Below are positions 1 through 64,000 of a stretch of DNA of 64,000 nucleotides, piece after piece. The stretch's first letter is position 1; each line of letters begins with the position of its first letter. The notes below the pieces were generated by a model. That model saw only the letters and a list, made by a program, of their open reading frames with translations, was not told the origin of the DNA and made no database searches. Location: the NCBI RefSeq assembly GCF_046119375.1, contig NW_027362761.1, positions 604,128,001-604,192,000 of the forward strand. The letters run 5' to 3'. The DNA is from Phyllobates terribilis. Lineage: Eukaryota. The position numbers were made by a program, and so were the translations under genes.

Positions 1-582
1 TTGGCCTGCCACTTCTGGCCTTAACAAGAACTGTCCCTGTGTTCTTCCATTTCCTTACTATGTTTCTCACAGTGGAAACTCACAGGTTAAATCTCTGAGA
101 CCGCTTTTTGTATCCTTCCCCTGAACAACTATGTTGAATAATCTTTGTTTTCAGATCATTTGACAGTTGTTTTGAGGAGCCCATGATGCCACTCTTCAGA
201 GGAGATTCAAACAGGAGAACAACTTGCAAGTGGCCACTTTAAGTAGCTTTTCTCATGATTGCATTCACCTGGCTATGAAGTTCAAAGCTCAATGAGGTTA
301 CAAAACCAAAAAAGTGCTTTAGTAAGTCAGTAAAAAGTAGGTAGGAGTATTTAAAACAAGAAAATGATAAGGGTGCCCATACTTATGCACCTGTCAAGTT
401 TTGTTTGAATGCAGATTGCACATTTTCTGTTAGTACAATAAACCTCATTTCAAGGCAGAAACATTACTGTGTCCAACAGTTATTACATATATCAAACTGA
501 AATAGCTGTTGCAAACACACCAATTTTTAAAAAACATTAAGCTTAAGATTAATAGGGGTGCCCAAACTTTTTCATATAACTG
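1..582 (-). mobile_element. Tc1-like DNA transposon, 5' end (TIR plus degenerate transposase N-terminus), cut by window edge
   Basis: Minus-strand ATG at 184-182 reads MGSSKQLSNDLKTKIIQHSCSGEGYKKRSQRFNL*VSTVRNIVRKWKNTGTVLVKARSGRP (paired-like HTH, GRP motif, one in-frame stop). The element ends ...CCCAAACTTTTTCATATAACTG at 582, followed by TA. Confidence 0.85.
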
Positions 583-739
583 TATATGATCTTTATCTAC
601 TTACTATGGAGTATACGCTCCCTCTAGTGTGTTTTTCCTTGATATGATTAAATTAAATGGTTAAATGGTTTTAATGATGGCTAATAAAGGTAATTATTTC
701 TGATTATTGATGGTTATGCTTCCATTTTCTATGCAGGTT

Positions 740-2330
740 TTTGTTGGAGTAACGAAGTGCCCTTTATTCTAAATATTGTCTAAGATAGGTTTATCTGTCA
801 CCTACCAAGTTGGTTAATGAACGTCCCTAAAAGCCAGTACCTGAGATTATACTGTAACTGCAGTAACACACATGACTATGACAATGAAGCAAAAAGATTG
901 ACCGCCAAGTTTATCACTAAGGGTTACAACAGTGATCTTCTAGAAAAACACACAGGCTATTATTAAAAAAAACTCACAAAGACCTATTGCAGGAATCAAA
1001 ACCACAAAACACTAACAAGGTGGGTGATGTGGACGAACCAATCATCACCCAATTCAACTCAAATACTAATTTTTTTTTTTTTAAAAAATCGTAAATAAAT
1101 ACTGGGGCATCCTAAAGGAAAATAAAATCATTGGGGATAAGTTACCCACTCATCCCCGGTTCATATTTAGAGAGGCCTGCAATATTGGGAATCTCATTGC
1201 CCCCTCAGTCCAGGAATCACGGACAGTTGGAAATACCAGCCTCTTCTCCGCACTCACTCAGGCTTTTTTACTTGCAAAAAAATGCCGGGTATGCAAGACG
1301 TTAGACACAAAAAAACACTTGAGTTTCAATAAAGGAAACACGGATATTAAAATTATAGATCACATAACCTGCAGTACAAAGGGTGTAATCTACTGTTTAA
1401 AATGCCCATGCACCAAGTTATATGTAGGACACACGAAACGCCCTTTATACAAATGTATTGGTGAACATTTGCGGAACATAAAAAATAAGTTTTGTGGCCA
1501 TCCTCTCTCAAAACACTACACAGAAAAACATGGGGGATTGGTGGTTGGTACAGAATTATGGGGAATTCAAAAAGTTCATAGTCACTGGTGTGGAGGAGAC
1601 TTCATAGAGCAGATGTCACGCGCTGAAAGCAAGTGGATCTTTGACTTAGATAAAGTTAAACCAAAAGGACTGAATAACGAAGCTGAACTTTTTGCCTTCC
1701 AATGATTGACACCACTCGAGCTTGCATTTAATGATCTAACTACCATACTTGGACCATCCCTGAAGAAGGAAACCGTAGTTTTCCGAAACGTGTAGGATTT
1801 TTGGTCCAAGCAGCTATCCGTACTACTCTGAGAGTGTGACGTCACGAACAATTTGACTCACTGCGGGTCTCTGGCAGCTTTCCTCCCAAGGCGGATCTAC
1901 TTCGAAAGCGCGCGCTAATGGCCGGAGCACCACTCAAACAGTTTGAAGCTACATGCTCAACTTGGTCATCCGGACCTTGGACTAGCAGCATGAGGTACAT
2001 CTCATATTCACCGCTCTGCAAGCGAAATTAACTCTTTGAGAGGCACTCTTTGTGAGGTGTGATTCAACAGTCTGAGCTAATTACCACTCTTGCATGTAGC
2101 TATCTTTTATAACATCTACTTAGTGTCCTCTGAGGATCCATTACTGATTCACTAACTCTATGCACATTCACATTTATGCATATTGGCACAAGTAGATATA
2201 ACAACTAAACGACTCCTTAATTAGCACTGCTGGTCCTATTAACAGCAAATCATATGTATTAATATTTATTTTTCTTACACTAGTCATATGGTGGCTTTGT
2301 GACATTATTTGCAGCTAATGGGCACCTGTT
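740..2330 (+). mobile_element. Penelope-like retroelement, 3' fragment (degenerate RT C-terminus/linker, GIY-YIG endonuclease, pLTR)
   Basis: ORF 1319-1705 has VIYCLKCPC..LYVGHTKR..EH..H..G (GIY-YIG with the CCHH context typical of PLEs). It is followed by a hammerhead motif at 1756-1798. Boundaries are approximate. Confidence 0.85.
1756..1798 (+). ncRNA. Minimal type I hammerhead ribozyme motif in Penelope pLTR
   Basis: Stem I AUCC(1756-59)/GGAU(1795-98); core CUGAAGA (1760-66); stem II GGAAA/UUUCC; GAAA (1785-88); short stem III C-GU-G; cleavage triplet GUA (1792-94). Confidence 0.85.
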
Positions 2331-2364
2331 AATATTCGCGCCGCTGTCAATCTCTCCTTTGGAA

Positions 2365-2900
2365 AAAAAAAATGTTAATGTTTACACACAAATTTCATGA
2401 GATATGGGATGGATTCTTACTTGGGGTGAATGTCACCCCCATGGCCATCCCACTCAAGTGTATAAAAAAAGTGATATTTTTTAAGCACAAGATAAAATAA
2501 AAGTTATATGTTTGAGGTTTATTTTCTTTAGGAACTTCAGGAATTCATAGTTTCTAAATCTAATAGACATGAATATGATCTGTTAATCTTTAGACATCAG
2601 TAATCAGACTGAAATCAATGTGATAAAGGAATCATTCAGAGCTAATCCTGCATGTAAGCAAATATCAACATGCAGCATTTCAATGCAAGTTAGGTCAATG
2701 CACGTTAGCATCTCCATAGCTGGTAGCTACAACCTCACACCCAATGTATTCAACCCTTTATTGTCTATTCACATGCAATTACAGGAATGTTAACTGACCA
2801 TACACTGAGATTGGGAAGTGAACAGAAACTACATGACTGGTAGGATGGAAGGCACAGGTAGTTTATATGTAATTACCAGAGTGTTCACTAACTGCAGACT
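2365..2900 (+). repeat. Orphan, diverged copy of the kinase-array intergenic spacer (no SINE)
   Basis: Aligns by eye to 8565-8612 plus 9065-9548 (TACTTGGGGTGAATGTCACCCCCATGGCC...GAACTTCAGGAATTCATAG...GAGTGT(T/C)CACTAACTG) with scattered substitutions. Confidence 0.9.
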
Positions 2901-2984
2901 GAGATTAGGGGGAGTGTGAAGAAAGGATAGAAACAAAAGTGTCTGAATTCCACCTGAACACAGTCAATAATGTTCCACAATATA

Positions 2985-5699
2985 CAGGGTAGGCCATTTA
3001 TATGGATACACCTAAATAAAATGGGAATGGTTGGTGATATCAACTTCCTGTTTGTGGCACATTACTATATGGGAGGGGGAAAACTTTTCCAGATGGGTGG
3101 TGGCCATTTTGAAGTCGGCCATTTTGGAACCAACTTAATTGTTTTCAATGGGAAGAGGGTCATGTGACACATCAAACTTATTGAGAATTTCATAAGAAAA
3201 ACAATGGTGTGCTTGGTTTTAACGTAACTTTATTCTTTCATGAGTTATTTACAAGTTTCTCTTTGTTTACAGCCATTGACATGTCGCAGAGGTTAACACG
3301 TGAGGAGCGTATAGAAATTGTGTTGATGTCTGGTGAACGCAGTACCCGGGTCATTGCAGCAGATTTCAATGCAAGACACCGTACGAGACCACCCATCTCC
3401 CATGATACAGTTAGCAAACTGCTTGCCAAATTTTGTGAAACAGGTTCAGTGTTGGATTTGCCAAAATGTGGACGCAAGAAAACTGTCACTAATGAAGAAA
3501 CATCAGTGGCTGTCCTAGCTTCATTCAGCAAGAGCCCACAGCGTAGCACTCGCCGCATGTCACTGGAGAGTGGCATCAGTCGAACATCCCTTCGGCGGAT
3601 ATTAGCTACTCACAAATGCCACCCTTACAAAATCCAGCTGCTGCAGCATCTCAGCGAGGATGACCCAGATCGGCGCACTGAATTTGCAGAATGGGCAAAA
3701 CAAAAATTGGAACAGAACCCTCAGTTTACACAGAACATTATGATCAGTGATGAGGCAAACTTTTTTGTGAATGGAGAAGTTACCAAACAAAACCACCACT
3801 ATTGGTCTGACACTAACCCACAGTGGATAGATCCCTCCAAGACTGTTGGAACACAAAAACTGATTGTACGGTGTGGTATATGGGGTACAAAGATAGTGGG
3901 GAAAAAAGGGAGCATGGACCGCACCTCCAAAAATCATACATTTGATCTAATGCCTCTTCGGCAAAAATATATATAACTGAACATGAGGTTCTTAGTTTAA
4001 CATTCTGATCAGACTGTATGAAGCCCACTGACACATCACGGCAAACCTCGTAGTGGGTCCTAACATTTCCTACCTGAACGGGAGCGGAGCCGTGCGCCAA
4101 CCACCGCTACAGCGACAATGCACGAGCAGGGCGGGCGGCCTGGTGCCTCACAGCACCCATGCTGCAAGACCGAGTCCCCATGACTACAGGCCACGCCGCC
4201 CCACAGGCACAAAACCACAGAAACAATGGCCGATACACTGCACCAACACCACAAGAAAGGAGCATTGTGACTCACCTTCCTTAAGCTCTCATGTGAGAGC
4301 AAAAATAGGCTAGACTCTCTTTGCAGTCTCCTGCTAATTAAAATCACCTGTGCCAAATGGGAGGAGTGCTGGTCCAAGAAAGAAAAAAGAATATTGAATG
4401 CAAAAAAAGGGAGCATGGACCGCACCTCCAAAAATCAAACATCCTTTTTTTTGCATTGCATATTCTTTCCCTTTTCTTGGACCAGCACTCCTCCCATTTG
4501 GCACAGGTGATTTTAATTAGCAGGAGACTGCAAAGAGGGTCTAGCCTATTTTTGTTCTCATTTGAGAGCTTGAGGAAGGTGAGTCACAATGCTCCTTTCT
4601 TGTGGTGTTGGTGCAGTGTGTCGGCCATTGTTGCTGTGGTCTTGTGCTTGTGGGGCGGCGTGGCCTGGAGTCATGGGGACTCGGTCTTGCAGCATGGGTG
4701 CTGTGAGGCACCAGGCCGCCCGCCCTGCTGGTGCATTGTCACTGTGGCGGTGGTTGGCGCACGACTCGGCTCCCGCTCAGGTAGGAAATGTTAGGACCCA
4801 CTACGAGGTTTGCCGTGACGTGGCAATGGGCTTCATACAGTCTGATCAGAATGTTAAACTAAGAACCTCATGTTCAGTTATATATATTTTTGCTGAGAGG
4901 CATTAGATCAAATGTATGATTTTTGGAGGTGCGGTTCATGCTCCTTTTTTTTGCATTACAAAGATAGTGGGGCCATTCTTCATCAATGGAAACCTCAATG
5001 CCACTGGATATGTGAAATTGCTACATGATGATGTGTTGCTCTCTTTATGCACTGAAGATGGCACGTTCCCTGAGTTTTTCCAACAAGATGGTGCACCACC
5101 ACATTATGGGTGTCAGGTCCGAGCATTCCTACATGAACAGTTTCCTGGAAAGTGGATTGGTTGTTGTGGGCCAGTTGAATGGCCACCAAGGTCTCCTGAT
5201 CTGACCCCCTTAAACTTTTATCTTTGGGGTCGTCTGAAGGCAATTGTCTATGCTGTGAAGATACGAGATGTGCAGTATCTGAAACAATGGATACTGGAAG
5301 CCTGTGCTAGCATTTCTTCTGCAGTGTTGCTATCAGTGTATCAAGAGTGGGAGAAGAGGGTTGCATTGACAATCCAACACAATGGGCAGCATTTTGAACA
5401 CATTTTATAAGAGGTCATAAACTTGTAAATAACTCATGAAAGAATAAAGTGACGTTAAAACTAAGCACACCATTGTTTTTCTTATAAAATTTTCAATATG
5501 TTTGATGTCACATGACCCTCTTCCCATTGAAAAAAATAAAGTTGAATCCAAAATGGCCGACTTCAAAATGACCGCCATGGTCACCACCCATCTGGAAAAG
5601 CTTCCCCCCTCCCATATACTAATGTGCCACAAACAGGGAGATGATATCACCAACCATTCCCATTTTATTTAGGTGTATCCATATAAATGGCCCACCCTG
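2985..5699 (+). mobile_element. Tc1/mariner DD41D (rosa/Visitor-type) transposon with long TIRs; transposase interrupted and inactivated
   Basis: TA-CAGGGTAGGCCATTTATATGGATACACC ... GGTGTATCCATATAAATGGCCCACCCTG-TA, with about 270-bp TIRs. Transposase MSQRLTREER (3281) ... SDEANF ... QQDGAPPH ... WPPRSPDLTPL(N)F has 41 residues between the 2nd D and the 3rd catalytic position (now N). Split by the insertion at 3902-4956. Confidence 0.92.
3902..4956. mobile_element. Fold-back (inverted dimer) non-autonomous insertion with 16-bp target-site duplication, probably PLE-mobilised
   Basis: TACAAAGATAGTGGGG occurs at 3886-3901 and 4957-4972. Arms 3902-4440 and 4441-4956 are imperfect reverse complements. 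The left arm repeats its first ~35 nt after 501 bp. PLE attribution is inference. Confidence 0.8.
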
Positions 5700-6620
5700 T
5701 AGATCAATGTATCAGCATTTCACTATTTGGTCACATGAATTAATAAAATGGAGATATTTCTGAATCATGCTCATAGATTTCTTTAAGCCCCATGTAAATG
5801 AAATTTTTGCAATAAATCTGCCACATCTGAATATTTTTTTACTCAAGTCATATATCGTCATGACATCTTATTTTTAACGGAGCCATTATCAATATGATAA
5901 ATTCTGACAGATCCTAATGTCTTACAATGGAAGTTGTCAGATTTCTATCTTAGTTGTGATGTTTTATCTTTTTGAAGCAGTGATATATTATTGAAGCATC
6001 CTAACCACTGTAGCCCAGACATTATGGAAAACCACTTTCAGAGCTCCCTATGATCCATTACTAGTGATACTGCTATTATCTGTTCAAAGTCTTCTAAGCA
6101 GCCAGTGATGGCGATATTTCATCTTCTTCTCTGTGTTAGAATCTTAGTGACGTCCTTCACATGTACAGGTATGAGCTGGAACTGAATAATGACATCACCT
6201 AATCCCCGAAACAGATATCCAGGATTAACCGAAAGTAACTAATGGCAAAGCAATTGACTTCCAGCATTCAGGCGCCGGTGATGTGGAAATCAATCTGCTA
6301 GGACTAGTTTACACACTTTAGTAATGGCAATAATTCAACGCTTCTTCTTATTCGGATATAGTTCCTGGTCATGAATGGGGAGCACATTTCATCAGGACAG
6401 GTGGTGATTATTTGATTTTCCAATGAAGTTAAAATCATAGTCAGAGATTCGTAGATTTAATGGGTAATAACTAGGAAGAGGATTTTCAAAAACTGGGACA
6501 AGTCTAGGGTTATGTTTAGACACTTAGCTCCACCTTTGACTTCAGTCTATAGGAACATTATTAAAATACAAATTCACTGAATGCCCAATAAAGTATAAAA
6601 AAACTTGTGAATTGACTCTC

Positions 6621-6674
6621 AACCAATCAGAGAACTCATAGACTTGTGTGTCTCATTTACACCCCTTATATAAA
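6621..6674 (+). promoter_or_regulatory. Kinase gene core promoter (CCAAT box plus TATA box), repeated in every unit
   Basis: AACCAATCAG at 6621-6630 and TATATAAA at 6667-6674, 114 nt upstream of ATG 6788. Units 2-9 have AACCAATTAG with the same TATA box. TSS is not known. Confidence 0.65.
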
Positions 6675-6787
6675 CCAGTCCTTGTATACTCTGGTCAGTG
6701 ATTTTCTCTGCTTTCAGAGACCACGTCTACCTTGAGGACACTTTGACTTGGCTTTTTTCTTTTCCCTTACAACTTCTAAGGGAAACA

Positions 6788-8111
6788 ATGGCCTTCAGCG
6801 TACAAAATGTGGATCTTATCCAGGAAAGACTTGTTTGCATTGCTTCCCAATGTACAGTAGAGATAGATCTACAGGAGAACTTCCATGTGTTACAGAAGCT
6901 TGGGAATGGGGGCTATGGCTCTGTGCTCATGGTACAGGACAAGAAAACAGGTCAGCGTGGTCAATTATCTATCACTATAGATATGGAATTATGTTAAGAT
7001 CATTACAAGATGGTATATCCATGGTTTAGATATAATGGAGGAGTTTTATATATTGTCCATGCATTTAGGTACATGGAAAAATGGGGTAAATCGTCCCAAA
7101 TTTATCAGAAATGTGTATTTGACTTAACAAAATCTTACTTATATCTCATATTAGAATCATAGTTGAAGAATCAATGAGTAAGAGGACATGTTCACAATAA
7201 TTTTGGTAGTTTTATTTAGACTAATGAGAAAAACACTATAAAGACCTATATGTGATACAAGGAATTCTGTTTCGTTTATCAATAGATCAAAAAATGGCAT
7301 TGAAGGTTCTGAACAAGAATAAAACAACTGAATTTGCCTTTCTCATGGAGTTCAGCATGTCCTTCTTCCTCTCCTTCCATCCCAACATCATCGGAACTTA
7401 TGGCATTGCCTTCAAGACATGTGACCACTTTGCCTTTCCTTTGGAGCTGGCGATGGGTGACCTGTCTTCTTTCATTACACCTCATGTAAGTTGAAGTCCC
7501 TGAATTACCCAGAAAACTACAATCCTAATATTCTTCGTTCCTGTAATATTGTCGTGTTGACTTTATTTATTTCTCTATTCCAGAATGGACTCCCAGAAGA
7601 CACAGTAAAGAGATGTGCAGTGCAGCTCTCCAGTGCCCTGGAATTCATAGACAGTAAAGGGTTGGTGCATCTGGATATCAAGCCCAGAAATATCTTGGTG
7701 TTTGAGAAGGATTGCCACTGTATCAAAATTACAGACTTCGGCCTCTCATGTGTCAAAGGGTCAATGATGAAAAAACGGTTTGGCACCATCTCATATATGG
7801 CTCCGGAGATGACACAACTTCCTGACATGGACACTTTGCGAGTGGACTACGCCTTGGATGTATGGGCCTTAAGGATTGTTCTCTACCGCTTGCTCACCGG
7901 AGACTTGCCCTGGCAGTCCGCAGTTTCCACAGACAATGGTTACTGTAGTTTTGTTGAATGGCAAAAATTTGAGAGTGTTGGGCCACCGTCACCATGGAGC
8001 AGATTTCCACGTGGAGTACTAAAGATGTTCAGTGGACTTTTAGCCATAGATTGTAATAAGAGAAGTAAATCGACTGATGTATTGACCTTCTTGGGTGAAT
8101 GTTGGAAATAA
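6788..8111 (+). CDS. SBK (SH3-domain-binding kinase)-like Ser/Thr kinase, copy 1, 296 aa, 3 exons
   Basis: Exons 6788-6950, 7286-7485, 7584-8111 (GT-AG, phases 1 and 0; 891 nt). Motifs GNGGYG, MALK, alphaC E, HLDIKPRN, DFG, GTISYMAPE, DVWAL(R), LTGDLPW, FVEWQ, PSPWSRF resemble SBK1. AATAAA at 8107-8112 and 8119-8124. Confidence 0.92.
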
Positions 8112-8611
8112 ATCTCACAATAAACCAATTTTTTTTAACTGCTCTATATATTGTATTATTGCAATCCTCAAAATGTGTAAATGTATTGTTTTACTATTAT
8201 GCTTTGTCAACTACAAAATAGCACAATTCACAGTGAATTTCAGGAATGAGAAAGTGACTTTTTTCTCATCCCATGTAGATTCAGATTGTCTTTTCCTTTG
8301 ATTTGCAGTACAAATATTTCTACAAAAAATGGGCTTTATTTGAATCTGCTCCAATAAGGAAAAATTATCCATAGCATGCACGTACGCCTTTCCTTAATTT
8401 GCAGTATTGATCTATGAGTTTAATAATTTCACAATTTCATGTGTGGATGTCCTAACTTTAACTTTTTTTATATACATATAGTAAAGCATTAAACAAATCC
8501 TCTAAAACTCTGCATATTTCAACTGCAATATAAGCTAACAAACACAATCTAACATCTTTGTACAAAAAAATATTAATGTTGGTTGAAAAATGTAGTTAGA
8601 TATGCGATGGA

Positions 8612-9254
8612 TATTTACTTGGGGTGAATGTTACCCCCCATGGCCATCCCACTCAAGTGTATAAAAAGTGATATTTTAAAACACAAAATAAAACAAAAGT
8701 TATATGTTTGAGGTTTATTTTCTTTAGGAATTCACAGTTTTTCCATCTAATGGAAATTAATATGCTCTATTACTCTTTAGACATCAGTAATCTTATTTAT
8801 TTATTTTACTCACTTATATAGCGCCATTAATTCCACAGCGCTTCACAGACAATATTGACACTGTCCCCCATTGGGGCTCACAATCTAAATTCCCTATCAG
8901 TATGTCTTAGGAGTGTGGGAAGAAAACAGAGAAGCCAGAAGAAACCCATGCAAACACGGGGAGAACATACAAACTCTTTGCAGATGTTGTCCTTGGTGGG
9001 TTTTGAACCCAGGACCCCAGCGCTGCAAGGCTGCAGTGCTATCCACAGAGCCACTGTGCTTCCCTATTTACTTGGGGTGAATGTCACCCCCATGGCCTTC
9101 CCACTCAAGTGTATATAAAGTGATATTTTTAAAACACAAGATGAAATAAAAGTTATATGTTTGATGTTTATTTTCTTTAGGAACTTCAGGAATTCATAGT
9201 TTCTAAATCTAATAGGCATGAATATGCTTTGTTAATCTTTAGACATCAGTAATC
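8612..9254 (+). repeat. Diverged ~180-bp direct repeat pair (8612-8790, 9065-9254) flanking the SINE; present in every spacer
   Basis: Both copies begin TATTTACTTGGGGTGAATGT.ACCCCC and end TCTTTAGACATCAGTAATC, with substitutions and small indels between them. Confidence 0.9.
8791..9064 (-). mobile_element. tRNA-derived SINE (V-SINE/SINE2-like, L2-type tail), spacer 1
   Basis: Minus strand: A-box TGGCTCTGTGG, B-box GGTTCAAAACC (9009-8999), central GAGTTTGTATGTTCTCCCCGTGTTTGCATGGGTTTC domain, tail stem-loop GCGCTGTGGAATTAATGGCGC, then (TAAA)n. Confidence 0.88.
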
Positions 9255-9792
9255 AGACTGAAATCAATGTGATAAAGGAATCATTCAGAGCTAATCCTGC
9301 ATGTAAGCAAATATCAACATGCAGCATTTCAATGCAAGTTAGGTCAATGCACGTTAGCATCTCCATAGCTGGTAGCTACAACCTCACACCCAATGTATTC
9401 AACCCTCTATTGTCTATTCACATGCAATTACAGGAGTGTCAACTGACCATACACTGAAATTGGGAAGTGAACAGAAACTAAATGACTGGTAAGGTGCAAG
9501 GCACAGGTACTTTAAATGTCTTTACCAGAGTGTCCACTAACTGTAGACAAGTCTACAAGAACATTATTGAAATGCAAATTCACTGAAAGTTCAATAAAGA
9601 ATACAAAACTTGTGAATTGACTCTCAACCAATTAGACAACTCATAGACTTGTGTGCCTCATTTTCACCCCTTATATAAACCAATCCTTGTATTCTCTGGT
9701 CAGTGATTTTCTCTGCTTTCAGGGACGACTTCTACCTTGAGGACACTTTGACTTGGCCTTTTTCTTTTCCCTTACAACTTCTAAGGGAAACA

Positions 9793-11116
9793 ATGGCCTT
9801 CAGCGTACAAAATGTGGATCTTATCCAGGAAAGACTTGTTTGCATTGCTTCCCAATGTACAGTAGAGATAGATCTACAGGAGAACTTCCATGTGTTACAG
9901 AAGCTTGGGAATGGGGGCTATGGCTCTGTGCTCATGGTACAGGACAAGAAAACAGGTCAGTGTGGTCAATTATCTATCACTATAGATATGGAATTATGTT
10001 AAGATCATTACAAGATGGTATATCCATGGTTTAGATATAATGGAGGAGTTTTATATATTGTCCATGCATTTAGGTACATGGAAAAATGGGGTAAATCGTC
10101 CCAAATTTATCAGAAATGTGTATTTGACTTAACAAAATCTTACTTCTATCTCATATTAGAATCATAGTTGAAGAATCAATGAGTAAGAGGACATGTTCAC
10201 AATAATTTTGGTAGTTTTATTTAGACTAATGAGAAAAACACTATAAAGACCTATATGTGATACAAGGAATTCTGTTTCTTTTATCAATAGATCAAAAAAT
10301 GGCATTGAAGGTTCTGAACAAGAATAAAACAACTGAATTTGCCTTTCTCATGGAGTTCAGCATGTCCTTCTTCCTCTCCTTCCATCCCAACATCATCGGA
10401 ACTTATGGCATTGCCTTCAAGACATGTGACCACTTTGCCTTTCCTTTGGAGCTGGCGATGGGTGACCTGTCTTCTCTCATTACACCTCATGTAAGTTGAA
10501 GTCCCTGAATTACCCAGAAAACTACAATCCTAATATTCTTCGTTCCTGTAATATTGTCGTGTTGACTTTATTTATTTCTCTATTCCAGAATGGACTCCCA
10601 GAAGACACAGTAAAGAGATGTGCAGTGCAGCTCTCCAGTGCCCTGGAATTCATAGACAGTAAAGGGTTGGTGCATCTGGATATCAAGCCCAGAAATATCT
10701 TGGTGTTTGATAAGGATTGCCACTGTATCAAAATTACAGACTTCGGCCTCTCATGTGTCAAAGGGTCAATGATGAAAAAACGGTTTGGCACCATCTCATA
10801 TATGGCTCCGGAGATGACACAACTTCCTGACATGGACGCTTTGCGAGTGGACTACGCCTTGGATGTATGGGCCTTAGGGATTGTTCTCTACCGCTTGCTC
10901 ACCGGAGACTTGCCCTGGCAGTCCGCAGTTTCCACAGACAATGGTTACTGTAGTTTTGTTGAATGGCAAAAATTTGAGAGTGTTGGGCCACCGTCACCAT
11001 GGAGCAGATTTCCACGTGGAGTACTAAAGATGTTCAGTGGACTTTTAGCCATAGATTGTAATAAGAGAAGTAAATCGACTGATGTATTGACCTTCTTGGG
11101 TGAATGTTGGAAATAA
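9793..11116 (+). CDS. SBK-like kinase copy 2 (intact)
   Basis: Same exons +3005. Variants L117 D162 T171 M197 D202 A205 G218. Confidence 0.92.
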
Positions 11117-11795
11117 ATCTCACAATAAACCAATTTTTTTTAACTACTCTATATATTGTATTATTGCAATCCTCAAAATGTGTAAATGTATTGTTTTACT
11201 ATTATGCTTTGTCAACTACAAAATAGCACAATTCACAGTGAATTTCAGGAATGAGAAAGTGACTTTTTTCTCATCCCATGTAGATTCAGATTGTCTTTTC
11301 CTTTGATTTGCAGTACAAATATTTCTACAAAAAATGGGCTTTATTTGAATCTGCTCCAATAAGGAAAAATTATCCATAGCATGCACGTACGCCTTTCCTT
11401 AATTTGCAGTATTGATCTATGAGTTTAATAATTTCACAATTTCATGTGTGGATGTCCTAACTTTAACTTTTTTTATATACATATAGTAAAGCATTAAACA
11501 AATCCTCTAAAACTCTGCATATTTCAACTGCAATATAAGCTAACAAACACAATCTAACATCTTTATACAAAAAAATATTAATGTTGGTTGAAAAATGTAG
11601 TTAGATATGCGATGGATATTTACTTGGGGTGAATGTTACCCCCCATGGCCATCCCACTCAAGTGTATAAAAAGTGATATTTTAAAACACAAAATAAAACA
11701 AAAGTTATATGTTTGAGGTTTATTTTCTTTAGGAATTCACAGTTTTTCCATCTAATGGAAATTAATATGCTCTGTTACTCTTTAGACATCAGTAA

Positions 11796-12069
11796 TCTTA
11801 TTTATTTATTTTACTCACTTATATAGCGCCATTAATTCCACAGCGCTTCACAGACAATATTGACACTGTCCCCCATTGGGGCTCACAATCTAAATTCCCT
11901 ATCAGTATGTCTTAGGAGTGTGGGAAGAAAACAGAGAAGCCGGAAGAAACCCATGCAAACACGGGGAGAACATACAAACTCTTTGCAGATGTTGTCCTTG
12001 GTGGGTTTTGAACCCAGGACCCCAGCGCTGCGAGGCTGCAGTGCTATCCACAGAGCCACTGTGCTTCCC
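11796..12069 (-). mobile_element. SINE copy, spacer 2
   Basis: Co-amplified with the unit (+3005). Confidence 0.88.
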
Positions 12070-12797
12070 TATTTACTTGGGGTGAATGTCACCCCCATGG
12101 CCTTCCCACTCAAGTGTATATAAAGTGATATTTTTAAAACACAAGATGAAATAAAAGTTATATGTTTGATGTTTATTTTCTTTAGGAACTTCAGGAATTC
12201 ATAGTTTCTAAATCTAATAGGCATGAATATGCTTTGTTAATCTTTAGACATCAGTAATCAGACTGAAATCAATGTGATAAAGGAATCATTCAGAGCTAAT
12301 CCTGCAAGTAAGCAAATATCAACATGCAGCATTTCAATGCAAGTTAGGTCAATGCACGTTAGCATCTCCATAGCTGGTAGCTACAACCTCACACCCAATG
12401 TATTCAACCCTCTATTGTCTATTCACATGCAATTACAGGAGTGTCAACTGACCATACACTGAAATTGGGAAGTGAACAGAAACTAAATGACTGGTAAGGT
12501 GCAAGGCACAGGTACTTTAAATGTCTTTACCAGAGTGTCCACTAACTGTAGACAAGTCTACAAGAACATTATTGAAATGCAAATTCACTGAAAGTTCAAT
12601 AAAGAATACAAAACTTGTGAATTGACTCTCAACCAATTAGACAACTCATAGACTTGTGTGCCTCATTTTCACCCCTTATATAAACCAATCCTTGTATTCT
12701 CTGGTCAGTGATTTTCTCTGCTTTCAGGGACGACTTCTACCTTGAGGACACTTTGACTTGGCTTTTTTCTTTTCCCTTACAACTTCTAAGGGAAACA

Positions 12798-14121
12798 ATG
12801 GCCTTCAGCGTACAAAATGTGGATCTTATCCAGGAAAGACTTGTTTGCATTGCTTCCCAATGTACAGTAGAGATAGATCTACAGGAGAACTTCCATGTGT
12901 TACAGAAGCTTGGGAATGGGGGCTATGGCTCTGTGCTCATGGTACAGGACAAGAAAACAGGTCAGTGTGGTCAATTATCTATCACTATAGATATGGAATT
13001 ATGTTAAGATCATTACAAGATGGTATATCCATGGTTTAGATATAATGGAGGAGTTTTATATATTGTCCATGCATTTAGGTACATGGAAAAATGGGGTAAA
13101 TCGTCCCAAATTTATCAGAAATGTGTATTTGACTTAACAAAATCTTACTTCTATCTCATATTAGAATCATAGTTGAAGAATCAATGAGTAAGAGGACATG
13201 TTCACAATAATTTTGGTAGTTTTATTTAGACTAATGAGAAAAACACTACAAAGACCTATATGTGATACAAGGAATTCTGTTTCTTTTATCAATAGATCAA
13301 AAAATGGCATTGAAGGTTCTGAACAAGAATAAAACAACTGAATTTGCCTTTCTCATGGAGTTCAGCATGTCCTTCTTCCTCTCCTTCCATCCCAACATCA
13401 TCGGAACTTATGGCATTGCCTTCAAGACATGTGACCACTTTGCCTTTCCTTTGGAGCTGGCGATGGGTGACCTGTCTTCTTTCATTACACCTCATGTAAG
13501 TTGAAGTCCCTGAATTACCCAGAAAACTACAATCCTAATATTCTTCGTTCCTGTAATATTGTCGTGTTGACTTTATTTATTTCTCTATTCCAGAATGGAC
13601 TCCCAGAAGACACAGTAAAGAGATGTGCAGTGCAGCTCTCCAGTGCCCTGGAATTCATAGACAGTAAAGGGTTGGTGCATCTGGATATCAAGCCCAGAAA
13701 TATCTTGGTGTTTGATAAGGATTGCCACTGTATCAAAATTAGAGACTTCGGCCTCTCATGTGTCAAAGGGTCAATGATGAAAAAACGGTTTGGCACCATC
13801 TCATATATGGCTCCGGAGATGACACAACTTCCTGACATGGACGCTTTGCGAGTGGACTACGCCTTGGATGTATGGGCCTTAGGGATTGTTCTCTACCGCT
13901 TGCTCACCGGAGACTTGCCCTGGCAGTCCGCAGTTTCCACAGACAATGGTTACTGTAGTTTTGTTGAATGGCAAAAATTTGAGAGTGTTGGGCCACCGTC
14001 ACCATGGAGCAGATTTCCACGTGGAGTACTAAAGATGTTCAGTGGACTTTTAGCCATAGATTGTAATAAGAGAAGTAAATCGACTGATGTATTGACCTTC
14101 TTGGGTGAATGTTGGAAATAA
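12798..14121 (+). CDS. SBK-like kinase copy 3 (intact)
   Basis: Same exons +6010. F117, T171R (KIRDFG). Confidence 0.92.
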
Positions 14122-14800
14122 ATCTCACAATAAACCAATTTTTTTTAACTACTCTATATATTGTATTATTGCAATCCTCAAAATGTGTAAATGTATTGTT
14201 TTACTATTATGCTTTGTCAACTACAAAATAGCACAATTCACAGTGAATTTCAGGAATGAGAAAGTGACTTTTTTCTCATCCCATGTAGATTCAGATTGTC
14301 TTTTCCTTTGATTTGCAGTACAAATATTTTTACAAAAAATGGGCTTTATTTGAATCTGCTCCAATAAGGAAAAATTATCCATAGCATGCACGTACGCCTT
14401 TCCTTAATTTGCAGTATTGATCTATGAGTTTAATAATTTCACAATTTCATGTGTGGATGTCCTAACTTTAACTTTTTTTATATACATATAGTAAAGCATT
14501 AAACAAATCCTCTAAAACTCTGCATATTTCAACTGCAATATAAGCTAACAAACACAATCTAACATCTTTATACAAAAAAATATTAATGTTGGTTGAAAAA
14601 TGTAGTTAGATATGCGATGGATATTTACTTGGGGTGAATGTTACCCCCCATGGCCATCCCACTCAAGTGTATAAAAAGTGATATTTTAAAACACAAAATA
14701 AAACAAAAGTTATATGTTTGAGGTTTATTTTCTTTAGGAATTCACAGTTTTTCCATCTAATGGAAATTAATATGCTCTGTTACTCTTTAGACATCAGTAA

Positions 14801-15074
14801 TCTTATTTATTTATTTTACTCACTTATATAGCGCCATTAATTCCACAGCGCTTCACAGACAATATTGACACTGTCCCCCATTGGGGCTCACAATCTAAAT
14901 TCCCTATCAGTATGTCTTAGGAGTGTGGGAAGAAAACAGAGAAGCCGGAAGAAACCCATGCAAACACGGGGAGAACATACAAACTCTTTGCAGATGTTGT
15001 CCTTGGTGGGTTTTGAACCCAGGACCCCAGCGCTGCGAGGCTGCAGTGCTATCCACAGAGCCACTGTGCTTCCC
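14801..15074 (-). mobile_element. SINE copy, spacer 3
   Basis: Co-amplified with the unit. Confidence 0.88.
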
Positions 15075-15802
15075 TATTTACTTGGGGTGAATGTCACCCC
15101 CATGGCCTTCCCACTCAAGTGTATATAAAGTGATATTTTTAAAACACAAGATGAAATAAAAGTTATATGTTTGATGTTTATTTTCTTTAGGAACTTCAGG
15201 AATTCATAGTTTCTAAATCTAATAGGCATGAATATGCTTTGTTAATCTTTAGACATCAGTAATCAGACTGAAATCAATGTGATAAAGGAATCATTCAGAG
15301 CTAATCCTGCATGTAAGCAAATATCAACATGCAGCATTTCAATGCAAGTTAGGTCAATGCACGTTAGCATCTCCATAGCTGGTAGCTACAACCTCACACC
15401 CAATGTATTCAACCCTCTATTGTCTATTCACATGCAATTACAGGAGTGTCAACTGACCATACACTGAAATTGGGAAGTGAACAGAAACTAAATGACTGGT
15501 AAGGTGCAAGGCACAGGTACTTTAAATGTCTTTACCAGAGTGTCCACTAACTGTAGACAAGTCTACAAGAACATTATTGAAATGCAAATTCACTGAAAGT
15601 TCAATAAAGAATACAAAACTTGTGAATTGACTCTCAACCAATTAGACAACTCATAGACTTGTGTGCCTCATTTTCACCCCTTATATAAACCAATCCTTGT
15701 ATTCTCTGGTCAGTGATTTTCTCTGCTTTCAGGGACGACTTCTACCTTGAGGACACTTTGACTTGGCCTTTTTCTTTTCCCTTACAACTTCTAAGGGAAA
15801 CA

Positions 15803-17126
15803 ATGGCCTTCAGCGTACAAAATGTGGATCTTATCCAGGAAAGACTTGTTTGCATTGCTTCCCAATGTACAGTAGAGATAGATCTACAGGAGAACTTCCA
15901 TGTGTTACAGAAGCTTGGGAATGGGGGCTATGGCTCTGTGCTCATGGTACAGGACAAGAAAACAGGTCAGTGTGGTCAATTATCTATCACTATAGATATG
16001 GAATTATGTTAAGATCATTACAAGATGGTATATCCATGGTTTAGATATAATGGAGGAGTTTTATATATTGTCCATGCATTTAGGTACATGGAAAAATGGG
16101 GTAAATCGTCCCAAATTTATCAGAAATGTGTATTTGACTTAACAAAATCTTACTTCTATCTCATATTAGAATCATAGTTGAAGAATCAATGAGTAAGAGG
16201 ACATGTTCACAATAATTTTGGTAGTTTTATTTAGACTAATGAGAAAAACACTATAAAGACCTATATGTGATACAAGGAATTCTGTTTCTTTTATCAATAG
16301 ATCAAAAAATGGCATTGAAGGTTCTGAACAAGAATAAAACAACTGAATTTGCCTTTCTCATGGAGTTCAGCATGTCCTTCTTCCTCTCCTTCCATCCCAA
16401 CATCATCGGAACTTATGGCATTGCCTTCAAGACATGTGACCACTTTGCCTTTCCTTTGGAGCTGGCGATGGGTGACCTGTCTTCTCTCATTACACCTCAT
16501 GTAAGTTGAAGTCCCTGAATTACCCAGAAAACTACAATCCTAATATTCTTCGTTCCTGTAATATTGTCGTGTTGACTTTATTTATTTCTCTATTCCAGAA
16601 TGGACTCCCAGAAGACACAGTAAAGAGATGTGCAGTGCAGCTCTCCAGTGCCCTGGAATTCATAGACAGTAAAGGGTTGGTGCATCTGGATATCAAGCCC
16701 AGAAATATCTTGGTGTTTGATAAGGATTGCCACTGTATCAAAATTAGAGACTTCGGCCTCTCATGTGTCAAAGGGTCAATGATGAAAAAACGGTTTGGCA
16801 CCATCTCATATATGGCTCCGGAGATGACACAACTTCCTCACATGGACGCTTTGCGAGTGGACTACGCCTTGGATGTATGGGCCTTAGGGATTGTTCTCTA
16901 CCGCTTGCTCACCGGAGACTTGCCCTGGCAGTCCGCAGTTTCCACAGACAATGGTTACTGTAGTTTTGTTGAATGGCAAAAATTTGAGAGTGTTGGGCCA
17001 CCGTCACCATGGAGCAGATTTCCACGTGGAGTACTAAAGATGTTCAGTGGACTTTTAGCCATAGATTGTAATAAGAGAAGTAAATCGACTGATGTATTGA
17101 CCTTCTTGGGTGAATGTTGGAAATAA
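15803..17126 (+). CDS. SBK-like kinase copy 4 (intact)
   Basis: Same exons +9015. T171R, D202H. Confidence 0.92.
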
Positions 17127-17805
17127 ATCTCACAATAAACCAATTTTTTTTAACTACTCTATATATTGTATTATTGCAATCCTCAAAATGTGTAAATGTA
17201 TTGTTTTACTATTATGCTTTGTCAACTACAAAATAGCACAATTCACAGTGAATTTCAGGAATGAGAAAGTGACTTTTTTCTCATCCCATGTAGATTCAGA
17301 TTGTCTTTTCCTTTGATTTGCAGTACAAATATTTCTACAAAAAATGGGCTTTATTTGAATCTGCTCCAATAAGGAAAAATTATCCATAGCATGCACGTAC
17401 GCCTTTCCTTAATTTGCAGTATTGATCTATGAGTTTAATAATTTCACAATTTCATGTGTGGATGTCCTAACTTTAACTTTTTTTATATACATATAGTAAA
17501 GCATTAAACAAATCCTCTAAAACTCTGCATATTTCAACTGCAATATAAGCTAACAAACACAATCTAACATCTTTATACAAAAAAATATTAATGTTGGTTG
17601 AAAAATGTAGTTAGATATGCGATGGATATTTACTTGGGGTGAATGTTACCCCCCATGGCCATCCCACTCAAGTGTATAAAAAGTGATATTTTAAAACACA
17701 AAATAAAACAAAAGTTATATGTTTGAGGTTTATTTTCTTTAGGAATTCACAGTTTTTCCATCTAATGGAAATTAATATGCTCTGTTACTCTTTAGACATC
17801 AGTAA

Positions 17806-18079
17806 TCTTATTTATTTATTTTACTCACTTATATAGCGCCATTAATTCCACAGCGCTTCACAGACAATATTGACACTGTCCCCCATTGGGGCTCACAATC
17901 TAAATTCCCTATCAGTATGTCTTAGGAGTGTGGGAAGAAAACAGAGAAGCCGGAAGAAACCCATGCAAACACGGGGAGAACATACAAACTCTTTGCAGAT
18001 GTTGTCCTTGGTGGGTTTTGAACCCAGGACCCCAGCGCTGCGAGGCTGCAGTGCTATCCACAGAGCCACTGTGCTTCCC
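17806..18079 (-). mobile_element. SINE copy, spacer 4
   Basis: Co-amplified with the unit. Confidence 0.88.
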
Positions 18080-18807
18080 TATTTACTTGGGGTGAATGTC
18101 ACCCCCATGGCCTTCCCACTCAAGTGTATATAAAGTGATATTTTTAAAACACAAGATGAAATAAAAGTTATATGTTTGATGTTTATTTTCTTTAGGAACT
18201 TCAGGAATTCATAGTTTCTAAATCTAATAGGCATGAATATGCTTTGTTAATCTTTAGACATCAGTAATCAGACTGAAATCAATGTGATAAAGGAATCATT
18301 CAGAGCTAATCCTGCATGTAAGCAAATATCAACATGCAGCATTTCAATGCAAGTTAGGTCAATGCACGTTAGCATCTCCATAGCTGGTAGCTACAACCTC
18401 ACACCCAATGTATTCAACCCTCTATTGTCTATTCACATGCAATTACAGGAGTGTCAACTGACCATACACTGAAATTGGGAAGTGAACAGAAACTAAATGA
18501 CTGGTAAGGTGCAAGGCACAGGTACTTTAAATGTCTTTACCAGAGTGTCCACTAACTGTAGACAAGTCTACAAGAACATTATTGAAATGCAAATTCACTG
18601 AAAGTTCAATAAAGAATACAAAACTTGTGAATTGACTCTCAACCAATTAGACAACTCATAGACTTGTGTGCCTCATTTTCACCCCTTATATAAACCAATC
18701 CTTGTATTCTCTGGTCAGTGATTTTCTCTGCTTTCAGGGACGACTTCTACCTTGAGGACACTTTGACTTGGCCTTTTTCTTTTCCCTTACAACTTCTAAG
18801 GGAAACA

Positions 18808-20131
18808 ATGGCCTTCAGCGTACAAAATGTGGATCTTATCCAGGAAAGACTTGTTTGCATTGCTTCCCAATGTACAGTAGAGATAGATCTACAGTAGAAC
18901 TTCCATGTGTTACAGAAGCTTGGGAATGGGGGCTATGGCTCTGTGCTCATGGTACAGGACAAGAAAACAGGTCAGTGTGGTCAATTATCTATCACTATAG
19001 ATATGGAATTATGTTAAGATCATTACAAGATGGTATATCCATGGTTTAGATATAATGGAGGAGTTTTATATATTGTCCATGCATTTAGGTACATGGAAAA
19101 ATGGGGTAAATCGTCCCAAATTTATCAGAAATGTGTATTTGACTTAACAAAATCTTACTTCTATCTCATATTAGAATCATAGTTGAAGAATCAATGAGTA
19201 AGAGGACATGTTCACAATAATTTTGGTAGTTTTATTTAGACTAATGAGAAAAACACTATAAAGACCTATATGTGATACAAGGAATTCTGTTTCTTTTATC
19301 AATAGATCAAAAAATGGCATTGAAGGTTCTGAACAAGAATAAAACAACTGAATTTGCCTTTCTCATGGAGTTCAGCATGTCCTTCTTCCTCTCCTTCCAT
19401 CCCAACATCATCGGAACTTATGGCATTGCCTTCAAGACATGTGACCACTTTGCCTTTCCTTTGGAGCTGGCGATGGGTGACCTGTCTTCTCTCATTACAC
19501 CTCATGTAAGTTGAAGTCCCTGAATTACCCAGAAAACTACAATCCTAATATTCTTCGTTCCTGTAATATTGTCGTGTTGACTTTATTTATTTCTCTATTC
19601 CAGAATGGACTCCCAGAAGACACAGTAAAGAGATGTGCAGTGCAGCTCTCCAGTGCCCTGGAATTCATAGACAGTAAAGGGTTGGTGCATCTGGATATCA
19701 AGCCCAGAAATATCTTGGTGTTTGATAAGGATTGCCACTGTATCAAAATTAGAGACTTCGGCCTCTCATGTGTCAAAGGGTCAATGATGAAAAAACGGTT
19801 TGGCACCATCTCATATATGGCTCCGGAGATGACACAACTTCCTCACATGGACGCTTTGCGAGTGGACTACGCCTTGGATGTATGGGCCTTAGGGATTGTT
19901 CTCTACCGCTTGCTCACCGGAGACTTGCCCTGGCAGTCCGCAGTTTCCACAGACAATGGTTACTGTAGTTTTGTTGAATGGCAAAAATTTGAGAGTGTTG
20001 GGCCACCGTCACCATGGAGCAGATTTCCACGTGGAGTACTAAAGATGTTCAGTGGACTTTTAGCCATAGATTGTAATAAGAGAAGTAAATCGACTGATGT
20101 ATTGACCTTCTTGGGTGAATGTTGGAAATAA
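18808..20131 (+). pseudogene. SBK-like kinase copy 5, nonsense allele E30*
   Basis: GAG>TAG at 18895-18897 in exon 1 (codon 30). Otherwise like copy 4 (R171, H202). Confidence 0.92.
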
Positions 20132-20810
20132 ATCTCACAATAAACCAATTTTTTTTAACTACTCTATATATTGTATTATTGCAATCCTCAAAATGTGTAA
20201 ATGTATTGTTTTACTATTATGCTTTGTCAACTACAAAATAGCACAATTCACAGTGAATTTCAGGAATGAGAAAGTGACTTTTTTCTCATCCCATGTAGAT
20301 TCAGATTGTCTTTTCCTTTGATTTGCAGTACAAATATTTCTACAAAAAATGGGCTTTATTTGAATCTGCTCCAATAAGGAAAAATTATCCATAGCATGCA
20401 CGTACGCCTTTCCTTAATTTGCAGTATTGATCTATGAGTTTAATAATTTCACAATTTCATGTGTGGATGTCCTAACTTTAACTTTTTTTATATACATATA
20501 GTAAAGCATTAAACAAATCCTCTAAAACTCTGCATATTTCAACTGCAATATAAGCTAACAAACACAATCTAACATCTTTATACAAAAAAATATTAATGTT
20601 GGTTGAAAAATGTAGTTAGATATGCGATGGATATTTACTTGGGGTGAATGTTACCCCCCATGGCCATCCCACTCAAGTGTATAAAAAGTGATATTTTAAA
20701 ACACAAAATAAAACAAAAGTTATATGTTTGAGGTTTATTTTCTTTAGGAATTCACAGTTTTTCCATCTAATGGAAATTAATATGCTCTGTTACTCTTTAG
20801 ACATCAGTAA

Positions 20811-21084
20811 TCTTATTTATTTATTTTACTCACTTATATAGCGCCATTAATTCCACAGCGCTTCACAGACAATATTGACACTGTCCCCCATTGGGGCTCA
20901 CAATCTAAATTCCCTATCAGTATGTCTTAGGAGTGTGGGAAGAAAACAGAGAAGCCGGAAGAAACCCATGCAAACACGGGGAGAACATACAAACTCTTTG
21001 CAGATGTTGTCCTTGGTGGGTTTTGAACCCAGGACCCCAGCGCTGCGAGGCTGCAGTGCTATCCACAGAGCCACTGTGCTTCCC
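20811..21084 (-). mobile_element. SINE copy, spacer 5
   Basis: Co-amplified with the unit. Confidence 0.88.
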
Positions 21085-21812
21085 TATTTACTTGGGGTGA
21101 ATGTCACCCCCATGGCCTTCCCACTCAAGTGTATATAAAGTGATATTTTTAAAACACAAGATGAAATAAAAGTTATATGTTTGATGTTTATTTTCTTTAG
21201 GAACTTCAGGAATTCATAGTTTCTAAATCTAATAGGCATGAATATGCTTTGTTAATCTTTAGACATCAGTAATCAGACTGAAATCAATGTGATAAAGGAA
21301 TCATTCAGAGCTAATCCTGCATGTAAGCAAATATCAACATGCAGCATTTCAATGCAAGTTAGGTCAATGCACGTTAGCATCTCCATAGCTGGTAGCTACA
21401 ACCTCACACCCAATGTATTCAACCCTCTATTGTCTATTCACATGCAATTACAGGAGTGTCAACTGACCATACACTGAAATTGGGAAGTGAACAGAAACTA
21501 AATGACTGGTAAGGTGCAAGGCACAGGTACTTTAAATGTCTTTACCAGAGTGTCCACTAACTGTAGACAAGTCTACAAGAACATTATTGAAATGCAAATT
21601 CACTGAAAGTTCAATAAAGAATACAAAACTTGTGAATTGACTCTCAACCAATTAGACAACTCATAGACTTGTGTGCCTCATTTTCACCCCTTATATAAAC
21701 CAATCCTTGTATTCTCTGGTCAGTGATTTTCTCTGCTTTCAGGGACGACTTCTACCTTGAGGACACTTTGACTTGGCCTTTTTCTTTTCCCTTACAACTT
21801 CTAAGGGAAACA

Positions 21813-23136
21813 ATGGCCTTCAGCGTACAAAATGTGGATCTTATCCAGGAAAGACTTGTTTGCATTGCTTCCCAATGTACAGTAGAGATAGATCTACAGG
21901 AGAACTTCCATGTGTTACAGAAGCTTGGGAATGGGGGCTATGGCTCTGTGCTCATGGTACAGGACAAGAAAACAGGTCAGTGTGGTCAATTATCTATCAC
22001 TATAGATATGGAATTATGTTAAGATCATTACAAGATGGTATATCCATGGTTTAGATATAATGGAGGAGTTTTATATATTGTCCATGCATTTAGGTACATG
22101 GAAAAATGGGGTAAATCGTCCCAAATTTATCAGAAATGTGTATTTGACTTAACAACATCTTACTTCTATCTCATATTAGAATCATAGTTGAAGAATCAAT
22201 GAGTAAGAGGACATGTTCACAATAATTTTGGTAGTTTTATTTAGACTAATGAGAAAAACACTATAAAGACCTATATGTGATACAAGGAATTCTGTTTCTT
22301 TTATCAATAGATCAAAAAATGGCATTGAAGGTTCTGAACAAGAATAAAACAACTGAATTTGCCTTTCTCATGGAGTTCAGCATGTCCTTCTTCCTCTCCT
22401 TCCATCCCAACATCATCGGAACTTATGGCATTGCCTTCAAGACATGTGACCACTTTGCCTTTCCTTTGGAGCTGGCGATGGGTGACCTGTCTTCTCTCAT
22501 TACACCTCATGTAAGTTGAAGTCCCTGAATTACCCAGAAAACTACAATCCTAATATTCTTCGTTCCTGTAATATTGTCGTGTTGACTTTATTTATTTCTC
22601 TATTCCAGAATGGACTCCCAGAAGACACAGTAAAGAGATGTGCAGTGCAGCTCTCCAGTGCCCTGGAATTCATAGACAGTAAAGGGTTGGTGCATCTGGA
22701 TATCAAGCCCAGAAATATCTTGGTGTTTGATAAGGATTGCCACTGTATCAAAATTACAGACTTCGGCCTCTCATGTGTCAAAGGGTCAATGATGAAAAAA
22801 CGGTTTGGCACCATCTCATATATGGCTCCGGAGAGGACACAACTTCCTGACATGGACGCTTTGCGAGTGGACTACGCCTTGGATGTATGGGCCTTAGGGA
22901 TTGTTCTCTACCGCTTGCTCACCGGAGACTTGCCCTGGCAGTCCGCAGTTTCCACAGACAATGGTTACTGTAGTTTTGTTGAATGGCAAAAATTTGAGAG
23001 TGTTGGGCCACCGTCACCATGGAGCAGATTTCCACGTGGAGTACTAAAGATGTTCAGTGGACTTTTAGCCATAGATTGTAATAAGAGAAGTAAATCGACT
23101 GATGTATTGACCTTCTTGGGTGAATGTTGGAAATAA
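21813..23136 (+). CDS. SBK-like kinase copy 6 (intact)
   Basis: Same exons +15025. M197R (APER). Confidence 0.92.
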
Positions 23137-23815
23137 ATCTCACAATAAACCAATTTTTTTTAACTGCTCTATATATTGTATTATTGCAATCCTCAAAATG
23201 TGTAAATGTATTGTTTTACTATTATGCTTTGTCAACTACAAAATAGCACAATTCACAGTGAATTTCAGGAATGAGAAAGTGACTTTTTTCTCATCCCATG
23301 TAGATTCAGATTGTCTTTTCCTTTGATTTGCAGTACAAATATTTCTACAAAAAATGGGCTTTATTTGAATCTGCTCCAATAAGGAAAAATTATCCATAGC
23401 ATGCACGTACGCCTTTCCTTAATTTGCAGTATTGATCTATGAGTTTAATAATTTCACAATTTCATGTGTGGATGTCCTAACTTTAACTTTTTTTATATAC
23501 ATATAGTAAAGCATTAAACAAATCCTCTAAAACTCTGCATATTTCAACTGCAATATAAGCTAACAAACACAATCTAACATCTTTATACAAAAAAATATTA
23601 ATGTTGGTTGAAAAATGTAGTTAGATATGCGATGGATATTTACTTGGGGTGAATGTTACCCCCCATGGCCATCCCACTCAAGTGTATAAAAAGTGATATT
23701 TTAAAACACAAAATAAAACAAAAGTTATATGTTTGAGGTTTATTTTCTTTAGGAATTCACAGTTTTTCCATCTAATGGAAATTAATATGCTCTGTTACTC
23801 TTTAGACATCAGTAA

Positions 23816-24089
23816 TCTTATTTATTTATTTTACTCACTTATATAGCGCCATTAATTCCACAGCGCTTCACAGACAATATTGACACTGTCCCCCATTGGG
23901 GCTCACAATCTAAATTCCCTATCAGTATGTCTTAGGAGTGTGGGAAGAAAACAGAGAAGCCGGAAGAAACCCATGCAAACACGGGGAGAACATACAAACT
24001 CTTTGCAGATGTTGTCCTTGGTGGGTTTTGAACCCAGGACCCCAGCGCTGCGAGGCTGCAGTGCTATCCACAGAGCCACTGTGCTTCCC
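23816..24089 (-). mobile_element. SINE copy, spacer 6
   Basis: Co-amplified with the unit. Confidence 0.88.
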
Positions 24090-24817
24090 TATTTACTTGG
24101 GGTGAATGTCACCCCCATGGCCTTCCCACTCAAGTGTATATAAAGTGATATTTTTAAAACACAAGATGAAATAAAAGTTATATGTTTGATGTTTATTTTC
24201 TTTAGGAACTTCAGGAATTCATAGTTTCTAAATCTAATAGGCATGAATATGCTTTGTTAATCTTTAGACATCAGTAATCAGACTGAAATCAATGTGATAA
24301 AGGAATCATTCAGAGCTAATCCTGCATGTAAGCAAATATCAACATGCAGCATTTCAATGCAAGTTAGGTCAATGCACGTTAGCATCTCCATAGCTGGTAG
24401 CTACAACCTCACACCCAATGTATTCAACCCTCTATTGTCTATTCACATGCAATTACAGGAGTGTCAACTGACCATACACTGAAATTGGGAAGTGAACAGA
24501 AACTAAATGACTGGTAAGGTGCAAGGCACAGGTACTTTAAATGTCTTTACCAGAGTGTCCACTAACTGTAGACAAGTCTACAAGAACATTATTGAAATGC
24601 AAATTCACTGAAAGTTCAATAAAGAATACAAAACTTGTGAATTGACTCTCAACCAATTAGACAACTCATAGACTTGTGTGCCTCATTTTCACCCCTTATA
24701 TAAACCAATCCTTGTATTCTCTGGTCAGTGATTTTCTCTGCTTTCAGGGACGACTTCTACCTTGAGGACACTTTGACTTGGCCTTTTTCTTTTCCCTTAC
24801 AACTTCTAAGGGAAACA

Positions 24818-26141
24818 ATGGCCTTCAGCGTACAAAATGTGGATCTTATCCAGGAAAGACTTGTTTGCATTGCTTCCCAATGTACAGTAGAGATAGATCT
24901 ACAGGAGAACTTCCATGTGTTACAGAAGCTTGGGAATGGGGGCTATGGCTCTGTGCTCATGGTACAGGACAAGAAAACAGGTCAGTGTGGTCAATTATCT
25001 ATCACTATAGATATGGAATTATGTTAAGATCATTACAAGATGGTATATCCATGGTTTAGATATAATGGAGGAGTTTTATATATTGTCCATGCATTTAGGT
25101 ACATGGAAAAATGGGGTAAATCGTCCCAAATTTATCAGAAATGTGTATTTGACTTAACAACATCTTACTTCTATCTCATATTAGAATCATAGTTGAAGAA
25201 TCAATGAGTAAGAGGACATGTTCACAATAATTTTGGTAGTTTTATTTAGACTAATGAGAAAAACACTATAAAGACCTATATGTGATACAAGGAATTCTGT
25301 TTCTTTTATCAATAGATCAAAAAATGGCATTGAAGGTTCTGAACAAGAATAAAACAACTGAATTTGCCTTTCTCATGGAGTTCAGCATGTCCTTCTTCCT
25401 CTCCTTCCATCCCAACATCATCGGAACTTATGGCATTGCCTTCAAGACATGTGACCACTTTGCCTTTCCTTTGGAGCTGGCGATGGGTGACCTGTCTTCT
25501 CTCATTACACCTCATGTAAGTTGAAGTCCCTGAATTACCCAGAAAACTACAATCCTAATATTCTTCGTTCCAGTAATATTGTCGTGTTGACTTTATTTAT
25601 TTCTCTATTCCAGAATGGACTCCCAGAAGACACAGTAAAGAGATGTGCAGTGCAGCTCTCCAGTGCCCTGGAATTCATAGACAGTAAAGGGTTGGTGCAT
25701 CTGGATATCAAGCCCAGAAATATCTTGGTGTTTGATAAGGATTGCCACTGTATCAAAATTACAGACTTCGGCCTCTCATGTGTCAAAGGGTCAATGATGA
25801 AAAAACGGTTTGGCACCATCTCATATATGGCTCCGGAGATGACACAACTTCCTGACATGGACGCTTTGCGAGTGGACTACGCCTTGGATGTATGGGCCTT
25901 AGGGATTGTTCTCTACCGCTTGCTCACCGGAGACTTGCCCTGGCAGTCCGCAGTTTCCACAGACAATGGTTACTGTAGTTTTGTTGAATGGCAAAAATTT
26001 GAGAGTGTTGGGCCACCGTCACCATGGAGCAGATTTCCACGTGGAGTACTAAAGATGTTCAGTGGACTTTTAGCCATAGATTGTAATAAGAGAAGTAAAT
26101 CGACTGATGTATTGACCTTCTTGGGTGAATGTTGGAAATAA
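24818..26141 (+). CDS. SBK-like kinase copy 7 (intact; protein identical to copy 2)
   Basis: Same exons +18030. Confidence 0.92.
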
Positions 26142-26820
26142 ATCTCACAATAAACCAATTTTTTTTAACTACTCTATATATTGTATTATTGCAATCCTCA
26201 AAATGTGTAAATGTATTGTTTTACTATTATGCTTTGTCAACTACAAAATAGCACAATTCACAGTGAATTTCAGGAATGAGAAAGTGACTTTTTTCTCATC
26301 CCATGTAGATTCAGATTGTCTTTTCCTTTGATTTGCAGTACAAATATTTCTACAAAAAATGGGCTTTATTTGAATCTGCTCCAATAAGGAAAAATTATCC
26401 ATAGCATGCACGTACGCCTTTCCTTAATTTGCAGTATTGATCTATGAGTTTAATAATTTCACAATTTCATGTGTGGATGTCCTAACTTTAACTTTTTTTA
26501 TATACATATAGTAAAGCATTAAACAAATCCTCTAAAACTCTGCATATTTCAACTGCAATATAAGCTAACAAACACAATCTAACATCTTTATACAAAAAAA
26601 TATTAATGTTGGTTGAAAAATGTAGTTAGATATGCGATGGATATTTACTTGGGGTGAATGTTACCCCCCATGGCCATCCCACTCAAGTGTATAAAAAGTG
26701 ATATTTTAAAACACAAAATAAAACAAAAGTTATATGTTTGAGGTTTATTTTCTTTAGGAATTCACAGTTTTTCCATCTAATGGAAATTAATATGCTCTGT
26801 TACTCTTTAGACATCAGTAA

Positions 26821-27094
26821 TCTTATTTATTTATTTTACTCACTTATATAGCGCCATTAATTCCACAGCGCTTCACAGACAATATTGACACTGTCCCCCA
26901 TTGGGGCTCACAATCTAAATTCCCTATCAGTATGTCTTAGGAGTGTGGGAAGAAAACAGAGAAGCCGGAAGAAACCCATGCAAACACGGGGAGAAAATAC
27001 AAACTCTTTGCAGATGTTGTCCTTGGTGGGTTTTGAACCCAGGACCCCAGCGCTGCGAGGCTGCAGTGCTATCCACAGAGCCACTGTGCTTCCC
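26821..27094 (-). mobile_element. SINE copy, spacer 7
   Basis: Co-amplified with the unit. Confidence 0.88.
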
Positions 27095-27822
27095 TATTTA
27101 CTTGGGGTGAATGTCACCCCCATGGCCTTCCCACTCAAGTGTATATAAAGTGATATTTTTAAAACACAAGATGAAATAAAAGTTATATGTTTGATGTTTA
27201 TTTTCTTTAGGAACTTCAGGAATTCATAGTTTCTAAATCTAATAGGCATGAATATGCTTTGTTAATCTTTAGACATCAGTAATCAGACTGAAATCAATGT
27301 GATAAAGGAATCATTCAGAGCTAATCCTGCATGTAAGCAAATATCAACATGCAGCATTTCAATGCAAGTTAGGTCAATGCACGTTAGCATCTCCATAGCT
27401 GGTAGCTACAACCTCACACCCAATGTATTCAACCCTCTATTGTCTATTCACATGCAATTACAGGAGTGTCAACTGACCATACACTGAAATTGGGAAGTGA
27501 ACAGAAACTAAATGACTGGTAAGGTGCAAGGCACAGGTACTTTAAATGTCTTTACCAGAGTGTCCACTAACTGTAGACAAGTCTACAAGAACATTATTGA
27601 AATGCAAATTCACTGAAAGTTCAATAAAGAATACAAAACTTGTGAATTGACTCTCAACCAATTAGACAACTCATAGACTTGTGTGCCTCATTTTCACCCC
27701 TTATATAAACCAATCCTTGTATTCTCTGGTCAGTGATTTTCTCTGCTTTCAGGGACGACTTCTACCTTGAGGACACTTTGACTTGGCCTTTTTCTTTTCC
27801 CTTACAACTTCTAAGGGAAACA

Positions 27823-29146
27823 ATGGCCTTCAGCGTACAAAATGTGGATCTTATCCAGGAAAGACTTGTTTGCATTGCTTCCCAATGTACAGTAGAGATA
27901 GATCTACAGGAGAACTTCCATGTGTTACAGAAGCTTGGGAATGGGGGCTATGGCTCTGTGCTCATGGTACAGGACAAGAAAACAGGTCAGTGTGGTCAAT
28001 TATCTATCACTATAGATATGGAATTATGTTAAGATCATTACAAGATGGTATATCCATGGTTTAGATATAATGGAGGAGTTTTATATATTGTCCATGCATT
28101 TAGGTACATGGAAAAATGGGGTAAATCGTCCCAAATTTATCAGAAATGTGTATTTGACTTAACAAAATCTTACTTCTATCTCATATTAGAATCATAGTTG
28201 AAGAATCAATGAGTAAGAGGACATGTTCACAATAATTTTGGTAGTTTTATTTAGACTAATGAGAAAAACACTATAAAGACCTATATGTGATACAAGGAAT
28301 TCTGTTTCTTTTATCAATAGATCAAAAAATGGCATTGAAGGTTCTGAACAAGAATAAAACAACTGAATTTGCCTTTCTCATGGAGTTCAGCATGTCCTTC
28401 TTCCTCTCCTTCCATCCCAACATCATCGGAACTTATGGCATTGCCTTCAAGACATGTGACCACTTTGCCTTTCCTTTGGAGCTGGCGATGGGTGACCTGT
28501 CTTCTCTCATTACACCTCATGTAAGTTGAAGTCCCTGAATTACCCAGAAAACTACAATCCTAATATTCTTCGTTCCTGTAATATTGTCGTGTTGACTTTA
28601 TTTATTTCTCTATTCCAGAATGGACTCCCAGAAGACACAGTAAAGAGATGTGCAGTGCAGCTCTCCAGTGCCCTGGAATTCATAGACAGTAAAGGGTTGG
28701 TGCATCTGGATATCAAGCCCAGAAATATCTTGGTGTTTGATAAGGATTGCCACTGTATCAAAATTACAGACTTCGGCCTCTCATGTGTCAAAGGGTCAAT
28801 GATGAAAAAACGGTTTGGCACCATCTCATATATGGCTCCGGAGAGGACACAACTTCCTGACATGGACGCTTTGCGAGTGGACTACGCCTTGGATGTATGG
28901 GCCTTAGGGATTGTTCTCTACCGCTTGCTCACCGGAGACTTGCCCTGGCAGTCCGCAGTTTCCACAGACAATGGTTACTGTAGTTTTGTTGAATGGCAAA
29001 AATTTGAGAGTGTTGGGCCACCGTCACCATGGAGCAGATTTCCACGTGGAGTACTAAAGATGTTCAGTGGACTTTTAGCCATAGATTGTAATAAGAGAAG
29101 TAAATCGACTGATGTATTGACCTTCTTGGGTGAATGTTGGAAATAA
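27823..29146 (+). CDS. SBK-like kinase copy 8 (intact; protein identical to copy 6)
   Basis: Same exons +21035. M197R. Confidence 0.92.
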
Positions 29147-29825
29147 ATCTCACAATAAACCAATTTTTTTTAACTGCTCTATATATTGTATTATTGCAAT
29201 CCTCAAAATGTGTAAATGTATTGTTTTACTATTATGCTTTGTCAACTACAAAATAGCACAATTCACAGTGAATTTCAGGAATGAGAAAGTGACTTTTTTC
29301 TCATCCCATGTAGATTCAGATTGTCTTTTCCTTTGATTTGCAGTACAAATATTTCTACAAAAAATGGGCTTTATTTGAATCTGCTCCAATAAGGAAAAAT
29401 TATCCATAGCATGCACGTACGCCTTTCCTTAATTTGCAGTATTGATCTATGAGTTTAATAATTTCACAATTTCATGTGTGGATGTCCTAACTTTAACTTT
29501 TTTTATATACATATAGTAAAGCATTAAACAAATCCTCTAAAACTCTGCATATTTCAACTGCAATATAAGCTAACAAACACAATCTAACATCTTTATACAA
29601 AAAAATATTAATGTTGGTTGAAAAATGTAGTTAGATATGCGATGGATATTTACTTGGGGTGAATGTTACCCCCCATGGCCATCCCACTCAAGTGTATAAA
29701 AAGTGATATTTTAAAACACAAAATAAAACAAAAGTTATATGTTTGAGGTTTATTTTCTTTAGGAATTCACAGTTTTTCCATCTAATGGAAATTAATATGC
29801 TCTGTTACTCTTTAGACATCAGTAA

Positions 29826-30088
29826 TCTTATTTATTTATTTTACTCACTTATATAGCGCCATTAATTCCACAGCGCTTCACAGACAATATTGACACTGTC
29901 CCCCATTGGGGCTCACAATCTAAATTCCCTATCAGTATGTCTTAGGAGTGTGGGAAGAAAACAGAGAAGCCATGCAAACACGGGGAGAAAATACAAACTC
30001 TTTGCAGATGTTGTCCTTGGTGGGTTTTGAACCCAGGACCCCAGCGCTGTGAGGCTGCAGTGCTATCCACAGAGCCACTGTGCTTCCC
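29826..30088 (-). mobile_element. SINE copy, spacer 8, with 11-bp internal deletion
   Basis: GAGAAGC[CGGAAGAAACC]CATGC deletion near 29970 accounts for the 2994-bp last period. Confidence 0.88.
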
Positions 30089-30816
30089 TATTAACTTGGT
30101 GTGAATGTCACCCCCATGGCTTTCCCACTCAAGTGTATATAAAGTGATATTTTTAAAACACAAGATGAAATAAAAGTTATATGTTTGATGTTTATTTTCT
30201 TTAGGAACTTCAGGAATTCATAGTTTCTAAATCTAATAGGCATGAATATGCTTTGTTAATCTTTAGACATCAGTAATCAGACTGAAATCAATGTGATAAA
30301 GGAATCATTCAGAGCTAATCCTGCATGTAAGCAAATATCAACATGCAGCATTTCAATGCAAGTTAGGTCAATGCACGTTAGCATCTCCATAGCTGGTAGC
30401 TACAACCTCACACCCAATGTATTCAACCCTCTATTGTCTATTCACATGCAATTACAGGAGTGTCAACTGACCATACACTGAAATTGGGAAGTGAACAGAA
30501 ACTAAATGACTGGTAAGGTGCAAGGCACAGGTACTTTAAATGTCTTTACCAGAGTGTCCACTAACTGTAGACAAGTCTACAAGAACATTATTGAAATGCA
30601 AATTCACTGAAAGTTCAATAAAGAATACAAAACTTGTGAATTGACTCTCAACCAATTAGACAACTCATAGACTTGTGTGCCTCATTTTCACCCCTTATAT
30701 AAACCAATCCTTGTATTCTCTGGTCAGTGATTTTCTCTGCTTTCAGGGACGACTTCTACCTTGAGGACACTTTGACTTGGCCTTTTTCTTTTCCCTTACA
30801 ACTTCTAAGGGAAACA

Positions 30817-32143
30817 ATGGCCTTCAGCGTACAAAATGTGGATCTTATCCAGGAAAGACTTGTTTGCATTGCTTCCCAATGTACAGTAGAGATAGATCTA
30901 CAGGAGAACTTCCATGTGTTACAGAAGCTTGGGAATGGGGGCTATGGCTCTGTGCTCATGGTACAGGACAAGAAAACAGGTCAGTGTGGTCAATTATCTA
31001 TCACTATAGATATGGAATTATGTTAAGATCATTACAAGATGGTATATCCATGGTTTAGATATAATGGAGGAGTTTTATATATTGTCCATGCATTTAGGTA
31101 CATGGAAAAATGGGGTAAATCGTCCCAAATTTATCAGAAATGTGTATTTGACTTAACAACATCTTACTTCTATCTCATATTAGAATCATAGTTGAAGAAT
31201 CAATGAGTAAGAGGACATGTTCACAATAATTTTGGTAGTTTTATTTAGACTAATGAGAAAAACACTATAAAGACCTATATGTGATACAAGGAATTCTGTT
31301 TCTTTTATCAATAGATCAAAAAATGGCATTGAAGGTTCTGAACAAGAATAAAACAACTGAATTTGCCTTTCTCATGGAGTTCAGCATGTCCTTCTTCCTC
31401 TCCTTCCATCCCAACATCATCGGAACTTATGGCATTGCCTTCAAGACATGTGACCACTTTGCCTTTCCTTTGGAGCTGGCGATGGGTGACCTGTCTTCTC
31501 TCATTACACCTCATGTAAGTTGAAGTCCCTGAATTACCCAGAAAACTACAATCCTAATATTCTTCGTTCCAGTAATATTGTCGTGTTGACTTTATTTATT
31601 TCTCTATTCCAGAATGGACTCCCAGAAGACACAGTAAAGAGATGTGCAGTGCAGCTCTCCAGTGCCCTGGAATTCATAGACAGTAAAGGGTTGGTGCATC
31701 TGGATATCAAGCCCAGAAATATCTTGGTGTTTGATAAGGATTGCCACTGTATCAAAATTACAGACTTCGGCCTCTCATGTGTCAAAGGGTCAATGATGAA
31801 AAAACGGTTTGGCACCATCTCATATATGGCTCCGGAGATGACACAACTTCCTGACATGGACGCTTTGCGAGTGGACTACGCCTTGGATGTATGGGCCTTA
31901 GGGATTGTTCTCTACCGCTTGCTCACTGGAGACTTGCCCTGGCAGTCCGCAGTTTCCACAGACAATGGTTACTGTAGTTTTGTTGAATGGCAAAAATTTG
32001 AGAGTGTTGGGCCACCGTCACCATGGAGCAGATTTCCACGTGGAGTACTAAAGATGTTCAGTGGACTTTTAGCCATAGATTGTAATAAGAGAAGTAAATC
32101 GACTGATGTATTGACCTTCTTGGGTGAATGTTGGAAAGAATAA
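30817..32143 (+). CDS. SBK-like kinase copy 9 (intact, 297 aa, ends CWKE)
   Basis: Exons 30817-30979, 31315-31514, 31613-32143. One extra GAA codon before the stop and one synonymous ACC>ACT. Confidence 0.92.
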
Positions 32144-32181
32144 ATCTCACAATAAACCCATTTTTTTAACTGCTCTATATA

Positions 32182-32925
32182 CACTGTGTGCAGAATTATT
32201 AGGCAAGTTGTATTTTACAGGATTATTTTTATTATTGATCAACAACTATGTTCTCAATCAACCCAAAAGCCTCAAATATCCAAGCTTAATATTTTTGGAA
32301 GTTGGAGTGGGTTTTTTTTAGATTTGGCTATCTTAGGAGGATATCTGTTTGTGCAGGTAACTATTACTGTGCAGAATTATTAGGCAACTTAATAAAAACC
32401 AAATATAATCCCATCTCACTTGTTTATTTTCACCAGGTAAACCAATATCAGTGCACAAAATTTAGAAATAAACATTTCTGACATGCAAAAACAAAAACCA
32501 AAAAAATTAGTGATCAGTATAGCCACCTTTCTTTATGATGACATTCAGCAGCCTTCCATCCATAGAATCTGTCAGTTGCTTGATCTGTTTTCGATCAACA
32601 TTGCGTGCAGCAGCCACCACAGCCTCCCAGACACTGTTCCCAGAGGTGTACTGTTTTCCCTCCCTGTAGATCTCACATTTTATGATGGACCACAGGTTCT
32701 CTATGGGGTTCAGATCAGGTGAACAAGGGGGCCATGTCATTATTTTTTCTTCTTTTAGACCTTTACTGGCCAGCCACGCTGTGGAGTAGTTGGATGCATG
32801 TGATGGAGCATTGTCCTGCATGAAAATCATGTTTTTCCTGAACGACACCGACTTCTTCCTGTACCACTGCTTGAAGAAGTTGTCTTCCAGAAACTGGCAG
32901 TAGGTCTGGGAGTTGAGGTTGACTT
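32182..32925 (-). mobile_element. Tc1-like DD37E (TRT-type) transposon, 3' fragment
   Basis: TA-CACTGTGTGCAGAATTATTAGGCAAG terminus at 32182, with the motif repeated near 32367. Minus-strand FMQDNAPSHAS...WPPCSPDLNPIENLW has 37 residues between D and E. The other end is absent. Confidence 0.85.
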
Positions 32926-33169
32926 TTCAGCCTAAGCCTTTACTTTTGAAGCCCTACGGCTTCAGGCCTCTACTTTTGAAGCCCTGCAGCTGCAGGCCTC
33001 TACGGCTTCAGGCCTCTACTTTTGCAGCCCTAGGGCTGCAAAATGCAAATCTAACTGAAGCCCTCCGGCTTCAAAGGTTCTCTCTGTGCAGCCGTAGGGC
33101 TGCACAATGCATCTCTATGGGACATCTGTGTATGACCGATATTTCTTTTCCTCAAACACAAATATTGAG

Positions 33170-33790
33170 GCACCTGAATGTTTTGGGGGCAGGTCAGATG
33201 CAAGTTGAGTTACTTGACCCACTGCTGTTTTGGGGGGCCTTAAGGGGACTGGAACTTTTTTTTTTACTTATTACACTAGTTATTTATAGTGATCATTTCT
33301 GGGCTATATTCACATCTTGGGGTCCATTTGAGAAGACACATTTTTTGGGGTGCAGCCACCTCAAGTAATAAATACTGCCTCCCACAGCCTCTAAAATACT
33401 GAAACCTGTTGTTTTTATGTTCCCCAAGTGATTATCTGGCACATTTTTGGGGGTACATTTGAGGAGACACATTTTGGGGTGCATCCCCCAAAGTGCTAAA
33501 TACTACCTTCAACAGCCCCTAAAATGTTGAATCCTGTCTTTTATGTCCCCCAAGTGATTGTTTCTGCGCTACAGTCACATTTTTGGGTCCATTTGAGAAG
33601 ACACATTTTTGGGGTGCAGCCGCCTCAAGTAAAAAGTACTGCCTCCCACAGCCCTTAAAGTACTAAATCCTGTTTTTTTATGTCCCCCAAGTGATTATTT
33701 CTAGAAATCTAACACATTTTGGCGTACATTTGAGAAGACACATTTTTGGGGTGCTGCCACCTCAAGTACTAAATACTGCCTCCCATGTCA
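33170..33790. repeat. Diverged tandem repeat, ~130-bp unit, about 4-5 copies
   Basis: Recurring CATTTGAG(A/G)AGACACATTTTTGGGGTGC...TACTGCCTCCCACAGCC...TTTATGTCCCCCAAGTGATT. Confidence 0.75.
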
Positions 33791-36045
33791 CCATTTCTGT
33801 ATTTTTCATGCACTCCAGGTATAGGCTTACAATAACTGATATGAAAAACTGACCAAAAAAACTGACATGTGAACTCAGCCTTACAGTGTATTTTCACTTA
33901 TATCCTGTATATCGTTGTATATTCTAGAGTTAATAGCATGTACTGTGGAAATAAATCTGCTATGGTGTATTTTTAAAAATAAACATTAGATGGCAGTATC
34001 GTCTGCTCTCAGTGCTGGGGGAGGGGGGCTACGATTGATTGATCTATAGAATCTAAATAGTTATATACATCCTGCCGAAGATTCATAAAACTTTGGTGAA
34101 CCCTCCGGGACGTCCCATTATCTCAGGCAGTGATTCAATTTTCAGTCGAATAGATATATTTTTGGATAGAGTTCTAGGTCCATTGGCTAGAAACACTGCT
34201 TCTTTTTTACAAGATACAAATGATTTCTTATGCAAGTTACAGGAGGTTCCAATGATTAATGAACCTATATTGTTGGTATCATTTGATGTGGTTTCATTAT
34301 ATACCTCAATTAAACACGAGAGGGGTCTTATCGCTGTAAGAAGGTAACTTGATTTTACAAACTTTAAGCCTGAAAGTATTGTTTTTTTCATGGAGTTATT
34401 GGAGATGGTACTTACTAATAACTATTTTATGTTTGGTGATGAGTATTACATGCAACGACGCGGGACCGCGATGGGTGCCAATATGGCACCCGCTTATGCA
34501 AATTTAATGATGGCCATGTTGGAGGAGGAGCTTGTCTATGTGGCTCCACTTTTCTCACTGGTGTTGAGATGGTGGTGCTACATAGACGACATGTTCCTCC
34601 TGTGGAAAGGCACTGAGCAAGAGTTGTTGAATTTTTTTGACTTTATCAATACTATTGACAGTGATATCAAGTTTTCATTGGTCTACTCCGCACAGGAAAT
34701 CCAGTTTTTGGATGTTCTTGTTAGTTATAGGGAAGGTAGATTTTGTGCTACTCTATTCGAAACCGAAGGATAAAAACAACATTCTAAAATTTTAAAGTAA
34801 TCATCCTAGAAAGATGGTAAACTCTCTTCCATTTAGTCAGTTTTTGCGAACTAAAAGAATTGTAAGTGATGATGATAATTTACAACAAAATCTTGAAAAA
34901 ATGAGGATGAAATTTTTGGTCAGGGATTATCCGAAACATTTACTTGATAAGGGGTTTTAATATGGTAAATAGTCTTGAACGTGAATCTCTTTTAAAATCT
35001 AAGAGGAGGACAGATAAGGTGTCTAATAGAATACCAGTTATTACCACATTTTGTGAGGAGAGTGACTCTATCGCTAGAATAATTAGGAAACACTGGAGCA
35101 TGTTGGGTAAATGCATACCGGAAGTCCCACAATTTCAGAATCCTCCATTGTTCTCGTATAAACGAGCAAGAAATTTGAAAGATAAATTGGTGAGAGCTGA
35201 TGTGGGACCTCAAAAAGGTATGAAGCAAATAACATTAACGGGTAATAAAAGAACAGGATCCTACCCTTGCTTGAATTGTTTAAACTGTCCAAATTTGATT
35301 AAGGGGAGTTTTTTTCTACATCCAATTACAAATGAGAAATTTGTTATCAAACATTATTTGACATACGACTCGGAATACGTCATATATCTTCTATACTGTC
35401 CTTGTAAATTGAAGTATGTGGGGGAGACAACATGGGATTTGAAAACCCGTTTGAACCACCAGAGATATACTATACGCAAAAAGAGATTGGATTTGCCAGT
35501 CTCTAAACATTTTACTGAAGCCGGACACAATGAAAAACAATTACAATTTAGGATCATTGATCATGTGCCTCCCCTGAGGAGGGGAGGTGATCGGGTTAAA
35601 ATGCTTAAGATTAAAGAATTACAATGGATAAGGAAATTAGACACATTACGTCCTAAAGGACTAAATTTTAATTTCAAAAATTGAATTGGCAGCTCTTTGA
35701 TGTATCTCTGATGCCCCATTTGGATTTGAATCGTTGTGTGATATGGTATATGGCCTTTGATTTTGTGGAGTTTTAACTAATAGTGACGTTTTTATCTCTT
35801 ATAGATCTTTGGAGAAAGTGAACTATATTATCTACAGGTTTCACCTCTACATCATCATGTGACAGTGTGATCTACACGTGTGATAATAATTTTTTTGCAT
35901 GTCAATATATATTGTTGCTAATTTTTGGATCAACATTGAGTATCATATATATGAGTCTTTATTATACATTCTCTTTATAATGTATATAGCCAATACGGTT
36001 CATTCATTAAAGGGCTTGGTTGAAACTTGGTATGTGTGTATATAT

Positions 36046-36205
36046 CTTGTAGATTGTGAGCCCTCGCGGGCAGGGTCCTCGCTCCTCCTGTACCAGTCGC
36101 TGTCACATTGTGTTCAAGATTATTGTAATTGTTCTTGTATTATACCCCTTTTTCACATGTAAAGCGCCATGGAATAAATGGCGCTATAATAATAAATAAT
36201 AATAA
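36046..36205 (+). mobile_element. L2-clade LINE (or L2-tailed SINE) 3' end
   Basis: CTTGTAGATTGTGAGCCCTCGCGGGCAGGG...TGTAAAGCGCCATGGAATAAATGGCGCTATAAT(AAT/AAAT)n, with a perfect GCGCCAT/ATGGCGC stem. Confidence 0.75.
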
Positions 36206-37001
36206 CATGGGAATGGATGCATGGGGCATGGTGGGTTGAGTAACTTGCCCCTAACCGGGTGAGAGGCTCCCCCTATTGCTCTGATATTGGGTTTACCAAC
36301 CCCAGCTAATGGGGGGTGTTACCCGATAGTATCCTTATATGTCCCTATTATAAAAAAGAGAAAATATATAATATCGCACTATTACCTGTTTTTGGCCCTT
36401 TTTGTCCGTTATTGTTGCTATGTGCTAAGTATTTTTAGGTTTCAGACTTTAATTATTGCATAATACTTGATAACAGCCTAAATATATATGACTCTTGTGG
36501 GCATACCTTAACAAAAATGGTGCTGATGCAAACACATTTATATAGTTACTTGCACAATGGATAGTGGGTATATGTACCACATCAAAGATGGCGTCTATAG
36601 CACTTCCGCCCTTAGTACGTCATATCCGCCAGTCATGTCATTGGAGCATGCTCAGTGTCGATTTTCGGTATGCCACAGTTTGGTCTCCTCCCCCTTTCTA
36701 GCAGCAAACTTGACATGCGTTTTTTAACACTGGAGATGCCGCTTTTCGGCGTTGTTCACATGTTGATGCGGTGAGTCAATCCTGATTCTTTTGATTCCAT
36801 ACACCTGTATCTATTAAGTAATTTATTATAGATTGAGCTATATCATGTAAACAAACAATGTGTATGTATTTTCAGGAATCAAAAAAAGCTTTATATAATG
36901 TGATCTATGTATATGTACTGTATGTTTTTATGCACTTTTTAATGTAACAGTCCTTTAAATGGATGACCTGATATATACCTCACCTGTATACTCTGCACTT
37001 T

Positions 37002-37035
37002 GCTTGAAAAAGGCTGTATTCAGCCGAAACGTTGC
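37002..37035 (+). ncRNA. Minimal hammerhead motif, U3-A8 variant (stem I only 2 bp)
   Basis: GC-UUGAAAA-A-GGCUG(UAUU)CAGCC-GAAA-CG-UU-GC: perfect 5-bp stem II, palindromic ACGU stem III. Confidence 0.6.
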
Positions 37036-37614
37036 CACAGCTCTTGCTGAGCTAATAAATCATCTATTTATGGAGTGCTGTTTCTACTATTTTTTCATAC
37101 TTACACATATATATATATATATATCAGATGGGGCAATGCTGGCACTGTTGACAGTTGTGCCTATCAGGCAGGCATGGTGGCAGCCTGTACCCTGTGACCC
37201 CTGCAGGCCTGTACGCTGCACAGGTTACTAAAGAGATCGGTACTTGCTGTCAGGTGTCACAATGGAGCCGGTCATGTCAGGGATTGCTAGTTATGCAATT
37301 CCCTAGTACAGAGGGAATGTGACAGGAGTCGGTGCAGAGATGAAGGCAGGCGGCGGCAAAGGAGATGGGGGTGATCCGCTTGACATGTCCCGGGCCGGTA
37401 ACGGTGAGGTCCTGGGCCGGTACAGGTGAGATCACGGCGCTGCGCCCGCCAGTGGCGCAGTGGGATTTGCACTCGGTCGCTATCCGCCCACTGCTGTGAG
37501 GCTCGGGCTCAGCTCAGCACCCAGAGCGGAGGCCGCAGCCTGCGCCTCTCCATGCTGCCTCCCTCTCTCCTTCCCTCCCCCGCTTGTTGTTGTGCAGTCG
37601 GAAATAAGACTCAC

Positions 37615-37696
37615 CTGCCGGAGAAGCAGCAGCGGTGCCTGAGAGCAGAGGAGCGTCTTTCGGCCTCGAACAAAGTCTCGTAATTCTCTTTTTATA
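37615..37696 (-). promoter_or_regulatory. Candidate minus-strand TATA promoter and short first exon within a CpG-rich patch
   Basis: TATAAAA (minus, 37696-37690); CAG|GTGAGT donor with exon ending at 37615; CpG-rich 37300-37750. No expression data. Confidence 0.4.
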
Positions 37697-37839
37697 GGGG
37701 TTTATGAATGAGATGTCACTAAGGGGGAGAATGCCGGGCGGCCGGGGAGAGTCAGCCTGGGACTGAGCTTGTAACACCCCCCTCTCGCTGTTGCTTTTAC
37801 GTCCAACAGCTGGTATATAAAAACATAGTAGGTATATAC

Positions 37840-37940
37840 TAACATGCGTGTATTCAAATGCAACGCTGTATCAAAATTTCAAAGCAATCAGTGAAGAACG
37901 TTTGGAGATTTAAGATTTTGAACAAACGAACATTTACATT
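37840..37940 (+). mobile_element. Possible Helitron-like non-autonomous 3' end
   Basis: AAATTTCAAAGCAATCAGTGAAGAACG...GAACAAACGAACATTTACATTTTTATTTATGTAAATAGAT resembles Lep1/HINE-type termini from memory; not verified. Confidence 0.3.
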
Positions 37941-38279
37941 TTTATTTATGTAAATAGATTTGACTTATTTAGCATGTCCTGTTCACATCAGCCTCCCTCC
38001 TTTGTGGATGGATTTATTTTATTTTCCCTTATATATTTTGCATCATTTGATCTTATACATTTTTCATTTTGTTTTTAATAGTGATCTCTGGATTTTGCTC
38101 TGAACCAGTGGGTCTTCTTTCCCGTGGATCGCTTGAAAGAACCTTCACACCATGTTTAAACACATCCAAGCATTGACAGTTATATACTCTTGTGGATTGC
38201 GTCCTTTGTGCTCCCATTGTTTGTTTTGTCTTCAAATTTCATATTTACTGTGTGGTTCGAATTTTGTATACCATACTTA

Positions 38280-39200
38280 CGCTATATCCATACGTGGAGG
38301 ATGTGGTGCGCGTGCGTGGTGCGGCGCCTGGTGTCCTGTGTGTGCCCGGCTGTCTTCAGGCTGGTCTGCGCATGTCCGGGAGTCTTGAACTCCCGCACAT
38401 GCGCGGTTGGCTTGATGGCCGGGGCGGGCTCTGGTGACGCAGTGTTTTGCACTGCGCATGCGCTGGTTACACATCCCCCCATCCAGCCATGAGTTCGGGC
38501 ACATGGCGCACTTCCGGTCGCGGCTGGACATGTGACCGGATATATGGCATATTTAAACAGGCCCTATTGAATACGGTAATGTACCTGATGACGCAGTGTT
38601 TTTCACTGCGCATGCGCTGGTTACACATCCCCCCCATCCAGCCATGTGTTCGGCCGCTTGACACACTTCCGGTCGCGGCTGGACATGTCACCTGGCCCTT
38701 GAGAAAGCACATCAAACACACGTGAAATGCGAGTCGGGCTCTGGGCTACTGTCCTCCACCCACATCTCTCTAACTTGGTCTGCACCCCACTGGTAAGAAT
38801 CTGACTTATTTTCCCTGGCCTTACTCTCTTTTTAGCTTCTGCTACCACTGGGCAGATAACCGTATACACCCTAAGTTACTATTAGAGTTCATCCTTATTT
38901 GTTTGGGATTACTGGCCACTGGGCAAATTTCAATATGTACCACTAGGCCACTTCTAGGGTGGACTCTACTCTATCCTATTAACGTATGCTATTTATTATG
39001 ATGAGGTTGGGTGTTTATGCAGCAGGGTTAGACCTTACTCTGTCTGTCCTGTCATACCATGTTTTTTCTGTTATTATGATTAATAAATATTTGTATTTGA
39101 AATCACTATTTACTCTGTTTTCCTCCTATTATTCATTTCTATCTGATGGAGTTGTTGCTGTTTCGGGTGATTGACGATAACCATTTGGTGTGGTGGTTCA
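38280..39200 (+). mobile_element. Penelope pLTR-like fragment with duplicated CpG-rich module and decayed hammerhead
   Basis: About 154-bp-spaced duplication (38434-38530, 38588-38690), hammerhead-like motif 38695-38739, GTAAG donor near 38792, AT-rich tail. Confidence 0.55.
38695..38739 (+). ncRNA. Decayed hammerhead motif, U3-A8 variant
   Basis: Stem I GCCC/GGGC, core UUGAGAA, GAAA, cleavage GUC (38733-35). Stems II and III are degenerate (UGCGAG vs expected CGCG-type). Confidence 0.5.
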
Positions 39201-40057
39201 CCCTTCTATTTTAGTATGTAGTTGACAATTCTATTATTTGTAATAGATACATATTGGCCTATTTTTACTAATTCTTGATTCCTTTACATATTTTTGTGGA
39301 CTTACTACTATCTTGCCGCTACCACTAGTGATGAGCGATCATGCTCGTCACTACTCATTACTCGCCAGAGCATCATAGTGCTCGAGATGCTCGTTACTCG
39401 GCAAGTATTTTTTGAATGTTTGGGTGGGAGCTCGAGTCCCTGCCCCACATGTATGGCACATATTAGGTAGCCAATCAACATGCAGGGATTGCCTGACAGT
39501 CACTGTAATGCCACAGTCATATTAGTTGTGGTCATTACGGTGATTGGCTGGCCGCATAACGTCATCGGCTCTATATAAGACCTGGTGAGCCTATGATCGT
39601 CACAGTCCACCGGTCAAACAGGCAGAGTAGGGAGAGATGCTGCTGAATGAGGGAGAGAACTGGCAATTAAACAGTGATTACACACCACTATTATTAATTT
39701 CATCTACACTAACAGTCCTTGTAAGGGCTCATTCTGATAAATATAAATCCTGCTGATAGCACTAGTTAGGCAGGCAGAGTTTGTGGAGACCTAGCATAGT
39801 ACAGAATAGGGTCCATTGCATGTTGTTTCTGCTTCTGTTACTCATATCCATAGCCCCAGATATCAGGGCTAATAATATTCTTTTTGCTCTTAATCCTGAT
39901 AATTTTGGTGAAACACAATACAATTTTCGGCCTTATAAACTATGTAACACCATTTTTACTGCTCCCTTTGCTTGTTAACAGCCAGACTTGTTTGATTTTA
40001 ATAGCATTGCTGTATTGTGCAAGCAGAGACACTTGTCCATCATCTCATGGGGTCATA

Positions 40058-40400
40058 TATTACTGCAGTATTAATCCAGAATTTTTTTGGAAGCTGACAA
40101 ATATTATACTCCATGTAAAGTGTGGCAGTTGTGCGTTGAAAACATACCTAGATTTGGCCGCTGACCAATAGCATCACTATACCGCCACTGCATAAAAACG
40201 TGGTCATCAAACGTGATCAAATATTACTGCGGTAATAATCCTGACATTTTTTGCAAGCTGCAAAATATTATACTCCATTTAAAGTCTGCCAGTTGTGCGT
40301 TCAAAACATATCCAGACTTGGTGGCTAACCAATAGCATCGCTATACCGGAACTATATAAAAAATTGGTCATCAGACATGATCAAATATTACTGCGGTTAT
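40058..40400. repeat. ~160-bp tandem duplication inside hAT 5' region
   Basis: ATATTACTGC(A/G)GT..TAATCC.GA...AATATTATACTCCAT.TAAAGT...GCAGTTGTGCGTT..AAACATA repeated 2+ times. Confidence 0.7.
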
Positions 40401-41091
40401 AATCCAGACATTTTTTTCCATCTGGGAAGAAGCACTTGCGAAACGGCGACGTCAGGATACATTCTTCTCCACGTGGATCATCTCTATTCATGTAAGCACT
40501 TATGTCTTTTCATGGTATCATGTAAAGTCTCTCACTTATGGTTACTTCCATGTGACAATTAGCTCAATAGTTTCTATCCGGTCAAACAGTCTATAGATTA
40601 CTTTTGCCTTTCTATTTACATACATATCCCCCTATTTGGTTTTCCGGGCGGCAGGGCTGTTAAGGGTTGAATTTATTCTGTGTCTATACAGGTAATTCTA
40701 TAATGATAGATCGCTCTTTTGTCTGCACTGAAGCACTTTAATTTCCCCCATGGTTTATAAACCTGATTGTGGAGAATTACATATATCGTGGACAGATTTT
40801 GTTATTTTGGTTAAGACAAATACATCACCTACCACCCTCTTCTCTGGTCCTTACTTAATTGTTTGTTGCCTCGTTTATGTATGTGCCGTACTTGATTGAA
40901 CAATATGTTCTTTTTTCTACTGTTATGAATTGTTGATCCACATGTGAAAATTTATCTTGGTTCTCTGCTTATTTTACGTATTTATTTTTTAAACGGTTGT
41001 TCAATAAAATGTATTTTTAATCTGGAGCATATATCTCTTTGTTTTCCCGGACCAGTACCAGAGCCTAGGGACGTGTTTGTTTCCATTTAAA

Positions 41092-44000
41092 ATGGACAAG
41101 GCACATGGTAAGGGACGGGGAAGTGGACGTGATGCTGATGGTGCACGCAGAGGCCGAAGAGGTGGGCAAAATGAAACTGTGCCTGCTGAGGGAGCACAAC
41201 AAACACCCACATCACCTACCTTCCTGTCCCACTTTTTAGGGGGCTGCGGAACACCACTCTTGAAGCCAGACAAGTGTGAAAAGGTTGTTGGTTGGATAGC
41301 AGATAATGCTTCCACAGTCAGCTTGCCATAACCACCACCCTGTCTTCCACACGGTCCAGTCTCAGTAGCCGTGAGTCCGGACCACATATTCCTCACCCTG
41401 ATCTTCCTTCATCCCACCATGTCGAGTGACCAGAGACAAATGATCCCACACTAGGACACTATGAAGAGCTGTTCACATTTCCATTTATAGATTCTGGCCT
41501 CTTGCCCTGTCCGCTTCAAGCGGGGCATGAGGAGATCACATGTAGCGATGCCCAAATATCTGAGCAGCCACAGTCACACAAAGTCGACGGTGGGAAAGTG
41601 CAATTACTGTTGCAAGAGGTGGATGATCATGATGAGACACAATTGCCAGAAAATCAGGAGGAGGACCAGGATGAGTACGTGGAAGACAAGGTGGTGAACG
41701 ATGAAGTCACGGACCCAACCTAGGAAGGTGACATGCATAGCGAGGACAGCAGCGCAGAGGAGGAGGAGCCGTAGCACAATAACAGGCAAGAAGAAGCAGT
41801 GGTGTGGCCACAGACACAAGGCGGGAAACAGTTCCCCAAAACACCAATAAGAGGGAAGTTGCCAGTCCAACTGCTAGGTCTTCCCGAGTCTGGCTCTTTT
41901 TTTAAGACTGTCCAGTTAACTAAAAAAAGGCTATTTGCAACATCTGCTATGCCAGCATCAGCAGGGGCAGCAAAACTACCAGCCTGACCATCACCAGCAT
42001 GCTCAGGCACATGAGAGCAAAGAACCTGTCTAGTTGGGCCGAACACCAGGGTCCAGAAACAGTGTCTGCGGGTGACACCACTGCCTCTTCCCCTGTTGTG
42101 AGTGGAAGCCAATACCCTGTCCATGACGCAGGCGAAGATGCCTCCAACCCTGCACCTGTTGTTGCACATTTGCAACCACCACCACGTTCTTGTCCCAGCA
42201 CAGCGTTCAATTGTCCCTACCCAAGCCCTTGGAACGTAAGCGCAAATACACAGCCAACCACCCACAGGCCACAATGCTAAACTGCCACATTTCTATACTG
42301 CTTACACTGGAAATGTTGCCTTTTATGCTTATGGAGATGGAAGCTTTACGCTACCTCATGGCGGCGGCAGTCCCTCGGTGCTCGGTCCCAAGCCGCCACT
42401 ATTTCTCCCGATGTGCCATCCCTGCCTTACACAAGCACATGTCCCAGAACTTTACCCGTGCCCTCACAAATGCAGTTACTGGGAAGGTCCATCTAACCAC
42501 GGACACATGGACAAGTGCTTGTGGCCAAGGACGGTACATTTCATTGACGGCACACTGGGTCAATATATTGGAAGCCAAGACCCAGTCAGACCCTGGGACA
42601 GAACACGTCTTCCCAACAAGGAGGATTGCGGGCCCTGGGTCAGTCAGGGTTGCCCCCACATTCTACAGCTCCTGCACCTCCTCCTCCTTCTCTTATTCAG
42701 CCTCCATCTCCAAAACGACATCAGTCGCAAGATGGAAGAACTGCCTCAGCCAAGCGGTAATAGACTCAGCTGAAGCTAATCTGCTTAGGTGACAAACCGC
42801 ACACCGCTGCAGAGTTGTTGAAAGCTGTAACAGAGCAGGCAGATCTGTGGATCTCACCGCTGAACCTACATCCAGGCATGGTCGTGTGTGACAATGGTCA
42901 GAACCTTATGGCGGCTCTGAAGCTTGGCAACCTTGCACACGTACCATGCCTGGCCCATGAGCTCAACTTAGTGGTTCAGCGGTTTCTCAAAAACTACCCT
43001 GATTTGCCTGAGCTGCTTGTGAAGGTATGCCGCGTGTGTGCCCATTTCAGAAAGTCAGCTACAGCTTCCATCGTCCTGGCAGTACTTCAGCAGCGTTTGC
43101 AGATTCCAGATTGGTTTGCAATGTCAAGCGCATTGGAACTCAATGTTGCATATATTGGGAAGGATTTGTGAGCAGCAGAGGGCAGTTGTTGAGTACCAGC
43201 TTCAACACGCACATCGATATTCCGATCAGCCTTCGCACATAAAAGCTGATGAGTGGGCATGGATGTCTGACATCTGTGCCATTCTCCAAAACTTTGAGGA
43301 CTCGACCAAGATGGTGAGCGGTGCCATAATTAGCGTCACCATCCCGCTTCGCTGCCTACTGAAACTCTCGCTGCTCACAATTAAAGAGGAGGCTTTGCAG
43401 ACGGAGAATGAAGAGTTGGAGCAAGGAACTGTACAGGGTGATACTACACAGCCCAGTCTCATCTCATCTCAACGCGGATAGGGTGATAATGAGGAGGAGG
43501 AGCCAGAACAGGAGCTGGTTTCCTGTACTACAGATGGTACCATCCACACCACATTCATACCGTCTGTTCAACGGGGATGGCCTGAAGAGGGGGAGGATGA
43601 GGAGGAGGACCAGGAGGAGAATGAGAAGAACATGGACAGTCATCCTCTTGGTGGGGACAGGGAAGTCTTGGCTGTTGTCAGTCTGGCACACATGGCTGAG
43701 TTTATGTTCCGCTGCCTTTCCCGTGACCCACGCGTTGTACGCATTTTGGGCAACAGTAATTACTGGTTGGTCACACTTCTAGACCCACGCTACAAGGAGA
43801 ACTTTCTATCTCTCCTCCCCGTTGCAGAGAGGTCTAATAAAATGTTGCAGTACCAGAAGGCCCTTGTTGAAGAATTATTAAAAAAAATTCCCATCTGACA
43901 ACGCTTGTGGCAGAGGTCAGTTTCTTGGACAACCAAGTAGTACCGGCAAGGGAGGCACAAACCAGATGCAGCAGGGGCTGGGGAACACTGTCAAAGGCCT

Positions 44001-44270
44001 GGGACAGTTTTCTCAGACCCTCCCAGCACCCAGAACCTAATGCGTGGGGTACTCTGACAAGGATGGAATAGTTTTGGAACATGCTGAAGGAGTACCTTAG
44101 CGACTGTACCAGCGTCCTCCGTAATTCCTCTGTCCCTTACAACTATTGGGTATCCAAGCTGGACACGTGGCATGAACTCTACTGTATCTCTACGCCTTGG
44201 AGGTTCTGGCCTGCCCTACCGCTAGCGTTTTGTCAGCATCCACCTGTCAACTGAAAATGATAACAGGCTG
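41092..44270 (+). pseudogene. hAT (ZBED/Ac-like) transposase pseudogene
   Basis: Acidic N-terminus; BED-like C-x2-C...H; HLTTDTWTS (D1); VVCDNGQN (D2); CLAHELN (CxxH); HWNS; LLDPRYK; ALEVLACPTASVLS with the following ERxFS motif lost. Many stops and frameshifts. Confidence 0.88.
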
Positions 44271-44799
44271 ACTCTTATTAACCCTAGAACGCATGACTAT
44301 AAAAATCTACTTTTTCACATACCTGGGGACTTTTAGGCCCGTGTGCAAATAACATGGAATAACTCAAACAAAAATGACAAACAACTATATACCTGAGGAA
44401 TACATAGAGTTTCAAAATTCTAACTAAAGTAATCTTGCAGAAAATAGAAAACAATTAACAGGGCGGGCCTGCGAGGCCCTAGGTATGCGTTCTAGGGTTA
44501 AAATGAACAAGGGCTGGATTGGGTCAGCCTTCTCATCACCACCGGATGATAGCAGCAGAACATAAACTCAAATCCAGTGTTTTTTTTTGGGGGGTAGGCG
44601 TCTATTCCCATGCACCCCTTCACACCCAGACATGGTATACGCTTCAGGATTTCGTCTATTTTATGTCATCCTCCTCCTTCTCCTTATCCTCCACCACCAT
44701 ATCACCAAGGTGACCATTATGCTACACTCACAAAAAAATTCTTAAAGGGTGTTTATGATGCCCGTAGGAACTATTTTTAGAGGCCTACCGGTAAATGCA

Positions 44800-46420
44800 T
44801 TTCAGCCCATAAGTGCATGGGCATTACCAGTCTAGGAGACCCACTCCTTAATAATGAGGAAAAAAATTTTGACTGAGGCCCTCCACTACATCTCTTCAAA
44901 GGAGTATTGGAGTGCGTCCTCATTTTTGTCAACCCTTGAACTTATTTCATACCCAATAACTATATAGGAGACCCACGCCTTAATAATTTTTAAAACAGCT
45001 TTTCTGAGGCCCTTCACTATTTCTCTTCAAATTGGTATTGAAGTGCGTCTTAATTTTTGCTAGCCTTTGCACTTACTGTATACGCAAAAACAGAATAGGA
45101 GACCCACTCCTTAATTTTTAAAACTATTTTTCTGAGGCCTTTCACTACCGTCTCTTTAAATTGGTATTGGAGTGGGTCCTAATTTTTCACAGCCCTTGCA
45201 CTTACTGCATACGCAATAACAGTATAGGAGACCCACTTCCTAATAATTGGAAGGCCAATTCAAATTGATCCTATATTTTACAATATTAACTCGCTTATCT
45301 GAAATTCATGTACGAGTGAGCTATTGCAGTATGGATTGCGCATTACACGGATCCAGCCAGGAATTATTGCCTTATATCCCTTGCTGCTACAACCCAAAAA
45401 AAAAAAAGAAAAAAAAGTCTATTCTATTCCCTATTAATACCGCTTTTAGCAGCATTTAGAATAGGGACAGGTGCTAGGTATCATAATCTGGAAATTAGTG
45501 TTCATTCTGGTTGCATACATCTCTGTAACAGTCCATAACTTGATTGCTTTTTTCAAAAAATCATTCACAGATTCATATTTTTTAACATAGTCTGTACTCA
45601 GAAATTCATCAAAGCAGGCAGGGTTGCTTGCATTCCTTCATAGTTTGGTGCTGCCACGTACCCCCCAAAAAAACCTTTGGGGCCGGTTAAAATCTATTTT
45701 TTATTCTACAATATTCCCTCTCTTATCTGCAATTCATGTACGAATGAGCTATCACACTATGGATAGCGTATTACATGCAATGCAGACAGGGATTATTGCC
45801 TTATACTCTTGCTGCTGCAAGCAAACAAAAAAAAATTATATTCCCTATTAATAAAGCTGTAAGCTGCATTTAAAATAGGGATAGGTACTAGGTATTATCA
45901 GCTGGAAATGAGTGTTCATTCTGGTCACATACGTATCTTCCACAGTGCATAACTTGATTGATTTTTTCTATGCACTCATTGACCGACTCATAATTTTTAA
46001 CGGTGATCCGTAATTAGAAATTCATCAAAGCAGGCAGGGTTGCTTGTGTTCCTCCACAATTTGGTGCTGCAACGTACCAAAATCTAATCTTCGGAACAGG
46101 TTAAAATCTATTTTTAATTTTACAGTATTCCCTCTCTTATCTGCAATTCGTGCACGGGTGAGCTATGGCACTATGGATAGCGTATTACACAAATCCAGCC
46201 CGGGATTATTGCCTTATGCTTTTGCAAATAAAAATCTATTTTATTCTCTATTCATTCAGCTGTTAGCTGCATTTAGAATAGCGACAGGTGCTAGGTGGTA
46301 ACATCTGCTGGAAATGACTGTTCATTCTTGTTGCATACATCTCTTCCACAGCCCATAACTAGATTGATTCTTCCATACACTCATTGACTAATGTATAATT
46401 TTTACGGTGATCTGTACTCA
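44800..46420. repeat. Two adjacent diverged tandem arrays in hAT 3' region (~120-bp unit x4, then ~370-bp unit x3)
   Basis: TAGGAGACCCAC(T/G)CCTTAAT...CTGAGGCC repeats at 44830-45240; TCTATTTT...TTATCTG.AATTC.TG.ACG..TGAGCTAT...GCAGGCAGGGTTGCTTG repeats at 45270-46400. Confidence 0.7.
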
Positions 46421-46509
46421 GAAATTAAAGTTGACAGAAATTCATCGAAGTCGGCAGAAATGTTCCAAATTTGACAAAAATTAATCAAACTTAACAAAAT
46501 TTACTGATT

Positions 46510-47390
46510 TAATGTGTCCATTTGCAGTTTCTCTGTAGCTTTGGTATGTAAGAGGTAGTAGGAGACTTGACACTACTGGAGCTGGAATTACCACTTCAGA
46601 ACTCTCAGTGTTTTGTTTCCATCCATTTCTGGGTGCTTCTTGAAGTATTGTCACGGGTGTGTCAGATGTGACAGTCGCCCTGCAGTTGGTTGCAGAAGAT
46701 CTCTTCGTTTGGCATTGCAGACATCTTCCAAGATCTGTCTCTTGCTAGGACCCAGCGGCTACGTCCCTTCTGCTCTGATTGACACCCTAGTCTGGGTGTA
46801 TAAATGGTTTCACTTTGCAGCAGGGAGGCGTCAGTGATACTCACATGTTTCCTTGTGAATGCTTAGAGCTCTTATACTGCTAACTTCCTCTGTGGTACTA
46901 GGAAGACATTGGAGTTATCTCTCTGAAGTTGGCTAAAGCTAAGCTACTTTCCCTTGTTTGTCTCCCTTGTTGTCTTTAGTGGTTAGTGAGGATCGACTAG
47001 TGCTCATACCCCCCTTCCCTATCCAGGGCTTGGCGCTAGGGAAATTTGTGTTGCACTTAGTCTTTCCCACACCTTGCGTGACAAGTATGTTTGGGTCATT
47101 GTCCTGCTGGAAGACCCATTGACCTAAGATGCAAACCCAGCTTTCTGACACTGGGCACTACAGTGCAACCCAAAATCCATTGGAACTCTTCACATTTCAT
47201 GATGCCCTGCACACAGTCAAGGCAACCTGTGCTAAAGGCAGCAATACAACCCCTGAATATCTTTGAACCTCCACAATATTTGACTAAGTACTGTGTTCTT
47301 TTATTTGCAGGCCTCATTCCATTTACAGTAAACAGTTGAACAATGTGCTTTACCAAAAAGCTCTATCTTGGTCTCATCTGTCCCCAAGAC
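46510..47390 (-). mobile_element. Tc1-like (DD34E-type) transposase fragment nested in hAT, split by a solo LTR
   Basis: Minus strand ...LGTDET..., YCGGSKIFRGCIAA, VFQQDNDPKHT | SRSTQKWMET joins across the LTR. Confidence 0.75.
46649..47083. mobile_element. Solo LTR, 435 bp, 5-bp TSD
   Basis: AGTAT|TGTCACG ... CGTGACA|AGTAT; TATAAA near 46799. Confidence 0.88.
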
Positions 47391-48831
47391 GCCTGCTGGC
47401 TCTCTAAAAGTAGTGGAGGCCGCCTGCTGACATTCTATAAATTGTGAGGGCCGCCTGCTGGACATCCAAATTTCAAACTTTACAGAATATATACGAAAAA
47501 GAAAATTTGACCACTTCAGAGGGATGAAATATTGCAGTAGCTATATACAGCTATGCAAAGCATAGCTTGCTGATGGCCCTCTAACAATAGTGAGGGCCCA
47601 CTGCTGGCCCTCTAACAATAGTAAAGGCCGCCTGACAGCCTTATAAAAATAGGCTTTGTGACTTTCACAGTCCCTCCTTCATAAATGAAACAGGATGTGT
47701 CTGATCATGTCTCACACACCACATGGCCAGATAAAGTATTAAAATGTTAAAATTACATTTAATGTATTTTTCGCCATGCAAAGCAAAGTGCAAAAATACT
47801 ACGTGTGCACATAGCCTAAGGTGTGGAGGAGCATTTTTGTTTTTGGTTTTTTATTTTGCCTTATATGCAAGTCATTACCCTAGAAAGAATTATTCTTAAC
47901 ATTTTTTCCAGGAAAATCCATTTTTGCTTCATTTTTGTATGTTTTATTGTCAGTCCGTAAAAGTGACGTAATACTCTGACAACATTGTTCACAGCAGTGA
48001 CCTTGGAGTCAGAGATGCTTCCAGAGGTCTTCCCCATGCTGTTCAAGTGTCATTTCAGAACAGTTTCCATCGATTTGACCAGCTTTTAGGGCCCCTCCAG
48101 ACCTCCAGGGGAGGGGAGGAAGCCGGACAAATACTTGGTGTTTCCCATTGACTTACATTGTACTCGTTACTCGGGTTGAGCACCAGAGCATTATGATTTG
48201 CTCGACCCAAGCAACGAGCATTATGATTTCCTTGAGCCGAGTAACGAGTACCCGAGCATTTTAGTGCTCGCTCATCACTAGCTACCACCATTACATACCC
48301 ATTACAATTGTGTTATGTATTTAATCTCCTTTGGGGTTTTCTGTTGTTACGGTTTGGGCACATGTCAAATTATGGACAAACCTAGGTTGCTACTGCATGG
48401 CATATTGGCTTTTTAAATGGTTTTAACTTTGTGCTTTGATTTGTCCTTGTACTATAATAATGATTACTCTGTTATTTGGTGATCCCAGTATTTTTGCATA
48501 TTTCGGTTTTGTGCAGAGTTGGTTCTCTTGAGTTTGTGTTTGCCTGATCTTGACCTAATAAGTAGACCCCTCAGAATTCTCTTTTCTATTGGGTTTTTAG
48601 ATTGCGAAGGGTTCCTTAAGAAAAAAAATGTTATGGGTCTCGGAAAATGGCGAAACAAAGCAAAAAATATTTTTACAAGAGTCTGAATTTTTTTCATCAC
48701 TTTAAATAGAAAGGACTCGATGCATGTTTGGTATTGATGTAATTGGTTTGACCTGGACATTCATGATTCTAAGGAATACTGTAAAAACAAGACCCAAAAA
48801 ACAATGGTGGAATTGCATTTTTATCACCATT

Positions 48832-50121
48832 TGTCAGGTAAATATTAATGTCAGGAAAATGTTCTTCCATATTTGCCTGACATAGATATTCACCCCCCTC
48901 CCTTATTCCTCTCACCACCTGTCAGTACCAAGCTGCCCCCTTTTGCTCAGCACAAAAGCCCCAATTAACACATGCCTGAGAAATAGCTTACATAAACAAA
49001 TGCCAGCCAAGGAGTGTTATAACTTCGTTAGGAAGCAAGCATCTTGTCCCTGAAAGGGAAAAACGCAGGCTTGCACTAATTTGCGTGTAACCGTGAAGCT
49101 GCTTCCCGAGCCTCAAAGGAAAATTTGCAGACATGCTGACTCCGAAACGAAATATGAAATATTGTAAGGTCCATGCGTCCGACAATAACGGGACCTATAT
49201 CTTTAGAGATAGAATCAACTAGGGAATGAGAGATATTTTTCTGGCACTGAAAAATGCTACCTAGAGCTGTAGCGCAAAAATACCAGAATAGCAGACTGCA
49301 GCTATGCGATGTGTGGTCTCTAAGTGAACATAAAATCATAAGGGAAAAAATGGCATAGTTTGCAAGCTTCTGCCATCGACGAGCAATCAGTTATCACAGA
49401 AGTTAGCGTTTTTAATAAAAATGTACAGGCTGGAGACCGGCCCACATGATGTCACCACAGGGGGTGCGTGGCCAGATCTCCACTTAGGTATAAGAGAACC
49501 CATGGAGAATACAGGAGCACTCATTGCAGGGGGGGGGGGGTATAAGGATTATAAGCAACGGGTCCTGTTCGAAAAAAGCATAATCAAACTGGGGAGCCCC
49601 TCCTCCACCTATATTGAATAGTTTCAGCGATTCTATAGTGTAAGTTCTTCTTTTATCCAGTTTATTTTATGTAACTGCGTATGTATTTTTAATGTCTCCT
49701 TTGCAACATTCTTGTATATATTTTTCCTAAACACTGCCTCCCTTTTGGATTAAATATAAAATTTAATAGTTCTGTTTCTTTTGTCCTGTAATCGTTCTCT
49801 TCCCCCAAGCCATATACACTACCAAAACGCAGGCGTCCGGCCAGGCCTGTATTATATTTCAAACTCGGCCGGTGGTGGCAGAGAATAACAATTGGGCTAT
49901 CGTGAAGCTGACAGTGACCGTACGGAGGGCGTAAACACTGATTCCACGTGTTGGAATCCTGAGATGTGACGCCATACGCTCACTGGTCGCTTACCGATAG
50001 CTACGCAGCGAGTAGTATGGATCGTGTGCTCGCAACTCCAGACGAAATACTGACAGCATAATGGTACGGTGAGATATCGCGTGATTTCCCCGGTGTCATC
50101 GTGCTGTGGTGATCCCTGACA
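48832..50121 (+). mobile_element. Solo LTR, 1290 bp, 5-bp TSD
   Basis: CCATT|TGTCAGG ... CCTGACA|CCATT. TATA-like motifs near 49488 and 49541, ATTAAA near 49749, CpG-rich distal part. Orientation is inferred. Confidence 0.85.
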
Positions 50122-50127
50122 CCATTT

Positions 50128-50400
50128 CATAGTAATGTAGATTGAAAAAAGACCCCGGTCCATCAATTTCAGCCTTGCTCCCCCAATCGTACTTTTTGTC
50201 ACTAAATTATCTATAACCCACAATGTTATGTGTATCGAGGAAATCATCCAGCCCTTGTATAAAGCTGTTATAGCGTCGGACATTACTAGCTCTTGTCGTC
50301 AGCATTCCATATTCTGACTGATCTAACTGTAAATAACCCTTTCCTGTTTAGCTGCCGGAATTGCCTTTCTTCTACCCGTAATGAGTGCCCCCTGAACCTT
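50128..50400 (-). mobile_element. CR1-clade LINE 3' end
   Basis: Minus strand ...TTACAGTTAGATCAGTCAGAATATGGAATGC...AGGCTGAAATTGATGGACC...TTTTTTCAATCTACATTACTATG tail. Confidence 0.75.
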
Positions 50401-50944
50401 AGTATGCCAATAAAAACTCCAACTTGTTCCGCATAAAACAAGCCCTCATACGTGTCTGTCGTCAGAAAAATGAAGTTATGGCACCTTAAGAAGGTGAGGA
50501 AAAAACTACAGTGCAAAATCAGAAAATTCCCTGGTCCTTAAATGGATTATCTGTAATTTTATGTCATGATTTTTCCTATTTGTTTTCAGATATTATTGGT
50601 TGCCTATAATGTATTTTTGTACCTTTTGATTATGAATCTTTGAACCAGGAGCTTATTATTTATAAGAATTAAACTGATTACATAAAAATATGTATGTGAA
50701 TTTATTATAGTTTTATTTTGGAACTGATCTGTGTAATTATACAGTATATGCCGTGTTTGATGTGAAGATAAATTTATCTTACAAAAATAGCTAATAGCCA
50801 GAGGATGGGGGAAAAAAATCAGCTAAGGTGTGTATCCCCTAAAACTTTACTTTTATTTAAACAATTAAAATAGAAACTCACAAAACAAAGACAATAACCA
50901 ATGTGCAATTAGTTAAAAGGCATGCTCCACGATGACTGATAAAC

Positions 50945-51170
50945 AGTGATGGGCGAGTGTGCTCGGCACAGCTCGATACTCGAGTATCACGTGGCGCTCG
51001 GATCACAGTAAATGAATTATATGAGCCGTGCGCTGAGAGAATTTTTCCGTCCTCTGGAAAAATGCTTGCGCTTGCCATTCACTTCCATTATGATCGTTAC
51101 TTGAGTCGAGGACGTCCGAGCCTCCGAAGTGCTCTGAGTACTGAGCATTTCACTGTCTGATCAACGCTAC
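50945..51170. mobile_element. Degenerate hAT-derived MITE
   Basis: CAGTGATGGGCGAGTGTGCTCGG...ACTCGAGTA start and ...GAGTACTGAGCA...GATCAACGCTA end resemble the 39326 element termini. Confidence 0.5.
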
Positions 51171-51899
51171 CAATAAATAATATGAGTTAGAGGATAGCGA
51201 ACAGTTATCTTGGCTAAGTGCCCTGCATGTACCCCCATTGCCAATGCGGCCTGACCGTGGAGATTCGCATCCTAGATCATAGACACAACTGGAGCCTCCA
51301 CTCAACATAGTCTGTCCCTAAGAATGCCCTGACATAGGTGAGCACCTAAAATGATGAATACAAGGATAGAGATAAGGAAAGGGCTAGCTTTGTGCAGTAT
51401 TACATAACAGCAATAAGGGTCCCTACAGCACCCTATAATACTACTGCCTGACCGTGGGGGTTGGCACCCTAAAAAGAATTACATAGAATACTGATTAGGA
51501 TAATGGACAAAATTCACACTAGTGGTCACCACTGATACAAATAGCTAGTATAGATTGGAAAGGGTATAAAGAAAGAAAAAGATGTGTGAATAAAATTTAG
51601 CTTTTATTAATATAATTAAAAAAACTCTTGTTTAATAAAAATTATTTATAAATGAATATTCATACATCAAATGATGTATATAGGGCTACTGCTGTGTAAT
51701 TTTAAGCAGTTCTAGCCCACAAGTTACTTATTTTAAATGTGAGGAAACAAAAATAAATTATCCACAGCCGATGCCCCTATAATTGTTGGCTGGGTATTAT
51801 AAGTTGTGTGTCCCAAGTATCCCAACCCTCTATGTCAAATAATTTTATTATTATAAATTCCATATATAAGATGCCGTAAAAATGTGAGGGATAATAATT

Positions 51900-52679
51900 A
51901 ATTCTCCACTAGTGAGCCTCTTGTGGCTTCTTATATTCTATGCACTGTTAGTGAGTTATTAACAGTATTGATGGGGAGATAAAATATTATGCTGGTGAGA
52001 TCTCACTGCTATAGATGACATTAAAGAAACAGCTATATGGCTGAACTTACATCTATGAGCCAGGCACTAAGGGCCCTTAGAAAAAGCCGGTAATCACGGC
52101 GAAACGCGCGTCAGGGACGTTTATTCTTATATTCTAAATGTGGTGACACACTCCAAGATCCATACACCACTCTTTGTCATGCTATGTGCCGTCGTTATCT
52201 CACTCTAATTCTTACTCTGCCGGCTTAATATATAAAGCGGCATTGACTGCGTGCAGATCATCTGCACGTGACTTGAATGAGAACGCTGTAGGGGAGATAA
52301 GGTGCTTTGATCTCCACGTGCTCTAGCTAATGATACACACTGGCAGCTAACTGCATGTTTGATCTCTGCAATAAATTACAGTGACTGCAAGCAGACCACT
52401 CGCACACAGTTAGAATGTATATGCTGTGGGAGAAAATGAGCACTCTTATCTTTATGGGTATGATTTGGTAGATCAGCGGTATTAACCGCATATATTACCC
52501 ACATTAGATTAGTGCCTGGCTCATAGATGTAAGTTCAGCCATATAGCTGTTTCTTTAATGTCATCTATAGCAGTGAGATCGCACCAGCATAATATTTTAT
52601 CTCCCCATCAATACTGTTAATAACTCACTAACAGTGCAGAGATTATAAGAAGCCACAAGAGGCTCACTAGTGGAGAATT
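51900..52679. repeat. 171-bp near-perfect inverted repeat (51900-52070 / 52509-52679) enclosing a PLE-type hammerhead segment
   Basis: AATTCTCCACTAGTGAGCC...GAGCCAGGCACTAA versus TTAGTGCCTGGCTC...GGCTCACTAGTGGAGAATT, with only a few mismatches. Confidence 0.9.
52074..52116 (+). ncRNA. Minimal hammerhead motif with altered core
   Basis: Stem I CCCU/AGGG; core UAGAAAA (U3-A8 type with U4>A); stem II GCCG/CGGC; GAAA; palindromic CGCGCG; cleavage GUC (52110-12). Confidence 0.65.
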
Positions 52680-53649
52680 GCCGTCTTTTAAGGCCAAAAA
52701 TGGCACCAAAAGATCAAGTAGGGGAAATTGCAGACGGCGGCAGCGGTGGCGATCATCCTAGACCCTGAAGGATCCTGATCTAAAGGATTCATATAGAAGA
52801 ACCATGTTTTTTTGTGGCACAATTGTGGAGAACATCTGAAGTCATTGATTCTGTGCAATCTCTGTGTTCACTGTTCACGTTTCCCGCTAGATATCTCAGC
52901 GAGCGAAGTCCCCAGGTTATTCCAGGAGACCCCATCTATGCAGAGTGGTCCTAAACAAATTGTATTTAACCCTGAGGGCACAGCTCACGTTTCTGTTTCC
53001 CCCTCGTCTCTAGATGGCAGGGTATGCCGCCTCTCCCAGCACTCTCCTATCTTTAGGTGCTGCTTGAAACCCCCCGTACTGTTTTTTTTCCCCCTAATTT
53101 TAATGATTAGTAACAATTCTGTCCTGAGGTTCTCTGATGGTGGTTGTGGCACTTTGTGTGTTCTGGTTGTTAGAGGAGTTTCCTGCCTCTGGTTTTTCAC
53201 TCTCTTCAGCCCTATGGAGGTCACTGATGACGTCAGAGCCCTGACATTGAGACCACTAGATATTACAGGCGACTTTCTGCCGGCGCCCGTCAGCCGCAGC
53301 GCCCCCTTCAGCCGGCAGCGCGTTACTGCCTCGTGTCCCCGGGAGCCGGATCTATCTGTCCCTATATCAGCGCCATATGTGCAGTAACAATCTGTGGTGC
53401 CGCCCGCACCCGGCTATGATAGTCTGCCATCACCACACGGTGACAATATGGCGGCTTCTGTGTGAGGTCTGTGCGGTCTCCACACAGTGTATAACCCCCC
53501 GGGGGGGGGGGGGGGTTATACACATGACGCCCTCATATCACATGACGCTCTTCACAGGTCCTTCACCACCACTTAACCAATAACAGCTAAGCACAGCCCC
53601 TTTATGTCACGTGAGCTTCATCACAGGTCCTTCACCAACACTAAACGTA

Positions 53650-53861
53650 TCAAAGCTGAGCCCCGCCCCCTTCTGCCCTGATCACATGATATTTACATGT
53701 TCACATGTCCTTCACTTCTCTCCTGAGCTCCGCCCCTGATCACATGGCGGTGACGTCACCACAGGTCCTCCCGCTCTCAGTGCAGCAGCTCCGTCCTGGT
53801 TGTGCGCAGCTCTTGCTCTCTGGTATCAGCCAGCAGCAGGTTTCCGCTTCCCGCCATTCCG
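53650..53861 (+). promoter_or_regulatory. CpG-island promoter and probable non-coding first exon of a KRAB-type gene
   Basis: GC boxes (CCCCGCCCC), repeated TCACATG E-boxes, CRE TGACGTCA (also near 53228), CCG|GTGAGA donor at 53861/53862. Confidence 0.55.
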
Positions 53862-54005
53862 GTGAGATTACAGGGAGGGTTTGTGGTGAATCTGTGAGAG
53901 GAGAGTGTGGGGTGAGATCAGAGCTGTTCCTGTGGAGGCTCCTGCTCCATGTGACTGCGGCTCCTCAGTGTTGTATGGGGGATGTGCAGCGGCTCCTCCT
54001 CACCT

Positions 54006-54380
54006 CACCGCCCCCGCTGGAGGTGGAGTTACCACGGTGACCGCCCCCACTGGAGGTGGAGTTACCACGGTGACCGCCCCCGCTGGAGGTGGAGTTACCA
54101 CGGTGACCGTCCCCCGCTGGAGGTGGAGTTACCACGGTGACCGTCCCCCGCTGGAGGTGGAGTTACCACGGTGACCGTCCCCCGCTGGAGGTGGAGTTAC
54201 CACGGTGACCGTCCCCCGCTGGAGGTGGAGTTACCACGGTGACCGTCCCCCGCTGGAGATGCAGTTACCACGATGACCGTCCCCCGCTGGAGGTGGAGTT
54301 ACCCCGGTGACCGACCCCCGCTGGCGGTGTAGTTACCGCGGTGACCGACCCCCGCTGGCGGTGTAGTTACCGCGGTGACC
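54006..54380. repeat. GC-rich minisatellite, 33-34-bp unit, about 11 copies
   Basis: (CCG(T)CCCCCGCTGGAGGTGGAGTTACCACGGTGA)n. Confidence 0.95.
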
Positions 54381-54409
54381 GTGCCCTGCTGATGAGCAGT
54401 CACATCGGT

Positions 54410-55125
54410 GGAGACGGCTGTACTGGAGATATCAGACATGGCAGACAGCTGTACCAGGGGTCACCGGGGATTTAAGACACGGAGGACACGGGAGACTGTA
54501 CCGGGGATATCAGACACGGAGGACACGGGAGACGGCTGTACCGGGGGTCACCGGGGATATAACACACGGAGGACACGGGAGACGGCTGTACCGGGGGTCA
54601 CCGGGGATATAAGACGCGGAGGAGATGGCTGTACCGGGGGTCACCGGGGATATCAGACACTGAGGACACAGGAGACTGCTGTACCGGGGGTCACCGGGGA
54701 TATCAGACACAGGAGACTGCTGTACCGGGGGTCACCGGGGATATCAGACACGGGAGACGGCTGTACCGGGGGTCACCGGGGATATCAGACACGGGAGACT
54801 GCTTTACTGGGGTCACCAGGGATATAAGACACAGAGGAGACGGCTGTACCGGGGGTCACCGGGGATATCAGACACTGTGGACACGGGAGACTGCTGAACC
54901 GGGGGTCACTGGGGATATCAGACACAGAGGACACGGCAGGCGGCTGTACCGGGGGTCACCAGGGATATAAGACACGGAGGACATGGGAGACGGCAGTACT
55001 GGGGGGTCACCAGGGATATAAGACACGGAGGAGACGGCTGTACCGGGGGTCACCGGGGATATCAGACACGGAGGACACAGAAGACGGCTGTACCGGGGGT
55101 CACCGGGGATATTGGACACTGTGTA
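54410..55125. repeat. GC-rich minisatellite, variable ~40-50-bp unit
   Basis: (GACACGGAGGACACGGGAGACGGCTGTACCGGGGGTCACCGGGGATATCA)n with internal length variants. Confidence 0.95.
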
Positions 55126-55966
55126 GCCACTAATCGCTTGTGGTCTGAGTGTTAGGACTGTGGGTAATTCCAAGAACAGTGCGCTCGCTTATATGGATGC
55201 TGTCAGCACAGAATTCCTGTTTGAACCCAGCATGAACGCTCCATGCTCCTTAGTTTCTGTTCATCTCCACACCACGCCTTCTCTTCTTTGATTGACAGCT
55301 CTGGCTTTATAAGGGCAGAGATAGAGGGAAAACAAGCAGATGGGAGGGTGCACTGAACTATTTCCTGCCACGATGCACCAAGCTCTTGTGATTGGTTTGT
55401 ACAGTCATTCTGCGCTGACGGACGGCCAGGCGTTGTACTCTGCTATTTCCGGCCATGACATTCACAATAAATGGAGCATTGGAGTGGAACCTGCTCACCT
55501 TCGCTCCACCCAGGACAGGACTCTCCATGTTCTCTAGATTGCTGGTTGTCCTATTTTGTGATCCGCAGTGGTCAGTAAATTATCCTCCAGTATTTGGATC
55601 TGTGGGGAGAACTTGACAGTTTTTGTTTTGGGAATTGCCAATTAAAAAAAATTTAAACATTACTCCCTGGTCCTCGTCTGTCCCACAGTGCTGCCCCGCT
55701 CCGGGCTTCAGTCTGACTTCGTCTTCTGATATCTGCGGCGCCTCCGTCACTGACTAGACCTCACAACATCATGACATGTGAAGCCTGAACTACAGCTGGG
55801 CATCATGGAGGGACAGATCAGAGATGTGGCAGGGGGAGTGAGTGAGTCTGGATGTTTTGTTAACTTCTTCCCGAACCTTTATAAACCAGCAAAGTGACGG
55901 CTAACTGAATAGCTAAAAAATATAAGTGAACTCTGGTTTGAGTGATGGCGGTGTCATTGTTGTCAG

Positions 55967-56090
55967 GTTCCTATAAGGTGTCAGGACGTCACTGTCTATC
56001 TCTCCATGGAGGAGTGGGAGTATCTAGAAGGACACCAGGATCGGTACAAGGAGGTGATGATGGAGGAGCTCCGGCCTTTTACATCACCAG
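55967..56090 (+). CDS. Amphibian-type KRAB-A exon (oocyte/gastrula zinc-finger family); partial gene, no C2H2 exon in window
   Basis: TGTCAG|GTT...ACCAG|GTGAG, 124 nt: [41 protein letters not shown]. Confidence 0.85.
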
Positions 56091-56380
56091 GTGAGAAGCG
56101 ACACCGACATATATATAATTGAGGCAGAGGCCATTACCTGGAGCCTCCGTATTTCCATGCCTCGGGCTCAGGAGCTGATCTGCATCTTCAGTGGTGGGAA
56201 TCAGCCTTCACACGTAGATGACCTCCTGCTGTAAATTTAGGGTCAGAGCCTCCTCCGATCCCGTCATTTTACCCATTCGATGCTGCGAAATAAAGTATCC
56301 CTGCTGATAAAGGGGGATGTCCGCTTGCTTCTTTCCATTATTACCTCCCACACTTCTCTTCAGCTTTGTAAGGCTCTCAC

Positions 56381-57704
56381 TAGTGATGAGCGAGCATGTT
56401 CTGTAATTGTCTCCTTCTTGGTCTCTGCCTTTCTTCAGCTCACAGCCCCGCCTCGTTGACAGGAAATCATTGAAGGTGTCAGGTTGAGCGTACAAGCCCT
56501 ATGTCTGCATACACAGAGCGAGCAGCCGCGGCTTCTTCTGCAGCTCAGCTCTACACTGCAGGAGCGATTAAGCTCCTGTGTCTGTATGAGCCGGCTGGTG
56601 GTGAGAGCAGTCACATCCGTTACCACTGATGTGACTGCTCTCCAAATCATCCGGATCGTCGTGGGACAGTGTGGATTATCTTCACGTCGGACAGGGGAGG
56701 GATGTGGTTGTTTATTATTTTTCTTCTTTTTCAGAGGACATGGGCATCGTTGGATTAGGCTTAAGGTGAATATAACTGAGTTTTTTATTTCAAATAAAGA
56801 AGTCTGTGTAATTATTTCAGTTAAAGTACTTTTTTCTGGCTGTGTTTTTTATTTGCAATCTAACTATGGGGGCGTCTTCTAGTAAGTGGGTTTGATGTCA
56901 GCGGCCATAAAACAACTGACATTAACCCCAAAACCATTACCCCACTTGCCACTGCATCAGGGCAAGTGGGAAGAGCCGGGCAAAGCACCAAATGATGTTC
57001 CTTTTCTGGGGCGACTGTGGGCTACTATTTTTAGGCTGGGGGGGTGCAATATCTATGGCCCCTTCCCAGACTGAGAATACCAGCCCCCAGCTGTGTGCAT
57101 TAGCTTGGCTGGTTGTCAAAAATAGGGGGGGGGGGCCCCTCCTAGTTTTTTTTTTTAAATTATATATTTAAATAATTAAAAAATACGGCGTGGGGTCCCC
57201 TCTATTCTTTATAACCAGCCAAGCTAATGCAGACAGCTGGGGGCTGCAGTTGTCAGTTTTTCCTGCACTGGTTAATAAAAATAGATGTGACCCCACTTTA
57301 TTTATTTCACAGGTGTCGGCTGATGAATACTCCAATCAGCGGCGCCTGATCTCGCTGCAATCAGCGACAGCCGGCGTAGTAAGATGAGAGTAGTACTCTC
57401 TCATCAGCTGACACTTGTGACCGGTGGTAACCTTTTTAGTTGCTAGCTCACATGTAGACATCTGACAGCGTGGGAACCACAACGCTCTTACCGGTGGTAA
57501 TGATCTTACCGCCGATTAGAGCCCGTGTTTGCCGCGCTGTCAGGCACATGACCGCATGGCAAACAACAAATGTTCGGGCCCCCCATTCATCTGAATGGGG
57601 CCCTGAGTTCAGGTACCGTTCTGTTACCTGAATCAAACTTTTTTTTTTTTAGATGTTCTGCCGAACCCACCGGACCCGAACATCCACGAATTCGCCCATC
57701 GCTA
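56381..57704. mobile_element. Non-autonomous hAT-like element (possibly composite)
   Basis: TAGTGATGAGCGA start, TTCGCCCATCGCTA end, CCGAAC/GTTCGG subterminal repeats. No matching 8-bp TSD. Confidence 0.5.
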
Positions 57705-57967
57705 CTGCTGGATACTGATTGTTACTAAGCAAATGGAAAATATATTGAAGAAACGACTATAGTGACTAATGGCCACCTGCTTCTGACTCATCAGCTTTAT
57801 CAGAGAAATAACTTTTCTTCGTCCTCTGCCGTCCAGTCTGTATTTTTCCTGCAGTTTTCTCTGGTGAAGCCCCTCAGACTATCTGGTAAATGATTGTCCA
57901 GAGAAGAAAAGATGACGCTGCCATCAGTCCTGCGTCTGCCGACAGGAAAGCCTCCTGAGACTATTCA

Positions 57968-59180
57968 TGTGCAGGGGATCGCTCACAATGTGTGGGGGCT
58001 TCTCATCCATGGAGGGGGTCATTCACAATGTGTGGGGGCTTCTCATCCATGGAGGGGGTCATTCACAATGTGTGGGGGCTTCTCATCCATGGAGGGGGTC
58101 ATTCACAATGTCCGGGGGCTTCTCATCCATGGAGGGGATCACTCACAATGTGTGGGGGCTTCTCATCCATGGAGGGTCACTCACAATGTGCGGGGGCTTC
58201 TCATCCATGGAGGGGGTCATTCACAATGTGTGGGGGCTTCTCATCCATGGAGGGGGACACTCACAATGTGTGGGGGCTTCTCATCCATGGAGGGGGTCAC
58301 TCACATTGTGCAGGGGCTTCTCATCCATGGAGGGGATCACTCACAATGTGCAGGGGCTTCTCATCCATGGAGGGGATCACTCACAATGTGCAGGGGCTTC
58401 TCATCCATGGAGGGGGTCACTCACAATGTGCAGCGGCTTCTCATTCATGGAGGGGGTCACTCACAATGTGCGGGGACTTCCCATCCATGTAGGGGCTCTC
58501 TCACAATGTGCGGGGGCTTCTCATTCATGGAGGGGGTCACTCACAATGTGCGGGGGCTTCTCATCCATGGAGGGGGTCACTCACAATGTGTGGGGCTTCT
58601 CATCCATGGAGGGGGTCACTCACAATGTGCGGGGGCTTCTCATCCATGGAGGGGGTCACTCACAATGTGTGGAGGCTTCTCATCCATGTAGGGGCTCACT
58701 CACAATGTGCGGGGGCTTCTCATCCATGGAGGGGGTCACTCACAATGTGTGGGGGCTTCTCATCCATAGAGGGGGTCACTCACAATGTGCGGGGGCTTCT
58801 CATCCATAGAGGGGGTCACTCACAATGTGCGGGGGCTTCTCATCCATGGAGGGGGTCACTCACAATGTGCGGGGGCTTCTCATTCATGGAGGGGGTCACT
58901 CACAATGTGCGGGGGCTTCTCATCCATGGAGGGGGTCACTCACAATGTGCGGGGGCTTCTCATTCATGGAGGGGGTCACTCACAATGTGCGGGGGCTTCT
59001 CATCCATGGAGGGGGTCACTCACAATGTGTGGGGGCTTCTCATCCATGTAGGGGCTCACTCACAATGTGCGGGGGCTTCTCATCCATGGAGGGGGTCACT
59101 CACAATGTGTGGGGGCTTCTCATCCATAGAGGGGGTCACTCACAATGTGCGGGGGCTTCTCCATGGAGGGGGTCACTCAC
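57968..59180. repeat. Minisatellite, 40-bp unit, about 30 copies
   Basis: (GGAGGGGGTCACTCACAATGTG(C/T)GGGGGCTTCTCATCCAT)n. The unit has no stop on the plus strand, hence the spurious overlapping ORFs. Confidence 0.97.
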
Positions 59181-59372
59181 ATTTTTGGGGTAATACCAAA
59201 AGGCATCACAGTGAAAGATAATGCCTTACCAACACCAGGTCAAATTACCTATGCACTGCCGGATGCAGCAAGCCTCCATGATAAAGGCGGGGGCAGCACA
59301 TGTGCAGAATACTGATGCAGACAGTTTTGCACAAATATTGTCTATTTATGTCATTTAATAAAGTTTTATATA

Positions 59373-61171
59373 CAGGGGGTGAAATAAGTATTATAACACA
59401 TCAACAATTTTCTAAGTAAATCTATTTGTAAAGGTGCTATTGACATGAAATTCTCACTAGATGTGGGTAACAACCCATCCGATCCACACAGGCAAAGAAA
59501 TCACCATAGATGTCCATAAATTATGTGTAATAATGAGAAATGACAGCGAGAAAAAATATTTAACACGTTTACTAAATGGGGAAAATAAGTATTTTTTGAA
59601 AATTTTGCAAGTTTTCCCACCTACAAAGAATGGAGAGGTCTGTAGGATGATTCTGAGAAAGGTCAGGATTCAGCCCAGAACTACACGGTAGGACCTGGTC
59701 AGTGACCTGCGGAGAGCTGGGACCACAGTCTCAAACATTATTGTTAGTAACACACAACGCCGTCAAGTTCTGTTTTTCTATTGTATCAAATACTTATTTC
59801 ATGTAATAAAATGCTAATTAATTATTTAAAAATCATCAATGTGATTTTCTGGGTTTTATTTTTAGATTCTGTCTCTCACAGGTGAAGTGACCTACGATAA
59901 AAATTACAGATCTCTCCATTCTCTGTAGGTGGGAAAAAGTGCAAAATCGGCAGAGTATCAAATACTTATTTTCCCCACTGTATATAATACTCCGTACAAA
60001 AGCCTTTATTGGTGATGAAGCTTCAATACACCTCATGTATGGAGAAACTAGTCACAGGCATTGCTCAGGTGTGATTTTGGTTCATTTTTCCATACAAACA
60101 CTCATCACATCCTGGAGGTCCCGTGGCTCCTTCTATGAACTCTGAACTTTATTTCCTTCCATACATTTTCTCTTGGATTCAGGTCCAGTGATCTGCTCGG
60201 CCTTTCTAGCAGCTTTATTTTCTTTCTCTGAATGCAACTGAGAGTTTCCTTGGCCATGTGATTGAGATCATTGGCTTGGTGAAATGTCCACCCTCGTTTC
60301 ATCTTCATCATCCTGGTAGATGGCAGCAGATTTTTATCAAGAATGTCTCGGTACATTTGTCCATTCATCCTTCCTTTAATCATATAAAGTTTGCCAGTGC
60401 CGTATGCTGAAAATCAGCCCTATACCATGATACTGCCACCTCCTCACTACACTGTTGATATGCTGTTTTTGGGGTGATATGAAGTGTCTTTTGGCCTCCA
60501 AAAATAGTGTGTATTATGACATCCAAAGTGGTCACTTTTGGGCTCATCTGACCAGACTATGTTCTTCCAGTATTTCACAGGCTTTTCTAAATGTTGAGCA
60601 AACTGTAAATGTGCTTGAACATGCTCTTTGTCCAGCAATGGAGTTTTGCGTAGTGAGCATGCGAGTTGTCGTGGCCGATTTATGGTGAAATAATGTTCTT
60701 TCCACTTCCTGATCACTGGTACATTCAGTAGTTTAGAAATTCTTCTATAATTAATGCCATCAGTATGTTTTGCAGCAATAAGGTTGCTAAGGTCTTGAGG
60801 CTGCTCACTGGTTTTACCCATCACGGGATGTTTTGTGTGGCACCTTGGTAATAAGATAAGTTTTTATAGTCCATCAGATGAACCAGCTGATATTATTTGT
60901 CACGTGGCTTTCTAATTACTGATAGATCTCAGCCGATGTCAGGACTTTCCAGAGCTTTTTGCTCTTCTCTTTCTTCATGTGTTCAATGCTTTTTCCAGGT
61001 GTCATTTCTCATTATTACACATAATTTATGGGCATCTTTGGTGATTTATTTGCCTGTGTGGATCGGACGGGTTGTTGCCGACATCTGGTGAGAATTTCAT
61101 GTCAATAGCACCTTTAGAAATAGATTTACTTAGAATATTGGTGACGTGTTCAATACTTATTTCACCCGCTG
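59373..61171 (-). mobile_element. Tc1-like (DD34E-type, long IR) transposon, decayed
   Basis: TA-CAGGGGGTGAAATAAGTATT ... AATACTTATTTCACCCGCTG, about 200-bp TIRs. Minus-strand MGKTSEQPQDL, WSDE, HQANDLNH, LDLNPRENVW. Confidence 0.85.
59573..59980. mobile_element. Internally deleted Tc1-like element nested in the previous one
   Basis: TGGGGAAAATAAGTATT ... AATACTTATTTTCCCCACTG-TA ends, with a short transposase remnant (RMILRKVRIQPRTTR). Confidence 0.7.
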
Positions 61172-61199
61172 TCTGCAGTCTTCAGCATTCTAATGACTT

Positions 61200-61570
61200 A
61201 TTTTTCCTGTAAGAATACTGATGCTTTGTTACACCAAGAATTTCCCCTAGTGCTAAATAACAAATACACGTGGAATCTCCACATCCGTAAAAGTTGTTAT
61301 TGCTGATTGAATTCTGTAAATAAAAAACTCAAACAATTGTGGAACTGCACTTGTTTCGCCGCATTTGGATTTTTTTTTTCGTTCTTTCCAGTGCATCACG
61401 TGATAATATGTATGGTATCATTCAAAACTACAACTTATCCCATAAAAAACAAGCCCTGATACATCTATGTTGACAAAACAATAAAAAAAAAAGTTATGAC
61501 TCTTGGAAGAAGGGGAGGAAAAAATGAAAGCGCAAGAATGGAAAATTGCCTTATTAGTCGGGGGGGTTAA
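61200..61570. mobile_element. piggyBac-like non-autonomous element right end
   Basis: AAACAAGCCC...GTTATGACTC...GGGGGGTTAA terminus (TTAA). Confidence 0.45.
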
Positions 61571-61579
61571 AATAGAGCG

Positions 61580-62640
61580 GACATGAGTGAATCCAGGTCT
61601 TTAGAAAAGATTAGGATGTCTTCTGAGACATACGGGAACAGGACATCATGAAAGATTTATTTAACAAACTACTGGAGCACAGCCAATGACAAGAAATTCA
61701 GTGTGACCATCGCGGGAATTGATTGCTGTCTTTCCATTCGTGGCTCTGTTTTGGTGAAGATGGATGCTCCCTTAATCCCGTCAAAAAGTTCTGAGATGCT
61801 GGGCAACTTCTAGTGATCATTCAGAGAGAGCTTATTTAGACCCGTATAGTCGATGCATGGTTTAAGAGCCATTTTTATTCTTCATGAAGAAGAAACCTTT
61901 ATCAGGCCTGAGACTAGGACTTTTGGAAGAATCACCTGGGAGGTTCAGTACAAGGATGACGTAGTGTATATCACTGAAACGGCCAAGGAAGAGGTAGTAT
62001 TTTGGCCTTCTGCTTGGGAAAAGATGTCAGCGAAGTCATAATAAGGAAAAAGGCAAGTTGGAGAAAAAGGATGCAGAGTTTCAGAGAAAGTTGAGTTGTT
62101 GAGGCAGAACTGTGATCCCCATTAGGTGAACTGGTTTCGTACCAATCTATGACCGGAGAATATAGCTTTAGGCACGGAAGTCCTAAGAGCAGCTGCACGT
62201 CAGAAAATGGAAACACTAGAAAAGAATTGTCCTTAATGTGTAGTTCTCCAACTTGGGTCACCTTGTTAGTACAAAGCTGGATATGACCACCAGCAATTGC
62301 AGAACCATTCGTTGAGATCATTTGCAGCATGGTGTCTACTAAGAAGTCAATAAAATTCTCTACAGCTTCGGAATCAATGATGCCTTGATCTCAGAGGAAC
62401 AAACGATAATAGACTTAGATACCACATGCTCGTCTTTGGAGGAGGAAATTGTACACCCCAAGGCAATCCCTCCTCTTTCCCCTTTTGGGAAGATTCCCTG
62501 TTTGGCCTTCATTTTGGAACAGTCTTTGTGAAATTGATCAATTTTAAAGCAACATAGACAAGGTCCTTCTATCTGGTGATGGGAAGTTTCGACCAAGCAT
62601 AATTTCTTCCAGCCAATTAATCTCTGGGAGGAGATATTTT
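61580..62640 (-). mobile_element. Gypsy/Ty3 LTR retrotransposon gag-pol relic
   Basis: Minus strand: zinc-knuckle-like CFKIDQFHKDC; protease GIIDSEAVENFID and LLLGLPCLKLYSPVIDW; RT remnants KPCIDYTGLNK, ISELFDGIKGASIFTK, DILIFSKDL. Many stops. Confidence 0.75.
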
Positions 62641-62849
62641 AGATGCTCTTATATTTGAGAACTGAGAATCTTGATCTTTCTTCCTTCACCGCTTTCTAAA
62701 ACACACAGCACTGTGTAAAAGTTTTCAGCTTTTTTTCCCCACCTGCTTAAAGGTAAAAATTATTTAAATATTAAAAAGGTTAATAAATTGCATTTTATAA
62801 ACTGATTACAATTAAAGTGAATAAATAAACAAAAGAGAACTCATAGCAA

Positions 62850-63562
62850 TGCCTTTGAAATGGAAACCAGGCCCAGAGATTCAATAATGCACAAAAACCA
62901 TAAGAACTGGGGAGTCAAGATGTGGAATATTCGGCTGTAACAGAAGCAGATCTGGAGAGCGGCACAACAATGAGGGTCTGCACGAGCCGTGAAATGCGTG
63001 GAGGTTCTTTGCAAGTTTGTGGCTGCATTTCAGCAAATGGAGTTTGGGATTTGGTCAGGATTGTTGGTGTCCTCAATGCTGAGAAATACAGGAGATGCTT
63101 ATACATCATGCAATACCATCAAGGGAGTATCTGGCTACAAATTGATTCTGCAGCAGAATGACTCTAAATATACAGCTAATGTCATTAAAAAATATACTTG
63201 GCTTAAAGCAAAACAAGGAGTCCTGGGTGTAACGATCCGGCTTCACAGATCCCTGATCTCACATCATTCAGTCGGTCTGGGATCATGTGAAGAGACAGAA
63301 GGATCTGCACAAGCCTCATACACAGAAGATCTGGGGTCAGGTCTCCAAGATGTTTGGAACAACCTCCTGCTAAGTTCCTCCATAACCTCTGTACACGTGT
63401 ATCTACAAGTATTGATGCTGCTTTGAAGTGCGGTCACTCCAAATATTGGTTTGATTTAGATTTTGCATCATTTGTATTTACTTTGCTAACATTTCTATAT
63501 GTGAAAGCATTCTTACTTTACAGCTTTTGTTTTCAGACCTGTCAAACATTTGCACAGTACCG
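62850..63562 (+). mobile_element. Tc1-like transposon 3' fragment, probably DD38E (Intruder-type)
   Basis: GGSLQVCGCIS; QQ(D)NDSKYTANVIKKY...GVLGVT..SPDL.II spacing is consistent with 38 after frameshift repair. Terminus AAACATTTGCACAGTAC(C)GTA. Confidence 0.6.
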
Positions 63563-64000
63563 TAAGACCATACAGGTGGCAAAATAAACATCAAGGGATT
63601 TCGGCAAAACAAGTACGCCTTTTAGCCAGATCGACATAGAAAATTACCAGAAGAGCGTCATTATTAGAGACCAGTTGTTGCGGATTACAAGGTTCAGAAT
63701 TAGATGGCATACATTCCCAAGTAGTTAGTTCTGTGTCTAAGCTAGAGTACAAAGCAAGCAGCTAGGTGGATACAAACTGGTTTGTCAAACATTCTATGGA
63801 AATCAGGCAGGAAGGAAGATAGACAATCTTCTGATACATTTTCTGTTTCCCATAAGATGCCGTCCTAGCCAGGACATCTCCACACTACAAAGAAAAAATA
63901 TAACCCATTTTCAATCAGAAAATAATTGTTCAGTGTACGGTGCATTGACGAACTAAGCCTCAACAAGACTTATGGTCTCCACGAAAGTGAGCAGGTGTAG

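What the first reader, a model, noticed from the sequence alone, without database searches (positions are those of the whole stretch)
6545..32181. Nine-copy, near-identical tandem amplicon of a complete 3-exon SBK-like kinase gene
Seen: a self-contained ~3.0-kb cassette (CCAAT, TATA, three exons, two AATAAA, spacer with SINE) is repeated head-to-tail with exact 3005-bp periodicity and only a few differences per unit. Eight of nine ORFs are intact. Introns and spacers are as identical as exons, so the amplification or homogenisation is very recent. Established: SBK kinases are normally low-copy, and recent ampliconic kinase arrays elsewhere (mouse Smok/Tcr on t haplotypes) are germline genes tied to transmission distortion. 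Inference: this may be a dosage-selected, copy-number-variable kinase system (germline conflict, immunity or stress). Nothing in the sequence reveals its function.
Basis: partly seen in the sequence, partly recalled or inferred. Interest (0 to 1): 0.85.

Follow-up and report, generated by a model that had tools for sequence, protein, structure and literature searches.

The report
Tandem array of frog SBK1-like kinases
The golden poison frog carries nine head-to-tail, almost identical copies of a small SBK1-like protein kinase gene; the array is real and young, but the same amphibian kinase subfamily has also duplicated recently in tandem in two other frogs examined, and nothing here points to a special function.

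Summary
Window 6600-32181 holds eight full units (seven of 3005 bp, one of 2994 bp) and a truncated ninth. Each carries a complete three-exon, 296-aa kinase gene; eight ORFs are intact and copy 5 has a nonsense codon. The genome is Phyllobates terribilis, where NCBI already annotates nine 'SBK1-like' genes. Contigs from four DNA samples cross the unit-to-unit junction and hold the unit at several-fold the depth of the lowest-depth flank, so this is not an assembly artefact. RNA contigs show intron 2 spliced as predicted, at low depth, tissue unknown.

The protein belongs to the SBK family (41-43% identical to SBK1), in a faster-evolving clade found only in frogs and salamanders, mostly non-RD (HLD/HMD). 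That clade forms species-specific clusters. Mixophyes fleayi has its own 4809-bp array (99.6-99.8% identical) and Eleutherodactylus coqui a 98.7% pair. 'SBK kinases are low-copy' therefore does not hold for amphibians.

Long-term dN/dS is about 0.2, but changes within the array look neutral (8 non-synonymous, 1 synonymous). The best reading is a young array built by unequal crossing-over, with redundant, drifting copies. No evidence supports meiotic drive or immunity. An earlier scan note reports another SBK1-like array 13.1 Mb away (untested).

The parts
6600..32181 (+). Whole tandem array: 8 full units (7 x 3005 bp, unit 8 = 2994 bp) plus a truncated ninth of 1553 bp
6788..8111 (+). Copy 1 gene (ATG to stop, 3 exons, 296 aa). 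It is the most divergent copy, with L117F, D162E, A205T and G218R; G218 is a nearly invariant position in the family
9793..11116 (+). Copy 2 gene, encoding the consensus protein. Exons 9793-9955, 10291-10490, 10589-11116. Promoter elements: CCAAT 9628-9632, TATATAAA 9672-9679, CCAAT 9680-9684. Poly(A) signals: AATAAA 11112-11117 and 11124-11129
12798..14121 (+). Copy 3 gene (L117F, T171R). Intron 2 (13496-13593) is seen spliced out in RNA contigs
15803..17126 (+). Copy 4 gene (T171R, D202H)
18808..20131 (+). Copy 5 gene, broken by the nonsense codon E30* at 18895-18897. That is its only difference from unit 4 across the whole unit
21813..23136 (+). Copy 6 gene (M197R)
24818..26141 (+). Copy 7 gene, encoding the consensus protein
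27823..29146 (+). Copy 8 gene (M197R). Its unit has an 11-bp deletion in the SINE-like repeat near 29970
30817..32143 (+). Copy 9 gene (297 aa, in-frame AAG adds a C-terminal E). The unit is cut 38 bp after the stop, at a TA
11800..12070 (-). SINE-like, very high-copy short repeat, present once per full unit and flanked by two roughly 190-bp direct repeats that are 86% alike (unit positions 2013-2193 and 2466-2655). The minus strand is a guess from a B-box-like motif read by eye
2366..2899 (+). Diverged homologue of the inter-unit spacer (94.6% to unit positions 2469-2949) that lacks the SINE-like element. It is the old upstream flank or a decayed edge unit
2900..6543 (.). 3644-bp insertion of transposon material (mariner-like transposase ORFs) that splits the old spacer exactly between unit positions 2949 and 2951
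6544..6599 (+). Continuation of the old spacer (85% identity to unit positions 2951-3004), leading into unit 1
32182..33000 (.). Tc1/mariner-like element that ends the array. It has a terminal repeat at a TA, a transposase ORF at 32507-32848 on the minus strand, and DNA word depth of 1e5 or more

Best explanation
This is a real, young tandem amplification in Phyllobates terribilis of one member of an SBK1-like kinase subfamily found only in frogs and salamanders.

Shown:
- There are nine same-strand gene copies, each with its own CCAAT/TATA promoter and poly(A) signals.
- The units are 99.2-99.97% alike in coding and non-coding DNA equally.
- The edge copy is the most divergent.
- Units 6/8 and 7/9 pair up.
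- A 94.6%-identical relic of the spacer, without the SINE-like element, lies upstream.

Inferred: the array grew and is kept uniform by unequal crossing-over or gene conversion from one master unit that had already acquired the SINE-like element. One step duplicated two units at once.

The protein is a kinase domain and nothing else. It keeps the Gly-rich loop, the catalytic Lys, the catalytic Asp in a non-RD HLD motif, DFG and APE. It has lost the 80-140-residue tail that most other frog members carry. It has a charge-reversed residue in the catalytic loop, KPRN instead of KPEN.

Inferred: it is a catalytically competent enzyme, probably independent of activation-loop phosphorylation, whose output is set mainly by its abundance, so copy number scales dose.

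The family has been under moderate purifying selection in the long run (dN/dS about 0.2). The recent copies are redundant and drift: 8 non-synonymous to 1 synonymous change, one nonsense codon, and radical changes at conserved positions. The array is therefore in a birth-and-death cycle, not a set of nine individually maintained genes. The cellular role is unknown.
For: Structure of the array:
- Searches give the units, gene models and difference matrix. Unit 1 differs from the others by 23-26 SNPs; units 2-7 differ among themselves by 1-8, and unit 8 from them by 6-12. Units 4 and 5 differ by 1, and units 6 and 8 by 1 in the gene half.
- the old spacer is split by a 3644-bp insertion exactly between unit positions 2949 and 2951. 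The array ends at a TA against a Tc1-like terminal repeat.

Reality of the array:
- contigs from four DNA samples bridge 30628/30629.
- Unit word depth is about 110 in X8, against 9-12 for the lowest-depth flank contigs.
- In X10 and X14 the ratio is about 3.7.
- X14 carries G at unit position 1133 (T171R) as its majority base.

Identity and family:
- Pkinase; nine NCBI 'SBK1-like' accessions; best matches SBK1, then SBK2/3, then Drosophila meng-po.
- a frog-plus-salamander clade (SH-aLRT 100) with species-specific clusters, sister to a slow single-copy clade.
- that sister gene is at least 90% identical across Hyloidea, whereas this gene is 72-79% identical to its hyloid homologues.

Selection:
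- dN/dS is 0.20-0.22 against E. coqui, Mixophyes and Ascaphus.
- P = 0.006 against omega 0.2, and P = 0.40 against neutrality.

Parallels in other frogs:
- the Mixophyes 4809-bp array is 99.6-99.8% alike, and one copy is frameshifted.
- the E. coqui pair is 98.7% alike.

Motifs: one search shows HLD/HMD in the clade, KPRN only in Phyllobates, and tail length 0.

Expression: one search shows the GT..AG joint 13495>13594 in three RNA libraries.
Against: - Expression evidence is thin. Word depth is only 2-6, the tissue is unknown, and exon 1 was never seen in RNA contigs.
- The X2/X3 contigs are only about 97% alike and carry an extra A in an A6 run, so they come from another paralogue or allele.
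- One X16 contig joins exon 2 to 54 letters that lie nowhere on the unit.
- Kinase activity, independence from activation-loop phosphorylation and dose dependence are inferred from motifs only.
- The depth-based copy numbers rest on one roughly 200-bp flank stretch whose single-copy status is unverified, and the tool itself warns that contig depth is not a copy number.
- With nine coding changes, neutrality cannot be told apart from diversifying selection.
Confidence: 0.7

Rival explanations
1. The array is a neutral copy-number variant of a gene that is becoming dispensable in dendrobatid frogs. Under this view the copies are on their way to being pseudogenes and the amplification has no functional meaning.
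For: - Changes within the array fit neutrality, with one nonsense codon.
- G218R, T171R and M197R hit conserved positions, and only copies 2, 7 and 9 encode the consensus protein.
- The C-terminal tail is lost.
- RNA depth is low, and a frameshifted relative is transcribed.
- No member of this clade was returned for Dendrobates tinctorius or Ranitomeya, although their sister-clade proteins are in the database.
Against: - Eight of nine ORFs are intact, with every catalytic motif and all splice sites.
- dN/dS is 0.20 on the path to E. coqui.
- The tail-less 296-aa form is shared with Anomaloglossus, so it has persisted since the two lineages split.
- The time since amplification is too short for decay to show either way.
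Confidence: 0.2
2. The array is driven by genetic conflict: either a germline or meiotic-drive system like mouse Smok/Tcr, or an arms race with a pathogen in which a non-RD kinase acts in innate immunity. Repeated amplification in different frogs would then be the signature of recurrent selection.
For: - Independent recent tandem duplicates occur in three frog lineages.
- The clade evolves much faster than its single-copy sister.
- The non-RD motif is, from recalled literature, enriched among innate-immune kinases.
- There is a unique charge reversal at a substrate-contact position, KPRN.
- Non-synonymous changes are in excess, 8 to 1.
Against: - No datum exists on germline or immune expression, on linkage to an inversion, or on segregation.
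- The protein is not related to Smok beyond the kinase fold.
- The 8:1 ratio does not differ from neutrality (P = 0.40).
- Tandem arrays amplify by unequal crossing-over without any selection.
Confidence: 0.07
3. The array is an assembly artefact: one or two real copies were inflated into nine by the assembler.
For: Near-identical 3-kb repeats over 25.6 kb are hard to assemble, and no single long read was inspected here.
Against: - Each unit has its own combination of SNPs.
- Word depth of the unit is about ten times that of the lowest-depth flank contigs in the sample most likely to be the assembled one, and several-fold in two others.
- Contigs from four samples cross the unit-to-unit junction.
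Confidence: 0.03

Closest known systems
[quoted passage not shown]
   Same: The kinase fold and an N-terminal helix align over residues 5-296 with TM 0.92-0.94. Identity is 41-43% to SBK1, 35-36% to SBK2/3 and 33% to meng-po. Residues conserved across these proteins are listed.
   Different: The window protein has HLD instead of HRD and no C-terminal tail at all. It belongs to a multi-copy, faster-evolving clade found only in frogs and salamanders. SBK1-3 are single genes; papers found here place SBK3 and SBK2 in heart, and SBK1 in brain is recalled.
Tandem SBK1-like array of Mixophyes fleayi (locus L001, GCA_038048845.1)
   Same: It is the homologous gene (64% aa identity) with the same three-exon layout of the kinase domain. 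The units are head-to-tail and 99.6-99.8% alike, one copy is broken by a frameshift, and the other coding differences are non-synonymous.
   Different: The unit is 4809 bp, the protein keeps its 92-residue tail and has HMD, and the non-coding DNA cannot be aligned with the Phyllobates unit. The amplification is therefore independent.
Mouse Smok/Tcr kinase amplicons of the t haplotype
   Same: Both are recently multiplied Ser/Thr kinase genes.
   Different: Smok belongs to another kinase family (Smok Y is match 27 at 28% identity). The defining traits of Smok/Tcr (testis expression, location in inversions, transmission distortion) are untested here.
Large lineage-specific tandem kinase families such as the zebrafish Pim-related (pimr) genes (recalled), and the miniature MAST-like kinase arrays noted elsewhere in this genome by the scan (unchecked)
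   Same: These are compact, kinase-domain-only genes multiplied in tandem in one lineage, with many near-identical copies and no known role.
   Different: They are different kinase families, and no comparison was run here.

Membership tests
SBK (NKF1) protein kinase family | Eukaryotic protein kinase domain with the catalytic residues (Gly-rich loop, VAIK Lys, catalytic Asp and Asn, DFG, APE) | tested here: met
   Pfam PF00069 E = 5.9e-48 over residues 32-288. The motifs GNGGYG, MALK, HLDIKPRN, DFG and APE are present. The AlphaFold2 model has pLDDT 91.
SBK (NKF1) protein kinase family | Closest reviewed relatives are SBK1-3, ahead of any other kinase group | tested here: met
   Ranks 1-9 are SBK1/2/3 (35-43% identity), rank 10 is meng-po, and Chk1 follows at 25-29%. 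The tree places the protein with the Latimeria and Xenopus SBK sequences.
SBK (NKF1) protein kinase family | C-terminal extension beyond the kinase domain (the proline-rich SH3-binding tail that named SBK1; recalled) | tested here: not met
   The ORF ends at the last residue of the kinase domain in all copies. Most other frog members carry tails of about 80-140 residues (up to 186), and Anomaloglossus also lacks one.
SBK (NKF1) protein kinase family | HRD catalytic-loop motif (RD kinase) | tested here: not met
   All nine copies have HLD. The expanded frog clade has HLD/HMD, except Ascaphus and Lissotriton (HRD). The single-copy sister clade is always HRD.
Tandem gene array under concerted evolution / recent unequal crossing-over | Head-to-tail units on one strand, with non-coding DNA as alike as coding DNA | tested here: met
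   SNP-site density is 1.0% in coding sequence, 1.4% in introns and 1.4% in spacer.
Tandem gene array under concerted evolution / recent unequal crossing-over | Edge units more divergent than interior units, with a decayed relic beyond the edge | tested here: met
   Unit 1 differs from the others by 23-26 SNPs, against 1-8 among units 2-7 and 6-12 between unit 8 and units 2-7. The upstream spacer relic is 94.6% and 85% identical.
Tandem gene array under concerted evolution / recent unequal crossing-over | Paralogues cluster by species, not by orthology | tested here: met
   One search shows the Ascaphus, Dendropsophus, E. coqui, Rhinoderma, Hyla and Leptobrachium clusters. All Phyllobates copies fall in a single 90% cluster.
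Tandem gene array under concerted evolution / recent unequal crossing-over | Copy number or unit make-up varies between individuals | tested here: inconclusive
   The depth ratio of unit to flank is about 10 in X8 against about 3.7 in X10 and X14, and the majority base at unit position 1133 differs in X14. Contig depth is a poor measure of copy number.
Smok/Tcr-type transmission distorter | Homology to the Smok/MARK-related kinases | tested here: not met
   Smok Y is rank 27 at 28% identity, far behind the SBK proteins.
Smok/Tcr-type transmission distorter | Post-meiotic testis expression, linkage to a non-recombining haplotype, and distorted segregation | not testable with these tools
   RNA runs are coded without tissue. 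No cross or haplotype data are available.

The most novel reading that the evidence does not exclude
Frogs and salamanders have a non-RD, fast-evolving offshoot of the SBK kinases that is repeatedly re-amplified into near-identical tandem arrays in unrelated frog lineages (Phyllobates, Mixophyes, Eleutherodactylus). Under this reading selection, not drift, favours high or variable dosage, for example in an arms race with a pathogen or in germline conflict. The Phyllobates-specific charge reversal in the catalytic loop (KPEN to KPRN) would mark a change of substrate.
Probability: 0.2. Interest if true: 0.65.

Novelty: new member of a known kind. Interest (0 to 1): 0.4.

Why it matters
The array itself is an ordinary product of unequal crossing-over and is already annotated as nine genes. 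The comparative pattern is worth keeping. An undescribed SBK subfamily found only in frogs and salamanders has mostly lost the HRD arginine and evolves far faster than its single-copy sister. It has independent recent tandem duplicates in all three frog genomes whose loci were examined.

SBK kinases are among the least understood human kinases. A lineage in which they are multiplied, stripped to the bare kinase domain and altered at a substrate-contact residue could offer a natural handle on their substrates. The array is also a convenient locus for measuring rates of unequal crossing-over and gene conversion in a giant, transposon-rich genome.

Tried and rejected
- SINE head: Rfam (E-value mode) and ARAGORN on the unit found no tRNA-like head or any RNA family in the SINE-like repeat. 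It is called SINE-like from its size and copy depth only.
- Rest of unit 9: a search with up to 3 mismatches for the remainder beyond the Tc1-like element found nothing in the window.
- Promoters: aligning 300 bp upstream of the ATG in Phyllobates, E. coqui, Mixophyes and Ascaphus showed no conserved block beyond the start codon context, so no regulatory inference was possible.
- Literature: searches on SBK1-like, SBK1 with amphibian or Xenopus, and SBK1/2/3 found no paper on an amphibian SBK expansion. One search was badly framed and useless.
- Genome paper: the draft P. terribilis genome paper (PMC12208295) concerns another, fragmented assembly and does not mention kinases.
- NCBI's upstream exon: NCBI's 325-aa models add an upstream 'MDIYLG' exon from the preceding spacer. 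No RNA contig showed that joint, and other frogs' proteins start at the MA(S/F)S methionine, so I rejected the extension.
- Second array: the SBK1-like array 13.1 Mb away could not be read.
- Link to poison-frog toxin biology: considered and rejected, because non-toxic Anomaloglossus shares the tail-less gene and Mixophyes has its own array.


Full report
**1. What is in the sequence**

Counting distances between repeated 25-mers gives one dominant period: 3005 bp (19,237 words), with a second at 2994 bp (1,966 words). BLASTN of one unit against the window resolves eight full units, starting at 6600, 9605, 12610, 15615, 18620, 21625, 24630 and 27635. A ninth copy at 30629-32181 stops at unit position 1551. 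Identity to unit 2 is 99.24% for unit 1, 99.80-99.90% for units 3-7, 99.37% for unit 8 and 99.42% for copy 9. Unit 8 is 11 bp shorter.

**2. The gene**

Each unit carries a three-exon gene at unit positions 189-351, 687-886 and 985-1512, with GT/AG at both introns in all nine copies. It encodes 296 residues. Copy 5 has a G>T change that makes codon 30 a stop (18895-18897). Copy 9 has an in-frame AAG insertion that adds one C-terminal Glu.

Upstream of the ATG lie CCAAT, TATATAAA and a second CCAAT (9628-9684 in unit 2). Two AATAAA signals sit at and just after the stop codon (11112-11129).

SNP-site density is 9/891 in coding sequence, 6/433 in introns and 23/1681 elsewhere, so exons are no better conserved than the rest.

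**3. Whose genome, and is it annotated**

The protein is identical to 'serine/threonine-protein kinase SBK1-like' of Phyllobates terribilis, on a 1.24-Gb chromosome record of assembly GCA_046119375.1. Seven distinct sequences under nine accessions match the nine copies in order. NCBI's gene calls show nine consecutive kinase genes. No other gene lies within 10 kb upstream of the first gene model or downstream of the last.

NCBI's 325-aa models prepend a short exon from the preceding spacer. No RNA contig supports that exon, and homologues start at the methionine used here.

**4. Is the array real**

Contigs from four DNA samples in two studies were laid on 29200-35199. In all four, a contig crosses the unit-to-unit junction at 30628/30629.

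Word depth over the unique parts of the unit, by run:

| Run | Unit depth | Lowest-depth flank contigs (33850-34090) | Ratio |
|---|---|---|---|
| X8 | about 110 | 9-12 | about 10 |
| X10 | about 63 | 16.8 | about 3.7 |
| X12 | about 23 | none | not available |
| X14 | about 32 | 8-10 | about 3.7 |

These ratios are rough. The single-copy status of that flank stretch is unverified, and the tool warns against reading contig depth as copy number. They do exclude a single-copy locus, and they hint at copy-number differences between animals.

Array make-up also differs between animals. In X14 the majority base at unit position 1133 is the G that encodes T171R, which only copies 3-5 carry in the assembly.

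**5. How the array was built**

- *Edge against interior.* Unit 1 differs from every other unit by 23-26 SNPs. Units 2-7 differ among themselves by 1-8, and unit 8 differs from them by 6-12.
- *Very recent steps.* Units 4 and 5 differ only by the nonsense mutation. Units 6 and 8 differ by one SNP in the gene half and units 7 and 9 by three, more alike than the adjacent pair 8/9 (five) and no less alike than 6/7 (three). This fits a two-unit duplication step.
- *Left flank.* Window 2417-2899 is 94.6% identical to unit positions 2469-2949, and 6544-6597 is 85% identical to 2951-3004. The 3644 bp between them is inserted transposon material that splits the old spacer exactly at 2949/2951.
- *Order of events.* This relic lacks the SINE-like element and one of the two 190-bp direct repeats that every unit carries. 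The present units therefore descend from one master unit that acquired them after diverging from the relic.
- *Right end.* The array stops at a TA against the terminal repeat of a Tc1/mariner-like element. The rest of unit 9 is not in the window.

Together these are the marks of unequal crossing-over or gene conversion with poorly homogenised edges.

**6. What the protein is**

- Pfam finds a protein kinase domain (E = 5.9e-48).
- No SBK structure is solved; the best PDB sequence match is Chk1.
- An AlphaFold2 model built from 28 family members has pLDDT 91.
- Its best reviewed matches are SBK1 of zebrafish, mouse, human and rat (41-43% identity, TM 0.93-0.94). SBK2 and SBK3 (35-36%) and Drosophila meng-po (33%) follow.
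- All catalytic motifs are present, but the HRD arginine is replaced (HLD), and the ORF ends with the kinase domain.

**7. The family**

A tree of 81 homologues places the gene in a clade of frogs plus two salamanders (SH-aLRT 100, stem 0.5 changes per site).

Within that clade, sequences cluster by species or genus:

| Taxon | Proteins in the tree |
|---|---|
| Ascaphus | 8 |
| Dendropsophus | 5 |
| E. coqui | 4 |
| Rana temporaria | 10 |
| Lithobates | 7 |

- *Sister clade.* The sister clade has one sequence per species in every species sampled and short branches. It is always HRD and at least 90% identical across hyloid frogs including P. terribilis. The array protein, by contrast, is only 72-79% identical to its hyloid homologues.
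- *Catalytic-loop motifs.* In the expanded clade the arginine was lost (HLD/HMD) in all but Ascaphus and Lissotriton. KPRN in place of KPEN occurs only in Phyllobates.
- *C-terminal tail.* The tail is missing in both Phyllobates and Anomaloglossus.

Recent tandem duplicates are not peculiar to Phyllobates:

- Mixophyes fleayi has a 4809-bp array, 99.6-99.8% alike, with one frameshifted copy.
- E. coqui has two copies 15.85 kb apart and 98.7% alike.
- Anomaloglossus has at least two neighbouring copies.
- The non-coding DNA of these arrays does not align, so the amplifications are independent.

**8. Selection**

Nei-Gojobori dN/dS between the Phyllobates gene and its E. coqui, Mixophyes and Ascaphus homologues is 0.20-0.22. 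That is purifying selection, but mild for a kinase (by general experience; not tested here).

Among the nine copies there are eight non-synonymous sites (one a nonsense codon) and one synonymous site. This fits neutrality (P = 0.40) and is unlikely under omega = 0.2 (P = 0.006).

Several of the changes hit conserved positions:

- G218R in copy 1
- T171R, next to DFG, in copies 3-5
- M197R, after APE, in copies 6 and 8

Only copies 2, 7 and 9 encode the consensus protein.

**9. Expression**

Contigs of three RNA-type libraries contain the predicted exon 2-exon 3 joint (13495>13594, GT..AG) at word depth 2-6. The X16 contigs match the array (0-1 mismatch per piece).

The X2 and X3 contigs are about 97% alike, with a 3-nt deletion in exon 2 and an extra A in an A6 run of exon 3. 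They come from another paralogue or allele. Exon 1 was not seen. One X16 contig continues upstream of exon 2 into 54 letters that lie nowhere on the unit. The tissue of every run is hidden.

**10. Reading**

The array is a young product of unequal crossing-over in a kinase subfamily that has duplicated recently in several frogs. Its copies are redundant and drifting. The encoded enzyme is probably active and set by dose, but that is inference from motifs.

An earlier scan note (s1-234829, unchecked) reports a further SBK1-like array 13.1 Mb downstream on the same chromosome. It may be the source of the 97% transcripts.

No paper on an amphibian SBK expansion was found in the searched library.

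Noticed in passing
window 32182-33000: A Tc1/mariner-like element with extreme copy depth (word depth 1e5-6e5 in all four DNA runs) abuts the array at a TA. It carries a transposase ORF at 32507-32848 on the minus strand.
   Followed up: partly
window 1319-1705 and 34390-35684: ORFs with reverse-transcriptase and GIY-YIG-like motifs, which look like Penelope-type retroelements, lie on both sides of the array. This was read from the translations only.
   Followed up: no
window 42190-43800: A run of overlapping ORFs resembles a decayed hAT-type transposase in a GC-richer stretch (51% GC). Not scanned against Pfam.
   Followed up: no
window 54007-55119 and 57973-59181: GC-rich minisatellites: a 34-bp unit x 11, a 50/93-bp unit x 13/6, and a 40-bp unit x 30 at 93% identity. 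The last one creates long artefactual ORFs.
   Followed up: no
window 13294-13390 (RNA run X16): A 151-nt RNA contig matches exon 2 exactly from its acceptor, but its 54 upstream letters lie nowhere on the 3005-bp unit. The first exon used in vivo may not be the predicted one.
   Followed up: no
RNA runs X2 and X3 on window 13331-14076: Spliced transcripts about 97% identical to the array carry a 3-nt deletion in exon 2 and an extra A in the A6 run of exon 3 (a frameshift). An unannotated paralogue or divergent allele is transcribed.
   Followed up: no
protein database: No member of the expanded SBK1-like clade was returned for Dendrobates tinctorius, Ranitomeya imitator or R. variabilis, although their conserved sister-clade proteins are present. 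This may mean loss or pseudogenisation in those dendrobatids.
   Followed up: no
L002 (E. coqui) 1-35038: The two E. coqui SBK1-like genes lie inside the span of a larger called gene (697-aa product, no Pfam hit) on the same strand.
   Followed up: no
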